Virus record (IMG/VR): IMGVR_UViG_3300021400_001287
Location: 1-64,000 of that record
Source of the DNA: a virus
Taxonomy: Duplodnaviria > Caudoviricetes
Length of the DNA: 64,000 nt
Direction: 5' to 3' (one strand)
Shown: positions 1 through 64,000 of the stretch, piece after piece
Layout of the letters: each line of letters opens with the position of its first letter
Numbering within the stretch: the first letter of the stretch is position 1
The notes under the pieces: generated by a model
The model's database searches: none
What the model was told of the DNA's origin: nothing
What the model saw: the letters and a program-made list of their open reading frames with translations, nothing else
Translations under genes and position numbers: made by a program

Positions 1-406
1 TCTGAGCGACGAAATTGCCAAAGTCTTCTAACCCCAGCCGGCGTCGCAACATATTTGCTACGACCGACGGCAGATGATATGCCGAACTGCTGGCAAGATC
101 AGTAGCCGCCCACTCAATGTCTTCGCTGACGCCCAGCTTGCGACATAAATTATGAAGCGTGCTAAACTGGATATCCAATTGATCTAACTCATACGTATCG
201 AGATAGTCGAGCGAAACGGGGAGACTCGACACAAACGTCACTTCGGTGTCTGTTTTGAACGCGGAGGCAATTTTGTCGTGGAAACCTTTTCCGGTCAGAA
301 CGAGCGTGTGCGATATCTTGGCTGTCTGGCACAGATAACAGATGCAGCAGTAAGCAATGGCGTCGTACTGGTTGCCGTCACTCAGAAACAGTATCTCTTT
401 TTTCAT
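1..406 (-). CDS. hypothetical protein (runs off the window edge)
   Basis: ATG at 406 overlapping the RuvC 3' end; frame open to position 1 (MKKEILFLSDGNQYDA...). Confidence 0.6.
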   Translation of the reverse strand, partial: MKKEILFLSDGNQYDAIAYCCICYLCQTAKISHTLVLTGKGFHDKIASAFKTDTEVTFVSSLPVSLDYLDTYELDQLDIQFSTLHNLCRKLGVSEDIEWAATDLASSSAYHLPSVVANMLRRRLGLEDFGNFVAQ

Positions 407-935
407 CCAAATAGCCCTCTCTAAGCAAAAAAGCTATACCAACAGCGACCGCGTCGGATTCGTCATCCGTCTCGTAGACTTGGTCGCCAACATACGGTCG
501 CAAACATCGAGCCACATGTGGCTTGGTCGCGTTACCTTTGCCGGTGACGATGCGTTTGACTGTGGACGGGGCGAGTTCATACCAACCGGTATGTTTTACT
601 TGCCAGAGCGCAACATCAGCAACACCACCGACACGAAGCAGACGATCCGTGTCCGCGATATGCGAGATGACCGCTTTCTCGCGGACAAAGACCGTTGCGT
701 CTACGGGAGCCAGCAAATCAGTAAGCTGGTCGAAGAAGATAGCCAAGCCATGCCCCAGCACTTTCAACGTTCCGATGGGCAGGTTCAGCTTCTTGAGAAT
801 GGATACTTCGCGCTTGGTTGCGTCATAATGGAGCACAGCCAAACCGGAGCAATGATAGGAAAAGTCGCCGACCTACATGTTAAAATCCCCGTCGACGTGA
901 GGAATGGGTTTTTCACGACGTCGTTTCTTAGCCAT
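378..935 (-). CDS. ruvC: RuvC-like Holliday junction resolvase (in-frame TAG at codon 21, 873-875)
   Basis: GAGGTG RBS + ATG 935; FNM*VGDFSYHCSGLAV supplies the first catalytic strand missing from the track ORF; later motifs VREKA, PSTVKRIVTGKGNATK, DESDAVAVG. Confidence 0.85.
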
Positions 936-944
936 ATTGCCACC

Positions 945-1538
945 TCAAATGCAATGCTTGAAGACGTATTCGCTCCAGGATTCAAGTTTGCCAGCACGAT
1001 AGAGCTTCGCCAGTTCGTTCGACGTCATCCATTCGCCCGTCAGCTTCTCCGTCTCTTTAACTTGTACCGCATCGGCACCGTTGACTTCGATCAGATATAC
1101 GATACCGAGATGCACCGAATTGACGGGGGAGGACTCGTCTAAGATGTAGCCTTCACGGCTGATGGTCATCATGTTGTCCGGCGTGACGCCGACTTCTTCT
1201 TCGAGCTCACGGAACAACGTCGCTGTGATGCTCTCACCAGGGGCCATGTGTCCTCCAGTGCCGATGGAATACTTGCCCGTGAGACGGGAGTCGCCGGCCA
1301 AACGGTGGGTCACAAACACGTCCAAACCGCAGGTCAGTACGGCATACACAATGGGCTGCTTGTAGCTCGGATCGTTTTCGACCTCCCAGCGGTACTTAGC
1401 TTCGCCCTTCTTTGTGCAAAAGTCGATCTCGTCATCGTAAAAGAAATTGGCGACATCCGGGTCGTGGGTGACCGTATCAGACGGGATGACCCAGACCACC
1501 TCGTCACCGTATTTGGCTTTGAGTTCTTCAGTTGTCAT
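945..1538 (-). CDS. NUDIX hydrolase
   Basis: GGHMAPGESITATLFRELEEEVG Nudix box. Confidence 0.9.
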   Translation of the reverse strand: MTTEELKAKYGDEVVWVIPSDTVTHDPDVANFFYDDEIDFCTKKGEAKYRWEVENDPSYKQPIVYAVLTCGLDVFVTHRLAGDSRLTGKYSIGTGGHMAPGESITATLFRELEEEVGVTPDNMMTISREGYILDESSPVNSVHLGIVYLIEVNGADAVQVKETEKLTGEWMTSNELAKLYRAGKLESWSEYVFKHCI

Positions 1539-1560
1539 GTGCAACCTCCAATTTTCTCTT

Positions 1561-1600
1561 CTACTATACTCATATGGACATTTCAGAAAAATTGAGAGTG
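1561..1600 (-). promoter_or_regulatory. conserved 40-bp phage promoter motif, copy 1
   Basis: CACTCTCAA-N12-GTCCRTATGAGTATARTAG, identical spacing to copies at 22261 and 39109; just upstream of an RBS. Confidence 0.75.
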
Positions 1601-2206
1601 GTTCAAGAAATTTTTTTTCGACAAAAGTAGATGTGTGGCCATTGCACCAATGATATTGCCGAACGCAACGATGATAATGTGGCCAAGGTGGAACTGCCCG
1701 GCTGCGCAGAAGTAAAACATATCAGCAACGCAATGCTCGAATCCGCAGAGAATAAACGCGGGGATAGCGAGCAATATGCCAAGCGGCGATCCGTCTTGAC
1801 GATACTTCCACACGGCAAAGTGAACGAGCACGCCACACAAAAGTCCAGACACATACGTTTGCACCGCAGATTGGGCCATCCGCGTTTGTACGATGGAGAC
1901 AGTAGCTTCGATAATATGTGGCGAAGCTAACCGAATCAACACAGCGCACCCCGCTGCGCCGATATAATTGCCAACGAACATGATCAGCAAACTGCCAACG
2001 TAAGATACGTTCATCTCGTCGGCTAAATACCCCGCCTTACCCGTCACCAAGTTCATGCCACTACAGCAGATGGCGTACAGACCGACACAAAACAGAAATG
2101 CGCCCAGGAAATTATTGCCACACAAACAAGAAGAGCCCCCGCCGATGCCAATAAAGACACCAGCGGGGATAGAATAAAGGAACGTAGAACTGAAAGACTT
2201 TTTCAT
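1583..2206 (-). CDS. formate/nitrite transporter (FNT/FocA family)
   Basis: AGVFIGIGG, NLVTG, CGVLVH, FILCGFEHCVADMFY, GNIIG motifs; multiple hydrophobic helices. Confidence 0.85.
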   Translation of the reverse strand: MKKSFSSTFLYSIPAGVFIGIGGGSSCLCGNNFLGAFLFCVGLYAICCSGMNLVTGKAGYLADEMNVSYVGSLLIMFVGNYIGAAGCAVLIRLASPHIIEATVSIVQTRMAQSAVQTYVSGLLCGVLVHFAVWKYRQDGSPLGILLAIPAFILCGFEHCVADMFYFCAAGQFHLGHIIIVAFGNIIGAMATHLLLSKKNFLNHSQFF

Positions 2207-2721
2207 GCAACCTCCAACTCGACTATATGCCCGGTCACAATAGTTGCGGGGACATCGATGATGCGCTGATTTCGACTGCCGCAAAACGGCAACGTAATGT
2301 CACGTTCAGCAAGAATGAATGGACCGTCAACGAGAACGCTGCATAGATTAAGAACATACCTTGCGTCTTTCATGTTGGGCAGCTCTTCAAAATGATATCC
2401 AGTGTAAATCCACAGACTCTTTTCTGGGAACTTCGACACAAACCAGTCGGCGATCCTGGCAGTTGCGTCAGGCGAGTCGAATGGTTCACCTCCAGAAATA
2501 GTCAAACGACGGATATTCGGATCGGAGCAACGCTCTTCGAGTTGCTTCATAATTGCCGAGTCGAAAAGTTGCCCGCCATTCGGGTCCCATGTTGACGGAT
2601 TATGGCAACCTTTGCAATGATGGCTACAGCCTTGGAGGAACAGAGTCACTCCAAAGCCGAGCCCATTGCACACTTCGCATGGATCGATACCAGCGACGCG
2701 AAAATGGTTATCCATTCGCAT
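2203..2721 (-). CDS. nrdG: anaerobic ribonucleotide reductase activase (radical SAM)
   Basis: QGCSHHCKGCHN, ISGGEP, WIYTGY, GSRNQR; adjacent to nrdD. Confidence 0.95.
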   Translation of the reverse strand: MRMDNHFRVAGIDPCEVCNGLGFGVTLFLQGCSHHCKGCHNPSTWDPNGGQLFDSAIMKQLEERCSDPNIRRLTISGGEPFDSPDATARIADWFVSKFPEKSLWIYTGYHFEELPNMKDARYVLNLCSVLVDGPFILAERDITLPFCGSRNQRIIDVPATIVTGHIVELEVA

Positions 2722-3688
2722 GTCGAACCCTCATTTCTACCTCTTGCTGTTTACCTTCATTGAATGCCGCCAAGTAATCTCCGGACAAGTAGCCCGTTAC
2801 GCGACGCAGACGCTTGATGTCTTTGCTGCCACACATCGGGCAAGTATCGTTGATCTCGTCCGTGTATCCGCAATTCATACACATGTCGTTCGGGACGTTG
2901 ATGGCAAAGTACGGGATATCATGATCCATTGCGTACAACACCAGTTGTTCCAGCGCGTCAATATTGTGTTTGACTGTGGAGCCAAGCTCGACGTATGTGA
3001 TGCAACCAGCATTGGAGTAGCCAGTCAACTGGGATTCAATATCGATCTTCTTAAATGGATCGACTTTCTCCCAGACAGGAACGTGCATCGAGTTGGTGAA
3101 GTACTTCTTGTCGGACACGTTGGGAATTTCGCCATACTTGGCTTTGAATTTATTCATCGCCGTAAAACACAGGTTTTCTGAAGGCGTGAAGTACACCCCA
3201 AAATTCAACTTGTACTCATTCTTAAACTCTGCACACCGTGTCTTATAGAGTTGTTCGATCCGTTTTGCCAACTCCATGCCTTTGTCGGTCGTATGGTTAC
3301 ACCCGATCAGAATTTGTAACGCTTCAGCCAGACCGAGCTGCCCGATAGCCAATGTACCATGTCTCATTGCCGATTCAACAGTCTCGCCATCATAACCAGC
3401 CATAACGTTGTTTTCATACATGAACTTTGCACTGTCGGGAGACTGAGCGCAAATGTAATGATACCTCTCGATCAACATATCTTTGGCTTCGTGGATTTTT
3501 TGATCGAGTAACTTCATGAAACAGTCAACGATGGTTCCTTCGTCGTGAGCGGTGTCGACGCAACTCAGAATCTCTTCTTTCACTTCCATCGCCAACGTGG
3601 GCAAGATGATCGTAACGGGGCAGATATTGCCGCGCCCATCTTTAAGCTGGCCAAAACCGTTGATATCGAATCCATTGGACGTTCTACA
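2708..3688 (-). CDS. nrdD: class III ribonucleotide reductase, exon 2
   Basis: begins CRTSNG; TPSENLC, YFTNSMH, CxxC..CxxC and RRVTGYL glycyl-radical motif. Confidence 0.95.
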   Translation of the reverse strand, partial: CRTSNGFDINGFGQLKDGRGNICPVTIILPTLAMEVKEEILSCVDTAHDEGTIVDCFMKLLDQKIHEAKDMLIERYHYICAQSPDSAKFMYENNVMAGYDGETVESAMRHGTLAIGQLGLAEALQILIGCNHTTDKGMELAKRIEQLYKTRCAEFKNEYKLNFGVYFTPSENLCFTAMNKFKAKYGEIPNVSDKKYFTNSMHVPVWEKVDPFKKIDIESQLTGYSNAGCITYVELGSTVKHNIDALEQLVLYAMDHDIPYFAINVPNDMCMNCGYTDEINDTCPMCGSKDIKRLRRVTGYLSGDYLAAFNEGKQQEVEMRVRHANG

Positions 3689-4523
3689 CATATTATCCAC
3701 CGTCGCCGGTGGTACTGACTATATCATCCACAAATAATGTGGCCTTCCGCTTCGGGCGGGTGCCTATCTCCCGTCCTACTCCCGTACATTCATCCGGGAT
3801 AGTCGATACACTTTTCAATCAGATGGTTTTGTCCTAAAGAATGAGTCGTCTTGGTACACTATATCCCATTGCCCCAGATATAGCCCCCGCGTTTGATGCA
3901 ATACCCTAGTCGTAATGAATCGATGATGTTTTTCACCAAAGTGCGCCCTGCATGCTTCAACTGTATCGAAAAATAATACTTCGCCGGTGTCTACGTTTCT
4001 GCATTTTACAGATTTGGCACGTGGGTTTCGTGCTCCAAGTTTACTTTGGCTTATCTTTCTGGAAATTACTTCCATCTCATCATCTGTTTTGGATTGATAC
4101 GTGTTGCCTCCACACTTCGATAACGCATCTGTTTCATTGTAACCATTAGCAACGCTGTCGTAAGCACGTATCCAGTATTGCTCTTTCATATTCAGCTCAT
4201 CTTGAGTAGAAGCCGTATCAATGCACTCTATGCGAAACGCATTTCTGCCATACTTTCGTATTGCTCTCGCAAAATGGGTGTTCAATTTGCCATTCTACGC
4301 ATCACAAAGGTGACGCTTAAAGCGGTCTTCTATGGGGCGAATAGATTGACCGATGTAAACTTTATCGTTTACGTTGTTCGTAATTTTGTACACAAACATA
4401 AGTTACCTCATCTGATTGACTTAGCACGGTCTCAACTCAAAGAGTCCTAACCGTTAGCCCACAATAAGTGGACACCTCCGGGCGGAGTTCAAAAGGTTTT
4501 ACATGGGCTGTAGTGTTGCGCTT
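3689..4523 (-). mobile_element. group I self-splicing intron in nrdD (835 nt)
   Basis: exon 1 ends ATGGGU, pairing with intron GCCCAT (P1, U.G); intron CTACA pairs with exon 2 TGTAG (P10); intron ends in G (3689); splicing restores TMG|CRT. Confidence 0.92.
3815..4399 (-). CDS. intron-encoded GIY-YIG homing endonuclease (in-frame TAG at codon 35, 4295-4297)
   Basis: MFVYKITNNVNDKVYIGQS..RFKRHLCDA*NGKLNTHFARAIRKYG..E..WI..GYN; GAGG RBS. Confidence 0.9.
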
Positions 4524-5756
4524 ACCCATTGTACTGAACATTGTACGCTTATCGTTCGGGTCGTACCCAGCATTGCCAGACCAGTCTACATTGGCGTAGT
4601 TCGGATAAAGACGACGAGCTGTAGACTTGAGCGCTAAGCGGAACAAGTCATAGTTAGGATCTCCGGGCTTCTGGTTGACACCTTTCTGACATTGGAAGAT
4701 ACCGCAAGGGAAGATAGGAGTACGATGCAATTTACCGATGCCATCAACGGAAACGTCGAGCAAAGCCTTCGTAATCATGCGGCCTTCGGGCAACGTACAA
4801 GTGCCATAATTAATGGAAGTAAACGGGAGCTGACAACCGGAGCGCGATTGCAATGTATTTAAGTTGTGGTACATGCCTTCAACCGCTTGATGAATCTCTT
4901 TTTCGGTCATATCCATGGCATATTGCCATGCGCGGGGGGCCCAATACGTGTTGCGGTCATCGATGGGCGTTGCGGGGTTCGGATACGGGACATTATCTTC
5001 GGGCACATAAGTATCGTCGATATACTTCATACCGTCAACATAATGCTTGTAGAAACTCTTGCGGACGTAAGGGACCATCGTCCAGTCAAGATGTGTCGCG
5101 CTGACCCCTCCGAACTGTTGCAACGACTGCAACTGGAAGATAACGGCGACCAACTGGAATGCCGTGTTGACCGAGTTAGCGGGACGTACGTCAGTCTGGC
5201 GTGTGTTGAATCCGTTGGCAAGCAAGTCATCAAACGGAATACTGAGGCAGTTGTGGTCACCAATCGCGTAATGGTCGAGATCGTGGATGTATATCTCGTT
5301 GTTCAGATGATTGTTTCTGGACATCTCCGACATACATTCATCCAGCGCGTACTGCTTCATCACTTCACTGCTGACAGCACCAATACGTCCACCGAACGAC
5401 TTTTCATCCACATTCGCATTCTGGTTCTCCACGTTATTGGCAAGCAGTTTTTCACGCACACGCCGCATCAACTCAGTCTTGCTATTACGAATTCGACTGC
5501 GGTCGTTTCTATATATAATGTACTCTTTGGCCGTAGGTTTCAGCGACGTCTTCATGAGCTTCAGTTCGACCATGTTCTGAATCTGCTCGACGTCCAAGAT
5601 ATCGCCGGGAGAGTTCTCAATTTCGTCGGCAATACGTTCAACCGTATCCGGTTCATCCTGACCAGCCCGTTTCATTGCGGGTGTGATGGCATCGATAATT
5701 TTCTTTCGGCTGAACGGCTCGATGCGACCGTCCCGCTTTCTGATACGGGTTACCAT
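4524..5756 (-). CDS. nrdD: class III ribonucleotide reductase, exon 1
   Basis: ATP cone (IRKRDGR, VEQIQNMVE), IYIHDLD, HNCL, QFGGVS, NLNTLQSRSG, YPNY. Confidence 0.95.
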
Positions 5757-5757
5757 T

Positions 5758-6252
5758 TTACGTCACTCTCCATAAATATTCTTCTACCAACTGCTCGGCC
5801 AAGTTCATGTACTCCTCAATGCGAATCTCTGGATCTGCAATAGCTTTCCATATCGTGACCAGCAGCTCTCTGTACTGTCCAACGTCCTCCGGGGCAACGA
5901 CCATCTCCAGGTTCTTTTCTTCCAAAGTCTGAAGGTACAGCACCGTCGACTCCACGTTCTCGTCCATCTCAAGACGCTCGGCATCCGGCAACTCGGGAAT
6001 ATCACAGTCGATCTCGGCACACAACATGCACAGATAGGTGACCGCGTCCCCGATCGTGTCGAGCACCGACTCATCTTTTACCATTTGCTCTCCCGACAGC
6101 AACGTCTTGAGCCGGGAGAGTTTGTCGGAGATGCGGATGACAAGCGCGACTTCGCCGAACTCCACATACGTGCGGTGAGCCGAATTACCATAGTCATTGT
6201 TCTTCGCTTCGTACACAGCAATGAGTTTTTCGATCAAATTACGTCTCGTCAT
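5758..6252 (-). CDS. DUF1599 / nucleotide-modification-associated domain protein
   Basis: KNNDYGNS, IRISDKLSRLKTL, DESVLDTIGD. Confidence 0.7.
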   Translation of the reverse strand: MTRRNLIEKLIAVYEAKNNDYGNSAHRTYVEFGEVALVIRISDKLSRLKTLLSGEQMVKDESVLDTIGDAVTYLCMLCAEIDCDIPELPDAERLEMDENVESTVLYLQTLEEKNLEMVVAPEDVGQYRELLVTIWKAIADPEIRIEEYMNLAEQLVEEYLWRVT

Positions 6253-8473
6253 CGTCTTCAACTCCTTCAAACTGCGGATACTCTTTGTAGAACATTTGTC
6301 TCAACGAGATGATATCTGTCTTGATGTCGTCTCTCTTGTACAGCGTCTTCACGAACGCGTAGAAGTAGTTCTCCATGGGCGTCGTCAGAATGCTGGGCTG
6401 GCGGAGGTAGCCCGTCTTCAGCACTGTGGTCGCCACAAACCGGAGCTTTTTCCATTCGTTATAGAAAGCCGTCTTTTGCTTGAGCATCCGCCCGTTAGCA
6501 TCCCGGAAAACAACACCTTCGATCGAGTCCGTGTCGATGTTCTCGATGTCTTCTACCACGGCTTTGAAACCAGCCATCGTGTACGCTTTCGACGGCACGT
6601 ACTTGCCTTTGATCGAGCAATTGAGCTGTGTCGCCAGCTCTGCCAACTCGTCATACGGCATAAATTCGGGATCGAGCGTATTAGTGACGGCGTCGAGCAA
6701 CACGATATCGTCGTGATAATACGTGATGATGTGCGGATCGTTGACCGGGTCGATGACTTCAAAGAGTAACGTGACGTCGTGGTCGATGAGATAATCTTCC
6801 ATACGTTGACGCTGCCAGTCGGGTATCTTGGCACGGAAGAGGTCGGCCATAGGGCCATCGGGAGACGACTTGGTCGTAGTGAACAACTGGCCGGTGGCGT
6901 GGTCATACGAGACCATGCCCAGGAAACCGTTGGACTTTATATATATATCAACCGGGAAGGCAATTTTGTGTTCCAAAGACACAATTTTTGTCTCTTCTCT
7001 CTCGCCAATGGCAAAGAATTTATCGTATCCACGGGCAACGATCTTGTTGTTGACCGTGTCGATGAACAGTCCTCTGGCTTTGGTCGTGAGGTCGTCCCAC
7101 TTCTTATCGGAGAACGCTTTGCGAGTGAAATTGAACGACGAAATATGACCGAACTGCTTCTCCTGGATGAGCTTGGACTCGCGCATCTTGCCCACCAGAT
7201 CGTGGATCAACACGTTTTCATCAGACGGGACGGTGTCGACCTGCGGCTGATCGGGGAGAGGGTTCTCAAAACGACCAATATTCAACTGAAACCCCGGATC
7301 GACAAGAGAGAATATAGGATCGTTATACCACAACGTTGCCGTACGAAGTTCACCACCGCGTTCAACGCCACCTTCAAGACAGACACTTGCGACACCCATT
7401 TGGGTACGCATTTCACCCGTTCCGTTGCGATGCCCAAATACTTGATAAGCGAACTCCGTCATGTTATCGAAGCTCTTGGCACACGTCTCAACGTCTTCGT
7501 ACCGACCGACACCGTATATCATCTGGGAAGACGCAACGAAATCCAGACGACCGAGCAACGAGAAGTCAGAGAGACCAGCATGAGTGCAAAGAACATGGCG
7601 ACCGTGGAACGTGTACCACGAACACTGGCGCATGCGCCGATACAACTCGCGTACATCCTTCTTCTGGGTACCGGCTCGCTCCAGCTGCGGACGGGTCTTA
7701 TACTCGAACTCCTTCGACCGGGACACTTTATCGTTTGCCCACGCCCAGAGATGGCGCTCATGGTTGCCCTCCAGCAAGCAGACATTCGGCTTCTTATAAA
7801 TGGAGAGCAAGAACTCGATGACCTTGGCCGAGTCGGGTCCACGGTCGCAATAGTCTCCGAGGAAGATGTAGCCGGTGTCGTCTTCGATACCATTCGGCAA
7901 CGCTTCCATGAGTTTGTCATAGCACCCGTGGATGTCGCCGATGTGGACGATCCGCTTGTATGGCGACATGTCGAAGGGCGTGGTATACACCGTGTCTTCA
8001 AACTCTTCCGGCGCAACACGGGTGACGCCGGAGGGAATTGGCTGTGTCTCGAAACGGGAATACACACGTTCGATGTATTCATCCGGCACCCATTTGAGCG
8101 GTTCACGCAGTTTGTTCCGCCGCTTTGCTTCATCCATCGGAATACCGGTGAAGTCAACGCAGTAGATGCGGTAACGATACTGGTGAGCCAGGTCACGGTA
8201 GCGCGTCATCTCGGCCGTCTTGGAATTGCACGCGTCAATGACAGTGAAGTCGCCGCGCTCCATCCGGTTTTCAAGGATCTGGAACAGTGTCGCCCACACG
8301 GCTTTGTCGTTATTCTGGGGGATGGCAATGGATCCGTCCGGTTGCAATATCGGAGATGCGTACATCTTGCGCAATTCATCCGCGCTGATGGCGTAGTTCT
8401 GAAGCCCATGCTCTTTGATCCAAGTGGACTTGCCACATCCGGGAGCGCCACGAAGCAAAACAAGCGTTCTCAT
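6239..8473 (-). CDS. polynucleotide kinase / metallophosphoesterase / RNA ligase fusion (RNA repair)
   Basis: GAPGCGKS P-loop; GDIHG, GDYCDRG, GNHE phosphoesterase motifs; KSNG, FE, EGVV Rnl1-like ligase motifs. Confidence 0.85.
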   Translation of the reverse strand: MRTLVLLRGAPGCGKSTWIKEHGLQNYAISADELRKMYASPILQPDGSIAIPQNNDKAVWATLFQILENRMERGDFTVIDACNSKTAEMTRYRDLAHQYRYRIYCVDFTGIPMDEAKRRNKLREPLKWVPDEYIERVYSRFETQPIPSGVTRVAPEEFEDTVYTTPFDMSPYKRIVHIGDIHGCYDKLMEALPNGIEDDTGYIFLGDYCDRGPDSAKVIEFLLSIYKKPNVCLLEGNHERHLWAWANDKVSRSKEFEYKTRPQLERAGTQKKDVRELYRRMRQCSWYTFHGRHVLCTHAGLSDFSLLGRLDFVASSQMIYGVGRYEDVETCAKSFDNMTEFAYQVFGHRNGTGEMRTQMGVASVCLEGGVERGGELRTATLWYNDPIFSLVDPGFQLNIGRFENPLPDQPQVDTVPSDENVLIHDLVGKMRESKLIQEKQFGHISSFNFTRKAFSDKKWDDLTTKARGLFIDTVNNKIVARGYDKFFAIGEREETKIVSLEHKIAFPVDIYIKSNGFLGMVSYDHATGQLFTTTKSSPDGPMADLFRAKIPDWQRQRMEDYLIDHDVTLLFEVIDPVNDPHIITYYHDDIVLLDAVTNTLDPEFMPYDELAELATQLNCSIKGKYVPSKAYTMAGFKAVVEDIENIDTDSIEGVVFRDANGRMLKQKTAFYNEWKKLRFVATTVLKTGYLRQPSILTTPMENYFYAFVKTLYKRDDIKTDIISLRQMFYKEYPQFEGVEDDDET

Positions 8474-8767
8474 TTAAGCCTCCATCATATCAAGATCGAC
8501 ACGTTCTATGACAGCACGAAGTTCGAGACAGTGCAGATATTCGCCCATGGCGTGTTGCTGTTTGCGGAGCAACGACAACGGACAGTCATGGGGCGGCTCC
8601 AGCACCGGGTCGCCTATCATCGTCGCGGCTTCAATTTCATCACACAGCGCTTTCAGCTTTTCGTACCGGATCTTCGTCTGCGCGTATTCAGCGAAGAAAC
8701 GGGTCTTGTAGTTTTCATTACTCATCAGAGGAGCAGTGTTCGCGAGAGTCATCATCATTTCAGTCAC
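8474..8767 (-). CDS. conserved phage hypothetical protein
   Basis: ORF in operon; RFFAEYAQTKIRYEKL..CPLSLLRKQQHAM. Confidence 0.7.
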   Translation of the reverse strand: MTEMMMTLANTAPLMSNENYKTRFFAEYAQTKIRYEKLKALCDEIEAATMIGDPVLEPPHDCPLSLLRKQQHAMGEYLHCLELRAVIERVDLDMMEA

Positions 8768-9125
8768 CTCTTAAATAAGTCGGTTTGCACATCGGAGAGA
8801 CGTCATATTTTTCAACGGCTAAGTCGATCCCTTTACGGATTGTGTCAACGCCACGCGTTTCTATTGCTGTAAGCGCGTTCTTTATTGCTTCCTTGCGCGT
8901 ATGGCCACGACCAAAGGAAAGTCCCGTCCGCTCTTCGACGACGTACCACCAATAGCTATCGCGCTCATACGCTTCATTACTCTTGTAAACGTAAAGCGTG
9001 AGTCCGAAGTTGTTCTTCACTCTGGTGCCCTGCCGGGGGTAGAAACCCATTGTGCCATTGTCATTGGCGAAAGCATAGAAACGATCCATACAAACGCTCA
9101 CTTTCTGAAGTCGTCCGGATTCCAT
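8760..9125 (-). CDS. hypothetical protein
   Basis: ORF in operon with overlapping ends. Confidence 0.55.
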   Translation of the reverse strand: MESGRLQKVSVCMDRFYAFANDNGTMGFYPRQGTRVKNNFGLTLYVYKSNEAYERDSYWWYVVEERTGLSFGRGHTRKEAIKNALTAIETRGVDTIRKGIDLAVEKYDVSPMCKPTYLRGD

Positions 9126-10000
9126 CCAAGTTGCTCACAGAAAAGCTCCATCAGTCGACGAATATCGGGATGCGCGGCTTTGGAGAGACGAAGCGGCAAC
9201 ACCAACTTCTTCCACTGTTCGATTGTGCCCGTGGCGACGACTTCGGTTTTCAGCATATTCGGGAGTACGCAACGGGCTTTCTGGGGGGAAGCGCCAGACG
9301 CGATGAGAGAGCAATACGCGTCTTCGGCGGCCTGGCAACTCGCCCGGATGAACTGTGTGTCGGACATCTCTTGCTCCGGCCACCACCACGGCTCGACGAA
9401 TGTCAGCCCATCTTTGTAATTTATATATCTTGTGCTCTCCTGCGAAAAAGACAAACACCGATGACGCACCAGTTCATGGGAAACACCACGGTCACAGATG
9501 AAACGGGCGGTGATGATGTTGAGCTTGGGATCGGAAATCTGATCGCCATGATAAATGTGGCAATCTAGATTCTCTTCCACATCGACAGATTGCAAATGAA
9601 TATCCTCAAATGCCGGGTGGCCATAGAATATATGGCGAATAATTGTGGGGTCTGGAAAGTGTTTTACCAACGAACGCCAAGCTCTAAGATTGCCGCCGCA
9701 AATGCGCATATAAGGATAAGAAGTAGATGTGCGGATATAATGCGGAAGACCGGTATCTACGGTGTATTGATGGAGAATATTAGCAAATGCGTCATATTCA
9801 TACGCACCAAAGCTGACTAAAATATTACTATGTTCCAGCGGAGACTCATGACCACGTTTGATCAGCGCTTTGACCATCTTTTCTGCGGAGTCGTCCGAAA
9901 TTTTGGACTCACTCTTGTAACAGCAGCGAGCCCCAATTTCGATCCGCTTGAACAAATCCGGCTCGGTGATGATCTCGACACTCGGCTTAATGAACTTCAT
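9098..10000 (-). CDS. thyX: flavin-dependent thymidylate synthase
   Basis: HESPLEH, ELVRHRCLSFSQESTRY, LRLSKAAHPDIR. Confidence 0.95.
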   Translation of the reverse strand: MKFIKPSVEIITEPDLFKRIEIGARCCYKSESKISDDSAEKMVKALIKRGHESPLEHSNILVSFGAYEYDAFANILHQYTVDTGLPHYIRTSTSYPYMRICGGNLRAWRSLVKHFPDPTIIRHIFYGHPAFEDIHLQSVDVEENLDCHIYHGDQISDPKLNIITARFICDRGVSHELVRHRCLSFSQESTRYINYKDGLTFVEPWWWPEQEMSDTQFIRASCQAAEDAYCSLIASGASPQKARCVLPNMLKTEVVATGTIEQWKKLVLPLRLSKAAHPDIRRLMELFCEQLGWNPDDFRK

Positions 10001-10335
10001 TCGTCAGCGTCCTCCTCTTCGTCAATGTCATCGTCATATTCATCTTCATCATCGTCGATCGGCGGCACCATAGATGTGAAGTCGTCAGTGGATCGGATGA
10101 GACGCGCCAGAATGGTCTTCGGAGAGAACGCGCAGCCGATCAGTTTGCCATCATCCATGAGTATAAGCGACTTGATTGGACGCCGGTGTGTCGCATCCAG
10201 CCAGCGTCCGTCTCGCTTGGCCTCCTGGATCATCCGTTTGCCTTGGTTCGTGGTCGGTGTCAATATCATATACACTTTGTTTGCGCAAACGGAATGACCA
10301 AATCCGATGGCGCAAAAGTGAAGCTGTACGTGCAT
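9997..10335 (-). CDS. remA: RemA/DUF370-like regulator with acidic tail
   Basis: IGFGHSVCANK..KRMIQEAKRDGRWLDAT.RR..S.ILMD..SPKTILARL resembles Firmicute RemA. Confidence 0.75.
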   Translation of the reverse strand: MHVQLHFCAIGFGHSVCANKVYMILTPTTNQGKRMIQEAKRDGRWLDATHRRPIKSLILMDDGKLIGCAFSPKTILARLIRSTDDFTSMVPPIDDDEDEYDDDIDEEEDADE

Positions 10336-10338
10336 GGG

Positions 10339-13300
10339 TTAAGCCTCCTTCGCTGTGATGACTTCATCATGGTGAAGCACCACGACATATTCTTGCACCC
10401 AGAGTTCTTTGGTGCCGGGAATGGGAACGGATTTACCGTCGATGTAGGTGTATCTGGGTCGTTTATCGTATTTGCCGACGACGATGACATCGCCCGCATC
10501 CAGCGGCTGGGATTTGAACGTGTCTTTCTTTATCTTGATGGTGCCGGATTTGCCAGTCGCGGCGGAATAAAGCGACGCTTTCGGGGAATACTTCGTCTCC
10601 ACCGCCATAACGACATATGTTTGCCGACAGTCGGGGAAGACGGAGATGGGGGAGCCGTAGTGGATTGACTCAAAAGAGAGCTGATCGTACGGAGAGATGG
10701 GTTCATCCGGGCAACTGCCTTCGAACTGTGTCAGAGCCGCAATGCGCTTGGTTCGTGTCGAGTCCACATACGTCTTCTTGTACTGCATGCCTTCGCCACA
10801 CCTGAATTGCCGCCACACTTCCATCAGCTTTCCGTTGTGGCCAAACTCTCTGAAGTAGTCCATCTTGATGAGCACTTCGATATTGGTAGCATTGAAAGCC
10901 CGTCTGGTGTCGAGGTCCAGGAGGAGGTCGACGAAGGTGGGATAGAAGTTGTCCTTCATATTAAAGAGCTCTTCTGCCACAGCCATGGACAAATTGCGGA
11001 TGGACGGGAGCGCGTCCGACACGGTGTTCTGGTCGGTGTCGTAAGAGAAGTAGCGGTTGTCCTGTCTGAAATGACACGGTGCGATGGTGATGTTGAAACC
11101 ACGACGCATCTCATCTTTGATGAGAGCAACACGTTCTTTGTCGCCCTTCGCTGTGTAAGCGTCGAGGAGTGTGGTGTAATACTGGAGTGGGAAGTGGGCT
11201 TTGAGATACGCGCCGTAGATGGCATCGAGAGCAACTGCGACAGAATGTGAATTACTCGTCACGATGCCGTCGTTTGCAACAAAATTGTGATTCGGATCAG
11301 CCATCTGGACATCGTATACTATGTCGCGACCATCGTACTCAATCGATGCAATTCGCACAGCATCAATATAGTCATAATGAACACTATAAAGCCAATCGCC
11401 GGAACGTAAGTCATAAAGATGTTTCTCGCCGTTCGGGGTCGGGAATTTATGGTTCGATGTACATCGAATACTATGCCCATCGTCCAAAGTAACGACATAT
11501 ACTGGACGATACCCGGCATGTCTCACGCTGACGATATTGTTCTCGACTAAGTGCATAGATTCGTCCATGGAACGAACGGGGTCCCAGTCGGAACGTCCTT
11601 GCAACTCGTCTAAATAATAATCATCAACGCGCCGTACACCAATCATCGTGTCGGCGGTCACGCACGCATTGAACGAATAGCTTGACGAATTATAAAGAAT
11701 CTGCCACACCATCTCGGCGTTCTCTTTCGCTTTTGCATCCGACTTCTCACCGTGTTCTTTCTGATACGCAATGAAGCCGGGGATAAAGCGTTCGTGTGCA
11801 GCTTCGATGACCTTGACTTTTTTCTTCGAGATGGCTTTGATGATCGGATACGTCTCTTCAAGCGGAAAACCGGCGGCTCCGAGGCACTTCATGACGTCTT
11901 CTTGATACAACAGCCACGACGATCCAGACGAATCGTTGTGCAGCTGATCATCGAAAGCCGGGACGCCGTAAGAAAACTTCTCGCGGGCGAGGAACTTGTT
12001 CACCATGGACTTGAAACCGGGTCGAATAGCGGCGACAAAAGCCGACATATCTTGGAGCGACCGGGGTTTGTATTGCATCAGCTTCTCAATGGTCTTCGCG
12101 CCCTGGCACTGGTTGACACCCATGGTCAAACCCTTCGCGAACACGTCCCACGTCTTGGGGTCATTCTTCGTCCGCTCGATAACTTCTTCGGCAGAAAGAT
12201 AGCGAAGGCCAGCTTTGGCCGAAGCGGCGGCATTGATAGCGACAACCGTCACGACGAGCTCGTCATTTTTAACATATCCGAACGCATCCGCCGTGTATCC
12301 ATCGATCACAGTGCAATATGCGACGTCTTTCTTGGTCTTCGCCGCGACACGGATGATGCCGATCTCGGCTTCAATGTCGCCATCGTAGAGCAAAAATCCA
12401 CACGGAGCTTGGGACTTCGACACGACAATACCACGGTACGGCTCAGACTCGACGACGTACTTCATATATTGCTCATCGACGTAGTCTTCAATGAAGATGG
12501 ACTCTTTTTCATCTTCGTCGTCCGCATTCTGGAGCGCTCTTTCATACTGTTCGATCTGCTTGGAGACAACAGCTTGCACGTCCATCGGCAAATTCTTCGC
12601 TCTGGCGTACATTCTGAACGCGGATTTGGGTTTCTGAGTGCCATAAGCGATCATCGGGGCGACATGACCTTTGCCCATCAACTGTTCTTGTGCGGCGGCA
12701 AATATCTTCTGATCGGATACATTGCTATCTATATCGGGAAGGCTAGTTTTCAGCCGTTCGGGAGTCATGAATCGACCGGGGTACAGCGTGACGGGCAACT
12801 CGAAACGATCCAGTCCCGTCATGCCGAGCAATTTATTCGAGAAAAACGAACCAGCAGAGCCACGACCGGAGTTTGTGTACGTTCCGCCCATTTTCTGACC
12901 GAGCGCAATGATATCCGAGTTAAGCAAGAAGTACACCGCTTGCCCTTCTTCGATAACTGGTCCGCACTCCTGCGCCCACATGTCATTCCAGCGCCGTTCG
13001 GCTTCTTCTTTCGGCAAATTGGTGCTGTACTTCTTGAACGCTTCACGGATCCGTCGCTCATACTCCACCGCGCACTGCTCACGATCCATGCCACGGTATG
13101 TTTTCGGCAACTTTCGCTCCCGGCTGAACACCAAGTCATCAAACGTAAGCGCAACATCCGTATTAGCGATGGCTTCGGCAATCTCGGACGCATTCAGAAC
13201 GCCCTGTGTCTGAAAACGGACAACGACCGTCTTCTCGTCCGGGTAGTCTTCGTACACGTTGTCGTCAAACTCGAAGTCTTCATCCAGTTTCTTTGCCCCG

Positions 13301-13986
13301 GACTCTTCTCTGAGTATCTGTCGCTCCATCCGTTGCTCCGGATAAATGTAATGGCTGTCCAGACCAACGATGAGCGGCACATTGTACTTGTAATGAAGCT
13401 CCAGTACGTGTCGATTGACCTCTCTTTGCCACGTCGTGTTGTGTGCTTGTACTTCGAGATACAACGACTCACCAAAATGAGAAAACATCTCAGCAAAGAG
13501 CGCGTCCATGGTGTCTTCGCCATCGTAATGCCACTTGACATCGCCACTCTCACGATTCGGTTTGCCCCAGAAAGCGACACAAGCTGTAGTGATGAAGACA
13601 TCTGACGGATGTAGAGTCCGCAGAAGCTCCATGTCCACGCGGGGCTTGCCGTAAAACCCGGTTTTGTTCGCTTCGGCCAGCATCTTGTTGATCTGGCGGC
13701 GTCCAGCTTCGTTTCGAGCCAATATCAAGATGTGGGCGTTGGTGTCATCCGTCTCGTGTCGATCCTTCACCCAGTACGCTTCGACACCAAACACGAATTT
13801 CAATCCATATTGCTCACACATCTCCCAACAGCGGAGATAATTGCCCTGATAACCATGCTCAACAGACGTGACAACTCTCTGACCCAGCTCGACAGCGCGT
13901 TTGCAGTAGTCTTCATACGAGACGTGGCTGTCCTTGAACGACGCAAACACATTAGAATAGTACTTATGGCTGTGCAGGTTCTGCAT
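10339..13986 (-). CDS. dnaE: DNA polymerase III alpha subunit with intein
   Basis: PHP domain (HSH, EHG, DSHY), GRGSAG, PDID, AAIRPG, YSFNA..SHS. Confidence 0.95.
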   Translation of the reverse strand: MQNLHSHKYYSNVFASFKDSHVSYEDYCKRAVELGQRVVTSVEHGYQGNYLRCWEMCEQYGLKFVFGVEAYWVKDRHETDDTNAHILILARNEAGRRQINKMLAEANKTGFYGKPRVDMELLRTLHPSDVFITTACVAFWGKPNRESGDVKWHYDGEDTMDALFAEMFSHFGESLYLEVQAHNTTWQREVNRHVLELHYKYNVPLIVGLDSHYIYPEQRMERQILREESGAKKLDEDFEFDDNVYEDYPDEKTVVVRFQTQGVLNASEIAEAIANTDVALTFDDLVFSRERKLPKTYRGMDREQCAVEYERRIREAFKKYSTNLPKEEAERRWNDMWAQECGPVIEEGQAVYFLLNSDIIALGQKMGGTYTNSGRGSAGSFFSNKLLGMTGLDRFELPVTLYPGRFMTPERLKTSLPDIDSNVSDQKIFAAAQEQLMGKGHVAPMIAYGTQKPKSAFRMYARAKNLPMDVQAVVSKQIEQYERALQNADDEDEKESIFIEDYVDEQYMKYVVESEPYRGIVVSKSQAPCGFLLYDGDIEAEIGIIRVAAKTKKDVAYCTVIDGYTADAFGYVKNDELVVTVVAINAAASAKAGLRYLSAEEVIERTKNDPKTWDVFAKGLTMGVNQCQGAKTIEKLMQYKPRSLQDMSAFVAAIRPGFKSMVNKFLAREKFSYGVPAFDDQLHNDSSGSSWLLYQEDVMKCLGAAGFPLEETYPIIKAISKKKVKVIEAAHERFIPGFIAYQKEHGEKSDAKAKENAEMVWQILYNSSSYSFNACVTADTMIGVRRVDDYYLDELQGRSDWDPVRSMDESMHLVENNIVSVRHAGYRPVYVVTLDDGHSIRCTSNHKFPTPNGEKHLYDLRSGDWLYSVHYDYIDAVRIASIEYDGRDIVYDVQMADPNHNFVANDGIVTSNSHSVAVALDAIYGAYLKAHFPLQYYTTLLDAYTAKGDKERVALIKDEMRRGFNITIAPCHFRQDNRYFSYDTDQNTVSDALPSIRNLSMAVAEELFNMKDNFYPTFVDLLLDLDTRRAFNATNIEVLIKMDYFREFGHNGKLMEVWRQFRCGEGMQYKKTYVDSTRTKRIAALTQFEGSCPDEPISPYDQLSFESIHYGSPISVFPDCRQTYVVMAVETKYSPKASLYSAATGKSGTIKIKKDTFKSQPLDAGDVIVVGKYDKRPRYTYIDGKSVPIPGTKELWVQEYVVVLHHDEVITAKEA
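11251..11664 (-). mobile_element. mini-intein (138 aa) in DnaE
   Basis: CVTADT start, TSNHKF block B, VYDV..HNF block F, TSN|S end; excision restores YSFNASHS. Confidence 0.9.
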
Positions 13987-13996
13987 TATAACTCCT

Positions 13997-14737
13997 TTAT
14001 CGAATCCAAATGGGGCAATGAGCGCATTGTGAGCGCACATCGCAGAGGAAACGGCAATGAAAGTCGTCTTGATGGTAATTGTAGTCCATGTCCATACAGA
14101 TAGCGTCCACCGTCGACACCGCCCAGACTTCGGTTGCCTTCATCTGCTCCATGGTGAACTCTTCTTTGATCAATTCACCCGTTTTGAGCATGTTGAAAGC
14201 CAATGTTTTGGGGTATTCGCCGTATTGGTCTTTGACATGAGCCGCGTAGATGTACAACTGGTTACGGAAGCGGTCGATGTCTTTCTTCATCGACGCTGTG
14301 GACTTGGTTTTATGGTCGACGACCATCAATGACCCGTCTTCCTGGCTTCTCAATACCAAGTCAGCAATGCCATCGAACTCATACGGTCCAATGGGTACCG
14401 TGAAACGGCGTTCGGACGAGACAATGTCATAGCCGGGGAAGCCGTTGAACGACGCGAAGTAATTCGAGCACATAACACGGGCTTTTTCACGATAGTTCTT
14501 CATGAACGGGGGAAACTCATGCTCAATGGCCGTGTCGTAACCGGCTTCCCACTCCATTTGCAACTGTTCGGGCTTCAATTCGCCCTTTGCCCATTTATCG
14601 AGCAATGAGTGAGCGAAGGTACCGTAATCCGAGAACGCGTTGCCAGATCCATGGCGATGGTCTTCGGCCAGATAGGTGAGATAGTAAGCGTAGGGACAAG
14701 CGAGGTATGTCTCCTACTTGGAGAACGACCAGGACAT
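13997..14737 (-). CDS. PD-(D/E)XK exonuclease, AddB/Cas4-like (in-frame TAG at codon 8, 14714-14716)
   Basis: AGGAGG RBS; MSWSFSK*ETYLACPY..YGTFAH..GIADL..DHKT..QLYIY..C..C..C. Confidence 0.9.
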
Positions 14738-14749
14738 ACACATTCCTCC

Positions 14750-14830
14750 TTAATACGAGTCGAGGTTGAGATAAATGAGATATACGAGCAATCCAATGAT
14801 GCAACACAAGAGAAAATTGGTCGTGATCAT
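14750..14830 (-). CDS. 26-aa hydrophobic peptide
   Basis: MITTNFLLCCIIGLLVYLIYLNLDSY, GGAGG upstream, fills the operon gap. Confidence 0.5.
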   Translation of the reverse strand: MITTNFLLCCIIGLLVYLIYLNLDSY

Positions 14831-15186
14831 TTCTTGTTCCTCCATGCGCAGTACGATACATACGCTTTGTTCGTGTTGCTCTCATCCAATCGTGCCAGCA
14901 GATGCATTGACAACTCAAGTTGTTTCATAACGTCTTTATCGATGACGTATTGACGAACTTCCCACCGGACGACGTTCGTCTCGATGAGAAATGAGAGCAC
15001 GGTGCGCTTGACCGGGTTCGATCCAGCGACTACATAACCGATGCGCTTGGCGTATTTACCCGGACGACCTTTCTTGTCTGATCGGAATTCGAGCAACAGC
15101 CGACGCAACGCGGCGGTGAATTGGGTCTGGTCTACTGGAACGTTGCGCTTATCTTTTGCCAGATCGTGTCGAAATTGAGCATCCAT
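14827..15186 (-). CDS. hypothetical protein
   Basis: GAGGAGG RBS before MDAQFRH. Confidence 0.65.
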   Translation of the reverse strand: MDAQFRHDLAKDKRNVPVDQTQFTAALRRLLLEFRSDKKGRPGKYAKRIGYVVAGSNPVKRTVLSFLIETNVVRWEVRQYVIDKDVMKQLELSMHLLARLDESNTNKAYVSYCAWRNKK

Positions 15187-15196
15187 GGTACCCTCC

Positions 15197-15394
15197 TCAC
15201 TTTGTTGCGGCAATAAAAAGCAATCCGACGATGAGAGCCAGGAACCCAAATCCGATCATGATCCACACCGGAATCAAAATAAGCCACCAGCTCCAGTTGA
15301 TGACACCGATCAACTTTAGGATAATGAAGACGATCTGGACGACGCCGAGTGTACCGACGCCACCGGTTGTCGTCTGTTGTTGCTGTTTGCTCAT
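15197..15394 (-). CDS. small membrane protein
   Basis: AGGAGG RBS; IVFIILKLIGVINWSWWLILIPVW. Confidence 0.8.
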   Translation of the reverse strand: MSKQQQQTTTGGVGTLGVVQIVFIILKLIGVINWSWWLILIPVWIMIGFGFLALIVGLLFIAATK

Positions 15395-15409
15395 ATGAAA
15401 ATTCCTCCT

Positions 15410-16483
15410 TTATGCGGCTTTATCTTGAAGCCATGCTTCCCATTTTGCAATGATGGCGTCTTGCTCCGCCGTCGTGTCGTAATTGTATCGCTGTTTGCGC
15501 TGGACAACTTTGCCATCCACCACTTCAAGCGTCACCAGCGAGTGTTCGGGAGACTCTTTACGGCGCATGAAGACGATATCGCAGCGGCCTTCGATGACCC
15601 GGTCGATATACGACGCGACGCAATTGTTTTGCTGGACAGCTTCGTCTTTGATGTCTTGCGGTGTCTTGGGGTAGATGAACGTGTAGCCGTCGATATTGCG
15701 CTCCATCTGGGGCTTGACGCGACGGGCAAACAATTCATCGTTGAATTCGCGTCTCATTCGGTCGTAATTGCGCTGGACAATATCGTGTGTCGTCTTCAGA
15801 TAGCGGGGAAATTTGTCGTACTTCGGAGAAATAGCAGAACTCATCCGAATCGTGTCGCGCAACGTGATCAATATTTCCACCGGACGCATTGCTTCAAAAG
15901 TTGCAATGCGGTCGACGTAGAGGAAAAGCGACTTTGGTTGGTATTTATACGTCGATACGAAGTCATGTAAAAGATAACCAGAATTCTCTGCGATGCTTCT
16001 TAAAACCTCTGGAGTCAATGTAGTATACTCGGTTTTGAACAGGACATTGTACATGTCCGGGTTGCCCTTATACCTTTTTACGAGCTCGTCAGACAGCGTC
16101 AAATCATGCTCACGACAGAGTTTGAGAAGTCCGGTTGGGACGTCGTTAAACGGCGTCTTGAAATACCCCATACTCGATATGCGCTTGACACCAGCCGTAA
16201 AGAATGGCTCCAGATAGATAAAGTAACGAGCTTTGTCGAGCAATGTGCCGATATTCGAGTAAGATTCGCCATAATAGCTTTGTACGGCACGCAAAAAGTA
16301 GCCATAGCCAGGTTGGTCACACGACTGGATGATCTCACCGACGGAATGGTTGCGCAATTGGGAAGAAATATTCTTCACCGGTTTGCCACTGAACCCGTAG
16401 GCTTGCTTGGTTGCGAAGTCGTACTTGCATTGCTTGCCGTCCACATCAAATACCAGAAAAGAATGGTCCTTGAATACCCGCAT
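15410..16483 (-). CDS. PcfJ-domain protein
   Basis: C-terminal EAVQQNNCVASY..IVFMR..TLEV..QRKQRYN. Confidence 0.75.
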   Translation of the reverse strand: MRVFKDHSFLVFDVDGKQCKYDFATKQAYGFSGKPVKNISSQLRNHSVGEIIQSCDQPGYGYFLRAVQSYYGESYSNIGTLLDKARYFIYLEPFFTAGVKRISSMGYFKTPFNDVPTGLLKLCREHDLTLSDELVKRYKGNPDMYNVLFKTEYTTLTPEVLRSIAENSGYLLHDFVSTYKYQPKSLFLYVDRIATFEAMRPVEILITLRDTIRMSSAISPKYDKFPRYLKTTHDIVQRNYDRMRREFNDELFARRVKPQMERNIDGYTFIYPKTPQDIKDEAVQQNNCVASYIDRVIEGRCDIVFMRRKESPEHSLVTLEVVDGKVVQRKQRYNYDTTAEQDAIIAKWEAWLQDKAA

Positions 16484-16622
16484 ATTGCCCTCCTAAATAA
16501 ATGGATACCTGCGGTCACTCCAGATCTACTCTTCACGTGCCAATTCTATAGCCCACGCCTTTATCGCGCAGCATCAACGACGACTCACCGGAGTGTAGAG
16601 TCCAATTTTTTACCGCAGGTAA

Positions 16623-16698
16623 TGGTACCGCCGGCGGGAGTCGAACCCGTAACCGCTGGGTTTGGGCCAGCTCCATATGCCAATTCTGGTACGGCGGC
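16623..16698 (-). tRNA. tRNA-Leu(CAA), short variable loop, C33
   Basis: cloverleaf GCCGCCG..AGAATTGGCATAT..GCTGG-CCCAAAC-CCAGC..TTCGACT..A-CCA. Confidence 0.8.
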
Positions 16699-16701
16699 GA
16701 A

Positions 16702-16778
16702 TGGTGGACGCACTTGGCTTCGAACCAAGACCTTCACGGTTATGAGCCGTGCGCTCTGACCAGTTGAACTATGCGTCC
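16702..16778 (-). tRNA. tRNA(CAT), Ile2-like
   Basis: GGACGCA..CACGG-CTCATAA-CCGTG..A-CCA, resembles Firmicute tRNA-Ile2. Confidence 0.85.
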
Positions 16779-16792
16779 AGAAGTGATAGAAT
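16764..16792 (+). promoter_or_regulatory. sigmaA promoter for antisense small ORF
   Basis: TTGAAC-17 bp-TAGAAT with TGn extension; predicted start ~16799. Confidence 0.55.
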
Positions 16793-16850
16793 AAAATAGA
16801 CCGGCAAGTGAATTGCTTCATCTCAATAAAAGGGAGGTGAAACAGGTAGG

Positions 16851-17006
16851 GTGTAGTCCAACATCGGGCTTTTGTTTGTGATCAAAGTGCTTTGGAAGCT
16901 GTATGTCCGGCTCTCAACACTTGACGAAAAGCCAACGGCTGGGCAATATATCATCCATGACATCGTAGACTAGATGATAGATGGGCTCTTTCTGATCCTG
17001 GAATAA
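16851..17006 (+). CDS. candidate 51-aa hydrophobic peptide with 2 in-frame TAGs (type I toxin-like)
   Basis: GGAGGTG RBS, GTG start (11-nt spacing); M*SNIGLLFVIKVLWKLYVRL..HDIVD*MIDGLFLILE. Confidence 0.5.
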
Positions 17007-17035
17007 AGAGTTGGGGTGCGAAACTTGCCGGTCAT

Positions 17036-17113
17036 TGGTCTTCACGGAGAGATTCGAACTCTCACTGACAGCAGCTTAAATGCCGTGCCTACTGCCAATT
17101 GGGCTACGTGAAG
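17036..17113 (-). tRNA. tRNA-Leu(TAA), short variable loop
   Basis: CTTCACG..AATTGGCAG..CGGCA-TTTAAGC-TGCTG..TTCGAAT..A-CCA. Confidence 0.8.
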
Positions 17114-17177
17114 ATGGAGTGGCCAGCCGGAGAGGAGATGGTCCCGGCCAGCCGATAAAATACCCCAAGCCAAGGGG

Positions 17178-17252
17178 TGGCAGAGCGTGCTGGAATCGAA
17201 CCAGCGAATGAGGGAGTCAAAGTCCCTTGCCTTACCGCTTGGCTAACGCTCT
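17178..17252 (-). tRNA. tRNA-Gln(TTG)
   Basis: GCCAAGCGGTAAGGC D-arm, CT-TTG-AC loop, G73-CCA. Confidence 0.92.
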
Positions 17253-17596
17253 ATATGTATCGGCAATTTTTTGAATTATTGCCGATAAGTATGCATCAAT
17301 ACACAAATGCAGTTAAGAAACAGTTCCAGGTTAAGAACACTATCCAGATGACGTCGAGTGGTCGGCTCCGTTCGCGCATTGCTTTACCAATTTCCCAGAC
17401 GATGAGCAACGCGAGAAAGCAGATGAGCCAGAATTTCAGTGTCGTCATTTAATAACCTCGAAGATGCAATTCCACAGATGCGCCACCGTCCAACCGAGAA
17501 AGGAGAAAGCCCACATAACCCAGAACCCAGGATGTTCTTTCTTCGCCCAATAGTAACTATTTGCGATCCAAAAAACCAGCATGACAACCCAGAAAA

Positions 17597-18091
17597 TCAA
17601 GAGATACATTCATTCACCCCCTCGTACCCCGCCATTCCGTCGAACCACTCATTCATCTCGTCCATCAATTCGGGATAATGGTCTTCGACGTACTTGAGAT
17701 AGAGATTCAGGTTTTCGACACGGGCTTTGAGATGCTCGTACTCGCTCACGTCAATATCTGAAAACGTAAGCTCGGACATGTTCGTCAGTTCATCGGCGAG
17801 TCGGTTGAAGAAGTTGGTCGACACGTCATCGTAAGTCTCGAATCCGGTGAGCAACATCTTCTTGGTGAGTTCGGACATTGCCGCGATGAACTTATGCTTG
17901 TCTTTTCTCGACACACGGCAACGGATGAAGACGAACGGCGTGCCATCCATTACCCATTCTTCATAGAAGCGGGGCGTGATGCCATGCTCGACGAAGATCT
18001 GGTCACCTTTGTATTCCGGGACATCGAAATACAGGAACTGTGTCGAAAATGGTGATCGGGAATAGAGCTCCATGTAGTTTGCCATAGTCAA
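17597..18091 (-). CDS. hypothetical protein
   Basis: RBS-led ORF inside the tRNA region. Confidence 0.7.
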   Translation of the reverse strand: MTMANYMELYSRSPFSTQFLYFDVPEYKGDQIFVEHGITPRFYEEWVMDGTPFVFIRCRVSRKDKHKFIAAMSELTKKMLLTGFETYDDVSTNFFNRLADELTNMSELTFSDIDVSEYEHLKARVENLNLYLKYVEDHYPELMDEMNEWFDGMAGYEGVNECIS

Positions 18092-18113
18092 TTCCTTCCT
18101 ATTATAATAGAGT

Positions 18114-18189
18114 TGGTGTCACCCCGTGGTAACGATCCACGCTCTGCGAATTTATAGTCCGCCGCTTTCACCGTGTAAGCTAGGGTGGC
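18114..18189 (-). tRNA. atypical tRNA, anticodon ATA (Tyr-like or degenerate)
   Basis: cloverleaf with CCA; GCGGA-CTATAAA-TTCGC; non-canonical T loop ATCGTTA; one acceptor mismatch. Confidence 0.6.
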
Positions 18190-18193
18190 AGAG

Positions 18194-18260
18194 TCGGGGT
18201 GGTGAGAGTCGAACTCACGACGCCGTGGATTCACGTACGTTGCCGCCGCGCTACACCCCG
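18194..18260 (-). tRNA. degenerate tRNA-Pro-like element lacking a normal anticodon loop
   Basis: CGGGGTG/CACCCCG acceptor and TTCGACT T arm intact; anticodon arm CGTG-AATC-CACG. Confidence 0.5.
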
Positions 18261-18378
18261 CCGGTGCGGTTTGCCAACGATATCTGTTGCGCACCAGATA
18301 TCAAGGCCATTCAGCAAAGTCTATCGGAGCGACACCGCCAGCCCCGCTTGTATCTGTAAATGACTTTGCTTACTTCGT

Positions 18379-18452
18379 GGAGTCCAGTTGGAGTCGAACC
18401 AACAAATTAGCGCTGTTTGATGCGCCCGCACTGCCCATTGTGCTATGGACTC
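18379..18452 (-). tRNA. degenerate tRNA with 8-nt anticodon loop
   Basis: GAGTCCA/TGGACTC acceptor, GCAC/GTGC D stem, loop ATCAAACA, TTCGACT; no encoded CCA. Confidence 0.5.
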
Positions 18453-18461
18453 AAGTTTCAA

Positions 18462-18491
18462 TTGACTAACAGTGCTTACCCATGCTATGAT
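18462..18491 (+). promoter_or_regulatory. sigmaA promoter for antisense membrane ORF
   Basis: TTGACT-18 bp-TATGAT with TGn extension. Confidence 0.6.
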
Positions 18492-18564
18492 GCCAACAGG
18501 TCAACCCTTAGTCGTGTAACCAGCCATTCTTTCCCCTCCTAACAAAGGAAAGGATCAAGGAAAC

Positions 18565-18837
18565 ATGAATAAGTATTTGGCTGACGAAAGATTGGCGTCG
18601 TAGATTGGCGTCGTGCTGGGCTTTATGGGCTTCTTCTTCTGGTGGGCTGGTGCCGCAGGAACATTGATGGCATGGCTCACTTGGAAGAAGAATCCATCTG
18701 TCTACAATGGCTTCGTGCTTGCGTAGAATTTGAATGGGTCGTACCGCCCAGCCGCCGCGCTCGTTGCGCTCGTCGTTGTATACGTTGAGTTCCTGGGCAC
18801 ATGCTCGACACATGAGCAAACACTGCGTGTCAATTGA
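18565..18837 (+). CDS. 90-aa membrane protein with 2 in-frame TAGs (18601, 18724)
   Basis: own promoter and AAGGA RBS; RLAS*IGVVLGFMGFFFWWAGAAGTLMAWLTW..FVLA*NLNG..ALVALVVVYVEF. Confidence 0.6.
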
Positions 18838-18848
18838 GTAGGGGAAAT

Positions 18849-18880
18849 CGGGGAGCTTCGAGCTTCCCCGTTTCTTTCTT
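18849..18880. terminator. hairpin between convergent genes
   Basis: CGGGGAGCT-TCG-AGCTTCCCCG followed by TTTCTTT. Confidence 0.6.
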
Positions 18881-20669
18881 AGAACATCTGCTTGGCAATT
18901 GACTGATAAACGCCATATTCCGGTAAAGAGTCGGCACGGACAAGGGGTTTGGTCAACCCCGTCTTGTCCCACGAATACGTATACTGATCGCCGACATCTT
19001 TCTGGTACACTCTGCGCGAATCTCCACAGTAACAACATTCAATAAACGTGTTATTACCGCTATATCTGGTCTTCGTCACACGCAGGTCGGGGCGTTCTAC
19101 AATGATCACATTGGATGCCAAGTTGGTAAGATACTTTGTGCCAGCAACATCATCGTTTGTGATGGTTGCGTCTTGTTTGATCTTGCGGGGGTGTGCAACA
19201 ACGATGACGTGGGCACTGTATCTCATCGCAAAGCGTTTGAGTTCCGCCATAAACTTCGCTTGTGCCCGATATTCATCTTCTATTGCATCAATAAGAGCAG
19301 TCATCATATTGTCGACAATGAACAGCTTGGCTCCTTTTCGCTTGGCCATTGACTTAAACACAGATAGGATCGAATCCGCAATAGATTCAGAGACATCAGC
19401 AGACGAATCAAAGAGATAGAGTTTGCCATGCATCCATTCGAAGATACGCTGGCGAACGGGCATCGGAACAACGGGTATCTGGCTTCCAGTCAAGTTGTCT
19501 TGTTGAAGTGTCAACCAGTCTGAGCCAGCCGCCTGGAGTAAAAGCCAGCGTTGGAATAGATCGGGGCTCAGTTCACCAGAATACGCAACACATGTATACC
19601 CCTGCTCGATCGCATTGAGCATCAAAGTACCACATAACGTACTTTTTCCGTGGCCGGGAGCTCCCGAAAACAGCGACACAGCTCCTTCTTCGAGCCCGTT
19701 GATGGCTTTTTCGAGCTTCGGAATGCCAGTTTTAATGCGGGGAATGGTTGTTGGATCGACATATTGGATTTCCGTGACATCAATGACACCTTGAATTGGT
19801 ACTTCTGAATTATTCTTCCAGCATTTAACCAATTCTTCCGCTCCGTACTGGATCAGAATATCGTTCGCGTCTTTGCACCCATTCGGATACTCTTCAACGA
19901 CCCAGCAACGCTCTTCTCCAAGACGGGTTGCAAGTGTCTTGATCATCTTCCGCCCCGGCGGATCATTATCTCCGAAGAGAATGATCTTGTCGAATTGCCC
20001 GAGCCAGTCATAACAACTTTCCAACCACTGAAAATTCTCGCAACCAGCAGGGACAGAGACAACATTGCGAATTCCAGCTTCATAAAGAGACAGGCAGTCA
20101 ACTTGTCCTTCGCAAATGCAGAGCGGCTCACCCGGTTTACACAGATCCATTCCGAACAATACCGGCGCGGCTCCCGCTTCAGCCCACTCTTTCCGCTTAC
20201 CGGGATTGGCAACCGGAGCTCGATACTTCGCGTACACCAGCTCGCCTTCAACGTAGAACGGCCAGAGGATGTTCCCGTTTGTGTCGGCTCCTACCTGGAA
20301 TTTGTCCAGTGTCTCCGTCGAAATTCCACGACCGGCAAAATACTTATCGATGGTCTCGGTTCTCGGCTGCGGAACGATGGACAGCGGTTTAAATTGCTGC
20401 GACACGGAATTGATGTTCAGCGCTTCACCGAAGTGTCTGAGCAACCGGACCCACCCACCACGGGCACCGCATTTACCACGGTGACAATAATACTGGCCGG
20501 TGTCGAGCGATACATAGAATGTTCCATGATCGCCGTTTTCACCGCCTTTACAGAACGGACAGGTTTCTGCGATCAGCTCTCCGTGTTGCACTTTGTATGG
20601 AGCAATGTGTCGATCCGCGAATGCCATGATGTCCAACTCGGAGGGCACCGAGTAGAACGGCTTTTCCAT
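18879..20669 (-). CDS. primase-helicase (T7 gp4/Twinkle-like)
   Basis: Zn finger CPFC..CHRGKC, TOPRIM EGQVD/DND/KDAND, Walker A GAPGHGKS, VVAHPRK. Confidence 0.92.
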   Translation of the reverse strand: MEKPFYSVPSELDIMAFADRHIAPYKVQHGELIAETCPFCKGGENGDHGTFYVSLDTGQYYCHRGKCGARGGWVRLLRHFGEALNINSVSQQFKPLSIVPQPRTETIDKYFAGRGISTETLDKFQVGADTNGNILWPFYVEGELVYAKYRAPVANPGKRKEWAEAGAAPVLFGMDLCKPGEPLCICEGQVDCLSLYEAGIRNVVSVPAGCENFQWLESCYDWLGQFDKIILFGDNDPPGRKMIKTLATRLGEERCWVVEEYPNGCKDANDILIQYGAEELVKCWKNNSEVPIQGVIDVTEIQYVDPTTIPRIKTGIPKLEKAINGLEEGAVSLFSGAPGHGKSTLCGTLMLNAIEQGYTCVAYSGELSPDLFQRWLLLQAAGSDWLTLQQDNLTGSQIPVVPMPVRQRIFEWMHGKLYLFDSSADVSESIADSILSVFKSMAKRKGAKLFIVDNMMTALIDAIEDEYRAQAKFMAELKRFAMRYSAHVIVVAHPRKIKQDATITNDDVAGTKYLTNLASNVIIVERPDLRVTKTRYSGNNTFIECCYCGDSRRVYQKDVGDQYTYSWDKTGLTKPLVRADSLPEYGVYQSIAKQMF

Positions 20670-21211
20670 TAACCCGCCTCCCCGAAATACGCTCTGTACG
20701 ATTTCCCGATTCTGCGTTTCTGCCATTGATACTGGCCGGTTGTCATGTTCTGCCGGGATTCAATATCTCTGGGCGGATACCCCTTCAGGATCATCTGAAC
20801 GGCCAGCCGGTCCTGCGGAGTCAGTGTCGACATCCACTTGTCCAGATCGATGTGTAAAATGATTTCTTCTTCCATATTCCACGGCGTCTTTCCGTCAACA
20901 TCCACACTGTCGTCGTCAACCAGCTTGATGTCGCACTTCTTCTTCGGGTTCCGGTGAATGCCATGCTGATTGATAAACTGATTGTAGAGGTGATACCGGA
21001 CGCTCGTGCGGAGGTACTTATGCACGGTGGGCGTCGATCCGAACGCGCCAGCTTCCATCTTGCGATGCCACTTGAGGAAGCCGATGATCGCTTCCTGCAA
21101 CACGTCTTCGTAGTACACCGAGTAGGGCATATGGCGTTCGTTCATGAAGTCGATCGCGCAAAGCCGGATGATGTTTGCGTTGTCCCGCACGAGCTTCTCT
21201 TCCGTCGTCAT
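20669..21211 (-). CDS. sigma70/ECF-like phage sigma factor
   Basis: EDVLQEAIIGF region 2; C-terminal LTPQDR..GY..RDI helix-turn-helix. Confidence 0.7.
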   Translation of the reverse strand: MTTEEKLVRDNANIIRLCAIDFMNERHMPYSVYYEDVLQEAIIGFLKWHRKMEAGAFGSTPTVHKYLRTSVRYHLYNQFINQHGIHRNPKKKCDIKLVDDDSVDVDGKTPWNMEEEIILHIDLDKWMSTLTPQDRLAVQMILKGYPPRDIESRQNMTTGQYQWQKRRIGKSYRAYFGEAG

Positions 21212-21230
21212 GGTATCACCTCCACGTCAA

Positions 21231-21629
21231 TCAGTTGCCGCTGAACAGGTCTTCCACGTTGTTGCTGTTGTTGTAGCTGTTGCCACCATTGTAGTTGGTA
21301 TTGCCATTGCCATTGTTCGGCTGGTAGGTGAGTGACTCGATGCTGTTGGCTTTCATCGTGATGTTGACGCCCGCGGTGCCGTCCTTCTTATTGAAGGGCT
21401 TGACGCAAACCGAGCCGGTCGCCGCCAGCTTGTTGCCCTTCTTCATCCGGGCGAGTGTATCCCACTGCGGACCCCAGACAGACACTTCATAGAAGTTGGT
21501 GATGTAGTTCCCGCTGTCGTCTTTGAAGGGCGTATGTACGGCAACATTGGCGCTGGCCATCTGTCGGCCATTGTATTCCCCGATGCGGGGATCAGCCACC
21601 AAGTTGCCGATGATCGTGGTATTAACCAT
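21231..21629 (-). CDS. ssb: single-stranded DNA-binding protein
   Basis: IIGNLVADP, TNFYEVSVWG, KKGNKL, N/G-rich tail. Confidence 0.9.
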   Translation of the reverse strand: MVNTTIIGNLVADPRIGEYNGRQMASANVAVHTPFKDDSGNYITNFYEVSVWGPQWDTLARMKKGNKLAATGSVCVKPFNKKDGTAGVNITMKANSIESLTYQPNNGNGNTNYNGGNSYNNSNNVEDLFSGN

Positions 21630-22236
21630 TGGGGTAAGCCTCCTTGAGCGCTTTCAAAATTCTGGACTGTGTCGCCGTATCAGTAATGTCACGGAAATTC
21701 ATGGAGCCATTGTTATGTTTGGCAATAAGTTCACCAGCCGCTTTGCGCTGTTCAAGCGTCAGAGCGGAGACAATTCCCACGACTTCATCGGCAAAAGCGG
21801 ACGAAGCCTTCGGCTGGGGTTTATTGTTGCTGTTGTTATTGCTGACTTGATCGAACTGATCGGCTTCCACGATGTCGAGCACCATCATGTAGAGATACCG
21901 ACGTTGATAGGTCTCCACACCACCGAGCAACTGTACCGCGTTCGCGCCTTTGAGTTCCAGATCTCGCATGGGAGAGGTGAACGTGAGTGTTTCTTCCGGC
22001 TTCTCGATGTTTACGAGAGTCAGCGTCGCTTCGGTGTCACTGAAAGAGATGAGGTCACAGAGCATAAGCTCATTGAAAATTTCCGTCTTCGGCGGGACGA
22101 TGTCATCCAGCTCGAAGTAATCGTACTTGGAGAACGTGTTGCGTCCAGACTTCTTCACGTTCTTCCGCTGGAACATCTACCGGGCTGTCTCCAGCTTGGC
22201 GTAAATGTTCGTCTGTTCCGGGGTTTTCGTGGCCAT
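21622..22236 (-). CDS. ERF-family ssDNA-annealing protein (in-frame TAG at codon 20, 22177-22179)
   Basis: AAGGAG RBS + ATG 22236; NIYAKLETAR*MF..KKSGRN..YFELDDI..GGVETYQRRYL. Confidence 0.88.
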
Positions 22237-22260
22237 GAGATCAACTCCTTTTTTGTTTCT

Positions 22261-22300
22261 CTATTATACTCATACGGACAATTTTCAAAAATTGAGAGTG
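22261..22300 (-). promoter_or_regulatory. conserved 40-bp phage promoter motif, copy 2
   Basis: CACTCTCAATTTTTGAAAATTGTCCGTATGAGTATAATAG upstream of the replication operon. Confidence 0.75.
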
Positions 22301-22311
22301 CTTTTGAAAAT

Positions 22312-23319
22312 TTATTTTTCGAGAAGTGCAACGAGATCGTCCAGCGTCTTCCCACTCTTGTTCAAAGCGCTCTCCAGCCGGGACAGTGTCGAGGTCTTGT
22401 CTTTGCTGGTCTCCTTCATCGTTTCCGCCCAGGGCAGGGACGACATGGCATCCATGCGCTCGTCTTCATTGCTCACCAAATAGTTATTGGTGATGGCAAT
22501 GGACTTCTGTCCGGCAATGTCTCGGGCGACCACGGCGTTGGCGTGACGTTCGACGGCGTTGATGACGGTGTAGCGGATGTTGTGGGTCCCCGTCCGGATG
22601 CCCTGCGCTTGCTGACGCTTGGCCAGCAGGTTGTACACGTCGTACCGGCTGATGCGCTTCCCGGTTCGTGTCGCGAACAGCGGCGTCTCTTCGTATTCTT
22701 CTTCGCTCATGGCTTGGGGAAAAAACGTATTGAGATACTCGGTGAGATAGGGGAACGCGAATTCCGAGACGGTGATCTTCCGGATGTTCTGACCTTTGCG
22801 GAGGGCAAAGATGGTGTTGCCCTGTCGCTTGATGATGTTTGCCACGTTCAGCCAACAAACTTCCGAAGCACGCATGCCGGTCGCCGCCATGAGCGCGATG
22901 ATGGCACGATCCCGGATGAGCAATTTCCGGTCCCGCACGTCGTCAAATTCCATGAGCCCCTTGAGCTGCTCGGTGGTGTAGACACGATCTTCTTTCCCGG
23001 CATTCTTGGACTCGTCGATGTGCTTACGGACGTTGGTGGACGGGAGAATGGAGGACGGGTCATCCGGGATGAGCTTCTTATTGACGCAATAGTGGAAGAA
23101 GCTGTGGACAGCGGCGTAATGCCACTTGCGGGTGGACGGTGCCCAGTCTTTGTGGATGAGCATCCATTTTTCCACGGTGTCCGGCGTGACATCGGCGAGA
23201 GACTTAGCTTCAGTGGAGCGGAAGAACTCCCGGACGACGTCGCCATAGAGTTCCAGTGTGTTAGGAGAATACGCCTGAGCGTCCAGATAAGTGAGCCAAT
23301 TCTTGACGAGCTCATTCAT
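22312..23319 (-). CDS. tyrosine recombinase/integrase
   Basis: TGMRASE, THNIRY, AGQKS..TNNY; SAM-like N-terminal domain. Confidence 0.88.
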   Translation of the reverse strand: MNELVKNWLTYLDAQAYSPNTLELYGDVVREFFRSTEAKSLADVTPDTVEKWMLIHKDWAPSTRKWHYAAVHSFFHYCVNKKLIPDDPSSILPSTNVRKHIDESKNAGKEDRVYTTEQLKGLMEFDDVRDRKLLIRDRAIIALMAATGMRASEVCWLNVANIIKRQGNTIFALRKGQNIRKITVSEFAFPYLTEYLNTFFPQAMSEEEYEETPLFATRTGKRISRYDVYNLLAKRQQAQGIRTGTHNIRYTVINAVERHANAVVARDIAGQKSIAITNNYLVSNEDERMDAMSSLPWAETMKETSKDKTSTLSRLESALNKSGKTLDDLVALLEK

Positions 23320-23338
23320 GGTGAACTCCTTTCTAAAA

Positions 23339-23447
23339 GAACATGTGTTCTTTCCAGCTGACGTTGTCAGTATAGCACTTGAGAGATGGACAGTCAATGG
23401 ATCGTGTTGCATTTTTGCAGCATCTTAACAAACCGAACAAATGTTCG
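23339..23447 (-). promoter_or_regulatory. sigmaA promoter flanked by two LexA (Cheo) boxes
   Basis: TTGACT-17-TATACT (23397-23369); GAACATGTGTTC 23339-23350; CGAACAAATGTTCG 23434-23447. Confidence 0.75.
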
Positions 23448-26400
23448 ATAATTCCGCACGAGCTTGTTGCCGTTTGTACGAATTGAGGATCGCCTGGAAC
23501 GTACATGGCTTGCCGTCGCGCATGAAGGTAAACTGGTAGGTAACCGACGACAAGTCCTGGATGACGTCCATGCCGGCAACATAACGCCGGTTGTTATCAT
23601 ACCACTCGAACTTAGGGATGGGCTGATGGTGAGTGAGGATTTGCTTGACATATTTGCTCTTCACCGAAAAGTAAACGACACGGCGCATTTTAAAGAATCC
23701 GTATTCCAGGATGAGCTGTTCGAGCATTTGACCACCTCCGCTATAATAATATGAACGGACTGGAAAAATATTCCAATCCGTTCAGGGAAAAATGATTTTG
23801 ATGATGAGCAATACGGAGCAGATCGTCGTCATCACCGCTCCGGCATACGCAAACCGCAGAAGCCACAATTCCCACTTCATTTCGTATACCTCGACATCTC
23901 AAAAGCCAGCTGGTCCAGATGTACCAAGTGCATCATGGACGACACACCCATATTGTCCATCGCTTTGCTGTCCCACGCTTTGTCGATGCGACGCGCCCAA
24001 TCTTTCGCGGCACGGCAGATGCGGCAGTCATACGCGCTCTCGTTAATTAAAGACGCAATGACGACTTCCGCTCTGGACTTCCCGATTGCCCGGACGTATT
24101 TCTCAATGGCAGACTTGGCAGTGCCGCTCTCGGCCGACAGCGCTTCCAATTTTCTGGTATCCAGACGGAGCTTACGGACGGTCATGGCTTTATCTTCCAG
24201 AGATAGGGCATTGAAATCATTGAGTTCGCGCATTGTTACTTCCTCCTTATATTGTCGACGGTGCTGCGGTACTTCTGGGGCAACGGTTCCACGGTGACGA
24301 GCGTCTCTTCGCAGAAGATGTAGATGTAATAGGTGAAGATGCGAATGTTGTTTGCCGTATAGTGTTGACTATACAGGTGATCGAGGTAACGATGGAGTGA
24401 GCCGCTGGTGTCTTCCCTGCGGATTCCGCATTCAAATGCTTTAGCGGCGAGTTTGTCCGCGGATTTCTTCGGGATTCCCAGTCGCTCATGCGCCCGGTCC
24501 GCGGCATGTCTGGTGATGGTCATTGTCAACGCTCCTTTTCAAAATCTTCTGGAGTTTTCACCGTTATTGAATAGTCCATTCTTGTCCATCCACCGTCGGC
24601 AAATACGTGGTCTATCCGAAATACCATAAGATTGTTAGCGGGAAAACCTAACAAAGTTCCGTATTTGTAACGAGCGACATAAACAGCTTTGCCGCTCGGG
24701 CTATAGACAGTAATTTTTCCCCAGTCTCGTGCATGATCGGTCAGAATTTCGTTAATAAAATCTTCTACAGTATATGGCGTGTTGCCCAAGTCTATTCTAT
24801 ATGGTGCCGTGCAGTCTCCACGTTCTGGTCCATCTTCAATAAATCTGAAGCTCATTGAATATCACTCCTGTAAATACGCTTCATCTCTTCCAGTTTGGTG
24901 GCCGTGCCACGGCAGTCATCCATCCATTCCAGCTGTTCGTCAAAGGGCAACGTGTCGAGAATACTCTGATACTCTTCAAATACGCTCATCTTTCAGCCTC
25001 CCGCAGTTCCACAGCTCACATTTTCTGGCATGCGCCGTCTGCCAAGCGTCAATCAGACCGGAATGGACGCCAATCCGCTCCCGTAGCTGCTCTTGAAGCA
25101 CTTCTTTCTCGACGGTATTAAAGATGCTGTTTCCCTGAATGGCATCTCGTTGCGCTGCCGTCGCCGTCAGTCGTTCTCGTGCTGTTTCCTGCTGCTTCTC
25201 TATATGCTCCAACAAGTACTCGTATTCCGGCAACATGACGAGCGCCAGTTCCCGACACCGAACGGGATTCAGAATGATGAGATGATCGGAGGGCTTGGCT
25301 TCCGGGTAATGAGACATTACGTACTGGACGGCAGTCCCAGATTCATAGAACGGCATGCAATTTGCCACGACCCAGCCATGCTTGTTTACCGTTCCGGGTA
25401 GCAAAGCGTTGATGAAGTCATAGTACCTCGCTTCGTGTTGCATTCTTCTTCCTCCATTCCATATACTGTTCATACGTCATGCCCATTAGATTCCCGGCAA
25501 CGGTGAGCGCGTATTTCTTCGTGCCAAAGCTGTCGAACACGGGGATATTTGGATAGCCGACTTTGTGGGCGTACCATTTCTGCGACCACTTGCCGTCGAA
25601 GGACACCGTGTAGCGGTACATTATATCTCTTCCACCTCCAAATCCCAGACAAAGCCACCGGGTGTTTCCGACCATTGCCAATAATTGTCGTCGGCAAAGA
25701 ACTCGCACTCATCGTAACTTCCCTCAAACAGCAATTTCTCGACACGACCGGCAACAGCGATGACGCGGTGGGTGGGTTCCGTATATTCGTCGTCAATAGT
25801 CACCAGCAGATTTTCTCGGATGGTAGCGCTCATCTTATTCCTCCTTCATGACCATCATCTTGTAGATGAAATCCCGCTTACCGTCAGGATACGGCTTGCG
25901 TCGATTGACGAGCGTATAAACGGAAGATCCAAACAACGTTTTAATCACGTCCTCTATCGTGTTGGATCGGGTAAGATAGAACGCGGCGGAACCAAGTTTC
26001 CCCGTCATCATTCCGTCCACATATTTTTCCATGGCATCATTGTACATGGTGATCGCCAGATACAATTTGTCGCATCTCCGCATTTCATTTGTCATCGTCT
26101 TCATCCTCTAATACGTCGTAAGCAGGGTTCGGCACTTCTTTTTCCACGACGATGGAGAGTGTGTCTGCGTACTCGTCCAGCATATCCCAGAATGTGCACT
26201 TGAATGTCCGCATTGCATCGACGAGATGTTCGCAATCGTCCCAATTCGCACGATCGACCTCGCCGCTACCCAGCAGGTATGTCACGCATTTGTCTACGGC
26301 AATAGACGGGACGTTTGGCACTTTGGTGTAGCAAAAGTGATACCATCTATCGTCATCGTACAGATCGTCCTCGGTTTCCACCAAGACACTGCCAATATTG

Positions 26401-26991
26401 TCACCACAGTCGGTGTCGAAGTGGCAGAAGATAATGGAACGATTATCCAGCTCGAGCTCTTCCCAGATGCGGGCTTTGAGTTCTTCAACGGACAGCTTCA
26501 TATACGCACCTCCGCTTTACCGTAGTTAAAAACGACACCGAATATTTTGCCACTGCCAGAAGCTCCATAGTTAACACTGGTTCCCCCCGAACCATTTGTT
26601 GATCAAATCCCCGACCGCCGTTTGTTTGTTCCTGCAAACCGCCGCCTGTTCATAACATGCAACTGCCGAATAGAACGCCGCCGCTTCCGAATACTCGTTC
26701 CACTCTTCAACTAGCTTTTCGAGCACGTCTTTATTCATCTCACAGCACCTCCATTTTTCTCCAGTCAAAATTACAATCGCCAATATTCCCCGATGTGAAT
26801 ACGAGCGTGTATTCGCCAGCGTCGAACATCGTCTCGATCAACTCCAGCACAGCCGTCGCGGCTGTGGCGTATTTCTCCCATGCTGGGTGATCCACACGAC
26901 GCCAGTACGCAGCCGTCTTGGAATACTCATTGTACTTTTCCGCCAGTGTGTCGAGAATGAATTCCTTCGTGAAGACACCGTTCATGCTCAT
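23425..26991 (-). other. run of small hypothetical early genes
   Basis: about 12 tightly packed RBS-led minus-strand ORFs (e.g. 23425-23727, 23877-24233, 24236-24529, 24526-24855, 25835-26104, 26085-26501). Confidence 0.7.
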
Positions 26992-27653
26992 TCCTCCTTG
27001 CCAAACTGATCCGCGAAGGCTTCTGCTATTCCGCGAAATGTCTTGCTCCTGGTCTTCTGATCGCGCTCATTCCGCCCTTTGAACCGTCTGTAATTGCCAT
27101 GCGCGTCTTTGTTTCCGCCGTTGACATACGGTTCGTGATGATCCAGGATGTTGGTCGGCTGGAAATGGGGGAGTCCTTTGAGCCACAGACACGTCCGCTT
27201 GCTGTACGGATGCCCGTATTCATACGGCTGAATGACTTGATCGTAGGGCGGCAGTCCAACGAGTTTCAGCGGTGTCGGATTCTCGATACAAATTCTCGGG
27301 CAGTCCGCATTGTATATTGCCATGAAGAACGCCTTCACTTCCATGGCTTTCGCGTATCGTTCCGGCTGAATTTCTCCCTTCACCCGCATTCGCACAGCCG
27401 ACGAGTTTGCCATGTAGGTGCAGGGCGGATGGGCAATGATCAAATCCCAGGTGCCGTCGATGATCACGCGTTCGCCAGTCATCGTGGTGAACGAGCAGTT
27501 CCCGTTTATGATCGGCAAAACGTCGCCGAGAATGTGCCATTCCGGATGACCGCCGCTGGGTTCCTGCATGTCGCAACTGTACGCTTCATGACCGCGTTCC
27601 CGCATGGCGATGCACACCGCTTGGCTCTCTTCACAAGCAACCAGAACTCTCAT
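26988..27653 (-). CDS. C5 DNA cytosine methyltransferase-like protein (short form)
   Basis: VLVACEES, AHPPCT, IENP motifs. Confidence 0.75.
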   Translation of the reverse strand: MRVLVACEESQAVCIAMRERGHEAYSCDMQEPSGGHPEWHILGDVLPIINGNCSFTTMTGERVIIDGTWDLIIAHPPCTYMANSSAVRMRVKGEIQPERYAKAMEVKAFFMAIYNADCPRICIENPTPLKLVGLPPYDQVIQPYEYGHPYSKRTCLWLKGLPHFQPTNILDHHEPYVNGGNKDAHGNYRRFKGRNERDQKTRSKTFRGIAEAFADQFGKEE

Positions 27654-27879
27654 TCAAACGTCCTCCTGTGCAGGATCGTGTCGCCACTGTCTTCATCCTT
27701 TTCCCAGTCGCGCTCGATCAACTGGATTTCCGTGTAAATTTCGGCGTTGCGTTCATTGAACAAGTTGTACATACGCACCGCATCGCTGTATTCGCCATAT
27801 TCATAGAGCTCCACACCTCCGTCACGACGGGCAAAGCGGACAAGCCACGATATATTAGGTAACATCAAACCATCTCCTC

Positions 27880-28659
27880 TCAATAGTCGACAGCTTCTTG
27901 GCGGGTGATAAAGAAATGGATTCCCGGTGCGCATTCGTGTGTGCGGTCGGTGTCGAAATTATCAACGCTCACCGTTTCGCCAACGCGGTAATAGAAATTT
28001 GAGTCATATTGGCTTACAGCCAAATCAATTTCGGAGCTGCTTCCGTCAAGGCTTTCGATGGCAAGCACAACGGCTTTGTCACACCGGCACTTTCTGCCAA
28101 ACGCACTGGAACGACGGGCATCTTCCGGGATTTGTAGTTTTACAATCACTCGTCTCAAAGAATTGCTGTCTAAAATAGCATGTGCCACCTTCCAGCCAAC
28201 AAATGCGCCGGATTCCGGGCAAGCAAGCGGGAAAAACTTTGCGACCAGTTCGGGCGGCAGGTCGGCTCCGTACAGGTCGGCTCCGCGCAGGTCGGCTCCG
28301 CGCAGGTTGGCTTCGTACAGGTCGGCTCCGCGCAGGTTGGCTCCGTACAGGTTGGCTTCGCGCAGGTTGGCTCCGCGCAGGTTGGCTTCGTACAGGTCGG
28401 CTCCGCGCAGGTCGGCTTCGTACAGGTTGGCTCCGCGCAGGTCGGCTCCGTACAGGTTGGCTTCGTACAGGTCGGCTCCGCGCAGGTCGGCTCCGTACAG
28501 GTCGGCTCCGCGCAGGTTGGCTTCGCGCAGGTTGGCTCCGTACAGGTTGGCTTCGTACAGGTCGGCTTCGTACAGGTCGGCTCTTTCGCCGCCGTCCTCG
28601 TTGTTCAACCATTTCAAATGCTTTTCCAGAATTCCCTTCAGTGTATCCAAATTCATCAT
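27880..28659 (-). CDS. pentapeptide-repeat protein with conserved C-terminal domain
   Basis: A(D/N)L(Y/R)(E/G) repeats; C-terminal [20 protein letters not shown]. Confidence 0.9.
28258..28580 (-). repeat. 15-bp tandem coding repeat (about 21 units)
   Basis: CAGGT(T/C)GGCT(C/T)CG(TA/CG) units. Confidence 0.9.
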
Positions 28660-31535
28660 TCAGATCATCTCCTTCCAATTAATGTCGTTCTCGTTTGCGT
28701 ATTCCGCCATCATGTCTATTGCCGACTCGTCGAATTCGTATTCGCAGTGAGCGTTGAGACTGGCGAAGAGCAATTCCCGCTGGTGATCGGTGAGCGGGAT
28801 CTCATATTCGCGAGCTTCTTCCGTCTGCCCACGATCGCCGACATACTCGAATGTGATGCAATTCTCGCATCCCGGCCAGACGCCATATAACGTGACGAAG
28901 AAGCGATAGTAGCCCTCGCTATCGAATTCCCCCGACTCGTCGAAGCAGGGCAGATGTCTATCCCGTTTACGTATCTCATCCGCCATTCGGTTCAGCGGCT
29001 CCGTATCGAACAATTCCAATGTGAGCGTGGGGGAGACGATAGGGAAACTGTCAAATATCTGACTATAGGACAGCCACGGTTCGGTTTCACGGACGGGTTT
29101 CAGATTGAGCACTTCGTTGTCAGTCAGCATTGATAACCACCTCCATCAAGTCGTTCGGGTTGAATTCCGGCCACGTCACTTCCGGTGTGTACGTTGCCAT
29201 CTTGCCATTCTGGAAATAGTCGCGGCTCTCGTCTTCAACATAGCCATTGGAATAGTCAACTTCAATGAGCGCTTCCGGGAATTCCGTTGACAAGTCAATG
29301 AGTTCGTTGAGCGAGATGCTCCAGTTGACATCGTTGACGCCATCGAAGTGCAACACGCCGCTCTCAACGGTGTAGCCCATCGCAAATGCCCATCTCAAAT
29401 CCCCGTCATGCTCTTCGTAAATCCAGCGCTGAACCGCATTCCACTTTCCTCGGGGCAAATTGCTGATGGTCATGTAGGCATGCATGTAATTGCTCACTCA
29501 AAATCCCTCCGATCAAAAATTCTCGTTATGAATGACACAAACTCCAGATTATTCATTCTATGCGGCAACATGTGTCTCAGATTGTGTCGATTTGCTCTCA
29601 TTTTCTCCGTCAACTTTTTCCACCAGACCGCCGCTCATGTCAAATAAACTCATCTTATCGAATTTCCAGTCATAGTACGGGCGGAGGGAGATGGGCGGCA
29701 TGTATACATCCAATTCTGCAAGTTTATACACAGCAACTTGCAAATGGATTCCGTCTTCATGAAAACGTTTCATCAGCCGACGGATTCCGTAGATGTTGAA
29801 CACAGCCGAGTGAGTGTCGCCATTCTCATTCCATCTCGTCAGATACTTCTTCATCGTCTCTCCTCCATTCTCCGGTAAACACCGTGATCGTGCATCCATC
29901 CGACGAGACATATTCCACATTCGGGTATTCCCGGATGATCTGCTTCTTCTGTTCCGGGTAGCTGATGTCAAAGTTGCGCTTGATATGGTAGATTCTCATT
30001 CAAAAATCAGTCCTTTCAATTCACAGTTGCGATAGAGCCATGTTCCAGCGTCATAGGCTGGCACTTGGTAAAACTTTGCCGGGCGGATAGCGTCACTTGC
30101 GTAATAAACAAACGCTTGATCATATTTTCTGCGATCGCGTTCCCGCCGAGCACGATATTCTGCTTCACGACGAGTGCAACGTTCAAAATGCTGCGACACC
30201 AGCCAAGATATGTCGGCTTTGTTATCCGCCCAAGCTAAGTCATAAACGTTGGAAAAGTCTCCCCAACGGATGAAGTACGTCTTCATTTCAAAGCCTCCTT
30301 AATCCGTAATTCTCCAGTAGTAGTCCAGCTCTTCGCCCTTCAAATGCGTTTCCGCGTAGTCTCTGGCCTCTTCCCACAACTTGCTATAGACACGGGCAAT
30401 TTCCGCGTGATCTCCGCCATCATCATACCATTGCCATATCTTGTGGTTCAGCACCATGACCAGCTCGGTCAGGTATTTGTAGTCGGTTTTCCATTCTCCG
30501 AACGCCCGCTTATATGTGTCTTTGATAGCCGGGATGCCGCCGCATTTTTCTGCGATGGTGAAGTCAGTCCAGAACGTGGTGAAGCACTCGTAATCAAACA
30601 GTTTCATAATTCCACCTCCACAATTCTCCAATCGTTGCAGTCATAACAAGCGCACATTCGCTCCCGGCTGATCACTGCGCTATACGACTCGTTCGCCCAC
30701 TCGTCCCGCCCATCATAGTCCCAGCATTCATCAGCGAACAATTCCTGCATGTGAGCAAACGCTGCTACAGGCGTGTCATGCACACCATCCAACCCCAAGC
30801 CATTCTCGGTATCAGAAATCAGAATGTACTTTTTCATCCTCACCCTCCATTCTCAGCGCCACATAGCCGTTTCCCAGCAGTCACGCCGCATTCACCCCCT
30901 CTTGAATTGAATCCCAGTCTGTGTCGCTCATTGCGCCCATGCTGTGCATCTCATACAACTCAAACCAACACTGAGCCAAGTACAACTCATCATGCCAGTC
31001 GGCGTACAGTTCATCGAATGGAACAATGTGTGTGGTGTCGCAGTTGATGATGAAGCGGCGCAATTCCCCGAACGGGACAGTCATTCCGCGATTGGTAATT
31101 TCATCGGCAACGAAGACGCCGAACGAGAACAGATGCTCACCATGCATTCCAGACGCGGCAGCTTTGCAACAGTCATTCCACTGGGCGATGAGCAGACGGT
31201 CGGGCAGGTAGCGAACGAGTGACTTGTGCCAAATTTTCATTGTCAGCCTCCATTCAACTCTTAAAGACAATTCCAAATTTCTGATAGTGTTTACGATAAC
31301 TTTACCATTCTCCGGTGTACTCGCCATTCCGTCTGGCTTTCTGGTATGCGGCATTCCGTGTCGGGGACGGTGTCGAGACGTACTGGATCCCAGCATTCGT
31401 CCGCCCGGCAAACCATTGCCCACCATCCTTCGGACTGTCAGCGCCGATGGAGTACACATGCCCGTCATCGAAAGAGAAGGCGTACCAGCCCTCGCCGATC
31501 TTCTTGATAGCAGTCTTGAAATTGGATTCCAGCAT
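28660..31535 (-). other. run of small hypothetical early genes
   Basis: packed ORFs 28660-29130, 29120-29497, 29996-30286, 30299-30607, 30604-30843, 30881-31240, 31302-31535. Confidence 0.7.
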
Positions 31536-31569
31536 ATTGCCTACCTCACTCTTCGGTAGTTCGCTACGC

Positions 31570-32328
31570 TCACTTCATAAGTTCTGCGATGTCGAACGGG
31601 CCATTGCAGTAGCAATTCATGCACGTTGCGCATTTCCGGCCACCGCAGTTGATCTCAACACCGTTCATTTCCGCGTACTCTTTGGTGTACACAGTGAACC
31701 GATGATCGACGACGGGCATCCACTCTTCCGGGATGTCAACGGGGTGGTTGGTATACAGAGAAGAGACGATGAACTTCATGTTCTCGGGCTTTCCGTATTC
31801 CAGCTCGAATGCGTGCATCCAGATATTCACGTTCTTCGTCCAAACGGCAAACTGAATGTGCGGATGACTACGAATGATGCGGAGATAATTCCGCGCACAA
31901 GTGATGGACGCAACATCGCCGAAGGACTCGACACGGGCATAGCCGTTCGACGTCGGCCAGGACAGAATTTTCCACGAATCTTCCGAGATGAGAAAGCCGT
32001 TGAGAATCCGGTAATTCGTTTCCAGCGCTTGCGTCAGTTCCGAATATCTGGATGCAGTCGTTGCCGCGTAGCAATGGTGACAGATGCTGTCCGGGTCTTT
32101 TGCTCTCTGCTGGCAGATGGGATTCATCAGCACAGAAGTCGACACCGACCAGAAGCCCTCCAATTTCCCGGACATGGCCGACACATTCACCGCTTGCACC
32201 AGCCGCAATTCGTCCAAGATGGACTTGCATCCCAAAGAAATAAGCGCCATCCGTTCAAGATAGCGCTTGTTGTCCTTGGCGTGATCCCGCCATTCAGAAT
32301 AGTTGGTTTCCCCGTTGATGAATTTCAT
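31570..32328 (-). CDS. Gp88-like / radical-SAM-like Cys-rich protein
   Basis: NPIC..ICHHCYA, ARVESFGD, AVWTKN, NCGGRKCATCMNCY. Confidence 0.65.
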   Translation of the reverse strand: MKFINGETNYSEWRDHAKDNKRYLERMALISLGCKSILDELRLVQAVNVSAMSGKLEGFWSVSTSVLMNPICQQRAKDPDSICHHCYAATTASRYSELTQALETNYRILNGFLISEDSWKILSWPTSNGYARVESFGDVASITCARNYLRIIRSHPHIQFAVWTKNVNIWMHAFELEYGKPENMKFIVSSLYTNHPVDIPEEWMPVVDHRFTVYTKEYAEMNGVEINCGGRKCATCMNCYCNGPFDIAELMK

Positions 32329-32378
32329 TTCAGTACCTCCAATATCAAAGTCAGTCAAATTCCGGGCAAAAAAAGTCG

Positions 32379-32891
32379 TTAAGCGGATTCAAGAATCTTG
32401 GCAACAGCGGGAATGGGGTTTCCTGCATCGCGTTCGGGCTGATTCTTACGAGCAACGAAACGGAAATGGCGCTTTGCACCAGCAACACGCATAGATGCCA
32501 GTGTCGTTTCGTCGGGCTGTTTGCCGACATATTTCAAGACGGTCATATAAGTGAACCCCGTCTTTTTAGCAATTTCCACATTACTATATCCGAGTCCCCG
32601 CAATTCCAGCATGATCGGAATATAATACGCCCGTCTCTGTTCGGCACGTTCACGATTAAGTCTCTGGTTGAGTTCCCGCATGCACTTTCTCCGTAGCTCC
32701 GCACTGTTCTTCGTGTGCATGGAGATTGTGTTCACGCTCACCCCAAACATTTTCCCGATCTGTTCGCATGTCATACCATTATCACGGAGAGTCTGCCAGG
32801 CTTTGTATTTCTGTTCTTTCGGGTCGGTGTCGTTGGGCAGCACGATAACGGGAGTGGACACAAACTGAGACTTCTTGATGATCTTTTCCAT
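32379..32891 (-). CDS. tandem HTH DNA-binding protein
   Basis: GMTCEQIGKMFGVSVNTI and GYSNVEIAKKTGFTYMTV. Confidence 0.75.
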   Translation of the reverse strand: MEKIIKKSQFVSTPVIVLPNDTDPKEQKYKAWQTLRDNGMTCEQIGKMFGVSVNTISMHTKNSAELRRKCMRELNQRLNRERAEQRRAYYIPIMLELRGLGYSNVEIAKKTGFTYMTVLKYVGKQPDETTLASMRVAGAKRHFRFVARKNQPERDAGNPIPAVAKILESA

Positions 32892-33184
32892 GATGATACC
32901 TCACTTTCAAATTCTCGTATTCAGATAGACAACATAGGTTTTATAGCAAAACTCATTCGCCACTCATTTCAACATACATGCGACGCTTTCCGTCAGCTGA
33001 AGCACGACAGATTCCCTCCCCACACAATTTTCTTGCATTTGAGTTTAAATTGCTTGCGATATCTCTGTTTCGCTTCACGAACCGAGTAGTCCATGTAGGT
33101 GATAGTGTCGAATTCCCCGACACGAATCTGGAATCCCAGATTGCAGCGCATGATTGTTCCATACAGCATGAATTACAACTCCTT

Positions 33185-34357
33185 TCATCGACTGAGCATG
33201 TCGTAGACTTTTGGCGTCTCATAGCGGAGCATTCCGCCATCCCACATGGGGGAGAGATAGCCGTCAACCATAGGCTGGTTGTCCAATTCCGCACGGCGAA
33301 CCCATGCGCCGCGCTTGCGTTCCGCAGTGAGATCGGCAGTATGTTTGCCATTGCACCACGCAGCTTCAACTTCCGAGACGGGCATAATCTGACCGTCCAA
33401 CTTTCCGCCAACAAACTGTGCCATCATCATAAGTCACACCTCCACCCACTCATTGATCGTGTCTGACACATTCCCGTATTCCCGCATGATTTCTACAATT
33501 CTCCTCAAATCTTTGCGGGGGATGGGGAAGTAGAGCCAACCATGCCCATACTCATAATCTTTGCCGTCCCAGATAGTTTTGCGCAGACCAATGGAGTCCA
33601 GATATTCGCAGACCGCTTTATACTCATACCGATTCCCGGCAGATTCCCACTTGCGAACCATGTATTCCTGTCTCGGAGTACCCGCATGCATCGTATTGAG
33701 ATGGTACTTACGCCACAGTTCCCGGATTTCCGCAAACAGCGGACTCTTGATCGGCATATCTTCCAGACACTGACCACCCATGACAATATCGGAATGAATG
33801 TTATTCCACACATTGCCACACACTGAGAATTCCAGACGGCGCGGCGTATATTTCCCGGTATACACGCGCTCTTTGCCGTTCATCGTGAACGTAGGTTCGC
33901 CACCAATGACACGCAGTTCCATTTCCACATCGCAAGCATTGATGCGTCGAGTTCCATAGAGAGCGACTTTCCCGAAATTGATCTTTGCACGTCCGATAAC
34001 ATTGTTCTTCATAATTCACACCTCCAAATTATTCTGATTGGCAATTTTCGACACCAAATGGGACACCAAATCCCGGTATTCATCGTTCGCCGCGGCAATG
34101 GCTTCCCGCTCAGCTTTGGCAGATTTCCGGGAACATTCGTGAATGCAGAGCTTAGTTCCCGAAAACGCAATGAAGCTGACCATGTTCCGCTCCACCGTGA
34201 TCGGGCAAATGCGGACGTAATACCCACGGGATTCCTGCTTGCAGGTGAAGCAATTCCACCCGCCTTTGCTGTAATATAGTTCAACCTCGATGAATTTCCC
34301 GGCAATGTTCGTCGGGATACGACGGGCTTCCAGTTTCTCGAATTTGATTTCAGTCAT
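33185..34357 (-). other. three hypothetical genes
   Basis: ORFs 33185-33430, 33434-34012, 34016-34357 with RBSs. Confidence 0.65.
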
Positions 34358-34372
34358 TCCAATTTCCTCCAT

Positions 34373-34546
34373 TCAAAATGCTTCGTGAGTATAGATATTG
34401 CCGTCAAGCTGGATTTCCACGACACCATCCAAATACACAGAGACAGTGCTGTCCTCCATCGCATGACGAATCCCGCCACACCAGCCGAGATAAATTCCCA
34501 GCATGAAAAGCAGGACGACGCCGGACATGAGCAGCTACTTACGCAT
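34373..34546 (-). CDS. 57-aa signal-anchor protein (in-frame TAG at codon 4, 34535-34537)
   Basis: GAGGTG RBS; MRK*LLMSGVVLLFMLGIYLGW.. Confidence 0.7.
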
Positions 34547-34969
34547 ATTAGAGCACCTCGCAATCGTCGAAGTCGAGAATTCCCAGATGGCGCAATTCCC
34601 AGACGAAAGCGCCGTTGCACTTCGCGCCATTCGGCAGAGCGTAGACGATTTCCGTGTGCAACTGGGGCGGGACGTGATACTGGGTCGAAGTTGTGTAATA
34701 CATCCAAAATTCCTCCATTCAATTCTACAATTATAGTTGGCAACACCAACTATTAAGCCAAGAAAAACTTGAGCTCGCCGTCGTTGTTGAGCCAGCGAAT
34801 CCCGCAATCGAAATTGCGTTCATCCGTGATGCGGTACTCGTTGCCGTTGACGTGTTCGATAGTGAACAGCTTCCCGTGAATGACGACGACCGACTTCTTA
34901 CCGGTTACAGCTTCCCGAATTTTCCCGGTAATGAACGCGAAGATAGCATTTGCCATGATAGTACCTCGA

Positions 34970-35037
34970 CTTTCTCCCATTTAACGCATGAGTGCAATAT
35001 TGCCGGATTCCAGCTCGTGCGCTGGTTTCCCGACATA
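34970..35037 (-). ncRNA. repeated structured intergenic RNA, copy A
   Basis: near-identical to 35432-35500 with compensatory changes. Confidence 0.5.
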
Positions 35038-35431
35038 GAGCGGGGATTTCCCCGCATTAAAATTCGTCGTCGTCGCGATAGTAGTCGGCACACATGTTCT
35101 CCCACTCTTCCGCACACAGAATATCGTATCCTGTGGCGTCATAGATCAAACGGAGCCTGTCGCCCCATGGGATGTCTGAGCCCTTTTCCGACATGGAGAG
35201 CATATCACCCCATGCGGCAGAATAGATCAACGTATCACCCATGTAGACACGGGCGGCAATGCGGTTTCCAAAATCCCCGCATGACGTGTCGTCAATGACG
35301 ACACAGATTCCGTCATCAAAATCGATGATGATATGGGGCTGATAATAGCCACCACCGTCGTGGCAATTTTCCGGATCGTAGTATTCATTCATGTTGGTTT
35401 CCGCGATGTTGATAATCTTCATGTTGACCAC

Positions 35432-35500
35432 CTTTCCGCCATTTCTCGCATGGCTGCAATATTAGCCGGATATGGGTTCACGCGCCCATTTCCCGACATA
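35432..35500 (-). ncRNA. repeated structured intergenic RNA, copy B
   Basis: see copy A. Confidence 0.5.
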
Positions 35501-36373
35501 AAATCCCCGCATAGAACTTATATGCGGGTTGGTTGGTTTAGATAGCTCGACCAGTGGCTTCCGCGAAGGCTATATCACGACGGCTATTCTCATGGCTAAC
35601 AGTTTCCCCGTCAGAGAAGAAGATAGCCGCATGGGGATAGGTTTTCCGCACGTGCTCCACGTGCTGGGGGCGGACTTCCGCGAAGGTGGCAGTTTCGCCG
35701 ACAATCTTCTCGCCGTCCCACACCCAGTCGCAGAAGTACTCGTATCCGCGTTTCCGCAGATAGGTGAATGCCTTATCGTACTCTGTTTTATTAAATTCCA
35801 TGCTTATACCTCCATAAGAAAAAGCCCTGCATTTTGCAGGGCATAGAAAAAAGGCATGGTTTACCCATGCCTTAAATCTTCAGAAACGTGTAGTAATAAC
35901 CCTCTTGCGTGTACCGGCGATTACCGATAACACACCCGTCGACAACAGACCTATCGGTCATAGTGGTATCGCGTTGAGGCTTACTTCGACGCCTGTCGAA
36001 AGTTTGTGGTCTTCTATCATGCGGCCCCATGGTATCAGCGTCACTATTTGACGCGCGATAAACAGGCGCATGTATCCGGTCGATAGGCAAACTATCCGCA
36101 TATCTTGCGAACGTTCGCCCGATAGAAGAAGTCGCCGCGTCTACTGTAAAAGAGTAAACTTCACCTGTTTCAACATCCATTGCGTTGACACGAAAAGACG
36201 TATACGCGCACACACGCGGATCGTTCACCCACAAAAAACGGGCGCACTTATCGCGTGTTACTTGCTTGCCATAAATTGCAAATTTAGGCAAGCGCACACG
36301 CCCAGCGTCAAGCGAGTGACTGAATGAAACAGCTTGCTTCAATTCAAGCACACTTAACACCTCCATAATAATT

Positions 36374-37259
36374 TCAATCGGTTTATATGGGCACTCTCAA
36401 GTCCACCTATTACTTGTTATTGGTCTCATTGCGTGCCTGCAAAACTTCGATAATGCACAACACACACTCGTTCATGACTTGCCTGCTTTTTGCGTCCTGT
36501 TTTTGCGCGTATCCATCGCGGAAAACATGACGCCCATTCGCGGCGCTTATCACGTCTTTAATCATGCCGTTGTTGATATTGCAGGAATATGGCAAAATGC
36601 CGTCTTTGTCGGATTCAGTCCACCAAGCTTTTACAAAGTCCAACATCGCGTCTTTTGTTTCCTTTGCTTTGCCTGTTTTCGCAGTCTTATACATTGTCTC
36701 AATGTAAGACTGACAATTAGTTGTCTTGTCTCCATGGATAACGGCAACAATAACACTAACAGTCATGGCAGCAGGTTTCGCAATGGGCTTCAACATATCA
36801 CGCAATGCAATAGCACGATTTTTCGCCGCTTGAAAACCATCCTCAGCGCGTTTCACGGTTTCGGGCGTCAGGCCCTTTGTCGCTTCCTTCTTATCGTCGG
36901 CGCTAACATTGCTCATATCGGCAATGAGTTTTTCAACTGCTTTTAATTCAGCGTTGTACCATTCGCCTTTAATCGCGGCGTCAAACTTTGCCGTATCCGT
37001 ATGAGTGACGGGAGCAAAGGGCTTTTCACTCTTTGCCACCGCGCCGAAAACGTCGAATTTGTACAGACGCTTGCTATTCACAAGCCATTCGGCCGTAAGC
37101 GTGCGCGGCGTTTCGCCTTTAATGGTTTCGACAAAAGCAGGATTTAGGGACGCGCTAACAAAAGTTTCGTAGTTTTTCATGGTACTAACCTCTCTTTCAT
37201 CTTGTAAAAACTTGTTCGCTGTGTTACAATAATGGAGAGTGCCCATAAAAACCGATTGA
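36374..37259. repeat. 25-bp inverted repeat pair (36374-36398 / 37235-37259) bracketing one gene
   Basis: TCAATCGGTTTWTATGGGCACTCTC, 24/25 identical. Confidence 0.85.
36410..37180 (-). CDS. hypothetical protein, first gene of the leftward unit
   Basis: GAGGT RBS + MKNYETF. Confidence 0.8.
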   Translation of the reverse strand: MKNYETFVSASLNPAFVETIKGETPRTLTAEWLVNSKRLYKFDVFGAVAKSEKPFAPVTHTDTAKFDAAIKGEWYNAELKAVEKLIADMSNVSADDKKEATKGLTPETVKRAEDGFQAAKNRAIALRDMLKPIAKPAAMTVSVIVAVIHGDKTTNCQSYIETMYKTAKTGKAKETKDAMLDFVKAWWTESDKDGILPYSCNINNGMIKDVISAANGRHVFRDGYAQKQDAKSRQVMNECVLCIIEVLQARNETNNK

Positions 37260-37486
37260 TTGACAATTCGCACACATGGGCAAACTGTCGTTAATTGGTC
37301 TAACGTCCATACGGCTTCACGGTTTGCTATTCGCCGCGCTTGCACTCGTGCAAGATTGCGTCAACTCGTGACGCTCGTTGCGCCTTGCTTGCCGGTTCGC
37401 CGTGTGGTTAAGTTGTCAAGGTTCATTGTCGGTCGTTCGTGTTCGGTCTGTCGGTCGGTCGTGCTCTCTTTCCTGTTGACGGTTAT

Positions 37487-37515
37487 AGGATAACACATTG
37501 TACAATGGTTGTCAA
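37487..37515 (-). promoter_or_regulatory. sigmaA early promoter (leftward)
   Basis: TTGACA-17-TATCCT with TGn. Confidence 0.7.
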
Positions 37516-37559
37516 TTACAGAAGTATGAACAAATTGTTACAAAAGTATTTCAGATAAA

Positions 37560-37571
37560 GAACATGTGTTC
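37560..37571. promoter_or_regulatory. LexA (Cheo) box
   Basis: GAACATGTGTTC, identical to the box at 23339. Confidence 0.6.
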
Positions 37572-37591
37572 ATTGTAAAGGATGTGTAAAG

Positions 37592-37801
37592 ATGGAAAAC
37601 AATAAACAGAATAGCAAGTATGAAAAAATAGAATACAACAATGAATATAATAAAACGCATTACCAACAAATAAAATTTTTAGCACCAATTGAAAAACAAT
37701 TTAATTATCGTTTAAAAGTGTTATCTATTGGAACACACAAGAGTAAAAACCAATTATTGATAGAAGCTGTTGAAATGTTACTTGAAAAGTATGACGCATG
37801 A
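37592..37801 (+). CDS. ribbon-helix-helix-like DNA-binding protein
   Basis: EYNKTHYQQIKF..SKNQLLIEAVEMLL; AT-rich. Confidence 0.65.
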   Translation: MENNKQNSKYEKIEYNNEYNKTHYQQIKFLAPIEKQFNYRLKVLSIGTHKSKNQLLIEAVEMLLEKYDA

Positions 37802-38070
37802 TACATTGCTATTCATTGCATAGTCTATCTCATTTCAATCTACAATGATAATAAAACATTGCATAATGTCGATAGAATTATATTACATCGCTCATTCTAT
37901 AAACGCAAACAATTATAAATGCGCCAGGTTTTCAATGTTTGCTCATATGCGCGCGCGTAATATAATCGGAAGCGATTCAGCCGGGAGACAAAAACACGAC
38001 ACATTGACAATATTGCAATGTGATACACAACAGATAATAAATGCAGTGGATTGATGAAAGCCAGGAACGG

Positions 38071-38940
38071 AGACACTTTAGCATACTAAAGCGACACTAA
38101 CTATATTTCATCGAATGCGGCAATATGCTATCACTGCAATTATGCAATAAATAATGGCAATGATAGACAAAATAACATGAACACAATAGACGATGAATTA
38201 GTGATAGATGAATGAATAGATAATGAGTGAAGAAGTAGTGTAGACACTTTAGTATGATAAAGTGACACTAACTACTTTTCAAAGAATGGGATAGAATGTA
38301 ATGTCAATGAATTACAGAAAATAGTATGGATGAATAGAACATCTAGTATTAGATACTAGATATATGAGTATGTTACTACAAAAAGAGATAGTAGCATAAA
38401 GACTAAACAAATAAGTTAAGTGTTAACGGACTAAACAAAAAGAGTAAAGAGACTAAACAAATATGCTAAGTTGAAAAGACTAAACATAAAAGCTAAGTCG
38501 ACACTAAACAAGTTTGTTTAACTATGGTATATAGCAAATATGTTTAGAGTGGTGGATATAGCAAATTAGTTAAGTGAAGCGAATATGCTAAGAGTGGGGA
38601 AGTAAAGCAAATGTGTTTAGTATTCTGACACGATGTCAGTATAGCAATTCTGCTTAGCATCCCTACTTAGCAAATATGCTTAGAAAATACACAAAACAAT
38701 GTCAACTAGTTTTTGATACTAGCTGCACCAAACTTACTGTTTTGTGTAGTTTACGTTTACAAACCATCCCAAACCCCAGCCGACCCTATGCCTATCTCTT
38801 TCCCACTCTCTTCCACTCACCTTCCTCCTTCCACTTTTCTCACTTCATTGCCCATCATCTCTCATATTGCCATCCACTCAGATAAATGAGTTTTCAAAGG
38901 AAAGGGTTAGTGTCGACTTTAGTATGCTAAAGCGACTCTT
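38071..38940. repeat. AT-rich non-coding repeat region (candidate origin or control region)
   Basis: three CTTTAG-N4-(C/A)TAAAG palindrome units; five ACTAAACA units at 38402-38510; several AGCAAAT units. Confidence 0.65.
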
Positions 38941-39108
38941 TTCCCTTCCCATTTACGTTCAATTTTACCGTCCCGATCATCTGGAATTATCTCCAAAAAT
39001 AGAATACTCCACATAACTTTCACTAACATGTCATCTACTTCCAGTGCAATTTATTCCATTTTCAAAGCAATGTGTCGATTTAAATTTAATATAAAGTTTA
39101 CATTCATA

Positions 39109-39148
39109 CACTCTCAAAAATTTCAGATCGTCCATATGAGTATAGTAG
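39109..39148 (+). promoter_or_regulatory. conserved 40-bp phage promoter motif, copy 3
   Basis: CACTCTCAAAAATTTCAGATCGTCCATATGAGTATAGTAG at the head of the rightward unit. Confidence 0.75.
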
Positions 39149-39568
39149 AGGTTGGTTGACCGAAGCCCAGTCAGTCATCAAAACTCGTTTCCCTGAAATC
39201 CCGTTTTCGTTCAATATATTATTATACTATATAACTAAGATGATCTTAACCAAGTTAGAACGATCAGCTGGGATACAGATGACCGTATCTCAGTTACTAG
39301 AACCTAGAGATCAGCTAGACTACAGTCGACCTCTAAAGAGCTATTACTCAAGAACCAAGTTATGTACAATTTCTCTTTCTCTAATAACTAAAACCTTAAT
39401 AGAGTCGACTTAGATGTACAGGTTAACTGTATTACGGTTACTACATATAGGGGAAAGTTGGTTGAAGATTTGAGTGTATCCATGTATACAACGCAAGCGG
39501 AGCAGCCAGGAGCGAAGCGAGTGGCAGCAAAGCGAGTGGCTGCGGAACGCGGTATCGGCGACTACACA

Positions 39569-39913
39569 ATGGAGCTGGAGCGGATTCTTACTCAGTTCCG
39601 TGATGCCGAATCAGCTCTCTCGATGGCGCACACCGAATTGAAGCAATGCGACGACAGGACCCAGGACATCCTCCACGACTTGGAGCTCAACGACCACACA
39701 TACCATGAACGTGGCAAACTGACCACCGAACTCGTCGAAATACGTCGCCGTCGTCGTGTCGCCAAGGATACCATCGAATTGCTCAACCCACTCTGTACCT
39801 GGCTCACCAACAACAGCAAATCGATCTACATGTTAGAGTCAGTGTTGGGTGAGATGAGGAAGGTCGACATTAAACGAGCGAATCGTCAGTATTGGCCTAA
39901 ATGTAAGCAATGA
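39569..39913 (+). CDS. conserved coiled-coil hypothetical protein
   Basis: TQDILHDLEL..RRRRRVAKD. Confidence 0.7.
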   Translation: MELERILTQFRDAESALSMAHTELKQCDDRTQDILHDLELNDHTYHERGKLTTELVEIRRRRRVAKDTIELLNPLCTWLTNNSKSIYMLESVLGEMRKVDIKRANRQYWPKCKQ

Positions 39914-40248
39914 CAGAGCGAGTTCCGAGCGAAGCGAGAGCGAGCGAACCGGATGTATTGGCCGAAGTACGAACGATGAGTGAGCACACCGGACGGAGTG
40001 CTATTGATGGTGTACCGCATTTCGCCGTAGACCGGAGTGAATCCAATGCGCACACCTGCGACACCGTCTCTTTTCATCGATGGCAAGTGTCGCGTGGTGG
40101 ATCGACGACATAACCTCTGTTTAACGTGGTGTTCGAAAACTGTTCACCAAGCATTGGGAGCAAAAGTCTTGCAATTCGACACCGACCGTGTTACAATGGC
40201 ACTCGCACCGGAGAGGACTCGGTGACATTCGACTAGAGGAGTGACGCT

Positions 40249-41460
40249 ATGGAGTTTACGGATGCTCGATTTGGTAAGTTGCGTGTGGTCGAACGGTACG
40301 GTAAGAAGTGGTTCTTGGCGCACGACGTCATGAAATCGCTTGGTGTGTCGAATCCCTACTTGTTGACTAGTAAGGTCAGCCCCGAGGACAAGACGTATGT
40401 GTATGTGAACGTGACGGCTGGAACGCCCAGGATGATCGGTTTGACTGAGGACGGGCTCAAGACGCTGGTGTATCGCACACATAAAGATGGGCGCGACGAG
40501 TACGCGGCGTGGTTGCGGGATGAAGTGCTCCCGAAGGTGCGCGGATCGGATGCAATGTTGCCCGCGATAAAACAGGTCGACACCGCCCCGGATCGTGTCG
40601 AAGCACCGACCGTCTTCCATAATGATGAGTTCGGGGACTTGCGCACGATCATCATTGATGGTAAGTATTGGTTCGTTAGCAAAGATGTGGCTTTGAGTCT
40701 CGGGTATTCGAATCCGAGAAAAGCCATCATCGATCATGTGGATGCTGAAGACAAAATGGATGGAGTAACGATTCGTGACTCCATGGGCAGAGAACAGAAT
40801 CCCACTTTGATCAATGAATCTGGCATCTACAGTTTGATCCTTTCGAGTAAGCTCCCGAAAGCCAAAGAGTTTAAGCGCTGGGTTACCAACGAAGTTCTCC
40901 CGTCGATCCGCAAACACGGCGTGTACGCCACACCGCAGGTGACCACCGACGATACTATTGAATTGCTCCGCAAAGCGGCTGACCTTCTCGAAGCCCAGTG
41001 TAAACTGACCGGTGAATGGCGCAACAAGAACGCGGAGTTAGTGGCTAAACTCGATGACACAACCTATGACCTCGTGGTTGCAAAAGATGAAGTGCGTCGT
41101 ATGCGCGAACAGTATTACAAAGCGACCGATGAAGTCGAATCTCTTCAGAATCAGATCGAAGCCTATCGCAAAGAATTTTCTCATCGCAAAGAATTCACGT
41201 CCTTCATCAATTCCTGTGTCCGCTCTTTTGTAGGTGCCAGTTGCGGACAGTACATTATGCCTACCGGCTGGAGTGAATATTATCGTCGTCTCACCGATGC
41301 TCTTGGTGATGACGTGCGCAAACGTGGACGCCAGCCGTACATTGACGCTATTACCGACGAAGAACTCCCCATCGCTATGAAAGTTGCGGCGGAGATGGGA
41401 ACCGGCGAGCTGGTTGCCCGTCTCATGAGCGACACCATCCGGAACGCGATCGCCGCGTAA
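40249..41460 (+). CDS. Bro-N domain antirepressor-like protein
   Basis: WFVSKDVALSLGY, INESGIYSLILSSKLPKAKEFKRWVTNEVLPSIRKHG; two Bro-like repeats. Confidence 0.88.
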   Translation: MEFTDARFGKLRVVERYGKKWFLAHDVMKSLGVSNPYLLTSKVSPEDKTYVYVNVTAGTPRMIGLTEDGLKTLVYRTHKDGRDEYAAWLRDEVLPKVRGSDAMLPAIKQVDTAPDRVEAPTVFHNDEFGDLRTIIIDGKYWFVSKDVALSLGYSNPRKAIIDHVDAEDKMDGVTIRDSMGREQNPTLINESGIYSLILSSKLPKAKEFKRWVTNEVLPSIRKHGVYATPQVTTDDTIELLRKAADLLEAQCKLTGEWRNKNAELVAKLDDTTYDLVVAKDEVRRMREQYYKATDEVESLQNQIEAYRKEFSHRKEFTSFINSCVRSFVGASCGQYIMPTGWSEYYRRLTDALGDDVRKRGRQPYIDAITDEELPIAMKVAAEMGTGELVARLMSDTIRNAIAA

Positions 41461-41593
41461 GAGCAATGAAAGGGAGCTGTTGGGACCTCCCAAATCGGTA
41501 AGGCATCACGACTCCCTTTCGTATCGGGGCGGGCACCCCGTCCGCCCCGCGTATTCCCATTTTAGGACCAAATACCATATCGGAGTGTTCAAT

Positions 41594-44500
41594 ATGATCA
41601 AAGATATGAAGGTCGCCCAGTGTGACCTGTGCGGTTGCATTGTCCCTGCGGTGTACGCATACAGCCAGCAGGATGAAGAGAGTTGGTATACGCATCCGAA
41701 AGACTGGCATGTGTCGCCAGCAAATTATCAGATTTTGTTATGCCCGAAGTGCTGGGCGAAGATGGAGGATCAACATGGAAGAGAATAAACGCGAAGAGAT
41801 CGAGCTTGATCCGATCAATATCATCATGGCGATCCCGAAAGAGACTGTGTCGATGGAGCTCATCGTCAAGATCATGCGCGGCAACATGATCCAGACTGTC
41901 GGCAAACAGTACACCATCGGCGACATCCACGACATGCGGCAAGACTTCCTGGATAACGTCGAATTCGGCGACGACTACAAAGCGAGCTATGTGTTGACCG
42001 AGGAAGGCGAACGATATCTGGAGGAACGCGAAAATGACAGAGATCATTAACATGAAGATCCGCAACACGAGCCTTACGATGGCAGATCACGGTGTGCTTA
42101 CATTTTACATATCTCTCGAAGGTGACGGGCACGGTCTTATATACGGTGGCTATATAATCGGCAATGGATACTTGGGCGCGAAAGAATTCCACGGCAGTGT
42201 CAATGGTATTGAGGCACTCATGCGGATCATGGACACAGTCGGTGTCGAACGCTGGGAAGATTTGTCCGGTAAATACGTTCGTGTCGTGCGTGACGGATGG
42301 GGGAGTACGATCTCTAAGATCGGCAACATCATCGAAGACAAATGGTTCGATGCAGAGGAGTTCTTCAGCGATGACCATAACACGTAAAGCTGCCGTCATC
42401 GTGCGGGGCGATGAGATATTGTGTGCGCGTGGATTCGTGCCGATCGAGAAGATATCGACACGAAACAAGATTCGAATATACGATTCCGTGTCGAGAGCTG
42501 AGAGTGCAATAAAGCATGGTTACTTCGATGGTGCAAAAGCGATAGAAGTCATCGAGTCGATCGAAATGCCGGGAGGGACGAGCTGGTGAGCGAATTCAGA
42601 GATGTGTGTCTGGAAATTAAGCATCTATGCGAGACTTCCACATGTAGCGAATGCCCGATGAATGACGCTCAAATTTGCAAACTGCCTCCAAATGCTTGGA
42701 CTGACGTTCTCCTCGATAAAGTAGATGACGTCATGGAAATGCTTCAGAGTTTGCCCACAATTGGGCAATATCTCGAAGAGAGTGGCGTCATCAACTCGGA
42801 CAGTGACGACAGAACGGTAGTGCAGACACTTTATCAAACTAAAGTACCGATGGAGTGGGTAAAATGAAGATTATCTTTCTCGACGTCGACGGCGTGCTGA
42901 ATAATTTATTGTGGGCGAGACGGATGTTTGACGAAGGTGTTAACGTATTCGCTAAAGATATGCTCGAATACCGGGCGATCGAATTGCTCAAACGAATTAT
43001 TGATGCAACCGGAGCCGACGTCGTCATCACGTCGACCTGGCGCATGCGCGCGGTACAAATGACGCATCTTCTCGACCAACTGGCACGCTTCGACATTTAT
43101 CCGATCGCCGTGACGCCCAGACTCAATACGGATCGCGGCGACGAGATATCCGCGTGGATGCAACATTATGACGTCGAGTCATATGTCATCTTGGATGATG
43201 ACTCGGACATGGATGAACACATGGATCATCTGGTGCAGACATCGTTTGAACATGGACTTCAACGCGAACACGTAGAGAGAGCAATAGAGATATTGAATGG
43301 GGTGAATTAACTTGGTGGACAATGAGCTTATTACGAAGGCCGATGTTAAAGCGCTAATTCGCAGTGGAGTGGCAACAGAGACGTATGCCGATCAAGATTA
43401 CGTATGTGCGTTGATCGACGATCTCTTGCCCGTCGACGCCGCGCAGGTGATACATGGACGGTGGATCACAAATGACGATTGTGGTGAATTGGAATGTCCT
43501 ATATGTGGAGGCGTTCAGATCGAACACGGTATGTTCTGCACATGGTGCGGGGCGAAGTGTGACGGAGGTGTTCAAGATGATGATTAAGATTTTTACGAAG
43601 GGCAACGACGGCAAAATTACTATGACACCCGAAGAGCTCAAGAGTTTGCTCGATGAAGCGTATTGGGAAGGATACAGAGCTAATAACCAAACCATCACAT
43701 ACACCACGCCGACCTATCGCCCGTACGTGTGGGATGGATCGACGATCACGTTGAACACGGAAGCAAACAGTACGGTGTTTGTGGGTAACATGGAGAGCTA
43801 ATGATGCAGGACGATGATCTGATCTCGCGGGCGGCGGCTCGGGACATAATAAATACATGGGGAAGACTCGCAACTGAGGACGTCCGCATGGATTTGCTAC
43901 ATCACGACTTGAATGCGCTCCCCGCCGTTGACGCCGTGCCAGTGATCCACGCCCATTGGATCGAATTCTACGAGGACATCATGTGTAGTCATTGCAAAGC
44001 GACGTACTATGATGATATTGTTGACACGTACCACGACCGCGTCGATTATCGCAGATATGTCGGCTTGGAACATTGTCCGCATTGTGGATCCATTATGGAC
44101 GGAGGCGATGAGGATGAGGTTGGTTGACGCCGATGCACGAGTTACGGTTCAGAGTTTCGATATCGAACACGAAGAGTACGAACACACCGAGATGAGCGTC
44201 GAAGAAGCGCTGGATTTTGCAACAGACGAAGGATGCCCTCCGGTTATGGACGCGATCCCGGTCGCTTGGCTGAATAATATAATGATTTTGGCTGAAACAA
44301 GCAATATTCAGCTGTACCATGCGATATATATGGTGACTTCTGAATGGAAACGCTGGAAAGAAGCGGTCGACAAATGGGAGGCCGGGATCAACACGATCAT
44401 GGAAGCGTATGGAGAATAAAGTCATAAACGGGTTGCGGTGTTGCATCGAACATGGAGTGCTTGGCGGTAAGAGTTGTCGTGGACAAAATAATTTGCTTAT

Positions 44501-47500
44501 CGCTGAAGATACGTTTGGGTGCCCGTATAGAGACTGCGATTATTGCGCCGAGGAATTGGCTCGCGACGCATCGGCTTTGATAGAGCAATTGGGTCGTCTG
44601 GTTGAGACGTACTCAAATATGCTGGACTGGTATTCGGAGAGATATGATCGATGAAGAAGATTGAATTGTTCGTCTGTGATCATTGCGGTACGCAGTATGA
44701 TACACAAGAGCAGTGTAAGCTGTGCGAATCGACACATTGCCCGCCGAAAGAGATTAAGCTGTGTCGATACATGCCATACAAGAGCGCCAAGAGATATCCG
44801 ATCATGGTGCAAATTGAGATGTCCGATGGGAAGATGGTGACGTATAAGCGATGACGCGGAGTGAAGTAATTAAAGCGTTGCGGAATTGTGCCGATTGCAG
44901 TGGTTGTAAAGGTTGTGCATTCTATGACTTTAACGACGGACAAGCGCGTTGTGTAATCATGTTGTTGTCGTTGGCAGCTGACATGTTAAGCGAAATACCG
45001 TTGCGTTGCGGTAATTGTACTTGGTATATCGATGGCAAGTGTACGATGCCGCACAGAGATGTCGATTTAAAACCGGATGACTATTGCTCGATGGGGGCGT
45101 GGCACAGTGCGTAAGATTAAAGATTGGCTCATTCACCGTCTCGGCGGATACACGAAAGATGAGCAACTTTGCCGTCCGATACAATTCGTTCGTCGAGAAG
45201 TACCCATTCGGACGTTAAAGGCGCAAGTCATCGTGGGGCAAGATCACGATGGTACCGATCCGGAGATTATGTTGAAACGCAAAATTGCCGATGCAATAAT
45301 GACTGCCGTCCCTTCGCCGATTGCATTCGAGTGCGAATCATATACGGTGAACGGATACTATGTGTATACCGCCACACTTAACGTGTGCATGCCAACGGAG
45401 GAATATAATGACGAGTGCTGAGATCATTAAGCTCCTTGATATTCTGATCGGTCGGGTTGAAGCGACGGGAAATGAAGCCAATGATGAGCAAGTCGAAAAG
45501 AATCTGATGAAGTTAATCGACATCGTTAATGACTGTCTCAACAGTGTGATGTTTGCGGCTGAAACTCGACACAATCTAGGATACAGTGAGCGTCGTATTG
45601 GCGAACGGGCCTTCGCCGCGATGGCAGAGTGGAATGAGTGGCTGAGTGAGCAGGTGAATGGTTAATGAATACATGCATAAAAACACACCGCTGCCACGGC
45701 AGCTTGGCGGCACACGTGTCGGTCCGGTATGTTGAAAACGAATTCAGTAAACAGAAGATGTGGATTATACGGACACCTACGTGCAATTACGCATCTTGGA
45801 TTACATATCTGGACATATCTGGTCCGGACGACATTAAGTATTGCCCGTACTGCGGAGTTGAGTTGAGTGGGGAAGAGATCGGACTACAAGAAGATGGATG
45901 AGATAGCAAATAACGATATCAATGCCGGGTGCCGGAAGATCGTGAACACATCGACACCGGCTAGACGTAGGTTGCGTGATAAATTACGTCGGCAAGCGAG
46001 AGCGCGACTGGAGATATTTGTAGACCAGATTGTATCGTCGGTTGCAGATGAAGACGTAGAGAGCAAAATGGTTACGGCATTTACACCAACGGTTTGTGTT
46101 GAGGTGGTAGAGTATAATGATTGAGCGTGAGAAAGTTATCAATGGGCTGGAGTGCTGCATCAAGCGCAACCCTGACGATAAGACGAGGTGTGGCGAATGT
46201 CCGTATAATGGCGCTTGCCTGAACCGATTGAAAGCGGACGCCCTCGCACTGCTGAAAGAGCAGGATAATACGGTATGTACAAAAGAGCGGTGTCCGATGA
46301 ATGCGAGCACAATTTCCGATGACTGCAATATCGAGACGTGTCCGTGGCGAACAGAAGCCGTTGAACCAAGGTTGTCTATAAGCGGGTTGTGGTACGAGTG
46401 TCCGGTTTGTGGAGGACATTTGTTGGCGTATAAAGATTATAAAGATCATTATTGCTCAGGATGCGGAAAGCGGGTGAAGTGGCGTGACTAACCGCGAAGA
46501 AGCTGTAATCCGGTTGAGAAGTTTCTTGAAAAACAAAGAATACATGGTGTTGGTGCCAAAGACGCTGCTAAGGACCATGTATGACGCGCTGGAACAAGAA
46601 GCGGTGTGTCCTATAACAATTCAGAAAGAAGTTGATTTCAGATCAGAAATTGAATACGTTTCTGCTTGCGGGAATTGCAGACATGAACTTGTACGTTATC
46701 CTAAAAAGTGGAGCTTCTGTCCGGAATGCGGAAGGGCGGTGAAGTGGTGAGCAACGTGAAACTTGTGCGAGAATTGATCCAAAAAACATTTGATTTAGGC
46801 GTATTGACCGCGTCATTGGCTATGGCTGATAGTTCCCATAATGCAGAATGGGTGAAAAGCGGATGTAAGATTAGAGATGAAGCCGGTAGCGAAATTGAAG
46901 AACTCGCCAAGAAGATCGTGTTGAGGATGGTGGTCGATGATGAGTGACTTCGTACGGATCATGCGTGGGTGGACAGCGATGTGTGAAGATGTCGACAGTT
47001 GCTCCGTTTGCCCAATGCGAGACAAATCTGTCTGTCATTGTCATGTGCAACAGCGGACTATGGCAAGAATAGTTGATATTGAACAAGATGTCGAAAGTTG
47101 GCTGAAAGACCACCCGTTGCCTTCGACACCGACTTGGATTAAATGGCTGAGTGAGCATGGCATTATCGACAGCATCGAAGATGGCAATGTGAAGCTGTTG
47201 CCCGTGGCGTACTACCCGATGGACGAAGAGATAGCGGCAAAGTTGGGGGGGGTAGAAAATGGCTGAGTTTCTCATCTGGGGTGCGTTGCTGATCGTCGGT
47301 CATGAGTTGGACCTCCTTGTGAAAGAACTGCGACTGATACGTGAAGATACGATCCGATTGGTCCGCTGGTATGAGGGGGATGAATGCAAATGATCGTGTT
47401 GGACTTCGAGATGCCGAAGAAGTGCGATGATTGCCCGCTGTGCGTTTGCTACTGTCGATGGAGCGGCGATCCGGGCGACGAATTCTGCGGCTGCACCAAG

Positions 47501-48967
47501 GACTCCGTCAATACGCTCTGGGCACGGCAACCTGACTTTTGCCCGATTACAGAATTTGAGCCCCGTATTAAGACGACAATGCCCCTCTAAATTTACCCTA
47601 CCAAGTAGTCGTCCGAGCGGAGAAAACGCAAGCACGGTATTGACAATCATTAAATAGCAATAAAGGATGTGAATGGGTTTGATAAAGCTCGATAACGAGT
47701 ATTTTGTGACAGCGGATACGCGGTCGTTTGTGCTGAATCGGAAGTACAAACCCGAAGCCCCGAAGAAGAGCGACCTGAAGCCGAGAGAGACAACTGAATC
47801 CGTTGTCGGGTATTACAGCAACATCGCCCATTTACTTAACGCGTACCGCAAAGAGCAGATGCTCAAGTGGGTCGCTGGTGAGAAACTGACGCTGGAGCAA
47901 CTGTGTGACAGGATCAACGAGATGGACGCGACGCTCACCAAGAAGCTGGCGAAGTTGCAACAGATGGATCTTGGCGACGATGCGAAACCGAGGAGGCGGG
48001 GTAAGAATGAGAATGCGGAACAGACGGCCTCGTGATGCTTAGTAGCTTTGCGAAGGCAGGTATAACAATAACAATACAACAAACTGGAGGACAAGATTAT
48101 GATCCATGTGAAGAAGACCGAAAACGGCGTGATGGGATTTGGTTCGATCGAAACCAAGGAAGACGTTGAGAAGCTGATCAAGAACCTGGTCGAGATTCTG
48201 AGTTGTGCTGAAGAAGAGCCGGAACCCGAAGTCGAACCTGCTCCCAACGATGATCTGTTCGATGCGCTGGTAGATGCGCTCGGCTGGGGCGAAGACGAAG
48301 AATGCGACTACGATGAGTGCGAGTGCGAGTGTGAAGACGAAGACGCGGACGAAGACGAGCGCGATGGTCTGCCTCACGTCGTGTCTGTCGGCTACACGCA
48401 TGACTCCGACGAAGTGGTGATCATGAACGACCGCGACACCAAGTGGGGTCTTGCGGAAGCGTTTCTGCGTGCTGCCGCGAAAGTGTGGCCTATTGAAGAT
48501 GGGGAAGACGAGAGACTGAAGGGCGCGTTGCTGGAACTGGCGGGTGTTGCCCATGAGCATGTGGACCCCGACGACTGAATTCGACACGGCAACTGAGCCG
48601 TTTGTGTTGCTTGTAGACTGGGGCGGTAGTCTGCGTCTGGTGGAGCGGAAAGCTATTAAGAATGCGACGAAAGCTGGACCGTACTTCATCGGCGTGGACA
48701 CGCCGCCCATCAAACAAGAAATTGTACTGGAGGACAAGAGTCATGACCGAACTTGTACAACAGATCGAGAACCAGTGGATGACCTACAATGCAGCGATAA
48801 TCAACCATTTGCATCCGGACAAGGAGAAGCAGAGGCTGGCGAACATCATGATCAATAATATGACTGATATCCTTGCCGCACTTCGGGCGTACGAACCCGC
48901 GACCGACGTGATCATCACTGGAGATAAAGACGAGCCGCCCCGCAAGACCAGGAAGAAGGCCGACTGA
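41594..48967 (+). other. run of about 25 small hypothetical genes, many with CxxC zinc ribbons
   Basis: overlapping start/stop ORFs, all ending TAA or TGA. Confidence 0.7.
42864..43310 (+). CDS. HAD-family phosphatase (RNA-repair type)
   Basis: IFLDVDGVLN, VITSTWR, RGDEI..W, YVILDD. Confidence 0.8.
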   Translation: MKIIFLDVDGVLNNLLWARRMFDEGVNVFAKDMLEYRAIELLKRIIDATGADVVITSTWRMRAVQMTHLLDQLARFDIYPIAVTPRLNTDRGDEISAWMQHYDVESYVILDDDSDMDEHMDHLVQTSFEHGLQREHVERAIEILNGVN

Positions 48968-49395
48968 TGGCGAGCGTAAAGTTTGAATTGCGGAACGAGG
49001 GCAAAGGATTGCATGAGTGGGATTACGTCCCGCTTTCTGAACCGAGGATCGTGAAGATGTAGATTGAAAATCGCTCTAAGCTCGACCGCACGTACACAAT
49101 GAAGCTGTATGACAGCAGTCCATTGGTCTCTCAAGGTGTAGCTCCGATGTCCGAGCCGGTTACGGTCACATACTTGGACTTGGATCGTCTCATCAGCAAA
49201 TGCGAGCTGACGAAACTGGAGCAGCTCGTCCTGGACTTGTTGATGCGCGGATACACGCGGAGTGATATCCGGGACGACACGAACTTGACAATGGAGACAA
49301 TTGTTTCATTGTTGACCTCGGCAGTTGAGAAAATCGTGGAAATGAACGAGTACGAATGGCACAGAAGTCATAGACAGATACGTCGTGACACATAA
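48967..49395 (+). CDS. sigma region-4-like HTH protein (in-frame TAG at codon 32, 49060-49062)
   Basis: ATG overlaps upstream stop; PRIVKM*IENRSKLD..LTKLEQLVLDLLMRGYTRSDI. Confidence 0.7.
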
Positions 49396-49436
49396 ACCTC
49401 GTTGTCGTTTAATATATATAGGATGAGGGGATTTAG

Positions 49437-50150
49437 ATGGCAAGCACATTGCGCATCGTTGATCTGAATGGAAAAGTCATCAACGTGGTCAAGGGACAAG
49501 ACCAAACATGGCGCGAAGTCGTGTCGAGAGCAAACCTGCCGGCGCGTTTTGAGTTTTGCCTCCGCCATTGGATGAGCGATGATCCCATCGACACGGCGAC
49601 AGAGGAACACATCAAACAATACCTCGATCGTGTCGGGTATCTGCTCATTCAAGACAAGCCAGATTCGACCATTTTGACAGATTACAAAGAGTTGCGCGAT
49701 AAAGTGGCGCTGATCCCTGTGTCTGGGTTGCCCCAGCTAGAGAATTTGTTTTACGGCAGCCTGGACGAAATGACAGATAGCAATGTCGTGCCGGGCAGAG
49801 AGTCGTCCGAGCGGATGACCAAAGTCGAAGCAAAAGTGTATGGCGCGTTGATGCGACCGAAGAAGATCCCGAAGACGATCACGAAGCTGCAAGAGAAGCG
49901 CAAGCGAATTGATCAAATGCGGGCAACTTATCCTGGCGTCGTGACGGAGTTCATTCGTGTCGACACAAATAATGAGTTTGAGTATCATGGTGTGCGGTAT
50001 AAGGTTTCTTGGAAGCAATATGAGCCGAAGGTAGTATGCGGCGATCTGCTGTATGACATGGATCACATCGTGTGCATTATGGCAGATGACGGTGCGCATT
50101 TTTACGACGAAGATTTCGTCGAGGTAACGGATCACGTCTGTGTGGCGTGA
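49437..50150 (+). CDS. hypothetical protein
   Basis: 237-aa ORF with RBS. Confidence 0.75.
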   Translation: MASTLRIVDLNGKVINVVKGQDQTWREVVSRANLPARFEFCLRHWMSDDPIDTATEEHIKQYLDRVGYLLIQDKPDSTILTDYKELRDKVALIPVSGLPQLENLFYGSLDEMTDSNVVPGRESSERMTKVEAKVYGALMRPKKIPKTITKLQEKRKRIDQMRATYPGVVTEFIRVDTNNEFEYHGVRYKVSWKQYEPKVVCGDLLYDMDHIVCIMADDGAHFYDEDFVEVTDHVCVA

Positions 50151-50156
50151 CCCCAA

Positions 50157-50236
50157 CGGGGCGTAGTAGAATTGGCATATACGGGGGACTCTAAATCTCC
50201 GCCGTTTTATGGGTTCGAATCCCATCGCCCCGACCA
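50157..50236 (+). tRNA. amber suppressor tRNA (anticodon CTA), tRNA-Leu-like
   Basis: perfect 7-bp acceptor CGGGGCG/CGCCCCG, GGGGA-CTCTAAA-TCTCC, ATGGG-TTCGAAT-CCCAT, A73-CCA; anticodon at 50191-50193. Confidence 0.93.
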
Positions 50237-50255
50237 AAGGAAGAAGGTGGACGGT

Positions 50256-51392
50256 ATGGACAGGAATGCGGTATTGGCTATTTTGAATAAAGTGACTGGC
50301 GCTTCGGATTAGGACTGGAGCGAGATCGCGGAGCTCTATCATCTCGACATGCACCCGGATACCCTGCGTAAAGCTGGTGCCGGTGTGAAGATGGTGGCTG
50401 ATGCTGGACTATTGGCTGTACCGAACACGGAAAATAAATACCGTGACGAATACATCGCGAAGAAGCAATTCTTCGACCAGCGTCGTGAGTACAACGCGGT
50501 CTTGGCCCGAGAAGCACGGGGAGATCATCTGCTGGAGTGTCTGCGTGAGTCGGCTGAGAAGCTGAATGAGCAGATGCCTTTGCTCAATAAAGGTGGAGCA
50601 TCGACACAGACTTCGACGACGGAGGCTGTGTTGGTGTTGACCGACTGGCATTACGGTATGGTTGCCAACAACGTATGGAACAAATATGACACGAACATCT
50701 GCAAAGAGCGACTGGAAGAGCTTCGACAAAAGGTTGCCTATAAGCTGGCTCTCCATGATGTGACAATACTCCATGTGTTGGTGTTGGGTGACATGGCGAA
50801 CGGTGCTATCCATGTGACGAGTCGTGTCGCGGCTGAAGAGCACGTGGTAGATCAGCTGATGCAGGTCAGCGAACTTATCGCTGAGTTCGTGGATGACTTG
50901 GCCAATCGAGTACAATACACTCAAATCTATTGCACCTACGGCAATCACATGCGGACGGTCCCGAACAAGAAGGACTCTATCCACGCGGACAATATGGAAC
51001 GGATTATTCCGTGGTGGCTGGCACAGCGCTTTAAGACGCGTGACGACGTCGTGGTAGCTGAGACCGGAAAAGACGAGATGCTCCGGGCTGTGGTGTGCGG
51101 CGCTGAAGTTTGCGCGGTGCATGGCGATCTGGATGGTGGCAAAGACGCGGCGCTGGCTCTGAGCCAGATGTACGAGCGGGCTTTCGGTCGGAAGATGCAG
51201 TATCTCTTCACCGGTCACTATCATTCAATGCTCGATACGGAGAACTACGGCATCACGTCGATCCGGGCGGGCGGGATGTGTGGCGTCGATGAGTACGCGA
51301 AGAACGCGCGATTGTTTTCGACACCGTCTCAGACATTGGCAATATTTGATCGTGGCGAGCTGGACGCACTGTATCATATCCGGTTGAGGTGA
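50256..51392 (+). CDS. calcineurin-like metallophosphoesterase (in-frame TAG at codon 19, 50310-50312)
   Basis: SD*DWSEI..HPDTLRK; TDWHYG, LGD, YGNH, VHGD, GHYH. Confidence 0.85.
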
Positions 51393-51396
51393 TAAC

Positions 51397-52260
51397 ATGG
51401 CAAAGAAAAGTCCTGAAAAGATGTGTCTGCGTTGCCATGAGATCAAGCCGTAGGATGAGTTCTATCACAACCGCGGTTGGGCGGAACAGCAGTACGCTGA
51501 TACGGTGTGTCGCGAGTGCGCCAGATCATTGGTGCATTGCAAAGACGACGCTCGTAAATATTGCTGGGATAACAATCGCGTCTGGAATGACAAGATATGG
51601 GACGCCGCCCATAACAAAGCGATGTACATGCTGGCGAACAACAAAGAGTACCTCAGCAAAAATACATCGAAAAAGAGAAAAGACGAAATTGAGCTGGCTT
51701 ATACGTCAACTCAATTTTTTGCTGTCATGAACACCGCGCCGCTGTATCGGTTTGTGGAGAACCGAGACGATGAGTACGATCCGGACTCTGTAGCCGGTAC
51801 GACCCAGGAACTCGGCACCACACGGGATGACGACGAACTGGTCTGGAGCGACGAGTGGAATGGCATGTACAAGAAGCGGGAGCTTCGGTATCTGGATGAT
51901 TATTTCCAACGGTTGCAAGATGAATTCGTCATCGACAACGTAAACCGTGAGGACTACGCCCGACGGGTGGCGAAGGCGTCACTGGAAGCCGATAATAAAT
52001 ACCAGAAGATGCGGCAGGGCACTGGCACAGCGAAAGAGTGGCAGGAAGCTCAGAGCATGTTTGACATGCTGAGCAAGTCAGCGTCGTTTGCTGAGAGCCA
52101 GAGAAAAGAAGTCGCCAACACGTCGACGAACGCGTTGTCCACTATCATCATGGACATCGAACTCAACCACCACAATGAGATGCCCAAGGTGACATTTGAG
52201 AAAGACGACATCGATCTCATACTCAGAGACTTTGGCTTTACCGGGGAGGCTATCGCGTAA
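51397..52260 (+). CDS. Zn-finger protein upstream of TerL, possible terminase small subunit (TAG at codon 19, 51451-51453)
   Basis: CLRCHEIKP*DEFY..CREC zinc finger is complete only with readthrough. Confidence 0.7.
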
Positions 52261-53915
52261 TGCCCCGTATCGATCAAGTTAAAGATATCAAGAATTACGC
52301 GCAGTGGTGGACTCAGATATAGTTCTGGCGGACGCACCTGGACGTGTTTATTCAGCAATACTTCAGTGTGAAGCTGAAAGACACGCAGCAAGTCATCGCG
52401 AGAGCGGTCGGTCTGGCGAGTAACAGTCGGATCGTGAAAAGCCGCGGATATGGCAAAACATGGCTGATCGCCTGGTGCGCTGTGGCGATTGCAATCTTGT
52501 ATCCCGGCACCTCGATCGGTGTCGTGTCGGCCACTGCCGCTCAAGCGACACTGGTCTTGAAAAAGATCAAGAAGTTCACGCGGCAATATTCAATCCTGGC
52601 CGGCGAGATGGTGTCGACCGGCAAAGACTTCGTTCGTATCTCGAAGGATAAAGGTTACTGTGAGTTTTTGAACGGCTCGTCCATCGAGTCGTTTTCGATC
52701 AACCAGGTTGTTGGTGAGCGTACCAAGGTGCTGATCATTGACGAAGCGCCCAGAGCTAACGAACAGGATATCAAGAAGAACGCCGAGCCGACGCTGAACA
52801 CAACGCGTGACTGTTGTATCCAAGGTGGTTACGATGACTTCAGCTCGAAGATCATCTATATTACCTCCGCCTGTTTGAAGAGTAACTTCTTCTACAGGGA
52901 CTTCGTGAAAGCCTATGAAGCGATGCGGAGTGGCGACCCGACATCATTTGCGTGTGTGTTGAATTATCAGAGCGCCGTGCGATGCGGGTTGACGAAAGCC
53001 AGTTATTTTGAAGGTCGGAAGAAAGCGTTGCCGGAGAGCGTATTTGCCACGGAATATGGCAGTTACTTCCTCGGCGCTGAAGCCGGTACGCTGTTCCCGT
53101 TCGACTTGACGGACACCGTGCGGACACTTCGCCGCGTTGAAGCGAAACAGCCGAAGAACAGCAAATGCTGGTACATCATATCTATTGACTTGGCCAGTTC
53201 CGATGCGAAGGGCGCGGACAACGCTGTGCTGGTGGTCATCAAGTGCGTGGACAAAGAAGACGGCACCGTGATGAAGAACGTGGTGTACATCCGATCGTAT
53301 CACGGCTGGCGACTGAACGCGTTGGCAAATGAAGTGCGCAAAGTCTATGTTGCGTTCCCCGGAACAGTGCGTATTATCTACGACGCGAAGGGATTGGGCT
53401 TTTCGTTTGCACAATTCTTCTCCGAGCCGTGGATCGACGACGCAACCGGTAAAGAGTATGAGCCGTGGACAGACGAGCATACCGCGATCCCCGGCGCGAA
53501 TCCAATATTGTTTGCCTTCAAAGCGACGCCGGTGTTGAATGTGCAACTGGTATCTACGTTGCGCGTGGCGTTGGAGCAAAAAACAGTGGCGTTCCCGGTG
53601 CCAAGCACGGATATCGACGACGTGATGGTGTCGGAGGAAGATGACGACGAAGGCGAGAAGATCGTCCGGCTGTCGATGGAGGAGAGTGCCATTTATCTGG
53701 AGGCCGACGCTTTGCAAGTGGAGCTTGGATCCATCGTATCAAAGAGTACGATGGCCGGCAACGTCGTTTACGATACCGAAAAGAAAAATCAACACAAAGA
53801 CAGATACTCGGCGCTGGCGATGGGCGTATGGTACATCAGCCAGGTCGAGGACGATAATAAACGCCGGTTGCGGAACCGGGGCAATGCTTGCATTGGCATT
53901 GTTGACAGCTTTTGA
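52260..53915 (+). CDS. terL: terminase large subunit (TAG at codon 21, 52320-52322)
   Basis: SRGYGKT Walker A, LIIDEA Walker B, IDLA..ADN and KDRYSAL nuclease motifs. Confidence 0.92.
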
Positions 53916-53929
53916 TGGGAGGAAAAAGT

Positions 53930-55510
53930 ATGGCGGCATTTTGGAGACGGGGGAATAAGACGCAGCCCGTTGAGCCCCCGAAAGTCCGTCCCGCCGTATG
54001 CGTGAGCGGCGAGGAAGCCAAGGTTGATGTTGGGCTGACTTATGACAACTCCAATATCACGATGGCAGCTTGGATGCCCGGAGTGGACTACCGCGCCATT
54101 CTGATGGACAAGCAAGCGCACATCTATGACCTGTACGCCTAGGCGGACTACTTCGTCGACGCGGATCCCATTTTTCGTGGCATCATCAAAGGTGTTTACA
54201 CGCCGTTCAGTGTTTCTGAATGGCGGTTGGAGGGCACCAATGACCGGGTCAAGGAAAAATACGAAGACTATTATCTGCGCATTCACTTGCGGGATAAGAT
54301 GTGGTCGATCTTTTATCAGTACTTCAAGTATGGGCAAGTGTTCGTTTACTTGAAGGATGATGGAGATATTATTACATTGCCGCCTCATCGGTGTCGTATT
54401 GCGAACGTGATGGTGGCTGGCGAACCCATTGTGGAGTTCAATGCGTTGCAGGTGGCCATTGACCTTGGCTATCGCAAATACGATTCGCTCCAAAAATGGT
54501 TAGAGGACGACAAATTCGAGGTGAGGATGAGAGGCTATCCCCCCGAAGTAACGACCGCCCTGAAAGATGGCAAAGAGTGGGTTCAGCTGAACCCGATGAG
54601 GACGTTCGTTTTGCAGGACATCAAAGAAGACTGGTTGCGATATGCTATACCATTGATCGCGGCGGCACTGCTTGCGCTTCAGAAAAAAGCCATGATCTCG
54701 AATTACGAGAACTCGACTTTGAATATGATGGTGCATAGCTTCCTCCACGTCCAGTACGGTGACGCGACCAAGAACGCTGATTTCCTGCCGAACCAAAACG
54801 AGCTTCAAGCTCTGAACACTCTGTTCAAAGCGGCCATGTCGAAGAATGGCACTGGCATCGCGACCACGAACGTGTTTGCGAAAGCACAGTTCATTCAGCC
54901 GGACATCAACGACCTGTTCGACAACGACCTGTACTCCAATGTCAACAACGAGATTCTCTCGGCTGGCGGCATCAGCGGTATCATCGTGAACGGGTTGGCA
55001 GAAGACGGATCGAGCTTCGCCAGCGCTCAAGTCTCCATGCAGACGGCGGCGTTGCGCATCAAACAAGCGCGGGACAACTTCTGTGAATTAATGAACAAGA
55101 TCAACGTGCGTCTCAACGGCGGCATCCTGCCTCGGAGCAAAGACGAGAACGTGCCTACGTTCAAGTTCCCGCCGGTTGATCTGACGGGGAGCGGTAAGTT
55201 CTATGAGACTTGCCTCAACCTGTGGAAATAGGGCGTGCTGAGTACCCGGACCATGATGGACGCTCATGGGTTCGACATGGAGCAGGAATTCAGACGGCGC
55301 ACCGATGAAGACGATAGCGGCGTTACGAAAACCATGTCGCCACGTCAAGAGACGCAAAACGAGGAGAGCGACACAAACCAAAGCACCGACACCGACGTCA
55401 GCAAAAAGGTCGGTCGACCGACACTTACCAATGACGAACGGCAAAGCGATCCGGCTGATGCTTTGACTGGACGGCAACCGAAACCGAGCTCTCCGGATGG
55501 ATCACTTTAA
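53930..55510 (+). CDS. portal protein (TAGs at 54140 and 55229)
   Basis: three track ORFs in one frame joined by TAG readthrough to 526 aa; position after TerL. Confidence 0.8.
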
Positions 55511-55561
55511 TCACACTGTCGGCTCCTCCTAGCCGACGGAATGATAAATGAGGTGGCAAAC

Positions 55562-56872
55562 ATGCAGAAATTTGTTATGGCCGCTTCGGACATTTCTCTG
55601 GATTATCCGCAGAGTAATGAAATTTACTTTTCTGTAACAATGCGGATGCTGACAACGGAAACCAACTAGAATGGCGTCCGTCTGACCGCTGGTTTTATCG
55701 ACGATATTGCAACGCATGCGGAAGAATATGTATGTATGCCGCTGTGTGCCGACGTGGATCGGCTGGCTCGCGGCTTGGACATCGGCCTCACTCACATGTA
55801 TGATGAGCAACGGCAGGTGTTCGAAGCGCCGCAGGTCGGCAGTTTTTTTGAGGTGCATAGAGAAGACGACGAGCACGGAGTTAGCTTGGTCGGCACGGCT
55901 AGAATTAACAAGCGCAATGCCAATGTGACTGATAAGATCATCGAGATGTTCAACACCAACCGGCTCAAGTTCAGCTTTGAAATTTGGGCGAGTGAGGTGT
56001 ACGAAGAGGACGGAGTGACGGTGGTTGACGCCGCGCCGGGTAACCGGTTGACGGCGATGGCTATCGTTACCACGCCGGCTCTCCCCGCTGCTGTGGCTCT
56101 GAACCTGGCGGCGGAGGTGGATATTGACGCGTTCCGTGGCAAAGTCTATGACTTGCTGTGGACGAAGTATCCGAGCGAGTGCTGGAACGTTGTCTGGATG
56201 GGTTTGGATTACGCCGTTATTTACTTTTCTGAGCACGGCAATATGGTACGCATTGCGTATCGTATGGATGGTGACAAACTCGTCGAGACGGAGGAATACG
56301 AAGTTGGCTTCGCACGAATTGACGAGGTGAGTGACAACATGAATATTACGCTGGCAACCGCCGAGGTGACCAACGTGGAGACCCCCGATGTGAACGAGGT
56401 GTCCGCTGTTGCCGATGCGGTTATCAATACTGACACAGTGGAGACTCCCGCTGTGGAAACCGAGACTGCTGCTTGCGGCGATCCCGAAAACGCGGCTTGC
56501 GATGACAAGACGGCGGAGGTCGAAAACGACATCGATGACGACATCAAAGACGAGTCGGACGACGATGCCCATGACCTGGAAGAGATGCGTCGAGAGCTGG
56601 AGCGCGTGAACGCTGAACTGGCTCGATACAAGGCGGCTGAAGAAGCTGCGAAGATGGCGGAGAAGCGTGCCGCCGCAAAAAAGTACGCGGAGCGTGAACA
56701 CCTGAATCTGGAAGCGGAAGACGTTAAAGCGGCGATCGATAACGCCGACTATGAAGCGCTTGCTGCTGCCGTGATGGCGAAGCCCGCGGACGACAAGAAT
56801 GAAGAAGCCTACCGTGTTACCGCGGAGATCAAGCTGTCTCCCTATGGCAACATGTTCGAGAAGGCGAACTGA
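55562..56872 (+). CDS. prohead protease/scaffold (TAG at codon 36, 55667-55669)
   Basis: GAGGTG RBS; ETN*NGVR, FSFEI, PA..A; acidic coiled-coil C-terminus. Confidence 0.75.
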
Positions 56873-56886
56873 GGAGGATATGCAAT

Positions 56887-57324
56887 ATGGCTGGTTACAT
56901 GACTAAGCTGGTCGGCTCTGATGGCATTTACGACGGCAGCTACAAGGCTGGCGAAGTGCTGACCAATGGTATTTTTGTCAACATCGCTGCGGATGGCACC
57001 GTGAAGAAGCTCACCGGCGCTGGCAGCATCGAGATGCGCGTTCGCGAGAAGACCACTCTGTGGGGTCTGCCCGCTGTGATTCTGGACGTCGTCCTTGAGG
57101 GCGATGGTACTGCGTACTTTGTGGAGCAGGTCGAGCCCGGCGTTCGTGAAGAGTGGAACGACATCGCGAATGAGATCAAGATCGGCGAGTTCGTGCGTAT
57201 GCACAAGCCTCTGCTGGGCGAGCAGCTGATCATGAGTGTTACTTCCGAAGTGCTGGCGACTCTGGCTGAGGGCGACACTGCGAAGCCCGCTGCCGGTGGT
57301 ACCATTGCGAAGAAGTCTGCCTAA
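56887..57324 (+). CDS. capsid decoration-like protein
   Basis: position between scaffold and capsid; strongly biased codons. Confidence 0.65.
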   Translation: MAGYMTKLVGSDGIYDGSYKAGEVLTNGIFVNIAADGTVKKLTGAGSIEMRVREKTTLWGLPAVILDVVLEGDGTAYFVEQVEPGVREEWNDIANEIKIGEFVRMHKPLLGEQLIMSVTSEVLATLAEGDTAKPAAGGTIAKKSA

Positions 57325-57339
57325 GGAGCGTGAAATATA

Positions 57340-58335
57340 ATGGAAACCATCACCAAGGACATGAATATTGTTAAGGCGTAGGCTGCTGACGCCCGCCACG
57401 AGTCTCTTGACTCTAACGTCCGCGAGAACATGAACAAGGTCGTTCATGAGCTGGCAGCGGATCGTAACCCCATGAACCTGTATCAGATCGGTCAGCTGAT
57501 GGCCTTCACTGTTGAAGAGCTGGAGCGCCCCATGACCAACTGGCTGGATCTCGTTGCCGATCATAAGCGCATTGGCGCTGGCGACGAAGCCGCTTTCCGC
57601 ACCACCGCGAACGGCATCCGCGCCGTCATCCAGGCCAAGGCTGGCACCACTCCCCGCAGCCGCGTTGCCGACAAGCAGATTGTCGTTGACACCGTTGCCG
57701 TGTCTGTGCGTCCCGCTGTGAACCTGCTTGAGCTGGCCTCCGGTAAGATCAACTTCGGTGACCTGGCCATGTATGCCGCTGTCGAGCTGGCCAACAAGAA
57801 GACTCAGTATGTGCAGCAGGTGCTCGACGCCGCCGCGACTTCCTTCGCCTCTCCTTTCTACGGCTCTGGCGCTGGTATCGTTGCCGCGACCTTTGATCCC
57901 ATGGTGCAGCACTGGATGCGCACCGGTGGCGCTGCGATTATCGGTGACATCGCTGCCGCACAGAAGCTGGCTCCTCTGACTGGCTTCACCGCCTCCACCA
58001 ACTCTCAGTGGGGCAATGGCATTATCGAGGAGTTCAATCGCACTGGCCGCATTGGCACCTACAAGGGCGCCCAGGTTGTGCAGACTGTGAACCCCTATCT
58101 GCCTGACGACGTGACCCCTGTGCTGAATATCAGCAAGCTGTATATCGTGCCCACCACGATGAACACTGATGCCCGCAGCCTGAAGGTCGTCGAGCAGGGT
58201 GGCGTGATCTCCGTGGAGAACACTTCCATCAACGAGCTGACCTACGAGGTCCGCATGGACGAGCACTTTGGTGCCGCCGTCGTGTACGGTGTGCAGCCCA
58301 CTGTGTCCGTGTACTACGACTCTACTCTGGGTTAA
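57340..58335 (+). CDS. major capsid protein (TAG at codon 14, 57379-57381)
   Basis: AAGGAG RBS + ATG 57340; 331 aa; high codon bias; synteny. Confidence 0.8.
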
Positions 58336-58380
58336 TGCTAAATGTTGGTCGGCAGAGAGACCTTAAACCTCTGACCATCG

Positions 58381-58412
58381 GCGGGGCTCTTTACTGAGCT
58401 CCGCCTACTATT
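58381..58412 (+). terminator. hairpin after the capsid gene
   Basis: GCGGGGCTC-TTTACT-GAGCTCCGC. Confidence 0.55.
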
Positions 58413-58435
58413 TATGCGAAAGGTGAAGGTTTGAT

Positions 58436-58864
58436 ATGGCTGACAGGGTACGAATTATCAACGAGAGCACGCATGATGTCGGTCTCGTTAATCAGAATGG
58501 CATTGAATACAACATCCGTCCTGGCACGTTCATCACGTTGACGAAGGACGACTGTGAATATATGGTGGCAATTGCTCCGAAGCTGTTTGCCCGTGAAACA
58601 CGTGGTGCTGAACTGCGCATCGACAATGAAGAGCTGGCGAAGGATTTGAATATTGTTGCGCCCGGTGATCCAACACCGGCTTCTGAATCGGTCATCCGGA
58701 AGGCGTTAGGCGGCTCGGTGAACTCGATCAAGAAGTATGTTGCCGAGATCGAAGATGCGTACACCATTGACGCGATTGTTCAGGTTGCGCACAAGATGGA
58801 TCTTCCGGTGAGCAAAATGAACGTGCTCAGGGAAGCCTTCCCGAACAAGTTTATCAACGACTAA
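58436..58864 (+). CDS. hypothetical virion-module protein
   Basis: ORF with RBS. Confidence 0.75.
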   Translation: MADRVRIINESTHDVGLVNQNGIEYNIRPGTFITLTKDDCEYMVAIAPKLFARETRGAELRIDNEELAKDLNIVAPGDPTPASESVIRKALGGSVNSIKKYVAEIEDAYTIDAIVQVAHKMDLPVSKMNVLREAFPNKFIND

Positions 58865-58881
58865 AAGTGGGGTGCAGGGCG

Positions 58882-59319
58882 ATGACAGATTAGACGACAT
58901 GGATGGACGACCTGTATCTGGATGTCCAATGGCAACGCATCCCCGTGGCGATGACGAAGATCGAAGAGATGCAACTCCTGTCTCGTTGTTTTGTACACGG
59001 CCTCGAATCTATGTTTATCGCCACTGGCAAAGCGATGCAATTTGACGCGGACTGGCTGACGTTTTCGGACGAAGGCGTGCTTGTCTCAACGACCCAGGAC
59101 TTGAAAATAGACGAGCTCCGGTACGCGTTTTTGAAGGCGAAAATCGAATTCTTCAAGCGGGTCCAAACTGACGTGAACAACATCGTTGGCTACACCACCG
59201 ACGCTTTGACTGTGACAAACGCGGACAAACCGTATCAAAACTTATCACAGACGATCGAAGGTCTGGAGAAAGAATTGCGTCAGATTTTCTACACGATGAT
59301 CCGACATGCTTATCTGTGA
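58882..59319 (+). CDS. putative head-tail adaptor (TAG at codon 4, 58891)
   Basis: MTD*TTWMDDL; synteny. Confidence 0.6.
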
Positions 59320-59329
59320 GGTGAGCGGG

Positions 59330-59587
59330 ATGATTGTGAAAGAAACACTTGCGACACGAAGCGGAGGCAAACAAGTCGTCATGACGCCGTTCAACGACTA
59401 TTGCGATCATCTGAGGGTGGACGTATTCAAAGCGCTTGGCGACGTCGAAGCAATGTGCGAGATGATGACTGGACAGTGTCGATGCGATTGGACAGAAAAT
59501 GAAGTCGAAGCGTATAGCAAAGTGCGGTCGCGGCTTTTGAACCTGGCTGGCGCTGTGGCGCGTTAGCCCCAGAACTAGGAGGGGTGA
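59330..59587 (+). CDS. hypothetical protein (TAGs at 59564 and 59576)
   Basis: RLLNLAGAVAR*PQN*EG then TGA 2 nt before the next ATG. Confidence 0.65.
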
Positions 59588-59589
59588 CG

Positions 59590-60330
59590 ATGCAGAAACC
59601 AGCGGTCGTGCCGGCGAACTAGACGCCGAGCAATCGGACTTTTTACTAGCCGCCCACCATTCAGAGTGACTATACAAATTTGCTATGGCAAGATCATCCG
59701 CATTTCACAGAGACGTTTGAGCTGGTCCATAGTTGGATTGAACATTTGCGTACAGATGACCCTTAGTATATTCGCGCTACGTACTTCCCTGTTGACTGGA
59801 AGAGTAAGGTCGGCAATTCCGACGCGAGCGCGAACTTCAAGACGGATTGGAACAATCTGATCTGGAAAGGGGACTATATCATCCGCGATGGCGGGGAGAT
59901 ATTGCTTCTTACTTGGGATGTCAAAGAGCACATGAACAACCAAGCGACACAGGCTCAGATATGCAATTTGAAGCTGACGCTGGTTCGGCATGTTCAAGCT
60001 CAAGCAGATGAGCGCGGCTTCATGGAAGTACCGGCTCATGACGAGTATGTGCTTTATGAGCACCCGGCGACGTTCTCGCCGTACGCTGGTCGCCCGGACT
60101 ACATTGCGACGGCGAACGTGCCAGGTATCAATGCAGACGCTTTGATGAGCGGACAAATCCAGTTCAATGAAGAGACGAAGAAGATGACCATTAACGACGA
60201 GTTTGAGTACGGCGGATTTACGTATCGACTGATCAACGTGGACTGGTCTGAAGTCAACTACGATAACACGGCTGGCATCATCAATTTCAACTGTAAACGA
60301 GTGGCAGGTGGTATGAATGCTCCAGATTGA
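59590..60330 (+). CDS. putative head-closure/neck protein (TAGs at 59620, 59647, 59764)
   Basis: AGGAGG RBS + ATG 59590 in frame with track ORF 59902. Confidence 0.7.
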
Positions 60331-60883
60331 TGAAGCGGCTGATTTCAAGTTCAATTCTTCGACTCTGATGAATCGGTTGCGGCCAGTTCTTGTACCCGCT
60401 ATTGAAACGGCGGCAGATCAATATATCAAAAAAATGGGGCAACACGCCAAAGAAACGACAGCGGTTGGCAAAACGGGGCAAGGAGCTCCCGGCGCTCGGG
60501 AATGGCGTTCAGATGTCGGTAATGACCTAAAACGCATGAACCTTCAAGTGTCCGTTGATGCCATTGAAATTGATGTTGGTATCTATGGTGATGAATCTTT
60601 GCAAAAACGCGTTGAAGTCATCAACACTGGTTCTGGTAATAAAGCTGGTGGGGCAGCAATGGAATATGGCCCCTATGGTCGTAGTGTTTGGAACGACGAT
60701 TTAAGCGGGCGGACCACTAGCAAGACGACACGAACTGGAGATATGCCGGATGGATTCAACAATACCGGTAACCAATTTGCTCAGAAAGCCAAGGATGAAA
60801 TGGAGAATGAAAAAGAGCGGATTGTGCAACACGCGTTGCGCCATATATCACCAACATTGTTGGAAGGTGTTATTCATCAGTGA
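60317..60883 (+). CDS. putative neck/tail-completion protein
   Basis: synteny. Confidence 0.55.
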   Translation: MLQIDEAADFKFNSSTLMNRLRPVLVPAIETAADQYIKKMGQHAKETTAVGKTGQGAPGAREWRSDVGNDLKRMNLQVSVDAIEIDVGIYGDESLQKRVEVINTGSGNKAGGAAMEYGPYGRSVWNDDLSGRTTSKTTRTGDMPDGFNNTGNQFAQKAKDEMENEKERIVQHALRHISPTLLEGVIHQ

Positions 60884-60898
60884 AAGGAGGAGAGCCCA

Positions 60899-61369
60899 TT
60901 GATCGTGACAAAAAGCTGGGCGGATAGATGGAACGATATCCAGCGCGATGTGCTCTTCCCCGATGAAGAGCTCAAGCAGTTGATGATGATTCCGGACGGC
61001 ACGAACATCGTGACATGGATCCGGAAGTATTTCGTTTCAGAGGCGCTTTGCACCGAGTTGGTGACAGATGAAGATGTCCGTGTGCTTTGGTATGAAGATC
61101 AGAGTTCACATACAAACAACCCGTTGATCAACAACCGCAAGATGTGCTTTGATATATATGTGAAACAAGCCCACAACAACGACGCAACAAACGACTTATT
61201 CGTTAGCCGTGGAAAACTCATTGCGCAAAAATTACAAGAGATCTTGACATTCCCGGCGACTGTTGGGCGTGTAAAATTTTTCTATGTCGACGACTACGAC
61301 GTCGGCACAAAGATGGTCGGATACGTACGACACCATTTGGTCGTGTCGTATCTGGCTGGACATGCGTAA
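60899..61369 (+). CDS. putative tail terminator
   Basis: AGGAGG RBS, FDIYV motif, precedes the major tail gene. Confidence 0.55.
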   Translation: MIVTKSWADRWNDIQRDVLFPDEELKQLMMIPDGTNIVTWIRKYFVSEALCTELVTDEDVRVLWYEDQSSHTNNPLINNRKMCFDIYVKQAHNNDATNDLFVSRGKLIAQKLQEILTFPATVGRVKFFYVDDYDVGTKMVGYVRHHLVVSYLAGHA

Positions 61370-61442
61370 TAACAACACAGCCAGCGATAGGAGGAGCCGA
61401 CTGTGACGTTATATATCGACTCTTATTAAGGAGGAAAACTGT

Positions 61443-62282
61443 ATGGCTTATATTAAGACCCCTATGGGCTTTGTGTCCAACGCACCTCATATTTAGTTCC
61501 AGCGTTGTGACGGAGCTCGCTTTTACAGCGATACCGGTACTGCTGGTAGCATGACCAATACGGACAACTCGACCGCTGTTTACGGTGGCTGGGCGAAGTC
61601 TCCTATCGGTTATATTGAGGGCGACTCCACCATGGAAATTTCTTACACCGACGCGATGTTCTATCAAGACATGTTCTCCGTGTCCAGCGCCGGTACTGAG
61701 GTGACCACGAAGGATACCGCGGTGCGTGGCGGCGGCGTTTACACCGTTAAGACCGGTCCGATCGTCGAACTGCCGTTCCAGGTGAAGCTGGACACCATTC
61801 AGATTCACGGCTTTGATGTGTAGGGTACTGGCACCGCCGCTGCTGGTAAGCCTGTTGCCGCGTATGACAGCACCAACAAGAAGACTACGATTACCTTTGC
61901 TTCTGGCGATGTGGCGGTTGGCGACGACCTGATCGTGACTTATGAGCGCCGTGTGGCCAGCGCCGATGTGGCTACGATTACCACTAATGGCAGTTCTTCT
62001 CGTGGCAGTCTGACGATGACTTGGGCTGTTATGAGCGATGGCAGCGACTGCTCTCAGGCTTCGATCGTTGGTTTCCTGCATCTGCAAGTGCCTCGCGTCA
62101 TGGTTACCACCCGTGCGTCTCTGGACACTTCCCGCGGCACGGCTGCGACACCTAATATCGTGTTTGCTGCCATCGACGCCCACCGTGGTGATCAGAAGTG
62201 GTACGATCTGATTTGGGAACCCCTGGAGGATGGTGCTATCAGCACTGATTACGCCGAGGGCGACTTTGTTTGGGATATTTAA
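61443..62282 (+). CDS. major tail (tube) protein (TAGs at 61494 and 61821)
   Basis: AAGGAGG RBS; two track ORFs fused to 279 aa; T/G/A-rich; followed by terminator and chaperones. Confidence 0.75.
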
Positions 62283-62291
62283 CCCGACAGA

Positions 62292-62322
62292 TGGGGCTGG
62301 GTAACACCAGCCCCTTTATTTT
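62292..62322 (+). terminator. intrinsic terminator
   Basis: GGGGCTGG-GTAACA-CCAGCCCC-TTTATTTT. Confidence 0.75.
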
Positions 62323-62339
62323 GTAAAGGAGAGGTCACG

Positions 62340-62750
62340 GTGAAGGTTAAGAAGGTACCGGATATTGGCATGGCGGAGAAAGAACTGCCGATGGTTGGCG
62401 CACCGGAGAACACAGTTACTGTGGCGGGGTCGCTGATTGAAATCAAGCCGACCAAGCTCAAGTATTTGCGCAACGGAACGGCGAATTTTTTTCGGCTCAT
62501 CGAACGGATGAGCATACTCGACATTGTGCAATTGCCGTCTGGCGCGTTCGGCGAAGATGACGATCGTGATGGTGACAAAGCCATGATGGATTGGCTCATT
62601 GCCGCGACGGATAACCCGGAGTTTGTGCAAGAACATTACGATGAATTTGACACAGAGCAGATCCTGCGCGTGTGTGATATTTTTAAGCGAGTCAACAAAT
62701 TCGTGAAAGAAGACGACTCAAAAAACGCAGTAACCCCGGCGGAGGCATAA
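62340..62750 (+). CDS. tail assembly chaperone (G-like)
   Basis: follows the tail tube gene; ends just after a slippery A-AAA-AAC. Confidence 0.7.
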   Translation: MKVKKVPDIGMAEKELPMVGAPENTVTVAGSLIEIKPTKLKYLRNGTANFFRLIERMSILDIVQLPSGAFGEDDDRDGDKAMMDWLIAATDNPEFVQEHYDEFDTEQILRVCDIFKRVNKFVKEDDSKNAVTPAEA

Positions 62751-63088
62751 CGATCGACCGGGGAATGGCGCTCATTGCCGCGCATCTGGGCATTATAGAC
62801 GAAGATGCAATTTTGGACATGACCTTTGACTGGTTTAACGAAGTGCTCGAAGTATTGGGTGAAGTGGTAAACTACAACGCCGTGGTGAATTACGCGGGCA
62901 ACTCATTCTGCGAAAAGTCGTGGGACATGATCCTGGATAACAATCCGATGTTGAAGGGGCAGATACTGACATCTGACCAGCGTTCGTGGGAACAGTTTTT
63001 CAACACGGCAAAAATTCGGACGATAACCAAAGGAGAACGGAAAAATGGAGAAGAAAATGGTGGTTTTGGGGCAGGAGGTTTCGGTTAA
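62720..63088 (+). CDS. -1 frameshift extension (GT-like chaperone)
   Basis: -1 frame open from 62720 into ORF 62765-63088. Confidence 0.7.
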   Translation, partial: KKRSNPGGGITIDRGMALIAAHLGIIDEDAILDMTFDWFNEVLEVLGEVVNYNAVVNYAGNSFCEKSWDMILDNNPMLKGQILTSDQRSWEQFFNTAKIRTITKGERKNGEENGGFGAGGFG

Positions 63089-63584
63089 AAACCACGTCGG
63101 CTATCAACAGAAGATGGACGCGGCGGAGGAGTATGTTGCGATGTCGGCAGTGTTCGATGAAGAGCATGGGCTCTGCTATATGTCTCCGTATGAAGAAGCC
63201 GTGAAGAAATACATGAAGCTCAAGACGTATACTGGACTTGACATGAGCAACTACAACGGCATCGACGGTCTGTGCCGATTGATGGACGACATCGACGAGG
63301 TGCCCATCGACGAGTTCGAAGGATTCGTTGACGACGACTGGGTGATCATTTACAACCTGGCTTACGTGATCTATTGTAACGTGTCGGATGTGTTCGAAAA
63401 AGAGCATTCTCTTGAACATCGCGTTAAGACCAGTTTCGGTTTCCTGCTGGACGGTAAAGACTTGACTCAGACATTGGCGGAAGCGCGTGAAGTCAACGAG
63501 CAGATGATCGACCATCTCGGCGCGATCGCTAAGACGAAAACACAGCCTATCGATATGGCGCAGTATGCAAAGAAGCGCAAGTAA
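63045..63584 (+). CDS. hypothetical protein
   Basis: AAGGAG RBS; 179 aa. Confidence 0.75.
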   Translation: MEKKMVVLGQEVSVKNHVGYQQKMDAAEEYVAMSAVFDEEHGLCYMSPYEEAVKKYMKLKTYTGLDMSNYNGIDGLCRLMDDIDEVPIDEFEGFVDDDWVIIYNLAYVIYCNVSDVFEKEHSLEHRVKTSFGFLLDGKDLTQTLAEAREVNEQMIDHLGAIAKTKTQPIDMAQYAKKRK

Positions 63585-63607
63585 TATGAAGTGAGGAGTG
63601 ACGCTGA

Positions 63608-64000
63608 ATGGCGGACAATCTGGTATAGGGGAAACTGCGGTTTGATACGTCGTAGATTGATAAACAATTGTCCGACGTCACGGCGAAGCTAAACGAAGTC
63701 AAGAAGATAGCGGCGCAAGCGAAACAAGTTGCCGGTGCGACAAAAACCGCGTCGCGGTCATCTGCCTCCAAGAGTGCGTCAACATCTGCGGACAAAGAGC
63801 AGTTGCGTATTATCAGAGAACTGAAGACATATACAACTGATTTAACAAAAGCGCAACGTGAATATGTCACAGCACTCAAGACGGGCAATGCTGAAAACGT
63901 GAACTATTGGAGCAATGAGACCAATAGAATAAAGGCATCTATCGATGCCCATAAAGAACAGGCGTCTGCGATCGACATGAGCCGCAACAACAGGGCTAAG
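63608..64000 (+). CDS. probable tape measure protein, 5' part (TAGs at codons 7 and 16)
   Basis: GAGGAG RBS; MADNLV*GKLRFDTS*IDKQL.., helical A/K-rich frame open to the window end. Confidence 0.65.

Follow-up and report, generated by a model that had tools for sequence, protein, structure and literature searches.

Genome organisation and in-frame TAG codons

The window analysed, a stretch of 64,000 nucleotides, carries recombination and nuclease genes, three tRNA genes of present interest and part of a virion module (Table 1). It is the first part of a contig of 91,208 bp (GC 49.6%), whose ends overlap by 108 bp, and the overlap indicates that the phage genome is circular, with a length of about 91.1 kb. 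This genome, designated G000 (relatives are labelled G0xx or L0xx-L1xx), belongs to a temperate phage of the gut or rumen. Its hosts are probably Clostridia, since relatives are binned into, or integrated in, Clostridia MAGs.

When TAG was read as a sense codon, gene fragments were joined and 118 genes were obtained with a coding density of 0.85, compared with 127-130 genes and 0.82-0.84 under table 11. Opening TGA (0.68) or TAA (0.80) instead gave worse densities, so that the comparison proposed in an initial annotation of this DNA came out best with TAG as sense. The whole genome contains about 40 credible in-frame TAGs spread over about 27 genes. As that annotation had stated for the credible genes, all 118 stop at TAA (57) or TGA (61), and no clear case of TAG as terminator was found among them. 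Four genes, including 29558, have a TAG at most six codons before the terminal TAA or TGA; these TAGs are ambiguous, as had been said of 29558, with the exception of codon 87 of gene 59306.

Almost all TAGs fall in the late block, which comprises genes for packaging, head, tail and probably lysis together with the putative sigma factor gene. Their density there is 2.67 per 1000 codons, whereas the early blocks have 0-0.27. Outside the late block they occur in four recombination or nuclease genes, and none is present in the DNA polymerase, primase-helicase or integrase genes or in the early set of about 50 small genes.

A gene was accepted if a homology or family match spanned the TAG or reached its column, or if a relative kept TAG there. 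Homology through, or a family match over, TAGs was obtained for terminase, portal, capsid, tail, nuclease and ERF genes. All 17 genes and 23 TAGs listed in the initial annotation between 378 and 64000 were located, and 16 of the genes stood; the small gene 34546 was left ambiguous, its TAG being codon 4 with an ATG six codons further downstream. TAGs outside that list were judged non-coding or 5' of the true start: three lie in a 5' extension of the NrdD C-terminal ORF 2708-3811 and were not counted as coding, two in 15410-16543 lie upstream of where homology begins, and one near 40249-41460 is four codons ahead of the ATG of that gene.

Table 1. TAG-bearing genes and tRNA genes of the window, with residues of homologues in the TAG columns.
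Feature	Position (strand)	TAG codon (position)	Match or character	Residues in TAG column
RuvC-like resolvase	378..935 (-)	21 (873-875)	Pfam RuvC, from residue 31	Leu in one homologue (G001), flanks weakly aligned
GIY-YIG homing-endonuclease gene	3815..4399 (-)	35 (4295-4297), within domain	Pfam GIY-YIG, residues 2-88	two residues, both weak, both Ser
PD-(D/E)XK nuclease	13997..14743 (-)	10 (14714-14716)	Pfam PDDEXK_1, residues 4-240	WSFSK(TAG)ETYLACP: L23, I5, M1 (29 homologues); TAG kept in L139, G001
tRNA(CAA), Leu-like	16626..16698 (-)		variable loop 4 nt (type-I-like); A73; D-arm of the suppressor	
tRNA(UAA), Leu-like	17039..17113 (-)		variable loop 5 nt; A73; syntenic with L139 tRNA array	
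ERF recombinase	21622..22236 (-)	20 (22177-22179)	Pfam ERF	V73, L15, K12, I11, Q2 (148 representatives); TAG kept in L139
Putative late sigma factor gene	48967..49395 (+)	32 (49060-49062)	phrog_5767, phrog_3512	VKM(TAG)IEN: L13, TAG 13 (relatives)
tRNA(CUA), amber reader	50157..50233 (+)		ARAGORN; Rfam tRNA 50.3 bits	
Metallophosphoesterase/exonuclease gene	50256..51392 (+)	(50310-50312)	Pfam Metallophos, phrog_284	L12, K5, M5, TAG 3
Zinc-ribbon endonuclease-like gene	51397..52260 (+)	19 (51451-51453)	phrog_3314, phrog_2340	EIKP(TAG)DEFY: L34, I5, M1, TAG 3
Terminase large subunit	52260..53915 (+)	21 (52320-52322)	Pfam Terminase_6N	W16, L10, A5, others; Leu in all four closest sense residues
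Portal protein	53912..55510 (+)	77 (54140-54142); 440 (55229-55231)	phrog_2739	77: exclusively L66, TAG 14 (80 relatives), TTG in 87%-identical L035; 440: K46, E10, Q4, L1, GAA in L035
Head-module gene between portal and capsid genes	55541..56872 (+)	43 (55667-55669)		TN(TAG)NG: R37, L5, G4, TAG 1
Major capsid-like protein (YonB-like)	57340..58335 (+)	14 (57379-57381)	phrog_4088; PF27364 YonB (pre-computed, on identical Logan contig)	VKA(TAG)AA: I23, M9, L4, C4
Three head-tail genes (58867-59319, 59306-59587, 59584-60330)	58867..60330 (+)	(58891, 59564, 59576, 59620, 59647, 59764)		L7/V5/I4/M3; L 6/6 (59306 codon 87); V3/Q2/K1; I14/P12; I 4/4
Virion structural (tube-like) protein	61443..62282 (+)	18 (61494-61496); 127 (61821-61823)	phrog_2729, residues 27-257	18: D25, E1, Y1; 127: gap, A or S
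Tape measure gene (start; 2130 codons, ends at contig 70000)	63608..64000 (+)	7, 16 (63626, 63653)	PhageMin_Tail (on identical contig)	16: L and V; both TAGs kept in 96%-identical L143

The head-module gene at 55541, initially annotated as a protease, matched no family among Pfam and PHROG.

The tRNA complement

The gene for tRNA(CUA) is located 6 nt past gene 49437-50150 and 22 nt ahead of the first gene of the late block. It has a D-stem of 3 bp, a D-loop of 11 nt (GAAUUGGCAUA), a variable loop of 8 nt, A73 and an encoded CCA. No theta ribozyme fits at this tRNA, the gap to the next gene being only 22 nt. The D-loop recurs unchanged in the tRNA(CAA) of the same genome and matches a host tRNA-Leu(CAG) in 10 of 11 positions; the tRNA(CUA) combines a Leu-type D-arm with a shortened variable loop. 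The tRNA(CAA) has the anticodon loop CCCAAAC with C33 and shares an identical acceptor stem with the CUA suppressor of G002. In a nearest-neighbour comparison the 5' half of tRNA(CUA) was not Leu-specific, Ala, Met and Pro tRNAs scoring equally high, and BLAST against host genomes returned T-arm fragments only.

A full type-II tRNA-Leu(CUA) is found among relatives. A73 was present in 13 of 13 clade suppressors examined, and six were of type II. The suppressor of G001 has a variable arm and D-loop that nearly match host tRNA-Leu, unlike host tRNA-Tyr, and its top matches in the host genome are all tRNA-Leu genes; in L060 and L083 the suppressor is embedded in an array of Leu tRNAs. The tRNA-Gln(UUG) of G000 itself, with A1-U72 and G73, is unrelated to the suppressors.

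Decoding of TAG and alternative readings

Decoding by a Codetta-like procedure of the 14 TAG columns of this genome alone gave log-odds of +7.0 for Leu, -6.0 for Ile, -15.8 for Met and -16.5 for Gln, with posteriors of ~1 (Leu), 2e-6 (Ile) and 7e-11 (Gln). Applied to randomly drawn sense codons, the identical procedure returned the right residue in 2790 of 2850 trials (98%). True Leu codons gave scores that bracketed the TAG score, which no sample of true Gln columns attained. Both checks suggested in the initial annotation, a Codetta-style run and a tabulation of homologue residues at the TAG columns, hence pointed to Leu. The residue predicted there from sequence context was recovered at WSFSK(TAG)ETYLACP, EIKP(TAG)DEFY, VKM(TAG)IEN and AR(TAG)PQN (Leu in 6/6), and VKA(TAG)AA was counted as holding; TN(TAG)NG and SD(TAG)DWSEI were not Leu columns, the latter being mixed with L in front. 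Non-Leu polar columns were found at portal codon 440 (K/E), codon 43 of gene 55541 (R), codon 18 of gene 61443 (D), codon 727 of the tail protein (N/D) and codon 547 of gene 73809 (Q3, A, S in five homologues). The tail protein also has TAGs at codon 365 and at codon 257, where the column is L84, M1 (n=85).

Among related loci with at least four TAG columns (n=50), TAG decodes as Leu in 49, and Leu is the majority residue in 487 of about 700 TAG columns. The residue of G000 facing the TAGs of relatives is Leu at 265 of 497 sense positions. In near-identical contexts, Leu codons stand opposite TAG in 231 of 311 cases (74%), CTG alone accounting for 107, CAG for 19 (6%), ATG for 4.5% and ATH for 6%. 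The CTG partners favour Leu, since CTG and TAG lie two steps apart and an exchange between them is silent only under a Leu meaning of TAG. The columns of G000, its decoding posterior and the related loci together support the reading put forward initially, and on these sequence comparisons the best explanation is that UAG is very probably read as a leucine codon in G000. The same code appears to be common to a large clade of gut and rumen Clostridia phages and prophages.

One sample apparently underlies G000, and the TAGs could be taken as sequencing or assembly errors, or as marks of a decaying, non-functional prophage. The probability of this is negligible: the independent Logan assembly SRR873599 is identical across 20.4 kb, TAG is kept at the same, orthologous codons in relatives from other samples and species, and in-frame stops in the alignments with relatives are TAG in >500 cases versus TAA in 5 and TGA in 4. 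A matching tRNA(CUA) is present besides, and TAG is depleted among terminators. The standard 'code 15' meaning, glutamine, with the Leu signal arising from where the TAGs happen to fall, is very improbable. Just two TAG/sense differences separate L143 from G000, and both are CAG in L143; Q prevails at codon 547 of gene 73809, CAG recurs among the close-relative partners, and GlnRS is encoded in four of the five candidate host MAGs, so that some Gln mischarging of a CUA tRNA is possible. In E. coli, U35 of the CUA anticodon favours GlnRS. A CAG minority is, however, expected whatever TAG means, because, of all single transitions that create TAG, the one from CAG is the most frequent. The Gln log-odds are strongly negative in every well-sampled relative as in G000, many genomes have TAG at the invariant Leu columns of portal 77, tail 257 and nuclease 10, the ERF column has Q in just 2 of 148 homologues, and A73 and Leu-type bodies distinguish the suppressors from the phage tRNA-Gln(UUG).

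Another aliphatic residue (Ile, Met or Val) would suit the Ile- or Val-rich columns at capsid 14, codons 22 and 61 of gene 59584 and ERF 20; the first eight relatives alone gave Leu a lead of a mere 1.3 nats over Met, and an Ile isotype is predicted for certain phage suppressors (PMC10879173). With the full data Leu leads Ile by 13 nats on G000, and in relatives with good sampling it leads Ile or Met by 30-110 nats. The residues facing TAG (L 0.49, I 0.14, V 0.06) follow the profile of true Leu codons (L 0.47, I 0.11, V 0.08) and differ from that of Ile codons (I 0.42, V 0.17, L 0.14), and these figures, with the Leu codons prevailing among close-relative partners, make the substitution highly doubtful. 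A leaky stop, partly read by RF1 and perhaps ambiguous (mostly Leu, some Gln), with programmed suppression setting the yield of late proteins, would modify the leucine reading without excluding it, and may be entertained as a possible, if rather unlikely, refinement. RF1 is encoded in 5/5 candidate host MAGs, and a scan of the large phage proteins revealed neither RF2 nor an RF1 inhibitor nor a synthetase. TAG makes up 2% of all Leu and TAG codons and is massed in the first 50 codons, which hold 27 of 40 TAGs but 10.9% of Leu codons (P = 3e-17) and in which an aborted product costs least, and the four genes with a near-terminal TAG have TAA or TGA one to five codons behind it. Efficient read-through is nevertheless demanded by the 78 TAGs of G001, 8 of them in its terminase; deep TAGs stand in essential single-copy virion genes (portal 440; tail 257, 365 and 727; 73809 codon 547), and no gene requires TAG as terminator.

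Proposed mechanism and comparison with known systems

In the mechanism proposed for TAG as leucine, the phage-encoded tRNA(CUA), probably descended from tRNA-Leu, would be charged by the host leucyl-tRNA synthetase (LeuRS), as this enzyme is blind to the anticodon. The charged tRNA would compete with host RF1 at UAG in the infected cell, and Leu would be inserted. Because the TAGs lie mostly in the first 50 codons, full-length late proteins would need the suppressor tRNA first, from which we infer a translational gate on these proteins; alternatively, early-codon TAGs may be the cheapest to carry under RF1 competition.

The same reassignment is used in chlorophycean and Scenedesmus obliquus mitochondria (NCBI translation tables 16 and 22). 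Organelle translation is wholly dedicated to that code, whereas the virus would impose the Leu meaning inside a cell in which TAG is a stop, and the origin would be independent. In E. coli, supP (Su6+, from leuX) has a tRNA-Leu body with a CUA anticodon, like the suppressor of G000, and inserts Leu at UAG. It is a laboratory mutation suppressing nonsense alleles, whereas the phage suppressor gene is conserved, dozens of essential phage genes would depend on it and, in G000, its variable arm is reduced to 8 nt. Insertion of Leu by supP is due to LeuRS ignoring the anticodon. LeuRS, AlaRS and SerRS are described as not recognising anticodon bases (PMC11028032). The natural type-I tRNA-Leu of Streptomyces coelicolor, bacterial-type and with a short variable loop like the short-arm tRNAs of G000, is still leucylated, so that a bacterial LeuRS is able to charge such a molecule (PMC6614811). 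It is, however, a cellular sense-codon tRNA(CAA), and its LeuRS needs a special leucine-specific domain and leaves A73 unused (PMC6614811). Clostridia LeuRS may accept the short-arm tRNAs of the phage.

The TAG-recoded 'code 15' gut phages and prophages include crAss-like, Lak, Garnet, Topaz and phAss-1 (10.1101/2021.08.26.457843; PMC9523058, Peters et al.; PMC10607447). They share with G000 the TAGs in late or structural genes, a phage tRNA(CUA), a standard-code host with RF1, and lysogeny and early genes devoid of TAG, and late-expression gating has been proposed. They differ in that their TAG means Gln and their suppressor derives from tRNA-Gln, whereas in the clade of G000 TAG would mean Leu, the suppressor would stem from tRNA-Leu (A73, Leu D-arm, type II in several relatives) and the charging enzyme would be the anticodon-blind LeuRS. 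Further differences are the SPbeta-like virion module (matches to YonB, YomX, YomW and YomU), the Clostridia hosts and the lack of a fitting theta ribozyme in G000.

No description of TAG as Leu in phages was found in the literature searched, in which recoded phages read TAG as Gln. The Borges preprint (10.1101/2021.08.26.457843) saw just two reassignments among phage codes differing from that of the host, TAG as Gln and TGA as Trp, and the suppressor isotypes predicted by Kienbeck 2024 were Gln, Trp, Ile and Tyr, Leu being absent. The initial suggestion that the reassignment may be undescribed in phages is consistent with these reports. If the reading is true, the phage imposes leucine as the meaning of TAG, as opposed to the glutamine of the recoded phages in that literature.

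Gene structure with TAG as a sense codon

The window opens a contig of 91,208 bp (49.6% GC). Because the two ends of the contig overlap by 108 bp, the phage genome is complete and circular, at about 91.1 kb. The genome encodes an integrase, DNA polymerase III alpha, a primase-helicase, ThyX, a split NrdD, an ERF recombinase, a PD-(D/E)XK nuclease, a polynucleotide kinase/phosphatase/RNA ligase fusion and a putative sigma factor, together with a virion module of SPbeta-like proteins and eight predicted tRNAs, one of which carries the anticodon CUA.

Genes were called with a codon-usage gene caller in which TAG was treated as sense, and the result was compared with table 11 and with the opening of TGA or TAA in place of TAG. 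With TAG as sense, 118 genes were obtained at a coding density of 0.85, ending in TAA (57) or TGA (61); an unambiguous TAG terminator was found in none of them. Table 11 gave 127-130 shorter genes at a density of 0.82-0.84, and opening TGA or TAA lowered the density. The comparison across codes proposed in the initial annotation thus favoured an open TAG; the gain is small because most TAGs lie close to the 5' ends of the genes.

The 23 in-frame TAGs in 17 genes listed in that annotation were all present. The interruption of a true gene was upheld for 16 of the 17, in which a match by homology or to a family extends across the TAG or as far as its column, or relatives keep the TAG at the same codon, and was ambiguous for the gene at 34546. 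Homology runs past the in-frame TAGs in the conserved genes for terminase, portal, capsid, tail, nuclease, ERF and sigma factor. A PF12705 profile search of the genomes gave one TAG inside the match (no alignment given), and when the PDB was searched with RuvC and the nuclease as query sequences, the TAG positions remained uncovered. An independent Logan assembly was 100% identical over 20.4 kb, and the in-frame stops in alignments to relatives were TAG in more than 500 cases, TAA in five and TGA in four. Therefore the TAGs are real and far above chance. Six extra TAGs from blind ORF extension (NrdD C-terminal piece, 15410-16543, 40126-41460) are probably non-coding. A 355-codon open frame with two TAGs, skipped by the gene caller and lying beyond the window, has Leu at one TAG column in five of five relatives and is probably a further recoded late gene.

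Amino acid at the TAG columns

The relatives comprised eight IMG/VR loci, five whole related contigs and, via portal alignment, 69 loci from metagenomes together with 11 from GTDB genomes; protein homologues were also gathered for the nuclease, two tail proteins and ERF. Further IMG/VR scans gave no confirmed relative with a tail-protein query and one with a DNA-polymerase query. On a first pass, with the eight IMG/VR relatives only, Leu, Met and Ile were not distinguished on this genome, and the question was settled by the 80 additional loci.

Residues in homologues at TAG columns of the phage (genes named by function or by start position)
TAG column	Residues in homologues (TAG, same codon)
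Portal codon 77	L66, TAG 14, no other residue
Tail codon 257	L84, M1
Nuclease codon 10	L23, I5, M1
51397 (zinc-ribbon endonuclease-like) codon 19	L34, I5, M1, TAG 3
Sigma factor codon 32	L13, TAG 13
59306 (head-tail) codon 87	L6
Exonuclease TAG column	L12, K5, M5
Terminase codon 21	W16, L10
58867 (head-tail) codon 9	L7, V5, I4, M3
Capsid codon 14	I23, M9, L4, C4
ERF codon 20	V73, L15, K12, I11, Q2
Portal codon 440	K46, E10, Q4
55541 (head module) codon 43	R37, L5, G4
61443 (tube-like) codon 18	D25
Tail codon 727	N13, D6
73809 codon 547	Q3, A, S

About one quarter of the TAG columns are polar, as is found for true Leu codons of the phage compared with the same relatives, where these codons align to L in 44-47%, I in 12% and V in 8%. 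A Codetta-like decoding of the phage alone, based on the 14 columns for which two or more distinct homologue contexts were available, gave log-odds of +7.0 for Leu, -6.0 for Ile, -15.8 for Met and -16.5 for Gln. When sense codons were decoded as controls from 14 randomly drawn columns each, 2790 of 2850 trials came out correctly; the score at TAG fell inside the 95% range obtained for true Leu codons and exceeded all 2000 samples of true Gln columns. TAG thus aligns with Leu in standard-code homologues, the meaning that it has in tables 16 and 22, and both the tabulated residues and the decoding agree with the initial assignment of amber to Leu and not to Gln. The homologue alignments support the reading of UAG as leucine by this phage.

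The decoding of the clade was limited to frames homologous to curated genes of the phage and to loci with at least four TAG columns. TAG was decoded as Leu in 49 of 50 loci, more than 4.6 nats above the runner-up; of about 700 TAG columns, 487 had Leu as the majority residue. Where the context was near-identical (±10 residues at 90% identity or more), TAG was paired with the sense codons CTG (107), TTG (44), CTC (39), CTT (25), CTA (10) and TTA (6), the Leu codons making up 74% of the total, with CAG (19, or 6%) and ATG (14) as minor partners. The dominance of CTG carries weight because CTG to TTG to TAG requires two steps, which are both silent only if TAG means Leu. A crude six-frame decoding of the clade had produced a mixture of Leu, Tyr, Gln and Lys, which was false: the Tyr, Gln and Lys columns came from antisense pseudo-ORFs, in which a TAG arises as the complement of a Leu codon, CTA, on the sense strand, and this signal was abolished when decoding was limited to the homologous frames.

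Genetic code 15, in which TAG is Gln, was rejected on a Gln posterior of 7e-11 for the phage, on the Leu decoding in 49 of 50 loci and on suppressor tRNAs with A73 and bodies of the Leu type. Counter-evidence comes from L143, a close relative (Logan DRR595532; 96% nucleotide identity; compared with 71158-76307 of the phage), which keeps 10 of 12 TAGs in the shared region and has CAG at tail codon 727 and at codon 547 of gene 73809, the latter a Gln-leaning column. L143 also carries two extra TAGs opposite Leu of the phage in the tape measure gene, and from these differences the TAG content turns over at strain level. A change from CAG to TAG is the likeliest single mutation creating TAG; since, moreover, CAG is a 6% minority partner clade-wide, the two sites are read as recent replacements of Gln by Leu, and they leave room for some decoding ambiguity. 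The only relative with TAG columns that do not look like Leu is L003 (IMGVR_UViG_3300029305_005955, 7.9 kb, 43% GC), where six of seven relatives have Tyr at portal codon 138 and four have Gln at terminase codon 6; on just four to five columns, TAG could have a different meaning there.

Suppressor tRNA, neighbouring genes and host

Besides the suppressor of the phage, 14 tRNAs with anticodon CUA were found in related loci, and the discriminator base was A73 in all clade suppressors examined. The suppressor of the phage has A73, a 3-bp D-stem and an 11-nt D-loop, GAAUUGGCAUA (the Leu type has a 3-bp stem and a GAAYUGGYARA loop); this loop is identical to that of the phage's own tRNA(CAA). The D-loops of host Leu tRNAs are GAAUUGGCAGA or GAACCGGCAGA, and that of host tRNA-Tyr differs (GAGUGGCCAAA). 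The long (type II) variable arm is absent, the loop being 8 nt, while six suppressors of relatives are type II, with an arm of 13 nt in the related contig G001, nearly the host Leu arm, and of 17-20 nt in L059, L072, L080, L083 and L121, which makes the suppressor of the phage a truncated derivative. In the G001 suppressor the variable arm reads UGCUUUACGGCGU, compared with UGCCUUCGGGCGU or UGCCUCACGGCGU in host tRNA-Leu, and the D-loop GAACUGGCAGA, compared with GAACCGGCAGA; host tRNA-Tyr differs in both. When the G001 suppressor was searched against five candidate host genomes, the top matches were all tRNA-Leu genes. For the suppressor of the phage, BLAST against the host MAGs returned T-arm fragments only, and nearest-neighbour comparison of its 5' half was without isotype specificity. 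From the tRNA features alone, its Leu identity is suggestive, short of proof. The label tRNA-Pyl, the ARAGORN default for CUA, was dismissed, given Leu at the TAG columns and the absence of pyl genes among the proteins scanned.

TAG still decodes as Leu where the sole suppressor is short-armed (L060, 37 columns; L076, 27 columns; and the phage itself), and short-arm suppressors evidently deliver Leu. A scan of the large phage proteins turned up neither a synthetase (LeuRS or another) nor a release factor (RF2 or another), so that charging would fall to the host LeuRS. This agrees with the statement in PMC11028032 that LeuRS does not read the anticodon bases, and with the charging of a natural type-I tRNA-Leu by a bacterial LeuRS (PMC6614811).

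Other phage tRNAs of the clade with Leu anticodons (CAA, UAA, AAG, UAG) have variable loops mostly of 4-8 nt and are type-I-like, a form that is rare for bacterial tRNA-Leu; the tRNA(CAA) of the phage has C at position 33, not U. One of two odd tRNA-like genes has an 8-nt anticodon loop (ARAGORN 'CAAA'), the other the anticodon AUA and a weak acceptor stem; the syntenic odd tRNAs of the close relative L139 are unalignable with them. A P-loop kinase (AAA_33), a metallophosphatase and a T4 Rnl1-type RNA ligase are fused in a protein of 744 aa, which is conserved in L139 (79% identity) and resembles a tRNA-repair enzyme that unites healing and sealing in one protein. The nrdD gene, for anaerobic ribonucleotide reductase, is in two pieces; L139 has two NRDD-annotated genes there with no endonuclease gene called between them, and no Rfam match to a group I intron was found in the split region. 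The insertion in DNA polymerase III alpha may be a mini-intein, with a sub-threshold Intein_splicing match at residues 827-902. A second tRNA(CUA), of type II (L121, G006 contig C35, about 100.8 kb; 86 nt, 17-nt variable arm, A73), occurs in the Eubacteriales MAG that holds prophage L107, on another contig, and may be part of another recoded element.

Coordinates of features of the phage genome and of L139
Feature	Position	Strand	Remark
Suppressor tRNA(CUA)	50157-50233	+
Type-I-like tRNAs with Leu anticodons	16626-16698, 17039-17113	-	Also in arrays of the related loci L060, L083, L059
Odd tRNA-like genes	18379-18452, 18117-18189	-	ARAGORN
L139 odd tRNAs ('ggtg', 'tt')	6738-6811, 6926-6996		In L139
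744-aa fusion	6239-8473	-	Adjoins tRNA array
nrdD, split	2708-5756	-
nrdD N-terminal piece	4437-5756	-	Profile positions 2-269
nrdD C-terminal piece	~2708-3690	-	Profile positions 264-562
GIY-YIG homing-endonuclease gene	3815-4399	-	Between nrdD pieces
DNA polymerase III alpha	10339-14040	-	~90-residue insertion (~841-931) relative to L139
Open frame, 355 codons	82.9-84.0 kb	+	Beyond the window

By their record names, the relatives stem from the digestive tracts of ruminants (sheep, goat), from a sloth, a rabbit and the human gut. Relatives sit in Clostridia MAGs (Eubacteriales, Aristaeellaceae, Ca. Faecivicinus); L107 is a prophage within a 300-kb host contig. From these MAGs, in which binning can err, we infer a Clostridia host for the phage. 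RF1 scored above the curated cut-off in all five relative-carrying Clostridia MAGs, and four of the five encode GlnRS. The phage code would therefore differ from that of the host, and the Leu route would have been taken even with a GlnRS present.

Placement of TAG in late genes and meaning of the code

The late block (48.9-84.6 kb) contains 2.67 credible TAGs per 1000 codons, 20 of its 31 genes carrying at least one, compared with 0-0.27 in two early blocks (51 genes) and 0.56 in the replication block; integrase, DNA polymerase and primase-helicase have none. The suppressor gene lies directly upstream of the late block, right after the gene of the putative sigma factor, which has its own TAG at a Leu column, common to half of the relatives. 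Within the genes, the first 50 codons hold 27 of 40 TAGs versus 10.9% of the Leu codons of the same genes (P = 3e-17), and 18 of 27 in the homology-verified subset (hand count); the bias is much weaker in G001 and was not described in the recoding literature searched. A promoter and terminator scan around the suppressor gave nothing better than shuffled sequence, an apparent terminator being the tRNA anticodon arm itself.

The 5' bias and the late placement may reflect a translational gate on late genes, or a footprint of competition with RF1, the latter because early termination is cheap. We lean slightly towards a joint picture of a temperate clade of gut and rumen Clostridia phages with SPbeta-like virions, in which UAG is read as Leu via tRNA-Leu(CUA) genes, some without the long arm yet delivering Leu, and in which late genes with TAGs mainly in their first 50 or so codons, and a putative late sigma factor with a TAG as well, would make the suppressor a master switch of the late programme.

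In the searchable literature, phages reassign TAG to Gln, and TGA to either Trp or Gly. For phages with a code unlike that of their host, the Borges preprint saw solely TAG to Gln and TGA to Trp, table 15 is assumed by Cook et al. and in the phAss, infant-gut and jumbo-phage papers, and the suppressor isotypes predicted by Kienbeck et al. are Gln, Trp, Ile and Tyr. Nothing relevant on leucine or tRNA-Leu with phage recoding was found in this literature, nor a code with UAG as Leu for any virus or bacterium, in agreement with the earlier suggestion that TAG to Leu is undescribed in phages. Recoded phages as such are known; what would be new here is the meaning of the codon and the origin of the tRNA.

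Since prodigal-gv, Pharokka-gv and table 15 render a recoded TAG as Gln, they would place Q for L at every TAG of the clade, often at invariant core positions, with effects on annotation, structure prediction and metaproteomic searches. The clade is also a source of natural UAG-reading tRNA-Leu variants, short-arm forms included, for genetic-code engineering, and a natural case of suppressor versus RF1 competition. If true, viral code change is not confined to the two routes attributed to synthetase susceptibility (GlnRS/CUA and TrpRS/UCA), and an anticodon-blind LeuRS would provide a third. The 5' bias, with the TAG in the putative late sigma factor, makes a code switch acting as a gate on the late genes directly testable.

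Follow-up and report, generated by a model that had tools for sequence, protein, structure and literature searches.

The replication arm of a 91-kb gut phage (378-23319; 24 genes, 6,922 codons) contains exactly four in-frame TAG codons, each in a gene for DNA cutting or recombination: a RuvC-like resolvase (codon 21), a GIY-YIG endonuclease (codon 35), a PD-(D/E)XK exonuclease (codon 8) and an ERF annealing protein (codon 20). It is fairly probable that these codons form a translational lock, the release of which would depend on a suppressor tRNA. The window analysed is a stretch of 64,000 nucleotides, positions 1 to 64,000 of the IMG/VR record IMGVR_UViG_3300021400_001287. The preliminary description of this DNA had reported one TAG in each of these four genes and none in DnaE, NrdD, PNK-ligase, primase-helicase, ThyX, PcfJ or integrase; all four TAGs were found where it had placed them, and the codon count bore out the second statement. 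In-frame TAG is absent from DnaE with its mini-intein (10339..13986, minus strand), which serves as the main contrast gene, from the primase-helicase (18879..20726, minus strand) and the tyrosine integrase (22312..23319, minus strand), and from both NrdD halves, NrdG, PNK-ligase, ThyX, the RemA-like and NUDIX proteins, the FNT transporter, PcfJ, sigma, SSB and the small hypothetical genes of the arm. The TAG genes adjoin or overlap these TAG-free neighbours. All four TAGs fall within the first 35 codons (P = 8e-4), a point that the preliminary description did not make, and each sits within the conserved domain of its family. An ATG with a Shine-Dalgarno site precedes the TAG in each gene, and the only restart backed by such a site after the TAG in the four genes is a weak one at Met21 of ERF. 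Two further candidates were rejected: both TAGs in the PcfJ frame precede the true start (ATG 16483, with AGGAGG), and the TAG in ORF 2-580 was set aside with the start at 406.

The probability that all four TAGs would fall in those four genes by chance is 2e-4 when reckoned over codons or over Leu sites and 9e-5 when reckoned over genes; adding the integrase to the class brings it to between 5e-4 and 1e-3, and all of these values carry the caveat that the class was set after the data were seen. Indeed the integrase, a DNA-cutting recombinase without TAG, counts against the lock and makes the functional class partly post hoc. An explanation by chance, with the class defined in hindsight, draws on the fact that the class rests on four events, on the many arm genes of no known function, and on the fact that the term DNA-cutting would suit the integrase or the DnaE PHP domain just as well. 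It is nevertheless extremely unlikely, as P does not exceed 1e-3 when the integrase is counted in, and the pattern is seen again in close relatives, in weakly recoded members of a sister clade, in an HNH gene outside the window and in the late nucleases.

Judged from homologue alignments, TAG is decoded as leucine through the phage's own tRNA(CTA). At 87 of the 147 sites scored, which are mostly from the sister clade, Leu predominates in the homologues at the TAG column, against a background Leu frequency of 8%; genetic code 15 (TAG = Gln) was rejected, Gln being the majority at only 6 of the 147. The suppressor tRNA, with anticodon CTA, lies at 50157..50236 on the plus strand (ARAGORN; Rfam tRNA, 50.3 bits), and its D-arm is similar to that of the phage's own tRNA-Leu(CAA). 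The first late gene follows 20 nt further on, so that the tRNA stands at the head of the late operon. TAG is carried by 20 of the 31 late genes genome-wide, including TerL, portal, virion protein and tail genes, and 57% of the late TAGs lie within the first 50 codons versus 13% of Leu codons (P = 3e-8). The first two late genes (50256..52260, plus strand) encode a metallophosphatase-type exonuclease (phrog_284) and then a phrog_3314/endonuclease-like protein, each with TAG as codon 19. Outside the replication arm, TAG is present in these two late nucleases, the off-window HNH and TerL; all recognisable nucleases of the genome have TAG, and a search of the TAG-free genes recognised no nuclease among them. 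A second recombinase (genome 84941-86140) has a TAG at codon 5 that is ambiguous, homology beginning only at residue 59.

The RuvC-like Holliday junction resolvase (378..935, minus strand) was identified by Pfam RuvC (PF02075; 25.9 bits, cut-off 22.2) and by a match to phrog_159, and its ATG is preceded at 6 nt by GAGGT. Its TAG (873-875) aligns with the Leu of the 'KILAxDLS' strand, three codons before the catalytic Asp of 'DLS', and only with read-through of the TAG does the 'GDFS' strand of this protein line up with the 'DLS' of full-length RuvCs. The PD-(D/E)XK exonuclease (13997..14737, minus strand), which is Cas4/AddB-nuclease-like, has its TAG at 14714-14716, codon 8 from ATG 14737, with AAGGAGG 7 nt upstream of the start; its stop overlaps the dnaE start. 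PDDEXK_1 (PF12705) matches it with E = 1.2e-23 over residues 4-240 (profile 1-246 of 247), numbered on the 248-residue reading from ATG 14743. In the TAG column, 13 of 20 aligned relatives have Leu and 3 of 20 have TAG.

The ERF single-strand annealing protein (21622..22236, minus strand; PF04404, E = 1e-11, residues 11-144, profile 1-142; phrog_155 over residues 3-189) has its TAG at 22177-22179, with an ATG immediately after it. For this gene alone, the TAG-ATG could instead be a stop-restart that yields a form 20 residues shorter early and the full-length protein late, an isoform switch and not a lock. Besides the adjacent ATG, such a restart would have a weak GGAG 12 nt upstream of it, and the Met is kept in about 40 relatives; this Met, however, is also found at that column in full-length ERFs without TAG, and its conservation is partly a matter of ascertainment, as the gene calls of relatives without it would begin further on and escape the pattern. 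A restart would also lose the N-terminal helix 'NIYxKLxxxR' before the TAG, which is conserved in full-length homologues, and the other three TAG genes have no restart codon, so that the switch is decidedly unlikely. The preliminary description had further placed a promoter directly before ERF and suggested that its amber might be polar on ssb, sigma and primase. A promoter scan of the integrase-ERF gap found none, only TTGAAA and TATAAT with a 14-nt spacer, and whilst the ERF stop overlaps the ssb start, the SSB gene has its own strong Shine-Dalgarno site, which leaves polarity speculative.

The GIY-YIG homing endonuclease (3815..4399, minus strand; Pfam GIY-YIG 4e-11 over residues 2-88), with TAG at 4295-4297, lies within an interruption of nrdD (3692..4521, minus strand; junction '..STMG' / 'CRTSNG..'). 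The two NrdD halves match Pfam NRDD positions 2-269 and 264-562 and so join up in the profile; at the equivalent place an uninterrupted NrdD, that of L205, has 'ATMGCRT'. This intervening sequence is a probable group I intron; it gave no match to Rfam Intron_gpI at the gathering or E-value threshold, possibly because the inserted 585-nt ORF disrupts the model. The GC content of the GIY-YIG ORF is 0.42 versus about 0.51 in neighbouring genes, and the HNH gene is likewise foreign in composition. This composition, together with the mobile nature of GIY-YIG and HNH elements and the existence of fully recoded relatives, would suit a historical origin in which the TAG genes were acquired from wholly recoded relatives and brought their TAGs along. 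Such an origin is very unlikely for the set: RuvC, the exonuclease and ERF are native in GC and codon usage, RuvC and the exonuclease keep the gene order of relatives, and genes imported out of a heavily recoded genome should have several scattered TAGs and not a single 5' one.

In close relatives (DnaE 50-95% identity; Logan and ENA assemblies), whose state was read indirectly, from the termini of predicted proteins and hence from truncated gene calls, RuvC and ERF are cut at the N-terminus and DnaE is whole. All 14 RuvC homologue clusters at 41-99% identity are without the N-terminus that bears the catalytic Asp, and of the 46 ERF clusters nearest to this phage (50-97% identity) about 40 begin exactly one codon past the TAG. 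Each of the 17 DnaE clusters listed (67-95% identity) reads as a full-length protein in the standard code, in a search that was length-limited such that genes split below 668 residues lay outside its reach. About 15 DnaE clusters at 44-56% identity begin 19-51 residues in, and these late starts might reflect a 5' TAG of their own. Scans of IMG/VR, JGI metagenomes and GTDB with DnaE alignment gave, among the matches listed, only relatives at or below 52% identity, and nothing closer than 38% (DnaE) or 28% (TerL) was found among GenBank phages. G001 (IMG/VR, 35% GC) was dropped as a relative, being a distant standard-code phage without ERF, and the missing exonuclease N-terminus of L091 (DnaE 52%) is uninformative because the contig ends there.

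A sister clade, with DnaE about 43% identical, has its tRNA-CTA directly after dnaE (18 loci). There TAG is found in DnaE at 18 of 23 loci and in the primase-helicase at 14 of 16, and also in ThyX, NUDIX and RemA-like genes; it takes up 2.1% of Leu sites in DnaE, 5% in the primase-helicase and about 9% in ThyX, and none of 351 in the integrase orthologues. TAG in the polymerase genes of relatives had been named beforehand as evidence against the restriction to nucleases, and its presence here makes 'nucleases only' a property of this lineage and not of the family. What stands of the gating proposed in the preliminary description is that the TAGs are real and conserved, that every recognisable nuclease has one and that the tRNA heads the late operon. 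The enrichment by functional class is present in this phage (9e-5 to 1e-3), whereas TAG in the sister clade is not restricted to nucleases. The set of genes that carry TAG tracks the location of the tRNA gene: where it lies after dnaE, TAG enters the replication genes too. Of the conserved replication genes that were aligned with those of this phage, the least recoded members (L148, L199 and L106) have TAG only in RuvC and/or the exonuclease; L106 also has an N-terminal TAG in a non-nuclease RNA ligase and possibly in PhoH-like, protease-like and nucleotidyltransferase genes.

The sister clade also bears on tolerated drift, according to which TAG can be read late, so that a Leu-to-TAG change survives only where early expression is dispensable, and mainly at the 5' end, where a failure of read-through costs least and yields no harmful fragment; the nuclease and recombination genes would then simply be the dispensable genes of the arm. 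The spread of sister-clade TAG over many gene classes fits this, as do the RuvC TAGs, which occur at all 13 loci and are scattered along the gene, and the ERF and GIY-YIG TAG columns, which are not conserved Leu positions. The exonuclease does not behave in this way: at 16 of 19 sister-clade loci it holds a single TAG, always in the first 21 codons, in one of four different Leu columns (one of them common to this phage), with none at its other 15 or so Leu sites, whilst at the clade's TAG use of about 5% drift should leave only about one gene in four with a 5' TAG. In addition, the ERF TAG keeps to one column across 50-97% identity, though one base change would remove it, and the small hypothetical arm genes, probably equally dispensable, are TAG-free. 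Drift is on these grounds unlikely.

If the four codons are a lock, the TAG-free genes (replisome, nucleotide synthesis, SSB, sigma and integrase) would be those needed before tRNA(CTA) accumulates, whilst RuvC, the GIY-YIG endonuclease, the exonuclease and ERF are probably on the same transcripts. Translation would end after a short harmless peptide when the suppressor is missing and would run to the full enzyme once it is present, such that the activities that cut DNA, resect ends, anneal strands and resolve junctions would appear alongside the terminase and capsid proteins. The sequences themselves show where the TAGs lie, that they are conserved and read as leucine, and where the tRNA is. 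Here we infer the timing of tRNA(CTA), the co-transcription with neighbours and the cost of early enzyme synthesis, and the same applies to the timing, toxicity and recombination-dependent replication of the preliminary description. A stronger proposal, to which we give somewhat less than an even chance, is that the single 5' amber is an old and actively maintained lock specific to cutting and recombination enzymes in early operons. It would have been long kept (the same exonuclease column is TAG at about 43% DnaE identity) and re-created at nearby Leu codons when lost, with the position of the tRNA deciding which other genes have TAG. If the four codons do act as a lock, code switching would time single hazardous enzymes independently of their operon, beyond a split into early and late blocks, and this would account for the shortened resolvase, exonuclease and annealing-protein genes that standard-code annotation gives for such phages. 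A natural test of the timing model is the contrast between this phage, whose tRNA is at the late operon and whose replisome is TAG-free, and the sister clade, where the tRNA follows dnaE and replisome genes have TAG.

Two-component recombination modules combine an exonuclease, an annealing protein and an SSB, as in lambda Red, P22 Erf and SPP1 G34.1P/G35P/G36P, and their genes are ordinary early genes. The PD-(D/E)XK exonuclease, ERF, SSB and RuvC of this phage similarly make up a complete recombination and concatemer-processing set; unlike in those modules, three of its four members have a 5' amber, and SSB has none. In phages with a suppressor tRNA, in-frame stops have been found to be concentrated in structural and lysis genes and the integrase to avoid the recoded stop, whilst replication genes keep to the standard code in certain clades and vary elsewhere; the endonuclease of a group I intron within an early gene is preferentially recoded, and a delay until late was proposed for it (Borges et al.). 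The proposed lock extends a published idea and is no new mechanism, both the general idea and the intron-endonuclease case having been published already (Borges et al.). This phage resembles that late-biased recoding in its tRNA(CTA), in TAG within structural and packaging genes and in its TAG-free replication genes and integrase. It differs in that TAG is Leu and not Gln, and in that the set thought of as gated comprises replication-module genes for a resolvase, an exonuclease and an annealing protein; nuclease, resolvase and recombination genes go unmentioned in the text of Borges et al. The strongly 5'-proximal TAGs and a TAG gene set that follows the tRNA gene position set it further apart. 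In T4, translation of homing endonucleases, both intron-encoded and free-standing, is delayed by hairpins that sequester the ribosome-binding site: I-TevI in td and I-TevII (GIY-YIG) in nrdD are present on early/middle transcripts and translated only late, a restraint that reportedly safeguards splicing of the intron and expression of the host gene (Edgell, Gibb and Belfort 2010, PMC2988022). T4 I-TevII and the phage described here share the same architecture, a GIY-YIG ORF inside nrdD; the T4 hairpin is bypassed by a late promoter, whereas here a nonsense codon would impose the block and a tRNA would relieve it.

The complete phage genome is 91,208 bp long, with a 107-bp terminal repeat and 50% GC, and the window is its first 64 kb. 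A gene map drawn from a codon-usage model with TAG read through comprises a minus-strand arm (from ~37.2 kb down to 378, wrapping to 91.1-84.9 kb) and, both on the plus strand, a block of small genes (37.6-50.1 kb) and a late operon (50256-84543), the last starting 20 nt after a tRNA with the anticodon CTA (50157-50236, found by ARAGORN and Rfam). By TerL and DnaE the relatives are large siphoviruses of Firmicutes, and contigs that contain related DnaE loci were binned with ruminant and rabbit gut Clostridia, including Acutalibacteraceae and Christensenellaceae. At sites with at least three aligned relatives, mostly from a TAG-recoded sister clade, the majority residue opposite TAG was Leu at 87 of 147 sites, Ile at 14 and Gln at 6, compared with a background Leu frequency of 8%; in this phage, Leu is the residue aligned with the TAGs of RuvC and the exonuclease. 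tRNA(CTA) and the phage tRNA-Leu(CAA) have a D-arm in common, and the suppressor tRNAs of the sister clade measure 84-86 nt and have a long extra arm. The tRNA cluster of the phage also holds two odd members on the minus strand (18114-18189 and 18379-18452), both above the Rfam tRNA threshold, one of which ARAGORN assigned an anticodon ATA ('Tyr') and the other a four-base anticodon (caaa). A sigma-factor-like gene (phrog_5767/3512; 48967-49395, plus strand) ~760 nt upstream of tRNA(CTA) carries TAG at codon 32 and could act as a feed-forward step for late transcription; the replication arm contains a second sigma-like gene (20669-21211), which is free of TAG.

Four minus-strand genes of the replication arm carry one TAG each, as the preliminary description had proposed, and their identities hold (Pfam RuvC, GIY-YIG, PDDEXK_1 and ERF, with matching PHROGs): RuvC (378-935; TAG 873-875, codon 21), the GIY-YIG endonuclease (3815-4399; TAG 4295-4297, codon 35), a PD-(D/E)XK exonuclease (13997-14737; TAG 14714-14716, codon 8) and ERF (21622-22236; TAG 22177-22179, codon 20). 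A feature absent from that description is that all four TAGs fall within the first 35 codons (P = 8e-4). In every case the TAG lies inside the family domain rather than upstream of the true start, and an ATG with a good Shine-Dalgarno site precedes it. The GIY and YIG motifs are upstream of the TAG; in RuvC the catalytic Asp is three codons past it and the next start 11 codons beyond; and since the next start codon of the exonuclease is residue 45, its first Fe-S cysteine and conserved 'SxSxL..CP' segment need read-through. The ERF profile match begins nine residues before the TAG, and the 'NIYxKLxxxR' helix encoded upstream of it is common to full-length ERFs. No Shine-Dalgarno-supported restart follows the TAG in the four genes, except for a weak GGAG 12 nt before M21 of ERF, where the TAG-ATG junction could allow restart.

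The best-supported reading, and one that we consider probable, is a translational lock imposed by suppressor-dependent TAG. Gene packing suggests that the four genes lie on transcripts shared with their neighbours: 9 nt separate NUDIX from the start of RuvC, and the stop codons of the exonuclease and ERF overlap the starts of dnaE and ssb, respectively, each of which has a strong Shine-Dalgarno site of its own (AAGGAGG for SSB). Before the suppressor accumulates, ribosomes would halt after 7-34 codons of the four genes, whilst TAG-free neighbours on the same transcripts would be translated normally. From what is generally known of phage recombination modules, the benefit for RuvC, the exonuclease and ERF may be that end resection, annealing and junction resolution are coupled to packaging. 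The preliminary description had further placed ERF first behind a promoter, with possible polarity on the genes downstream. The gap between integrase and ERF does contain TTGAAA, a 14-nt spacer and a perfect TATAAT, but a promoter scan reported no promoter in front of ERF, its best minus-strand match lying upstream of integrase.

Other genes of the arm, namely DnaE, both halves of NrdD, NrdG, PNK-ligase, ThyX, RemA-like, NUDIX, an FNT transporter, PcfJ, primase-helicase, the sigma-like gene, SSB and integrase, have no in-frame TAG. Two TAGs upstream of PcfJ are non-coding, one of them overlapping the AGGAGG of the real PcfJ start. For the 24 arm genes at 378-23319 (6,922 codons; 540 Leu-plus-TAG sites), the chance of finding every one of the four TAGs in this class of four genes was 2e-4 by codon or by Leu site and 9e-5 by gene, or 5e-4 to 1e-3 with integrase added to the class; these figures are upper bounds on significance because the class was chosen after the fact. 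Pure chance is highly unlikely as an explanation, for the pattern repeats in relatives. Two other features of the arm may be recorded here. The FNT gene (1583-2206, minus strand; formate/nitrite transporter family, Pfam 2.8e-27), which adjoins nrdG and nrdD, is an unusual auxiliary gene for a phage replication arm, and DnaE contains a mini-intein (Pfam Intein_splicing match, about 11251-11637, minus strand); relatives' DnaE alignments break at residues 783 and 911, and many lack the insert.

Close relatives were compared at the protein level, by where their standard-code protein predictions begin and end. For DnaE, each of the 17 clusters listed at 67-95% identity reaches both protein ends, and two shorter ones (68-69% identity) begin near residue 410, in a search blind to fragments shorter than 668 residues. 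RuvC lacks its first 28-80 residues, catalytic Asp included, in 14 of 14 clusters (41-99% identity), the 'MKILAxDLS' start being present only in standard-code RuvCs below 37% identity. Of the 46 closest ERF clusters (50-97% identity), about 40 have as their first residue precisely the Met next to the TAG column on its 3' side; ERFs further away begin at the helix upstream, and in one full-length relative the TAG column is occupied by Leu. For the exonuclease, the closest representative (62% identity) is likewise cut short at the N-terminus. To judge by their lengths, contigs of 45,277, 39,675 and 36,118 bp appear to combine an intact DnaE with a cut ERF or RuvC. Further out, some 15 DnaE clusters (44-56% identity; P0046, P0058, P0080-82, P0085, P0087, P0090, P0096 and others) begin 19-51 residues in, without the PHP 'HxH' start, which could reflect a 5' TAG in the dnaE of those phages.

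Scans with a DnaE alignment yielded 23 loci of the sister clade, whose DnaE is ~43% identical and whose genes are largely the same and similarly ordered; TAGs were counted only in regions aligned to this phage. TAG was present in RuvC at 13/13 loci (about 9% of Leu sites), the exonuclease at 16/19 (about 5%), primase-helicase at 14/16 (5%) and DnaE at 18/23 (2.1%), as well as in ThyX (about 9%), RemA-like (about 7%), NUDIX (about 5%) and SSB (2/67 Leu sites); integrase had none (0/351). Relatives at this distance thus do have TAG in the polymerase, the outcome that the preliminary description had set against its own reading, and confinement of TAG to nucleases is no family rule. Sister-clade integrase ORFs (L080:2999-4012, L110:4281-5288 and L147:4155-5168) are about 335 codons long and carry a TAG at codon 311-317, at the end of homology; this TAG is probably the real stop when the host code is used, and a spare one follows about 20 codons on.

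Three patterns in the sister clade support a lock. The exonuclease TAG is always in the first 21 codons and nowhere else in the gene, at four different Leu columns ('SFSK*', 'KLQ*', 'QCP*' and 'AFK*'), the first being that of this phage. Among aligned conserved replication genes, the least recoded members have TAG only in RuvC (locus L148), RuvC and exonuclease (L199) or exonuclease (L106), L106 and L148 having TAGs in other genes of the locus. Lastly, replisome TAG accompanies a tRNA position within the replication module: in 18 loci (e.g. L080, L090, L108, L110, L177, L185, L195 and L199) dnaE is followed on the same strand, after 35-80 nt, by tRNA(CTA), whereas here a TAG-free replisome goes with a tRNA at the head of the late operon. 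Tolerated drift, biased to the 5' end so as to keep its cost minimal, would account for the spread of TAG in the sister clade, but it fails on the maintained 5' TAG of the exonuclease and on the fixed ERF column, and we regard it as doubtful.

Elsewhere in the genome, 20 of the 31 late genes carry TAG, and the first 50 codons account for 57% of the 30 late TAGs but for 13% of Leu codons (P = 3e-8). Among the 101 genes that do not belong to the late operon, 11 have TAG, which in ten cases falls within the first 50 codons. At several genes (window 29549-29854, minus, and 59306-59587, plus; genome 79267-79524 and 81964-82968, both plus) a TAG lies 1-6 codons before a TAA or TGA stop and may be a former stop with a nearby back-up. 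The two genes that open the late operon, encoding a metallophosphatase-type exonuclease and an endonuclease-like protein, both have TAG at codon 19, and TerL has one at codon 21. An HNH endonuclease outside the window (genome 86118-86744, minus strand) has TAG at codon 15. PHROG searches of 20 further TAG-free early genes turned up no nuclease, with matches to a methyltransferase, an anti-repressor and DNA-binding proteins; every recognisable nuclease in the genome therefore has a TAG, and the sole TAG-free enzyme that cuts DNA is integrase, an exception already reported for recoded prophages (Borges et al.). The HNH gene, with a GC of 0.43, and a second tyrosine recombinase gene, whose start it overlaps, together span genome 84941-86744 on the minus strand (L002:941-2744); in the recombinase a Shine-Dalgarno-supported ATG is followed by an uncertain TAG at codon 5, homology beginning only at residue 59. 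Import of TAG-bearing genes from phages recoded throughout would suit GIY-YIG and HNH, with their low GC, but not RuvC, the exonuclease or ERF, and is improbable as the explanation.

Late-gene-biased recoding, integrase avoidance and a recoded intron endonuclease have been published (Borges et al.). The literature searched described no 5' amber lock on resolvase, exonuclease and annealing-protein genes inside a replication module, nor its long-term maintenance with shifting position or a link to tRNA position. The GIY-YIG gene is the case nearest to published work, as Borges et al. described a recoded intron endonuclease in an early gene and proposed its late production. Here nrdD is interrupted exactly between 'STMG' and 'CRT', where an uninterrupted homologue reads straight across; Rfam recognised no ribozyme in the intervening sequence. 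In T4, I-TevI, I-TevII (a GIY-YIG enzyme in nrdD) and I-TevIII are delayed by hairpins that hide the ribosome-binding site, a restraint reported to protect splicing (PMC2988022).

Follow-up and report, generated by a model that had tools for sequence, protein, structure and literature searches.

The class III ribonucleotide reductase gene nrdD of a complete phage genome (91,208 bp, terminal overlap of ∼108 bp) is split by an 835-nt insert carrying an ORF for a GIY-YIG homing endonuclease. The window, that is, the whole stretch of DNA analysed here, comprises the first 64 kb of this genome (64,000 nt). Its features are best explained by an intron of subgroup IA2 that encodes a complete endonuclease, the TAG at codon 35 of which is a sense codon read by a phage-encoded tRNA with the anticodon CUA, so that synthesis of the enzyme would depend on this suppressor. 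We consider this explanation, taken as a whole, to be well founded and probably correct.

Results

The insert lies at the catalytic cysteine codon of nrdD

The product of exon 1 matched the ATP-cone of Pfam (E 1e-21) and positions 2-257 of the NRDD profile (E 5e-64), and it also matched the NrdD of PDB. That of exon 2 continued with positions 264-562 of the same profile (E 2e-76) and with Gly_radical. When the exons were joined in silico, a protein of 737 aa resulted that aligned over the junction with NrdD of T4 without a break, STMG|CR standing opposite SPMGC290R. Cys290 of the T4 enzyme is the cysteine that forms the thiyl radical. Because the cysteine of exon 2 aligns with it, the insert directly precedes the catalytic cysteine codon. 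An earlier reading, made from the letters of this DNA without database searches (the sequence-only reading), had put an intron at the catalytic MG|CR site of NrdD, and both this location and its exact coordinates hold (Table 1). Production of NrdD would require splicing of the intron. Exon 1 contains no in-frame TAG, and there is none in the 739 codons of nrdD as a whole.

Table 1. Features of the split nrdD locus and of the suppressor tRNA (positions are those of the window).
Feature	Position	Strand	Remarks
nrdG	2203..2721	(-)	downstream of split nrdD
nrdD exon 2	2708..3688	(-)	begins CRTSNG with the catalytic Cys; holds the Gly-radical domain
nrdD exon 1	4524..5756	(-)	411 codons; ATP-cone and N-terminal part of NrdD; ends ...FSTMG
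Predicted ligated-exon junction			...ACAATGGGT joined to TGTAGAACG
Group I intron, td/sunY-like (IA2)	3689..4523	(-)	835 nt; ORF in the P6a loop
IGS GCCCAT	4508..4503	(-)	preceded by CTACA (4513..4509); read directly from the sequence
P3, 5′ strand CCUUUUG	4490..4496	(-)	partner CGGAAGG at 3749..3743
Two family-specific hairpins, P3 to J3/4	4457..4487	(-)	CUCC..GGAG; GUCCAC..GUGGGC
P4 enclosing P5	4426..4454	(-)	P4 ACGGUU/GACCGU; P5 GACUC/GAGUU
P6 (GCU) and P6a 5′ strand	4409..4425	(-)	UCAAUCAGAUG; adjoined by Shine-Dalgarno GAGG (4409..4406)
GIY-YIG homing endonuclease ORF	3815..4399	(-)	194 codons and TGA; TAG at codon 35
In-frame TAG, codon 35	4295..4297	(-)	read as sense, most likely Leu
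P6a 3′ strand and P6 3′ strand (AGU)	3810..3825	(-)	CAUCUGAUUGA; includes the last codons and TGA of the ORF
P7, 5′ strand GACUAU	3799..3804	(-)	in R element GUAUCGACUAUCC; pairs with AUAGUC (3722..3717) in S element GAUAUAGUC
P7.1 and P7.2	3756..3798	(-)	CCCG..CGGG and CGGG..CCCG; extra helices, hallmark of subgroup IA
P8, S element, P9	3697..3742	(-)	P8 CCACA/UGUGG (3742..3728); P9 CCACCG-GCGA-CGGUGG (3712..3697)
Terminal (omega) G	3689	(-)	in all family members ...G, then TGY-AGR/CGN (Cys-Arg)
tRNA, anticodon CUA	50157..50236	(+)	ARAGORN and Rfam; Leu-type D arm, A73

The insert is a group I intron of the T4 td/sunY type

The P1 and P10 pairings and the terminal G had been recognized before and were each located in the sequence. 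In P1, ATGGGT at the end of exon 1 (4529..4524) pairs with GCCCAT (4508..4503), leaving a U·G at the splice site; in P10, CTACA (4513..4509) pairs with TGTAG at the start of exon 2 (3688..3684). When IMG/VR was scanned with patterns for two core motifs, more than 100 contigs were retrieved that contain a homologous intron at the same nrdD site, with lengths of 238-355 nt when the ORF is absent and of up to ∼1,150 nt. Essentially all of them are preceded by ATGGGT (..MG), the Gly codon being GGT in essentially all of ∼90 loci of the family.

A consensus fold, obtained from 13 natural copies lacking the ORF, showed compensatory changes at 23 pairs, and of the 67 consensus pairs, 66 are present in the copy of the window. 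In 72 distinct cores (ORF cut out), P3, P5, P6/P6a, P7.2, P8, P9, and the two hairpins between P3 and J3/4 covary. The outer pair of P3 is UA in 42 and CG in 30 of them, and thus paired in 72/72 sequences. Up to six pair types per position were observed in the hairpins, four to five in P7.2, and three to five in P8 and P9. The 5′ strand of P6a is a perfect 11-bp complement of 3825..3815. P4 is invariant in the family cores, as are P7 and the R and S elements, which are identical to those in the core of the T4 td and nrdD introns. The region of P4 and P5 is homologous to that of T4 td/sunY (...UAAACGGGG...CCCGUGCUAA).

A family profile (nhmmer) that had been built without the copy of the window was run on the 91-kb genome and matched only at 4516-4410 (E 1e-24) and at 3830-3691 (E 4e-33). 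As an independent profile thus finds nothing but the two intron halves genome-wide, the match is more than a chance event. The group I models of Rfam, which the sequence-only reading had named as a check, gave no match at gathering score, nor at E ≤10 over 3500-4700, where the output consisted of chance matches to snoRNAs and riboswitches only. This miss is judged to be a limit of the models, because the query is a phage IA2 intron with a 585-nt ORF in P6a. Searching GenBank phages by blastn with the whole region produced no match, and with an ORF-less family member only the short T4-type core. Rfam therefore did not bear the intron out, whereas its T4-related core and the covariation of its helices do; by these two lines of evidence, the insert is confirmed as a genuine group I intron of the T4 td/sunY-like IA2 type. 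We infer that it is self-splicing.

Contigs of bovine and goat gut origin were compared with the window. Joints between 3814 and 4420 seen in X2 and X7 were considered as excision products and rejected, as they belong to further members of the family, in which the ORF is another one or is missing; a joint from 3644 to 4561 in X7, which stems from a divergent nrdD, was set aside. A search for RNA runs containing the locus listed none, and the two metatranscriptomes of the source sample contained next to none of its sequence words. One contig spans 4286-4529, but the RNA nature of its run is a guess, and it is uninformative with regard to splicing.

Among known introns, that of T4 nrdD (sunY) resides in the same host gene, likewise belongs to subgroup IA2, and encodes a GIY-YIG endonuclease (I-TevII). 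A 35-nt stretch of its core is 94% identical to a member of the present family, and the common features comprise GUAAAAUCU...P3 context, the R and S elements, P7.1, a GNRA hairpin in P9, and the IGS GCUCAU. It differs in that its insertion site is ∼115 codons upstream (AYE|YEVNTL) of the one in the window, that its ORF is located 3′ of the core and not in P6a, and that the two hairpins between P3 and J3/4 are missing. The T4 td intron, also IA2, resembles the window's in looping its ORF (I-TevI) out of P6a and in the same order of GIY-YIG motifs, yet its host gene encodes thymidylate synthase. Its 3′ core is nearly the same (CGACUAUCCC...GGGAGUAGG...GAUAUAGUC).

The endonuclease ORF is intact except for one TAG

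The ORF starts with ATG (4399..4397), seven bases past the Shine-Dalgarno sequence GAGG, and ends with TGA (3817..3815) inside the 3′ strand of P6a, 8 nt upstream of the R element. Its sole in-frame stop is the TAG at codon 35, and no frameshift was found. The TAG lies after YIG, Arg26, and His30 and before the catalytic Glu73, just as had been noticed from the letters, where it was said to separate the YIG/Arg half from the half with the catalytic Glu. The GIY-YIG domain of Pfam (PF01541; E 4e-11) covers residues 2-89 and hence spans the TAG, and the aligned endonucleases conserve VYK..YIGQ, R26, H30, E73, and N88. A database search yielded 1,686 homologues, some of which carry the name 'group I intron endonuclease' in their source, and many are 199-205 aa long in the standard code. 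With regard to C-terminal DNA-binding modules of the NUMOD/HTH type, no domain of Pfam was detected in residues 90-194; PF07453 occurs in longer relatives of 253 aa, and the short form is common to many of the intact standard-code homologues of 199-205 aa. The nearest homologue in the standard code is only 66% identical, and a pattern scan around codon 35 revealed no close relatives in viral or metagenome contigs. From its catalytic motifs and intact frame, the endonuclease is probably functional.

Selection has maintained the frame on both sides of the TAG

A gene that is interrupted in its first fifth would ordinarily be regarded as a decaying pseudogene, the TAG being a common nonsense mutation, the endonuclease dead, and the intron persisting as a ribozyme only. 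Standard annotation was expected to produce exactly this picture, and it does: the ORF is broken under table 11, and public gene calls of the same alleles are 156 aa (P0122) or 124 aa long (P0124, from a 14,256-nt contig), or else they contain Gln at the TAG. Also, versions of the intron that are degenerate or lack the ORF exist. The comparison with a diverged relative speaks against decay. X2, a contig of 14,256 nt from another study, covers 3400-4800 with 71 differences and no gaps (∼95-96% identity), none of the differences being listed at 4295-4297. When these differences were applied to the ORF, the closest database protein, P0001 (194 aa), was reproduced residue for residue, with the TAG kept at codon 35. 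At position 35, P0001 has Q, as do P0121 and P0123 of the same cluster. As X2 keeps the TAG and shortened calls of the same alleles exist, the 'Q' of the database is a translation of the conserved TAG under code 15.

Within the ORF, 24 nucleotides differ from X2, of which 19 are synonymous and 5 non-synonymous (4 residues changed; p 4e-8 for neutrality). Two of the synonymous changes are located upstream of the TAG, where all residues are identical in both sequences. This excess of synonymous changes (19:5) indicates that selection keeps the full-length frame on either side of the TAG. Further inactivating lesions, which would have marked the endonuclease as simply decayed, were looked for; no second stop or frameshift came to light, none of the catalytic motifs is missing, and purifying selection was found instead. 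As the phage furthermore uses TAG as sense, has a matching tRNA, and carries this TAG in a Leu-type column (see below), the sequence comparisons already disfavour a pseudogene, and we accord this reading hardly any probability.

TAG most likely encodes leucine in this phage

The tRNA with the anticodon CUA has a three-pair D stem and the D loop GAAUUGGCAUAU, as has the phage's own tRNA-Leu(CAA). Late plus-strand genes, among them those for terminase, portal, capsid, and tape measure, contain in-frame TAGs, mostly within the first 40 codons; these were counted only in genes confirmed by homology, since greedy ORF calling at 50% GC gave spurious antisense ORFs. To assign the decoded residue, nine late proteins were compared with those of eight related contigs. 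Of 47 positions at which a relative has an in-frame TAG, 23 are occupied by Leu in this phage (background 6.8%, p 4e-15) and 2 by Gln. Opposite its own TAGs, the relatives have Leu 15, Lys 6, Ile 5, Arg 5, and Trp 4 times. In the endonuclease alignment (n = 52), codon 35 falls in the motif RHxxDA[L/I/M/V]NN, and this column holds L, I, M, or V (25, 12, 8, and 3 times, respectively) in all 51 homologues, Q being absent. The comparison of codon 35 among cognate introns, suggested along with the original observation, thus points to an aliphatic column devoid of Gln.

The tRNA(CUA), the TAGs in late genes, and selection on both sides of the codon all lead to the view that the TAG of the endonuclease is a sense codon. 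That the endonuclease uses the code of the phage, as the sequence-only reading had it, is borne out by the same tRNA, the TAG-rich late genes, and purifying selection around a conserved TAG. Judging from the alignments and the shape of the tRNA, TAG most likely stands for Leu in this phage and not for Gln, as is usually assumed; the Gln that code 15 places at codon 35 is probably the wrong residue. Like the gut phages that use code 15 (TAG=Gln; crAss-like and Lak phages), this one encodes its suppressor tRNA and has its recoded stops mainly in late genes. It differs from them in that TAG aligns to Leu and the body of the tRNA is of the Leu type. A literature search of limited coverage found no report of a phage reading TAG as Leu.

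Sister introns follow the codes of their phages

The family contains ∼80 ORF-bearing copies (duplicates included). Of these, ∼45 are open in the standard code, 27 only if TAG is sense (1-5 TAGs each), and 6 only if TGA is sense. The TAGs of the sister introns fall on an invariant Gln (YIGQ, 46/46) and on other Gln-rich columns, the TGAs on invariant Trp columns (members L035, L045, L117, and L122); the terminator of the ORF itself is never the recoded codon. Because the recoded stops match the residue columns of the respective code, the endonucleases follow the code of each host phage.

Given how common the intron family is in TAG=Gln phages, whose endonucleases contain 1-5 TAGs, the endonuclease or the whole intron might have homed in from such a phage, with the TAG as a relic that was read as Gln there. 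The Q given at codon 35 in database translations would fit, were it not itself the product of code 15, while X2 keeps the TAG. Moreover, the TAGs of the TAG=Gln relatives are at Gln columns, whereas the column of codon 35 is without Gln in 51 homologues, and identity to the closest homologue in the standard code is only 66%. Import is thus very unlikely in our estimation. The TAG rather looks home-grown in this lineage, since a Leu codon is one step away from TAG.

Recoded stops are enriched in the endonucleases

In the absence of tRNA(CUA), translation would stop after 34 residues. Because this precedes the catalytic Glu, production of the endonuclease is predicted to depend on the suppressor, and its synthesis would be coupled to that of the TAG-bearing class of (late and nuclease) genes. 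Ribosomes would also stay clear of the 3′ end of the ORF, where P6a forms beside the P7 core, during folding and splicing of the nrdD transcript. It follows logically that the endonuclease should be inert in a genome with the standard code. An amber lock that delays cutting, as first proposed from the position of the TAG, is plausible.

In the window's copy alone, the contrast between 1 TAG in 194 codons and 0 in the 739 codons of nrdD lacks significance (p 0.21). Across the family, 20 distinct endonucleases of the TAG type have 48 TAGs in 4,064 codons, compared with 38 in 12,813 codons of nrdD. For the 10 phages with a TAG-free nrdD, the values are 24 in 1,959 and 0 in 6,052, and for the four copies of the TGA type, 12 TGAs in 837 versus 1 in 2,689. 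Because the loci had been picked for a recoded stop in the endonuclease, one such stop was removed per endonuclease, after which the contrasts amounted to p 0.001 (20 TAG-type copies), 2.5e-9 (TAG-free nrdD), and 7e-5 (TGA type), for loci that are phylogenetically non-independent. The endonucleases are thus richer in recoded stops than nrdD, which is consistent with a lock.

Three further genes of the replication arm have a single TAG near the N-terminus: at codon 2 in RuvC, at codon 10 in a PD-(D/E)XK nuclease, where it lies within the stretch matched by Pfam, and at codon 20 in ERF. In the genes of the genome, its positions cluster in the first ∼40 codons (2, 10, 20, 35, 19, 21, 14, 9, and others). 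The gene for the suppressor tRNA is located in a TAG-bearing arm, with one TAG-bearing gene upstream of it. Upstream of the endonuclease ORF, no hairpin sequestering the RBS was found, the local fold leaving the Shine-Dalgarno sequence unpaired, and neither a sigma-70-like promoter site nor a terminator was seen; both are weak negatives.

These observations bear on whether the TAG is a lock at all. Once a tRNA(CUA) inserts Leu, a change from TTG to TAG would be harmless in any gene translated alongside the tRNA, and the codon could be a neutral by-product of drift, in a gene whose late expression has other causes, and not a selected device. A single TAG in the ORF, which on its own does not set it apart from nrdD, is what drift would leave behind, and so is its placement in a column where Leu is most frequent, one mutation away from TTG; the intron endonucleases of T4 are expressed late by other means. 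Drift accounts less easily for the persistence of the TAG in a relative that is ∼4% diverged and has changed at 24 other positions of the ORF, and for the clustering of the genome's TAGs in the first ∼40 codons. Nor does it readily explain why, in many phages and under two different codes, endonucleases are richer in recoded stops than nrdD, and no alternative device for late expression was detected. We regard drift as a contender of appreciable weight, but as less likely than not.

Were the recoded stop instead a selected device, it could serve two purposes. Early in infection, ribosomes would halt ∼480 nt before the 3′ end of the ORF and be kept off this end, where P6a adjoins the P7 core, while the pre-mRNA of nrdD folds and splices. 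In addition, it would act as a code-based passport, limiting the activity of the endonuclease to phages with the matching suppressor. This dual function is a tentative proposal, and we are inclined to doubt it. A delay in synthesis and a selective benefit of such a lock are both inferred.

Discussion

Endonucleases encoded by introns in early genes of T4 are translated only late, owing to hairpins that sequester the RBS and to late promoters (PMC2988022). For td, the delay results from sequestration of the RBS in early transcripts, a late promoter, and autorepression, and not from a stop codon. I-TevII is encoded in the standard code and gated by a promoter and an RBS hairpin, neither of which was seen upstream of the ORF in the window. 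A stop codon that depends on the tRNA of the phage could have the same effect. A parallel in concept is offered by Agate phages, in which a group I intron endonuclease located in an early gene is preferentially recoded at TGA; Borges et al. proposed that its in-frame stops block production of the enzyme until late (10.1101/2021.08.26.457843). The idea of the lock is therefore not new and already published. Here, the codon is TAG, its likely amino acid Leu instead of Trp or Gln, and a single codon is recoded. The Agate study has since appeared in Nature Microbiology (2022). Novelty of the present case is modest, as it is a known kind of system with a different codon and a different amino acid.

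The analysis adds a well-supported family of group I introns, invisible to Rfam, that interrupts genes of class III ribonucleotide reductase at the codon for the catalytic cysteine. Because standard gene calls fragment such genes and code-15 callers put Gln at TAG, the intron endonucleases of recoded phages are mis-annotated systematically. As a by-product, endonucleases from a single intron family at a single site could be compared across codes; that they track the code of the phage and have a higher density of recoded stops than the early gene around them lends independent comparative support to the idea that recoding times expression. With one ORF, one TAG, and one tRNA, the locus would make a compact system for testing it. 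If the recoded stop indeed is a selected device, a single orthologous family at one nrdD site would have adjusted to each of four codes (standard, TAG=Gln, TGA=Trp, and TAG=Leu) independently, and would offer a natural experiment on the ways in which selfish elements respond to changes of the genetic code.

Public gene calls and occurrence of the intron endonuclease

The GIY-YIG endonuclease encoded in the nrdD intron is represented in public databases by proteins whose sequence or length reflects how its single in-frame TAG was treated. Three of them (P0001, P0121, and P0123) are full-length calls of the allele bearing Gln at the TAG, as results from translation with code 15, which is probably the wrong residue in a phage reading TAG as Leu. 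The same allele was also called in shortened form, at 156 or 124 aa (P0122 and P0124). Gln-bearing or truncated public calls of the endonuclease are a systematic annotation artefact for this phage clade.

When contigs from gut metagenome runs X2, X7, and X11 were compared with positions 3400..4800 of the window, copies of the nrdD-intron-endonuclease stretch with 94-100% identity were found in bovine and goat samples from several studies, and both the intron and its ORF were present in all of them. The same samples also contain other members of the intron family, whose insert between 3814 and 4420 is a different one or is missing.

The nrdD introns

The reading frame of exon 1 remains open for 28 codons into the intron, passing P3 and both extra hairpins and reaching into P4 (see the table); therefore, ribosomes on unspliced RNA would cover the 5′ core.

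Many related phages carry further nrdD introns beyond the one at MG|CR, the catalytic cysteine site, their nrdD being split into at least three pieces. In loci L035, L042, L072, and L114, the extra intron is situated about 110-126 codons before the one at MG|CR and contains R/S elements (the strands of P7) of its own; its 3′ end directly precedes ..NTLQSRSG, near the T4 sunY site. That of L061, L070, L074, L089, and L106, located about 101-108 codons upstream, looks different and ends directly before ..QLPFTSINYGT. The T4 nrdD intron (L146, NC_000866) pairs the internal guide sequence GCUCAU with exon AUGAGU, whereas members of the MG|CR family (e.g., L020:4250-4579), with either the same guide as T4 or GCCCAU, have exon AUGGGU, 115 codons downstream of the T4 site. 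This one-base difference between the exon sites would be compatible with relocation of the intron, at an ancestral stage, from one nrdD site to another.

tRNA genes and the distribution of TAG

The amber suppressor resembles the phage tRNA-Leu(CAA) and tRNA-Leu(UAA) in its D arm: in all three, the D stem has 3 bp and the D loop is GAAUUGGCA. In place of the long variable arm of bacterial tRNA-Leu, the two phage tRNA-Leu have a short loop of only 4 nt. The tRNA with the anticodon CAAA, likewise scored as tRNA by Rfam (48.8 bits), may represent a tRNA of quadruplet or frameshift-suppressor-like type; alternatively, the prediction may be mis-folded.

Features of the window
Feature	Position	Strand	Remarks
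Exon-1 read-in	4523..4437	minus	ends at TGA 4439..4437
RuvC-like gene	381..878	minus	one TAG, codon 2
PD-(D/E)XK nuclease gene	14000..14743	minus	one TAG, codon 10
ERF recombinase gene	21625..22236	minus	one TAG, codon 20
tRNA-Leu(CAA)	16623..16698	minus	
tRNA-Leu(UAA)	17036..17113	minus	
tRNA called Tyr	18114..18189	minus	anticodon AUA (unusual), acceptor-stem mismatch
tRNA, four-base anticodon CAAA	18379..18452	minus	ARAGORN; 8-membered anticodon loop, CCA not encoded
Amber suppressor tRNA	50157..50236	plus	variable loop 8 nt

The replication arm is TAG-free except for the RuvC-like, PD-(D/E)XK nuclease, and ERF genes, each with one TAG close to the N-terminus; that of the nuclease gene falls inside the Pfam match. 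While nrdD of the present phage and of about 10 others lacks TAG, the gene contains 2-14 in-frame TAGs in the TAG=Gln phages L001/L038 (161-kb contig), L048, L049, L097, and L120; in these phages, recoding is therefore not limited to late genes.

Follow-up and report, generated by a model that had tools for sequence, protein, structure and literature searches.

In-frame TAG codons near the start of late genes in an SPbeta-like phage: leucine codons that may form a translation gate

The window analyzed here is a 64,000-nt stretch of a 91-kb SPbeta-like phage whose host class is gut Clostridia, and it contains genes in which TAG occurs in frame shortly after the start codon. The question raised by this locus is what TAG means in this phage and why it lies where it does. 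A sequence-only reading of the window had proposed that TAG is read as leucine and that selection keeps one early stop per gene as a translational lock. Our analysis partly supports that interpretation.

The phage (G0) was compared with five relatives having 70–87% TerL identity to it, and with two standard-code outgroups (L008 and L009). An amber suppressor tRNA gene is present in the late block.

50157..50236, plus strand: tRNA with a CUA anticodon, identified by ARAGORN as an amber suppressor, with a Leu-type body, A73 and an encoded CCA

The tRNA(CUA) matched the Rfam tRNA family with 50.3 bits. The stop codon of gene 49437–50150 lies 6 nt before it and the start of gene 50256 lies 19 nt after it. 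The same location was found in the five relatives, such that late-block genes are on either side in all six genomes. Compensatory changes among these genomes affect 12 of the 21 pairs, while the YTCTAAA loop is invariant. The D-loop is identical to that of a second phage tRNA, tRNA(CAA) at 16623–16698. The two tRNAs are 66% identical and have A73 in common, and in each of them the variable loop is short, in which they differ from canonical bacterial tRNA-Leu. The promoter-like matches were all weak.

The residues that orthologues carry at TAG positions were 54% L, compared to 59% at ordinary Leu codons. L was aligned to TAG in 214 of 391 cases and Gln in just 6, contrary to a code 15 reading in which TAG specifies Gln. 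The log-likelihood of the TAG-column residue profile was −154 for Leu and −210 for Ile, the next best residue, a margin of about 55 units. Most TAG columns contain a conserved Leu in orthologues and outgroups, as expected of silent Leu-to-TAG substitutions. Since TAG columns and Leu codons have matching residue profiles, we conclude from these alignments that TAG is a leucine codon in this phage, decoded by the phage's own tRNA, as had been proposed. We infer the charging of tRNA(CUA) with leucine solely from the Leu-aligned TAGs.

Gene starts were picked by their Shine-Dalgarno (SD) sites, and every TAG coordinate was checked. The TAG-bearing genes of the window, referred to below by their first coordinate, are as follows.

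48967..49395, plus strand: sigma-factor-like gene, 142 aa; TAG at codon 32 (49060–49062); PHROG sigma factor match, 1e-08
50256..51392, plus strand: exonuclease/metallophosphoesterase gene, 378 aa; TAG at codon 19 (50310–50312); phrog_284, 6e-58, and a weak Pfam Metallophos match
51397..52260, plus strand: 287-aa gene; TAG at codon 19 (51451–51453); GAGGTG SD site at the start
52260..53915, plus strand: large terminase (TerL) gene, 551 aa; TAG at codon 21 (52320–52322)
53930..55510, plus strand: portal gene, 526 aa; TAGs at codons 71 (54140–54142) and 434 (55229–55231); phrog_2739; GGAGG SD site
55562..56872, plus strand: head-module gene, 436 aa; TAG at codon 36 (55667–55669); GAGGTG SD site
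57340..58335, plus strand: major capsid gene, YonB-like, 331 aa; TAG at codon 14 (57379–57381)
58882..59319, plus strand: 145-aa gene; TAG at codon 4 (58891–58893)
59330..59587, plus strand: 85-aa gene; TAGs at codons 79 and 83; true stop TGA at 59585–59587
59590..60330, plus strand: 246-aa gene; TAGs at codons 11, 20 and 59; AGGAGG SD site
61443..62282, plus strand: virion structural (tube-like) gene, 279 aa; TAGs at codons 18 and 127; phrog_2729; AAGGAGG SD site
63608..64000, plus strand: 5′ end of the tape-measure gene; TAGs at codons 7 and 16
378..935, minus strand: RuvC-like gene; TAG at codon 21 (873–875); Pfam RuvC; SD site at the start
3815..4399, minus strand: GIY-YIG endonuclease gene; TAG at codon 35 (4295–4297); Pfam GIY-YIG over residues 2–88, across the TAG
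13997..14737, minus strand: PD-(D/E)XK nuclease gene; TAG at codon 8 (14714–14716); Pfam PDDEXK_1; AAGGAGG SD site
21622..22236, minus strand: ERF single-strand annealing protein gene; TAG at codon 20 (22177–22179); Pfam ERF; AAGGAG SD site

The first-TAG positions listed previously were recovered for 12 plus-strand and 4 minus-strand genes; the remaining value, a codon 4, belongs to no well-supported gene. The label of protease given to the 436-aa protein found no family support. The major capsid orthologues from the relatives match Pfam YonB.

When TAG is treated as a sense codon, frames are lengthened to include a TAG that would otherwise be the first upstream stop, and this alone would place TAGs near apparent starts. 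It was thus conceivable that the phage uses the standard code, that the real starts lie downstream, and that the early TAGs are products of upstream frame extension. However, strong SD sites were found at the starts upstream of the TAGs and none downstream, and orthologue alignments start at residue 1. Purifying selection on the pre-TAG segments was the same as on the rest of the genes, with 64.2% amino acid identity in both and a synonymous share of differing codons of 46% and 48%, respectively. In outgroups L008 and L009, which use the standard code, the orthologues are full-length and mostly have L at the TAG columns. Moreover, Pfam and PHROG matches run across TAGs, as in gene 51397 (phrog_3314 over residues 4–279), in the portal gene (phrog_2739 across TAG71 and TAG434) and in the PD-(D/E)XK gene (PDDEXK_1 over residues 2–238, across TAG8). 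Phage homologues of TerL align from residue 1–5, and the full-length ones mostly have L at the TAG21 column. The TAG4 column of gene 58882 has L in six and I in one of seven other genomes, and both TAG columns of gene 59330 have L or I in orthologues. Together with the conserved tRNA(CUA), these results refute the artefact, to which we assign almost no probability. As judged from these sequence comparisons, it is confirmed that the in-frame TAGs lie within genuine coding sequence and that the real starts lie upstream of them.

The early position of the TAGs was then expressed in numbers. In the late genes of the window, 12 of 18 TAGs fall within the first 40 codons, compared to 2.2 expected (hypergeometric p = 5e-8). 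The pattern noticed in the window holds beyond it, as 17 of the 30 TAGs in the 30 late genes of the whole genome are within codon 40 (p = 1.7e-9), a region that contains 12% of the Leu sites. The permutation of TAG positions among Leu sites that had been suggested as a check gave p ≤ 5e-5 within genes. The TAG share of Leu codons is 22% in codons 1–20, 11% in codons 21–40, 4% in codons 41–80, 2% in codons 81–160 and 1.2% beyond. In codons 1–20, TTG and CTG each account for 30%, and four standard Leu codons are rarer than TAG. The tape-measure gene encodes 2130 aa and ends at genome position 70000, and its TAGs are at codons 7 and 16 only. Its orthologues in L006 and L007 also contain two TAGs each within about the first 16 codons, after which the L007 gene is stop-free for 2274 aa. 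Mid-gene or 3′ TAGs also occur, both in the window (portal codon 434, gene 61443 codon 127 and gene 59330 codons 79 and 83) and beyond it (gene 71167 codons 254, 362 and 724, and gene 73809 codon 547). Gene 59330 is an exception to the 5′ rule because its TAGs sit at the 3′ end. No adaptation of the base following TAG was seen.

A slow codon near the start could space ribosomes, as proposed generally for 5′ rare codons, and the range of codons 3–40 fits the proposed ramp region. In contrast to this expectation, the other rare Leu codons of the same late genes showed no 5′ bias, with 2 of 27 CTA, 1 of 40 TTA and 7 of 97 CTT codons within codon 40; TAG therefore differs from them, as the sequence-only reading had assumed. 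The TAG effect is roughly tenfold, far above known ramp biases, and TAG is missing from the genes that precede the late block. We consider a translational ramp very improbable.

The claim that each gene has exactly one TAG held for TerL and for the 436-, 378- and 331-aa genes (codons 14–36), but several genes contain two or three and about 10 contain none. By hand tally, exactly one TAG is present in 13 of the 20 late genes (of 30) that have any, and the first 80 codons contain 0, 1, 2 or 3 TAGs in 12, 15, 2 and 1 late genes, respectively. Since these per-gene counts are close to Poisson, a rule of one TAG per gene is not demonstrated.

The distribution of TAG among gene classes was also uneven. 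Whereas the 30 late genes contain 30 TAGs, none was found in the sixteen SD-led genes that precede the late block on the plus strand. Up to codon 40, these upstream genes have 50 Leu sites, none of which is TAG, compared to 17 of 103 in the late genes (Fisher p = 0.0015). The TAG-bearing late classes comprise the sigma-like factor, exonuclease, terminase, portal, capsid, tube, tape measure and tail genes, and TAG is also present in four minus-strand genes of the other arm with nuclease or recombination functions. Among 114 SD-led ORFs, the stop is TGA or TAA in 102 and a plausible genuine TAG in no more than 2. Thus, TAG has nearly disappeared as a terminator in this phage.

We lean toward the interpretation that the early TAGs are a natural translation gate on the late and nuclease genes. 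According to this model, when little charged suppressor is available, host RF1 would stop translation after a peptide of 3–40 residues, and stray or premature transcripts would therefore yield no protein and little waste. Once the tRNA had accumulated, each gene would be read through at the price of a single competition with RF1. As the tRNA gene is within the late block and the sigma-like gene carries an early TAG of its own, the arrangement would constitute a coherent feed-forward AND gate, requiring both transcription and the tRNA. The 5′ placement would make failed read-through cheap and avoid long truncated structural proteins. The sequence data fit such a gate but also a mere tolerance of TAG at sites where a failure to read through would cost little. 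About one third of the late genes (~10 of 30) are without TAG, which counts against a gate, as do the near-Poisson counts per gene, the mid-gene and 3′ TAGs, the unadapted base after TAG and the scattered TAGs of L010 and L011, two phages with a similar tRNA.

The 5′ bias was repeated in the five relatives, often at other sites, and was also present in the more distant relative L026. As the lock proposal had anticipated, TAG shifts between Leu sites while remaining 5′. The 64 distinct TAG columns comprise 34 up to codon 40, 15 in codons 41–80 and 15 beyond codon 80. Most sites turn over. The TerL TAG is at codon 21, 4, 27 or 77/80, and the portal TAG of the relatives is at codon 49, 71, 100, 182, 356 or 9/11. 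TAG19 of gene 50256 is common to L003–L005, while L007 has TAG at codon 30 and the others L or M. In the relatives, gene 51397 has TAG at codon 11 or 79, or none. At column 36 of gene 55562 the relatives have L or I, and their TAG is at codon 30, 41 or 61. TAG11 and TAG20 of gene 59590 each occur in 4 genomes, and four relatives have TAG at codon 3 of gene 61443 instead. Two sites are fixed: capsid TAG14 is kept in 6/6 TAG-using genomes and sigma-like TAG32 in 5/5 relatives covering it, and both outgroups have L at each. TerL, portal, capsid and the virion-module genes 59330 and 61443 contain TAG in all six genomes. When a relative lacked the G0 site, another early TAG was found in the same gene in 23 of 33 cases, compared to an early TAG in 12 of 37 cases for genes ungated in G0 (p = 0.004, uncorrected for shared ancestry). 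Codon retention between genomes, also uncorrected for shared ancestry, was 47–48% for TAG, 22–30% for TTG and 20% for CTC. The two fixed sites, this retention and the gene-level persistence are hints of selection for the presence of TAG. The high retention could be due in part to TTG being the sole synonymous codon that a single step from TAG can reach.

Many of these observations would also be expected if TAG were an imperfectly read seventh Leu codon that drifts without a regulatory role, its cost being set by position. An early failure would cost a short peptide, whereas a late failure would waste synthesis and produce harmful truncated structural proteins, and purifying selection would therefore clear TAG except near the start. 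The smooth fall of the TAG share along the gene is consistent with this view, as are the near-Poisson counts, the many ungated late genes and the turnover of most sites. Since TAG in codons 1–20 is not above TTG or CTG, near-neutral use could explain its frequency there. The TAG-free upstream genes are likewise expected if the tRNA is simply absent when they are expressed. However, the capsid, as the most abundant protein, should bear the yield loss worst, and yet its TAG14 is kept although synonymous sites are near saturation. The fixed sigma-like TAG, the predominance of TAG over four standard Leu codons in codons 1–20, and the finding that a gene stays gated when its TAG site shifts also argue against drift. 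We regard tolerated drift as a possible but less probable explanation than the gate.

The lock could also be real with a main benefit other than timing, such as hiding terminase, portal and capsid from host defences, prophage silence, or blocking use by other elements. The set of genes gated in all six genomes and the gating of the nucleases would suit such a role, as would the genome's three tyrosine recombinase genes and the presence of one relative within a 300-kb bacterial MAG contig. This alternative refines the lock model rather than offering a separate mechanism, and we consider it unlikely.

TAG also specifies Leu in NCBI genetic codes 16 and 22 of chlorophycean mitochondria. The codon and its meaning are the same as in this phage, but the lineage is unrelated and reassignment there is full; we know of no positional bias or gating in those codes. 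Our literature search found no paper on TAG = Leu or on 5′ TAG clustering in phages. Four hallmarks of phage stop recoding were observed here, namely in-frame stops that are read through, a cognate phage tRNA, preference for late genes and rarity of the codon as a terminator. Known cases are TAG = Gln (code 15) and TGA = Trp (code 4), and in the text describing them there is no mention of leucine or of N-terminal position (Borges et al., bioRxiv 10.1101/2021.08.26.457843). As in those phages, a phage-borne suppressor tRNA accompanies in-frame stops concentrated in late/structural genes, early genes use the standard code, and a role in the timing of late expression was proposed. The present phage differs in using Leu rather than Gln, in having about 1–3 TAGs per gene rather than many, and in clustering them in the first 40 codons.

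The arrangement also resembles that of bldA tRNA-Leu(UAA) of Streptomyces, in which one dedicated Leu tRNA gates a gene set. The gated genes of Streptomyces include a regulator, adpA, whose counterpart in this phage would be the sigma-like gene. Fuglsang in 2005 reportedly described TTA codons as biased toward the 5′ end. In Streptomyces the codon is the sense codon TTA (UUA), rather than an amber stop read by a CUA anticodon, and absence of the bldA tRNA therefore stalls translation without terminating it; bldA is also chromosomal and developmental. In 92% of TTA-bearing Streptomyces ORFs the TTA is single, conservation of the TTA sites is poor, and TTA genes are enriched in nucleases and other recombination genes (PMC10327506). 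The analogy seems apt as a way of working, not as family membership.

A comparable design has been engineered. In a synthetic "leak dampener" circuit in E. coli, the Leu amber suppressor supP (anticodon CAA changed to CUA) reads a silent Leu-to-TAG change or a TAG right after the start codon, and the coherent feed-forward loop damps leaky expression (Ho et al., Nucleic Acids Res 2020, PMC7969014). Silent Leu-to-TAG changes are common to both, and tRNA(CUA) would be a Leu amber suppressor like supP. The circuit is an engineered precedent, whereas this phage seems to have arrived at such a design by natural evolution, in about 25 genes.

The 91,208-bp IMG/VR record that holds the window as its bases 1-64000 has direct terminal repeats, and its genes lie on the minus strand up to ~40 kb and on the plus strand for the rest of the genome. 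The late genes and a candidate suppressor tRNA are arranged as follows.

From 48967, plus strand: late block with a sigma-factor-like gene, an exonuclease/phosphoesterase gene, a gene for a 287-aa protein, TerL, portal, head genes, capsid, tail genes and a gene for a 2130-aa tape measure
50157-50236: tRNA with anticodon CUA (Rfam 50.3 bits), between the gene at 49437-50150 and the exonuclease gene

Across all orthologue alignments, leucine stood opposite TAG in 214 of 391 cases, followed by Ile, Met and Val, and in 62 of 123 when only the two standard-code outgroups, L008 and L009, were considered. In the TerL column, Leu was present in 8 of 15 full-length homologues, within the motif Q-I-L-F-W-R. 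The TAG columns of the window contained 54% Leu, 12% Ile and 10% Val, compared with 59% Leu and 7% each of Met, Ile and Val at ordinary Leu codons, and the log-likelihood at these columns was -154 for Leu versus -210 for Ile, the next best residue. The residue profile thus closely resembles that of Leu codons and Leu has the best log-likelihood, which establishes from sequence that TAG is read as leucine. We found no report of TAG=Leu in phages in the literature searched, where recoding is otherwise to Gln, as in phAss-1, or to Trp; leucine would thus join these.

The tRNA(CUA) gene was found at the same position in all five close relatives (L003-L007, TAG-using phages with 70-87% TerL identity), with compensatory double changes in 12 of 21 base pairs and an unchanged anticodon loop, A73 and CCA. 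The phage tRNA(CAA) at 16623-16698 has exactly the same D-loop. In both tRNAs the variable loop is short, which sets them apart from canonical bacterial tRNA-Leu, and we therefore infer leucine charging of tRNA(CUA) from the alignments rather than from the tRNA body. A search of the phage for a release-factor gene was negative, and promoter and terminator scans around tRNA(CUA) gave scores no better than shuffled sequence. Among ORFs led by a Shine-Dalgarno (SD) site, 102 of 114 terminate in TGA or TAA, and no more than two have a terminal TAG that is plausibly real. A tyrosine recombinase gene (G000:C1:81964-82968, numbered on the whole record) has TAG at codon 329 of 334, where it overlaps the ribosome-binding site that serves the following gene, and TAA comes five codons on; this TAG may belong to the small number that act as genuine stops. 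The window also contains a minus-strand tRNA cluster (16623-18452) with unusual members, including a 76-nt 'Leu(CAA)' and a 78-nt 'Leu(UAA)', both with short variable loops, an AUA-anticodon tRNA at 18114-18189 and a tRNA at 18379-18452 whose 8-nt anticodon loop was read as CAAA.

If TAG is read as a sense codon, every frame that has TAG as its nearest upstream stop is lengthened, and spurious early TAGs could arise in this way alone. We found that the starts upstream of the TAGs bear strong SD sites (GGAGG, GAGGTG, AAGGAGG), and that none of the first start codons downstream of the TAGs has one. When BLASTP was run against seven related loci translated from stop to stop, the alignment began at residue 1 for most genes. 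For ten genes pooled over five relatives, the segments preceding the first TAG had 64.2% amino-acid identity with 46% of differing codons synonymous, and the remainder of the same genes had 64.2% identity with 48% synonymous. Moreover, both outgroups have full-length, uninterrupted orthologues under the standard code, and several TAGs are spanned by family profiles. Together these findings rule out frame extension as the source of the early TAGs. The sequence-only reading had conceded that it would fail if the real starts lay downstream of the TAGs; with SD sites only upstream and the preceding segments as conserved as the rest, the upstream starts are established from sequence. TerL homologues P0001-P0011 (at least 68% identity) are all called at least 26 residues short in public data, where the shortfall of TerL homologues is 26-39 residues; an early TAG has this effect on a standard-code gene caller.

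That reading had placed the first TAG of most late genes near the N-terminus, and its positions were reproduced once starts were chosen by SD sites. It had also proposed comparing TAG positions with those of all Leu codons. Our whole-genome set for this comparison comprised 30 late genes with 11,383 codons and 867 Leu-plus-TAG sites. Seventeen of 30 TAGs fell at codon 40 or before, compared with 11.9% of Leu sites (hypergeometric p = 1.7e-9). A global permutation gave no case as extreme as that observed in 100,000 trials, and the 5' bias remained strong within genes when the TAG count of each gene was fixed (p <= 5e-5). The window genes alone gave 12 of 18 TAGs at codon 40 or before (p = 5e-8). 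The TAG share of Leu codons was 22% at codons 1-20, 11% at 21-40, 4% at 41-80, 2% at 81-160 and 1.2% beyond. Other rare Leu codons had no such bias (CTA, 2 of 27 at codon 40 or before; TTA, 1 of 40; CTT, 7 of 97), so that TAG is readily distinguished from them. The clearest case is the tape measure gene, whose 2130 codons include TAG solely at codons 7 and 16.

Sixteen SD-led plus-strand genes at 40.2-49.0 kb, taken from their position to be early genes, contain no TAG; none of their 50 early Leu sites is TAG, versus 17 of 103 in the late genes (p = 0.0015). On the minus strand, the RuvC, GIY-YIG, PD-(D/E)XK and ERF genes, with nuclease or recombination functions, have one TAG apiece, located between codons 8 and 35. 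There are exceptions to the 5' rule. Both TAGs of an 85-aa gene (59330-59587, plus strand) are 3'-terminal (codons 79 and 83) and correspond to Leu/Ile in orthologues. Beyond the window, two large tail genes (G000:C1:71167-76307) have TAGs only mid-gene: one has them at codons 254, 362 and 724, the other at codon 547.

The bias was present in each of the five close relatives. TAG counts at codons up to 40, 41-80 and beyond 80 were 9/5/3, 15/2/2, 11/4/5, 8/2/4 and 9/3/0 in the five genomes, and 10/3/3 for the window in the same comparison; the 64 distinct TAG columns were distributed 34/15/15. As the sequence-only reading had anticipated, TAG shifts between Leu sites in these relatives yet remains 5'. 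The TerL site is codon 21 in the window, L005 and L006, codon 4 in L003 and L004, and codons 77 and 80 in L007. Across genomes the portal site is 71, 49, 100/182, 356 or 9/11, and the site in the gene for a 436-aa protein (55562-56872) is 36, 61, 41 or 30. Two sites were invariant: capsid TAG14 (6 of 6 genomes) and sigma-like TAG32 (5 of 5). Direct inspection of tape measure N-termini showed a pair of TAGs within roughly the first 16 codons in both L006 and L007; in L007, 2274 codons without a stop follow. In the more distant relative L026 (50% TerL identity), the large late genes have TAGs at codons 7, 9, 14, 8, 6 and 15. This relative lies inside a 300,378-bp bacterial contig of an Eubacteriales MAG (JAVBOM010000008.1), has its TAGs at codons 6-15 of six large genes, and is possibly a recoded prophage whose host uses the standard code. 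From these data we conclude that the 5' clustering is real, strongly non-random and replicated in relatives.

Of the outgroups, L008 has in its fetched locus a tRNA island without a suppressor and no internal TAGs. L009 (52% TerL identity) has an 88-nt long-arm tRNA(CUA) in the same island (L009:7562-7649), but its in-frame TAGs number only two or three over 21 kb; L009 may represent an early stage of recoding. Two unrelated IMG/VR phages carry a tRNA(CUA) of 84 nt that shares the D-loop motif (L010:3078-3161 and L011:6981-7064). Because their TAGs are scattered, as in a 536-aa ORF with TAG at 75, 175 and 479, the 5' bias belongs to this phage group and not to every TAG user.

A tenfold 5' enrichment that outlasts site turnover is not predicted by a neutral code change. 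It is predicted by a translational gate, in which an early amber codon blocks each gene until the suppressor accumulates, and also by drift tolerated under a position-dependent cost of failed read-through, since later failure costs more. The gate is the best-supported reading and, in our judgment, a fairly probable one; we consider tolerated drift unlikely. The capsid gene should least tolerate a loss of yield, yet its TAG is the most conserved. TAG was retained in 47-48% of Leu-Leu pairs versus 22-30% for TTG and 20% for CTC (shared ancestry ignored); retention of TTG and CTC between genomes approximates their usage, as expected near saturation. Of 33 cases in which a relative was missing the window's site, 23 had a different TAG in that gene within 100 codons, compared with 12 of 37 for genes ungated in the window (p = 0.004, shared ancestry ignored). 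In addition, TAG is commoner than four of the standard Leu codons at codons 1-20, which also favors gating over drift.

Other observations are neutral or weigh against a gate. The sequence-only reading inferred that selection keeps a single early stop; one TAG per gene is not statistically established. Per-gene counts are near Poisson and about ten late genes lack TAG. Genes with at least one TAG showed a marginal excess (20 observed versus 15.8 expected; p = 0.026 genome-wide, 0.087 in the window). By hand tally, neither under-dispersion of per-gene counts nor over-dispersion of distinct sites per family was significant. TAG has a sole synonymous single-step neighbor, which by itself slows TAG loss. 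The base 3' of TAG shows no adaptation (G 14, A 8, T 5, C 3), being distributed as after other Leu codons. We give even chances to the fuller proposal of a clade-wide AND gate, in which one tRNA-Leu(CUA) would unlock ~25 late and nuclease genes through one or two ambers in the first ~40 codons, kept per gene while the Leu site drifts.

In such a gate, tRNA(CUA), embedded in the late block, would probably be cut from the same transcripts, and the upstream sigma-like gene would be gated too, so that making late proteins would depend on transcription as well as on sufficient charged suppressor to outcompete RF1. This coherent feed-forward AND gate would filter leaky or premature transcripts, which could be useful for nucleases, for virion genes and, if the phage is temperate, for a prophage. 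Three tyrosine recombinase (Phage_integrase) genes are present in this one 91-kb genome.

G000:C1:22465-22977, minus strand: tyrosine recombinase
G000:C1:82456-82914, plus strand: tyrosine recombinase
G000:C1:85013-85522, minus strand: tyrosine recombinase

The Streptomyces TTA system is closely parallel in function: of the ORFs that carry TTA, 92% have just one, the positions show little conservation and nucleases are over-represented (PMC10327506). Nothing directly relevant to a 5' bias of bldA-dependent codons was found in the literature searched. An engineered supP leak dampener used the same parts: a Leu tRNA changed from CAA to CUA acts in a feed-forward loop on genes that carry silent Leu-to-TAG changes or a TAG immediately behind the start codon (PMC7969014). 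Recoded stops were previously proposed to regulate late and lysis genes in a preprint by Borges et al. (10.1101/2021.08.26.457843), which mentions neither leucine nor intragenic position. Prior evidence for late-gene timing by stop recoding was only which genes carry the codons; here their position within genes is informative too. If the gate reading is true, the positional bias would be the first sequence-level signature that tells regulatory stop recoding from a simple code change, and the phage a naturally evolved equivalent of the suppressor leak dampeners built by engineering and a compact design for leak-free expression. Annotation is affected as well, because these genes are cut short or mistranslated by gene callers set to code 11, 15 or 4.

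Megablast found no deposited phage matching 49000-64000, TerL peptide patterns had no match in IMG/VR, and a first scan of genome contigs for relatives gave nothing. A later profile scan turned up only relatives at 48-51% TerL identity, more distant than L003-L007 and located in MAGs of gut Clostridia, including one within a 300-kb contig; this makes a host among the Clostridia probable. Orthologues in relatives matched the SPbeta-type families YonB, YomW and YomU. The region at 36000-40000 has no well-supported genes and abundant TAGs in all frames; its GC content is 0.40-0.43 versus ~0.50, and it coincides with the switch in coding strand.

Follow-up and report, generated by a model that had tools for sequence, protein, structure and literature searches.

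Which amino acid does a phage insert at UAG when it carries a tRNA with a CUA anticodon next to its late genes, and what role might such a tRNA play there? The question arises at an 80-nt tRNA gene on the plus strand (50157..50236) of the window analysed here, which comprises the first 64 kb (64,000 nucleotides) of a virus record that consists of one 91,208-bp contig and has direct terminal repeats. Genes lie on the minus strand up to approximately 37 kb and on the plus strand from approximately 40 kb. DNA near-identical to that of the phage is present in bovine and goat gut metagenomes from at least a dozen studies, and the MAGs that hold related contigs are labelled Clostridia, Eubacteriales, Aristaeellaceae and Candidatus Faecivicinus, plus one Alloprevotella-labelled bin. 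The phage is a rumen/gut phage of Clostridia, and the late module of its relatives contains the SPbeta-like phage families YonB, YomX, YomW and YomU. A search of IMG/VR with the terminase large subunit (TerL) alone as query returned no relatives; five close relatives (L003-L007) were fetched via portal homologues, with portal identities ranging from approximately 66% to 92%.

A conserved CUA tRNA next to the late genes

ARAGORN calls the tRNA with the anticodon CUA at 50191-50193, and the Rfam tRNA family (RF00005) matches it with 50.3 bits (E = 8e-8), well above the gathering score of 29. The acceptor stem runs from C1-G72 to G7-C66 and is followed by A73 and an encoded CCA. The tRNA carries U8 and A14, the D stem consists of 3 bp (G10-C25, U11-A24 and A12-U23) with G13 and A22 unpaired, and the D loop AAUUGGCAU reads A14 A15 U16 U17 G18 G19 C20 A20a U21. 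The anticodon loop is CUCUAAA, the 8-nt variable loop GCCGUUUU has U48 as its last base, and the T arm is AUGGG-UUCGAAU-CCCAU. Every detail of the cloverleaf given in the initial annotation (CUA, A73, A14, A15:U48, A20a and a 3-bp D stem with G13/A22) is present in the sequence, and the two programs agree. ARAGORN labels any CUA tRNA as tRNA-Pyl, an identity that we considered and rejected. [quoted passage not shown]

The suppressor tRNA is real and under selection, as shown by synteny and covariation. A CUA tRNA is found directly upstream of the same phosphoesterase/exonuclease gene in 5 of the 5 close relatives fetched. Among seven family members, 98.6% of stem cells are paired, compared to 36-49% in slid controls, and both partners have changed in 16 of 20 stem pairs, which is not reached in any of 500 shuffles. 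These compensatory changes fall in the acceptor, D, anticodon and T stems. U8, A14, A15, G18, G19, C20, U48, A73 and the CCA end are invariant across the family, as is the whole anticodon loop among the suppressors. Position 20a is a U in L006 and L007, and the variable loop measures 5-7 nt in the relatives versus 8 nt here. We have very high confidence that the tRNA at 50157-50236 is a functional amber suppressor.

Only 6 nt separate the suppressor from the end of a preceding TAG-free gene (49437..50150, plus strand), for which profile searches gave no family match, and 19 nt separate it from the ATG at 50256; the first downstream TAG is located at 50310. The initial annotation had reported this 19-nt gap correctly, but had also described the downstream gene as the first amber-containing gene of the packaging/structural operon. 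This part does not stand, since alignment shows that a small gene upstream of the suppressor (48967..49395, plus strand) carries a TAG at codon 32 (49060-49062) that is common to 5 of the 5 clade members aligned (the window phage and four relatives). Nor is the gene 3' of the suppressor a packaging gene, as it encodes an exonuclease (phrog_284). The suppressor is probably co-transcribed with its neighbours and then cut out. Promoter-like sites in its vicinity are no more frequent than in shuffled sequence, and candidate terminator matches turned out to be the tRNA's own anticodon stem. A comparison of the stretch with three RNA-labelled runs and one DNA run yielded stray contigs only, and no RNA run was among those listed as containing the stretch.

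In-frame TAG codons and the residues opposite them

Nearly every packaging/structural gene contains one to three TAGs, which stand at positions of Leu and usually fall among the first 50 codons. The metallophosphoesterase/exonuclease gene (phrog_284; 50256..51392, plus strand, as are all genes that follow) has a TAG at codon 19 (50310-50312), where relatives read SD-L-DW. The phrog_3314 gene (51397..52260) likewise has one at codon 19 (51451-51453), opposite I, V or L in relatives, and the TerL gene (52260..53915) has a single TAG at codon 21 (52320-52322), opposite QI-L-FWR. In the portal protein gene (53912..55510), TAGs occupy ORF codons 77 (54140) and 440 (55229), while a head-module gene with no family match (55541..56872) carries one at ORF codon 43 (55667; TN-L-NGV in relatives). 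The YonB-family protein encoded at 57340..58335, whose relatives have PF27364, is likely the major capsid protein and has a single TAG at codon 14 (57379). In a head-tail gene (58867..59319), the TAG is ORF codon 9 (58891), which is the fourth codon after a conserved start MTD. The small gene at 59306..59587 has TAGs at codons 87 and 91; relatives have M/L and L/I at these positions, showing that both are sense codons rather than stops. Further downstream are a YomX_C-related gene (59584..60330) with TAGs at codons 13, 22 and 61, and a virion structural protein gene (phrog_2729; 61443..62282), the homologues of which are YomU_Tube in relatives, with TAGs at codons 18 and 127. Finally, a 2130-codon gene starts at 63608, continues past the end of the window (64000) to 70000 in the genome, and has TAGs only at codons 7 and 16. 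Since the L003 homologue carries PhageMin_Tail, we take this gene to encode the tape measure protein.

Once the TAGs are read through, the late genes abut or slightly overlap, and PHROG profiles span the TAG positions. By contrast, public gene calls for the clade are systematically truncated at TAGs, as exemplified by 301-aa capsid-family and 360-aa portal entries (P0001, P0005-P0013, P0121-P0137). TAG serves as terminator in just 1 of 56 early-strand ORFs (29558-29971) and 2 of 24 middle ORFs, and the genome thus avoids it as a stop. In a few ORFs (for example, 81955-82968, 89451-89999 and 90167-90742), a TAG lies close to the end and could be either a stop or Leu. The placement of the TAGs was assessed for 18 plus-strand genes (48967 to approximately 84300) relative to each gene's own Leu sites. 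The first 50 codons hold 16 of the 28 TAGs versus 5.5 expected at random among Leu sites, and none of 20,000 permutations reached this number. Long genes contain only one or two TAGs, at codons 7-21, with TerL (551 codons) and the YonB-family gene having one each.

To obtain information on the inserted residue, we treated TAG as a sense codon in the ORFs of the window phage and of seven related loci, sorted the ORFs into families, aligned each family and inspected all columns with a TAG in any genome. The eight related loci gave 48 usable TAG columns, in which one residue was counted per near-identical group. Leu accounts for 97 of 205 TAG-opposed residues (47%, 6.65x background) and Ile for 13%, and there is no Gln; these proportions come from a method that separates Leu from Ile or Met without certainty. 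BLOSUM62 scores summed over the TAG columns are 341 for L, 199 for I, 181 for M, 106 for V and -313 for Q. Within the recoded clade (five non-redundant genomes), Leu rises to 79 of 115 residues opposite TAG (69%), and K (3/115), Y (2/115) and Q (0/115) are rare or absent. In more distant recoded contigs (approximately 45% identity), Leu makes up approximately 50% of TAG-opposed residues. The Leu codons opposite TAG (CTG 36, CTT 18, TTG 16) roughly match overall usage. Contexts often differ at the TAG alone, with SD-X-DWSEIA versus SD-L-DWAEIV, QI-X-FWRTHL versus QI-L-FWRSHL, and LYA-X-ADYFVD versus LYA-L-ADYFVD as examples.

Individual columns vary in how informative they are. At the first portal TAG, Leu is present in 100 of 106 homologues and Q in five; we suspect that these five entries reflect the gene callers' code-15 translation of the homologues' own TAG. 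The YonB-family column contains L (29), A (24) and M (7), and the only close full-length homologue, the 87%-identical P0122, has Leu. Non-Leu columns are portal codon 440 (E/K) and one YomX-like site (T). A deep TerL search found S/T/A in the TerL column among homologues of at most 44% identity, and given this variability the column says nothing about the residue at such distances. Variability of this kind, as at portal codon 440 and in the distant TerL homologues, is what tolerant positions would be expected to show. Pairwise TAG tallies on a set of contigs with the D-arm-plus-CUA motif (L069-L075) were discarded, as the copies are near-identical and the ORF sets unfiltered. Taking these alignments together with the features of the tRNA described below, we consider it highly probable (about 0.85) that UAG is read as Leu, i.e., that the suppressor inserts leucine.

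Recoding extends beyond the closest relatives. L012, L013, L015 and L016, which are Clostridia MAG contigs with approximately 45% protein identity, have 9-21 in-frame TAGs in homologous late genes, opposite Leu, indicating that the recoding is older than the close clade. A pattern search of the three MAGs with distant recoded contigs, which are fragmentary bins, gave no CUA tRNA. Two standard-code relatives, L009 and L014, have neither in-frame TAGs nor a CUA tRNA in the fetched region. In L009, a reverse transcriptase (RVT_1) and a tyrosine integrase are inserted between the terminase and portal genes (7418-9976). A separate case is JAVBOM010000008.1 (L008/L011), a 300-kb contig of a Eubacteriales MAG with 9 in-frame TAGs in late-gene homologues. 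These homologues alternate with opposite-strand genes of cellular type (AraC regulator, M28 peptidase, nitroreductase, ferredoxin), and no CUA tRNA is present within 21 kb of them. Either a misassembly or an element of very large size or mosaic make-up could account for this arrangement.

A Leu-type tRNA body without the long arm

To examine the identity of the tRNA itself, we compared its D-arm (positions 8-26) with those of 62 distinct tRNAs collected from three Clostridia MAGs in which related phage contigs occur. Among these host tRNAs, the top-ranking matches are tRNA-Leu without exception, and tRNA-Tyr and a tRNA-Ser rank near the bottom. The geometry of Clostridial tRNA-Leu, G13-A14-A15-U16-U/C17-G18-G19-C20-A20a, is that of the suppressor. 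The proposal of a Leu-type amber suppressor made in the initial annotation is therefore supported from two sides, by TAG columns that align with Leu and never with Gln, and by a D-arm that is closest to tRNA-Leu of likely host relatives.

[quoted passage not shown] The suppressor has all of the E. coli identity elements (A73, U8:A14, A15:U48, A20a, and G18G19 at a distance of two bases from A15), but in place of the long variable arm of class II tRNAs (at least 10 nt) it has a variable loop of 8 nt. To our knowledge, all cellular bacterial tRNA-Leu have a class II long variable arm. The suppressor would thus act like a tRNA-Leu, yet without such an arm it is not a canonical member of this class. 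The earlier designation "tRNA-Leu body" is thus accurate for the D-arm, A73 and the hinge elements, but not for the arm. The data on the dispensability of the long arm come from E. coli and Aquifex; we infer that host LeuRS can charge the suppressor with leucine, for which a Clostridial LeuRS would have to tolerate the absence of this arm. A genome-wide six-frame search with positive controls detected no tRNA-synt_1, LeuRS domain 2 (1_2), 1b, 1c, 2b, 2d or RF-1. The claim that the phage encodes no synthetase thus holds for the six families searched in the 91-kb genome, and a single tRNA gene appears to be the complete apparatus of recoding.

Where does this tRNA come from? In the initial annotation, a single substitution in the anticodon separated it from the tRNA-Leu(CAA) that the phage itself encodes. 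That tRNA (16623..16698, minus strand; ARAGORN) is 76 nt long and has a short (4-nt) variable loop and C33 instead of U33. The D-arm 13-mer AGAATTGGCATAT is indeed exactly common to both tRNAs. However, the overall identity is 65%, no more than between unrelated tRNAs, which argues against an origin from this gene by a single change. The stated dissimilarity to the phage's tRNA-Gln was confirmed, since tRNA-Gln has G73 and a AAGCGGTAA D loop, versus A73 in the suppressor. A further phage tRNA with the anticodon UAA (17036..17113, minus strand; ARAGORN) is 78 nt long and has a short variable loop, A73, a AATTGGCA D loop and a 6-bp anticodon stem. The cluster to which these genes belong (16623-18452, minus strand) contains several odd tRNAs, all of which pass the Rfam threshold. 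They include a "Tyr(AUA)" with A34 and a C2/A71 mismatch, and one tRNA with an 8-nt anticodon loop AUCAAACA (ARAGORN "caaa") and without an encoded CCA. These odd tRNAs may decode normally, decode quadruplets or serve as decoys.

Outside the clade, the only full-length matches in an isolate-phage collection are 327 T5-like (Tequintavirus-like) records, with 78-79% identity and E values down to 2e-7; wherever the listed records annotate the tRNA, it is a 76-77-nt tRNA-Leu(UAA). The suppressor is as similar to the T5 tRNA-Leu as it is to the orthologous suppressor of a sister phage, and blastn of the suppressor against E. coli genomes gave no match. The T5-like tRNA-Leu(UAA) (tRNAL2 of AJ604531) shares with the suppressor the D-arm GAATTGGCAT, A73, an encoded CCA, U48 and a short variable loop. 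It differs in having the natural anticodon UAA, making it a sense decoder, and a variable loop of 5 rather than 8 nt; moreover, the hosts of T5-like phages are Enterobacteria, and T5 does not recode TAG. According to the annotation of AJ604531, swapping the anticodon to CUA produces an effective amber suppressor, with the inserted residue not named in the record.

An exact-motif scan of IMG/VR revealed further CUA tRNAs with the same D-arm. On two contigs of 64 and 31 kb (L069:3078-3161 and L070:6981-7064), the tRNA(CUA) is 84 nt long and has the Leu D-arm TGGCGGAATTGGCATACGCG, A73 and a stem-loop variable arm; judged by these features, a tRNA-Leu of canonical class II shape has become an amber suppressor in these other phages. 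Three other contigs of 82-108 kb (L072, L074 and L075) have a 76-nt tRNA(CUA) with the same D-arm, which adjoins tRNA-Lys(UUU) within large tRNA clusters, and two of these (L074 and L075) also hold a class II tRNA-Leu(CAA). The same Sup-Lys adjacency is found in L003 (Gly-Sup-Lys-Thr-Asn).

Competing readings and a possible late-gene gate

Several other readings of these data have to be weighed. TAG could still be a stop, with late genes starting downstream of the TAGs and the tRNA decaying or accessory, without a coding role. Most TAGs are indeed near 5' ends, the standard-code ORFs after them are still long, and gene callers have truncated the proteins of relatives in exactly this way. We nevertheless regard this reading as highly improbable: protein conservation continues across and upstream of the TAGs, as also seen from the PHROG profiles that span them; internal TAGs interrupt the portal gene, the long genes located between 71158 and 76307, and the tail-tube-family gene (61443-62282); with read-through, the end of one gene adjoins the start of the next; the tRNA is conserved with compensatory changes; and CUA tRNAs accompany TAG genes in 5 of 5 close relatives, whereas L009 and L014 lack both in the fetched region. 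Equally hard to credit is glutamine insertion by a code-15 suppressor of the kind found in crAss-like and Lak phages, even though no amber reassignment other than TAG->Gln has been reported for phages whose code departs from that of the host (bioRxiv 10.1101/2021.08.26.457843). CUA is one change away from the Gln anticodon CUG, but Gln is missing among the 205 TAG-aligned residues and the 115 within the clade, and A73, C1-G72 and the D loop set the suppressor apart from phage and host tRNA-Gln (G73, AAGCGGTAA). It is also unlikely that Ile, Met, Val, Lys or Tyr is inserted instead, or several amino acids through ambiguous charging, with the Leu signal representing a general hydrophobic preference. 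In favour of this reading, Ile (13%), Val and Met are likewise found in the TAG columns, LeuRS could recognise the tRNA less well without the long arm, and E. coli amber suppressors are often partly mischarged by LysRS or GlnRS through U35. However, Leu far outscores Ile, Met and Val, and is the partner of TAG in near-identical contexts; IleRS, MetRS and ValRS are strongly anticodon-dependent, and CUA does not serve them. For Lys and Tyr, the low counts opposite TAG (3 and 2 of 115) argue against insertion, and the D-arm of Clostridial tRNA-Tyr is among the worst matches.

Assuming that UAG is read as Leu, how might the phage use this? In the mechanism that we propose, the suppressor would be charged with leucine by the host leucyl-tRNA synthetase, and UAG would be read as Leu during infection. 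LeuRS ignores the anticodon, and consequently CUA would be tolerated and no phage enzyme needed. The suppressor belongs to a phage family of short-armed tRNA-Leu-like molecules that have kept the LeuRS elements and lost the long variable arm. Its gene is located at the 3' end of the middle (plus-strand) gene block, directly before the packaging/structural genes. As long as the suppressor is scarce, ribosomes would stop early and release short peptides; after it has accumulated, full-length late proteins would be made. The 5' ambers would thereby form a translational timing gate on the late genes, a proposal towards which we lean with modest confidence. Charging by host LeuRS and the timing and role of the gate are what we infer here, while the tRNA with its conservation and covariation, the alignment of TAG with Leu, the absence of the synthetase and release-factor families searched and the N-terminal TAG bias are direct observations.

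The principal competitor to the gate accepts that Leu is inserted, but sees in the TAGs a neutral or defensive codon capture, for example one that makes phage genes useless to competitors or the host. TAG is avoided as terminator genome-wide, as in full reassignment, one gene upstream of the suppressor carries a TAG, and promoter-like sites that might indicate late expression of the suppressor are no commoner than in shuffled sequence. The 16 versus 5.5 expected TAGs in the first 50 codons and the single TAG per long gene are, however, unexpected for a neutral seventh Leu codon, and we consider codon capture a doubtful explanation that still carries some weight. The wider form of the gate proposal, in which a clade of SPbeta-like phages of rumen/gut Clostridia reads UAG as Leu via one class-I-shaped tRNA-Leu that acts as a master gate, with an amber codon at a Leu site in the first few dozen codons of nearly all late genes, has in our estimation slightly better than an even chance of being correct. 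A class-I-shaped tRNA-Leu in this clade would imply that bacterial LeuRS accepts short-armed tRNAs in nature.

How does this compare with known systems? For phages with a code that differs from that of the host, only TAG->Gln and TGA->Trp have been observed (Borges et al., bioRxiv 10.1101/2021.08.26.457843). Similar to code-15 and code-4 recoded phages, the present phage has a tRNA(CUA), hosts with an apparently standard code, and TAGs concentrated in late/structural genes. A control of late/lytic gene translation and reliance on the host synthetase have likewise been proposed for recoded phages (bioRxiv 10.1101/2021.08.26.457843). Unlike in code-15 phages, the residue here would be Leu, the TAGs are preferentially in the first 50 codons, and neither a release factor nor a synthetase was found. 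The E. coli suppressor supP (Su6+; leuX with CAA->CUA) is efficient at inserting Leu, and expression has been gated by means of silent Leu->TAG changes (PMC7969014). In both supP with its engineered "leak dampener" and the phage system as proposed, Leu is inserted at UAG via an anticodon-independent LeuRS and translation depends on the suppressor (PMC7969014). However, supP is a cellular class II tRNA-Leu mutated in the laboratory, while the phage tRNA occurs naturally and its variable loop is short. Organelles and ciliates (NCBI tables 16 and 22; chytrid mitochondria; phyllopharyngean ciliates) give UAG the same meaning, but there UAG->Leu is part of genome-wide codes, whereas here a virus would impose it temporarily on a standard-code cell with one tRNA gene. 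The phage-recoding literature that we retrieved, with incomplete coverage, makes no mention of leucine, and the papers found there on UAG-to-Leu concern mitochondria and ciliates only. This would be the first phage with TAG=Leu and the first non-Gln amber reassignment in phages.

These observations have practical consequences for annotation. Code-15 gene callers put Gln in place of Leu and standard-code callers truncate, and many database entries of the clade are cut at the N-terminus. The short-armed Leu-type body offers a natural scaffold for suppressor engineering in Firmicutes, and the 5'-proximal ambers make the hypothesis of recoding as a late-gene switch directly testable. The restriction of known phage recoding to TAG->Gln and TGA->Trp has given rise to the view that no synthetases other than GlnRS and TrpRS can be hijacked. 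If true, the TAG->Leu clade would represent a third route, consisting of an anticodon-blind LeuRS and one 80-nt gene, and the late-gene gate would be a natural counterpart of the synthetic supP feed-forward "leak dampener".
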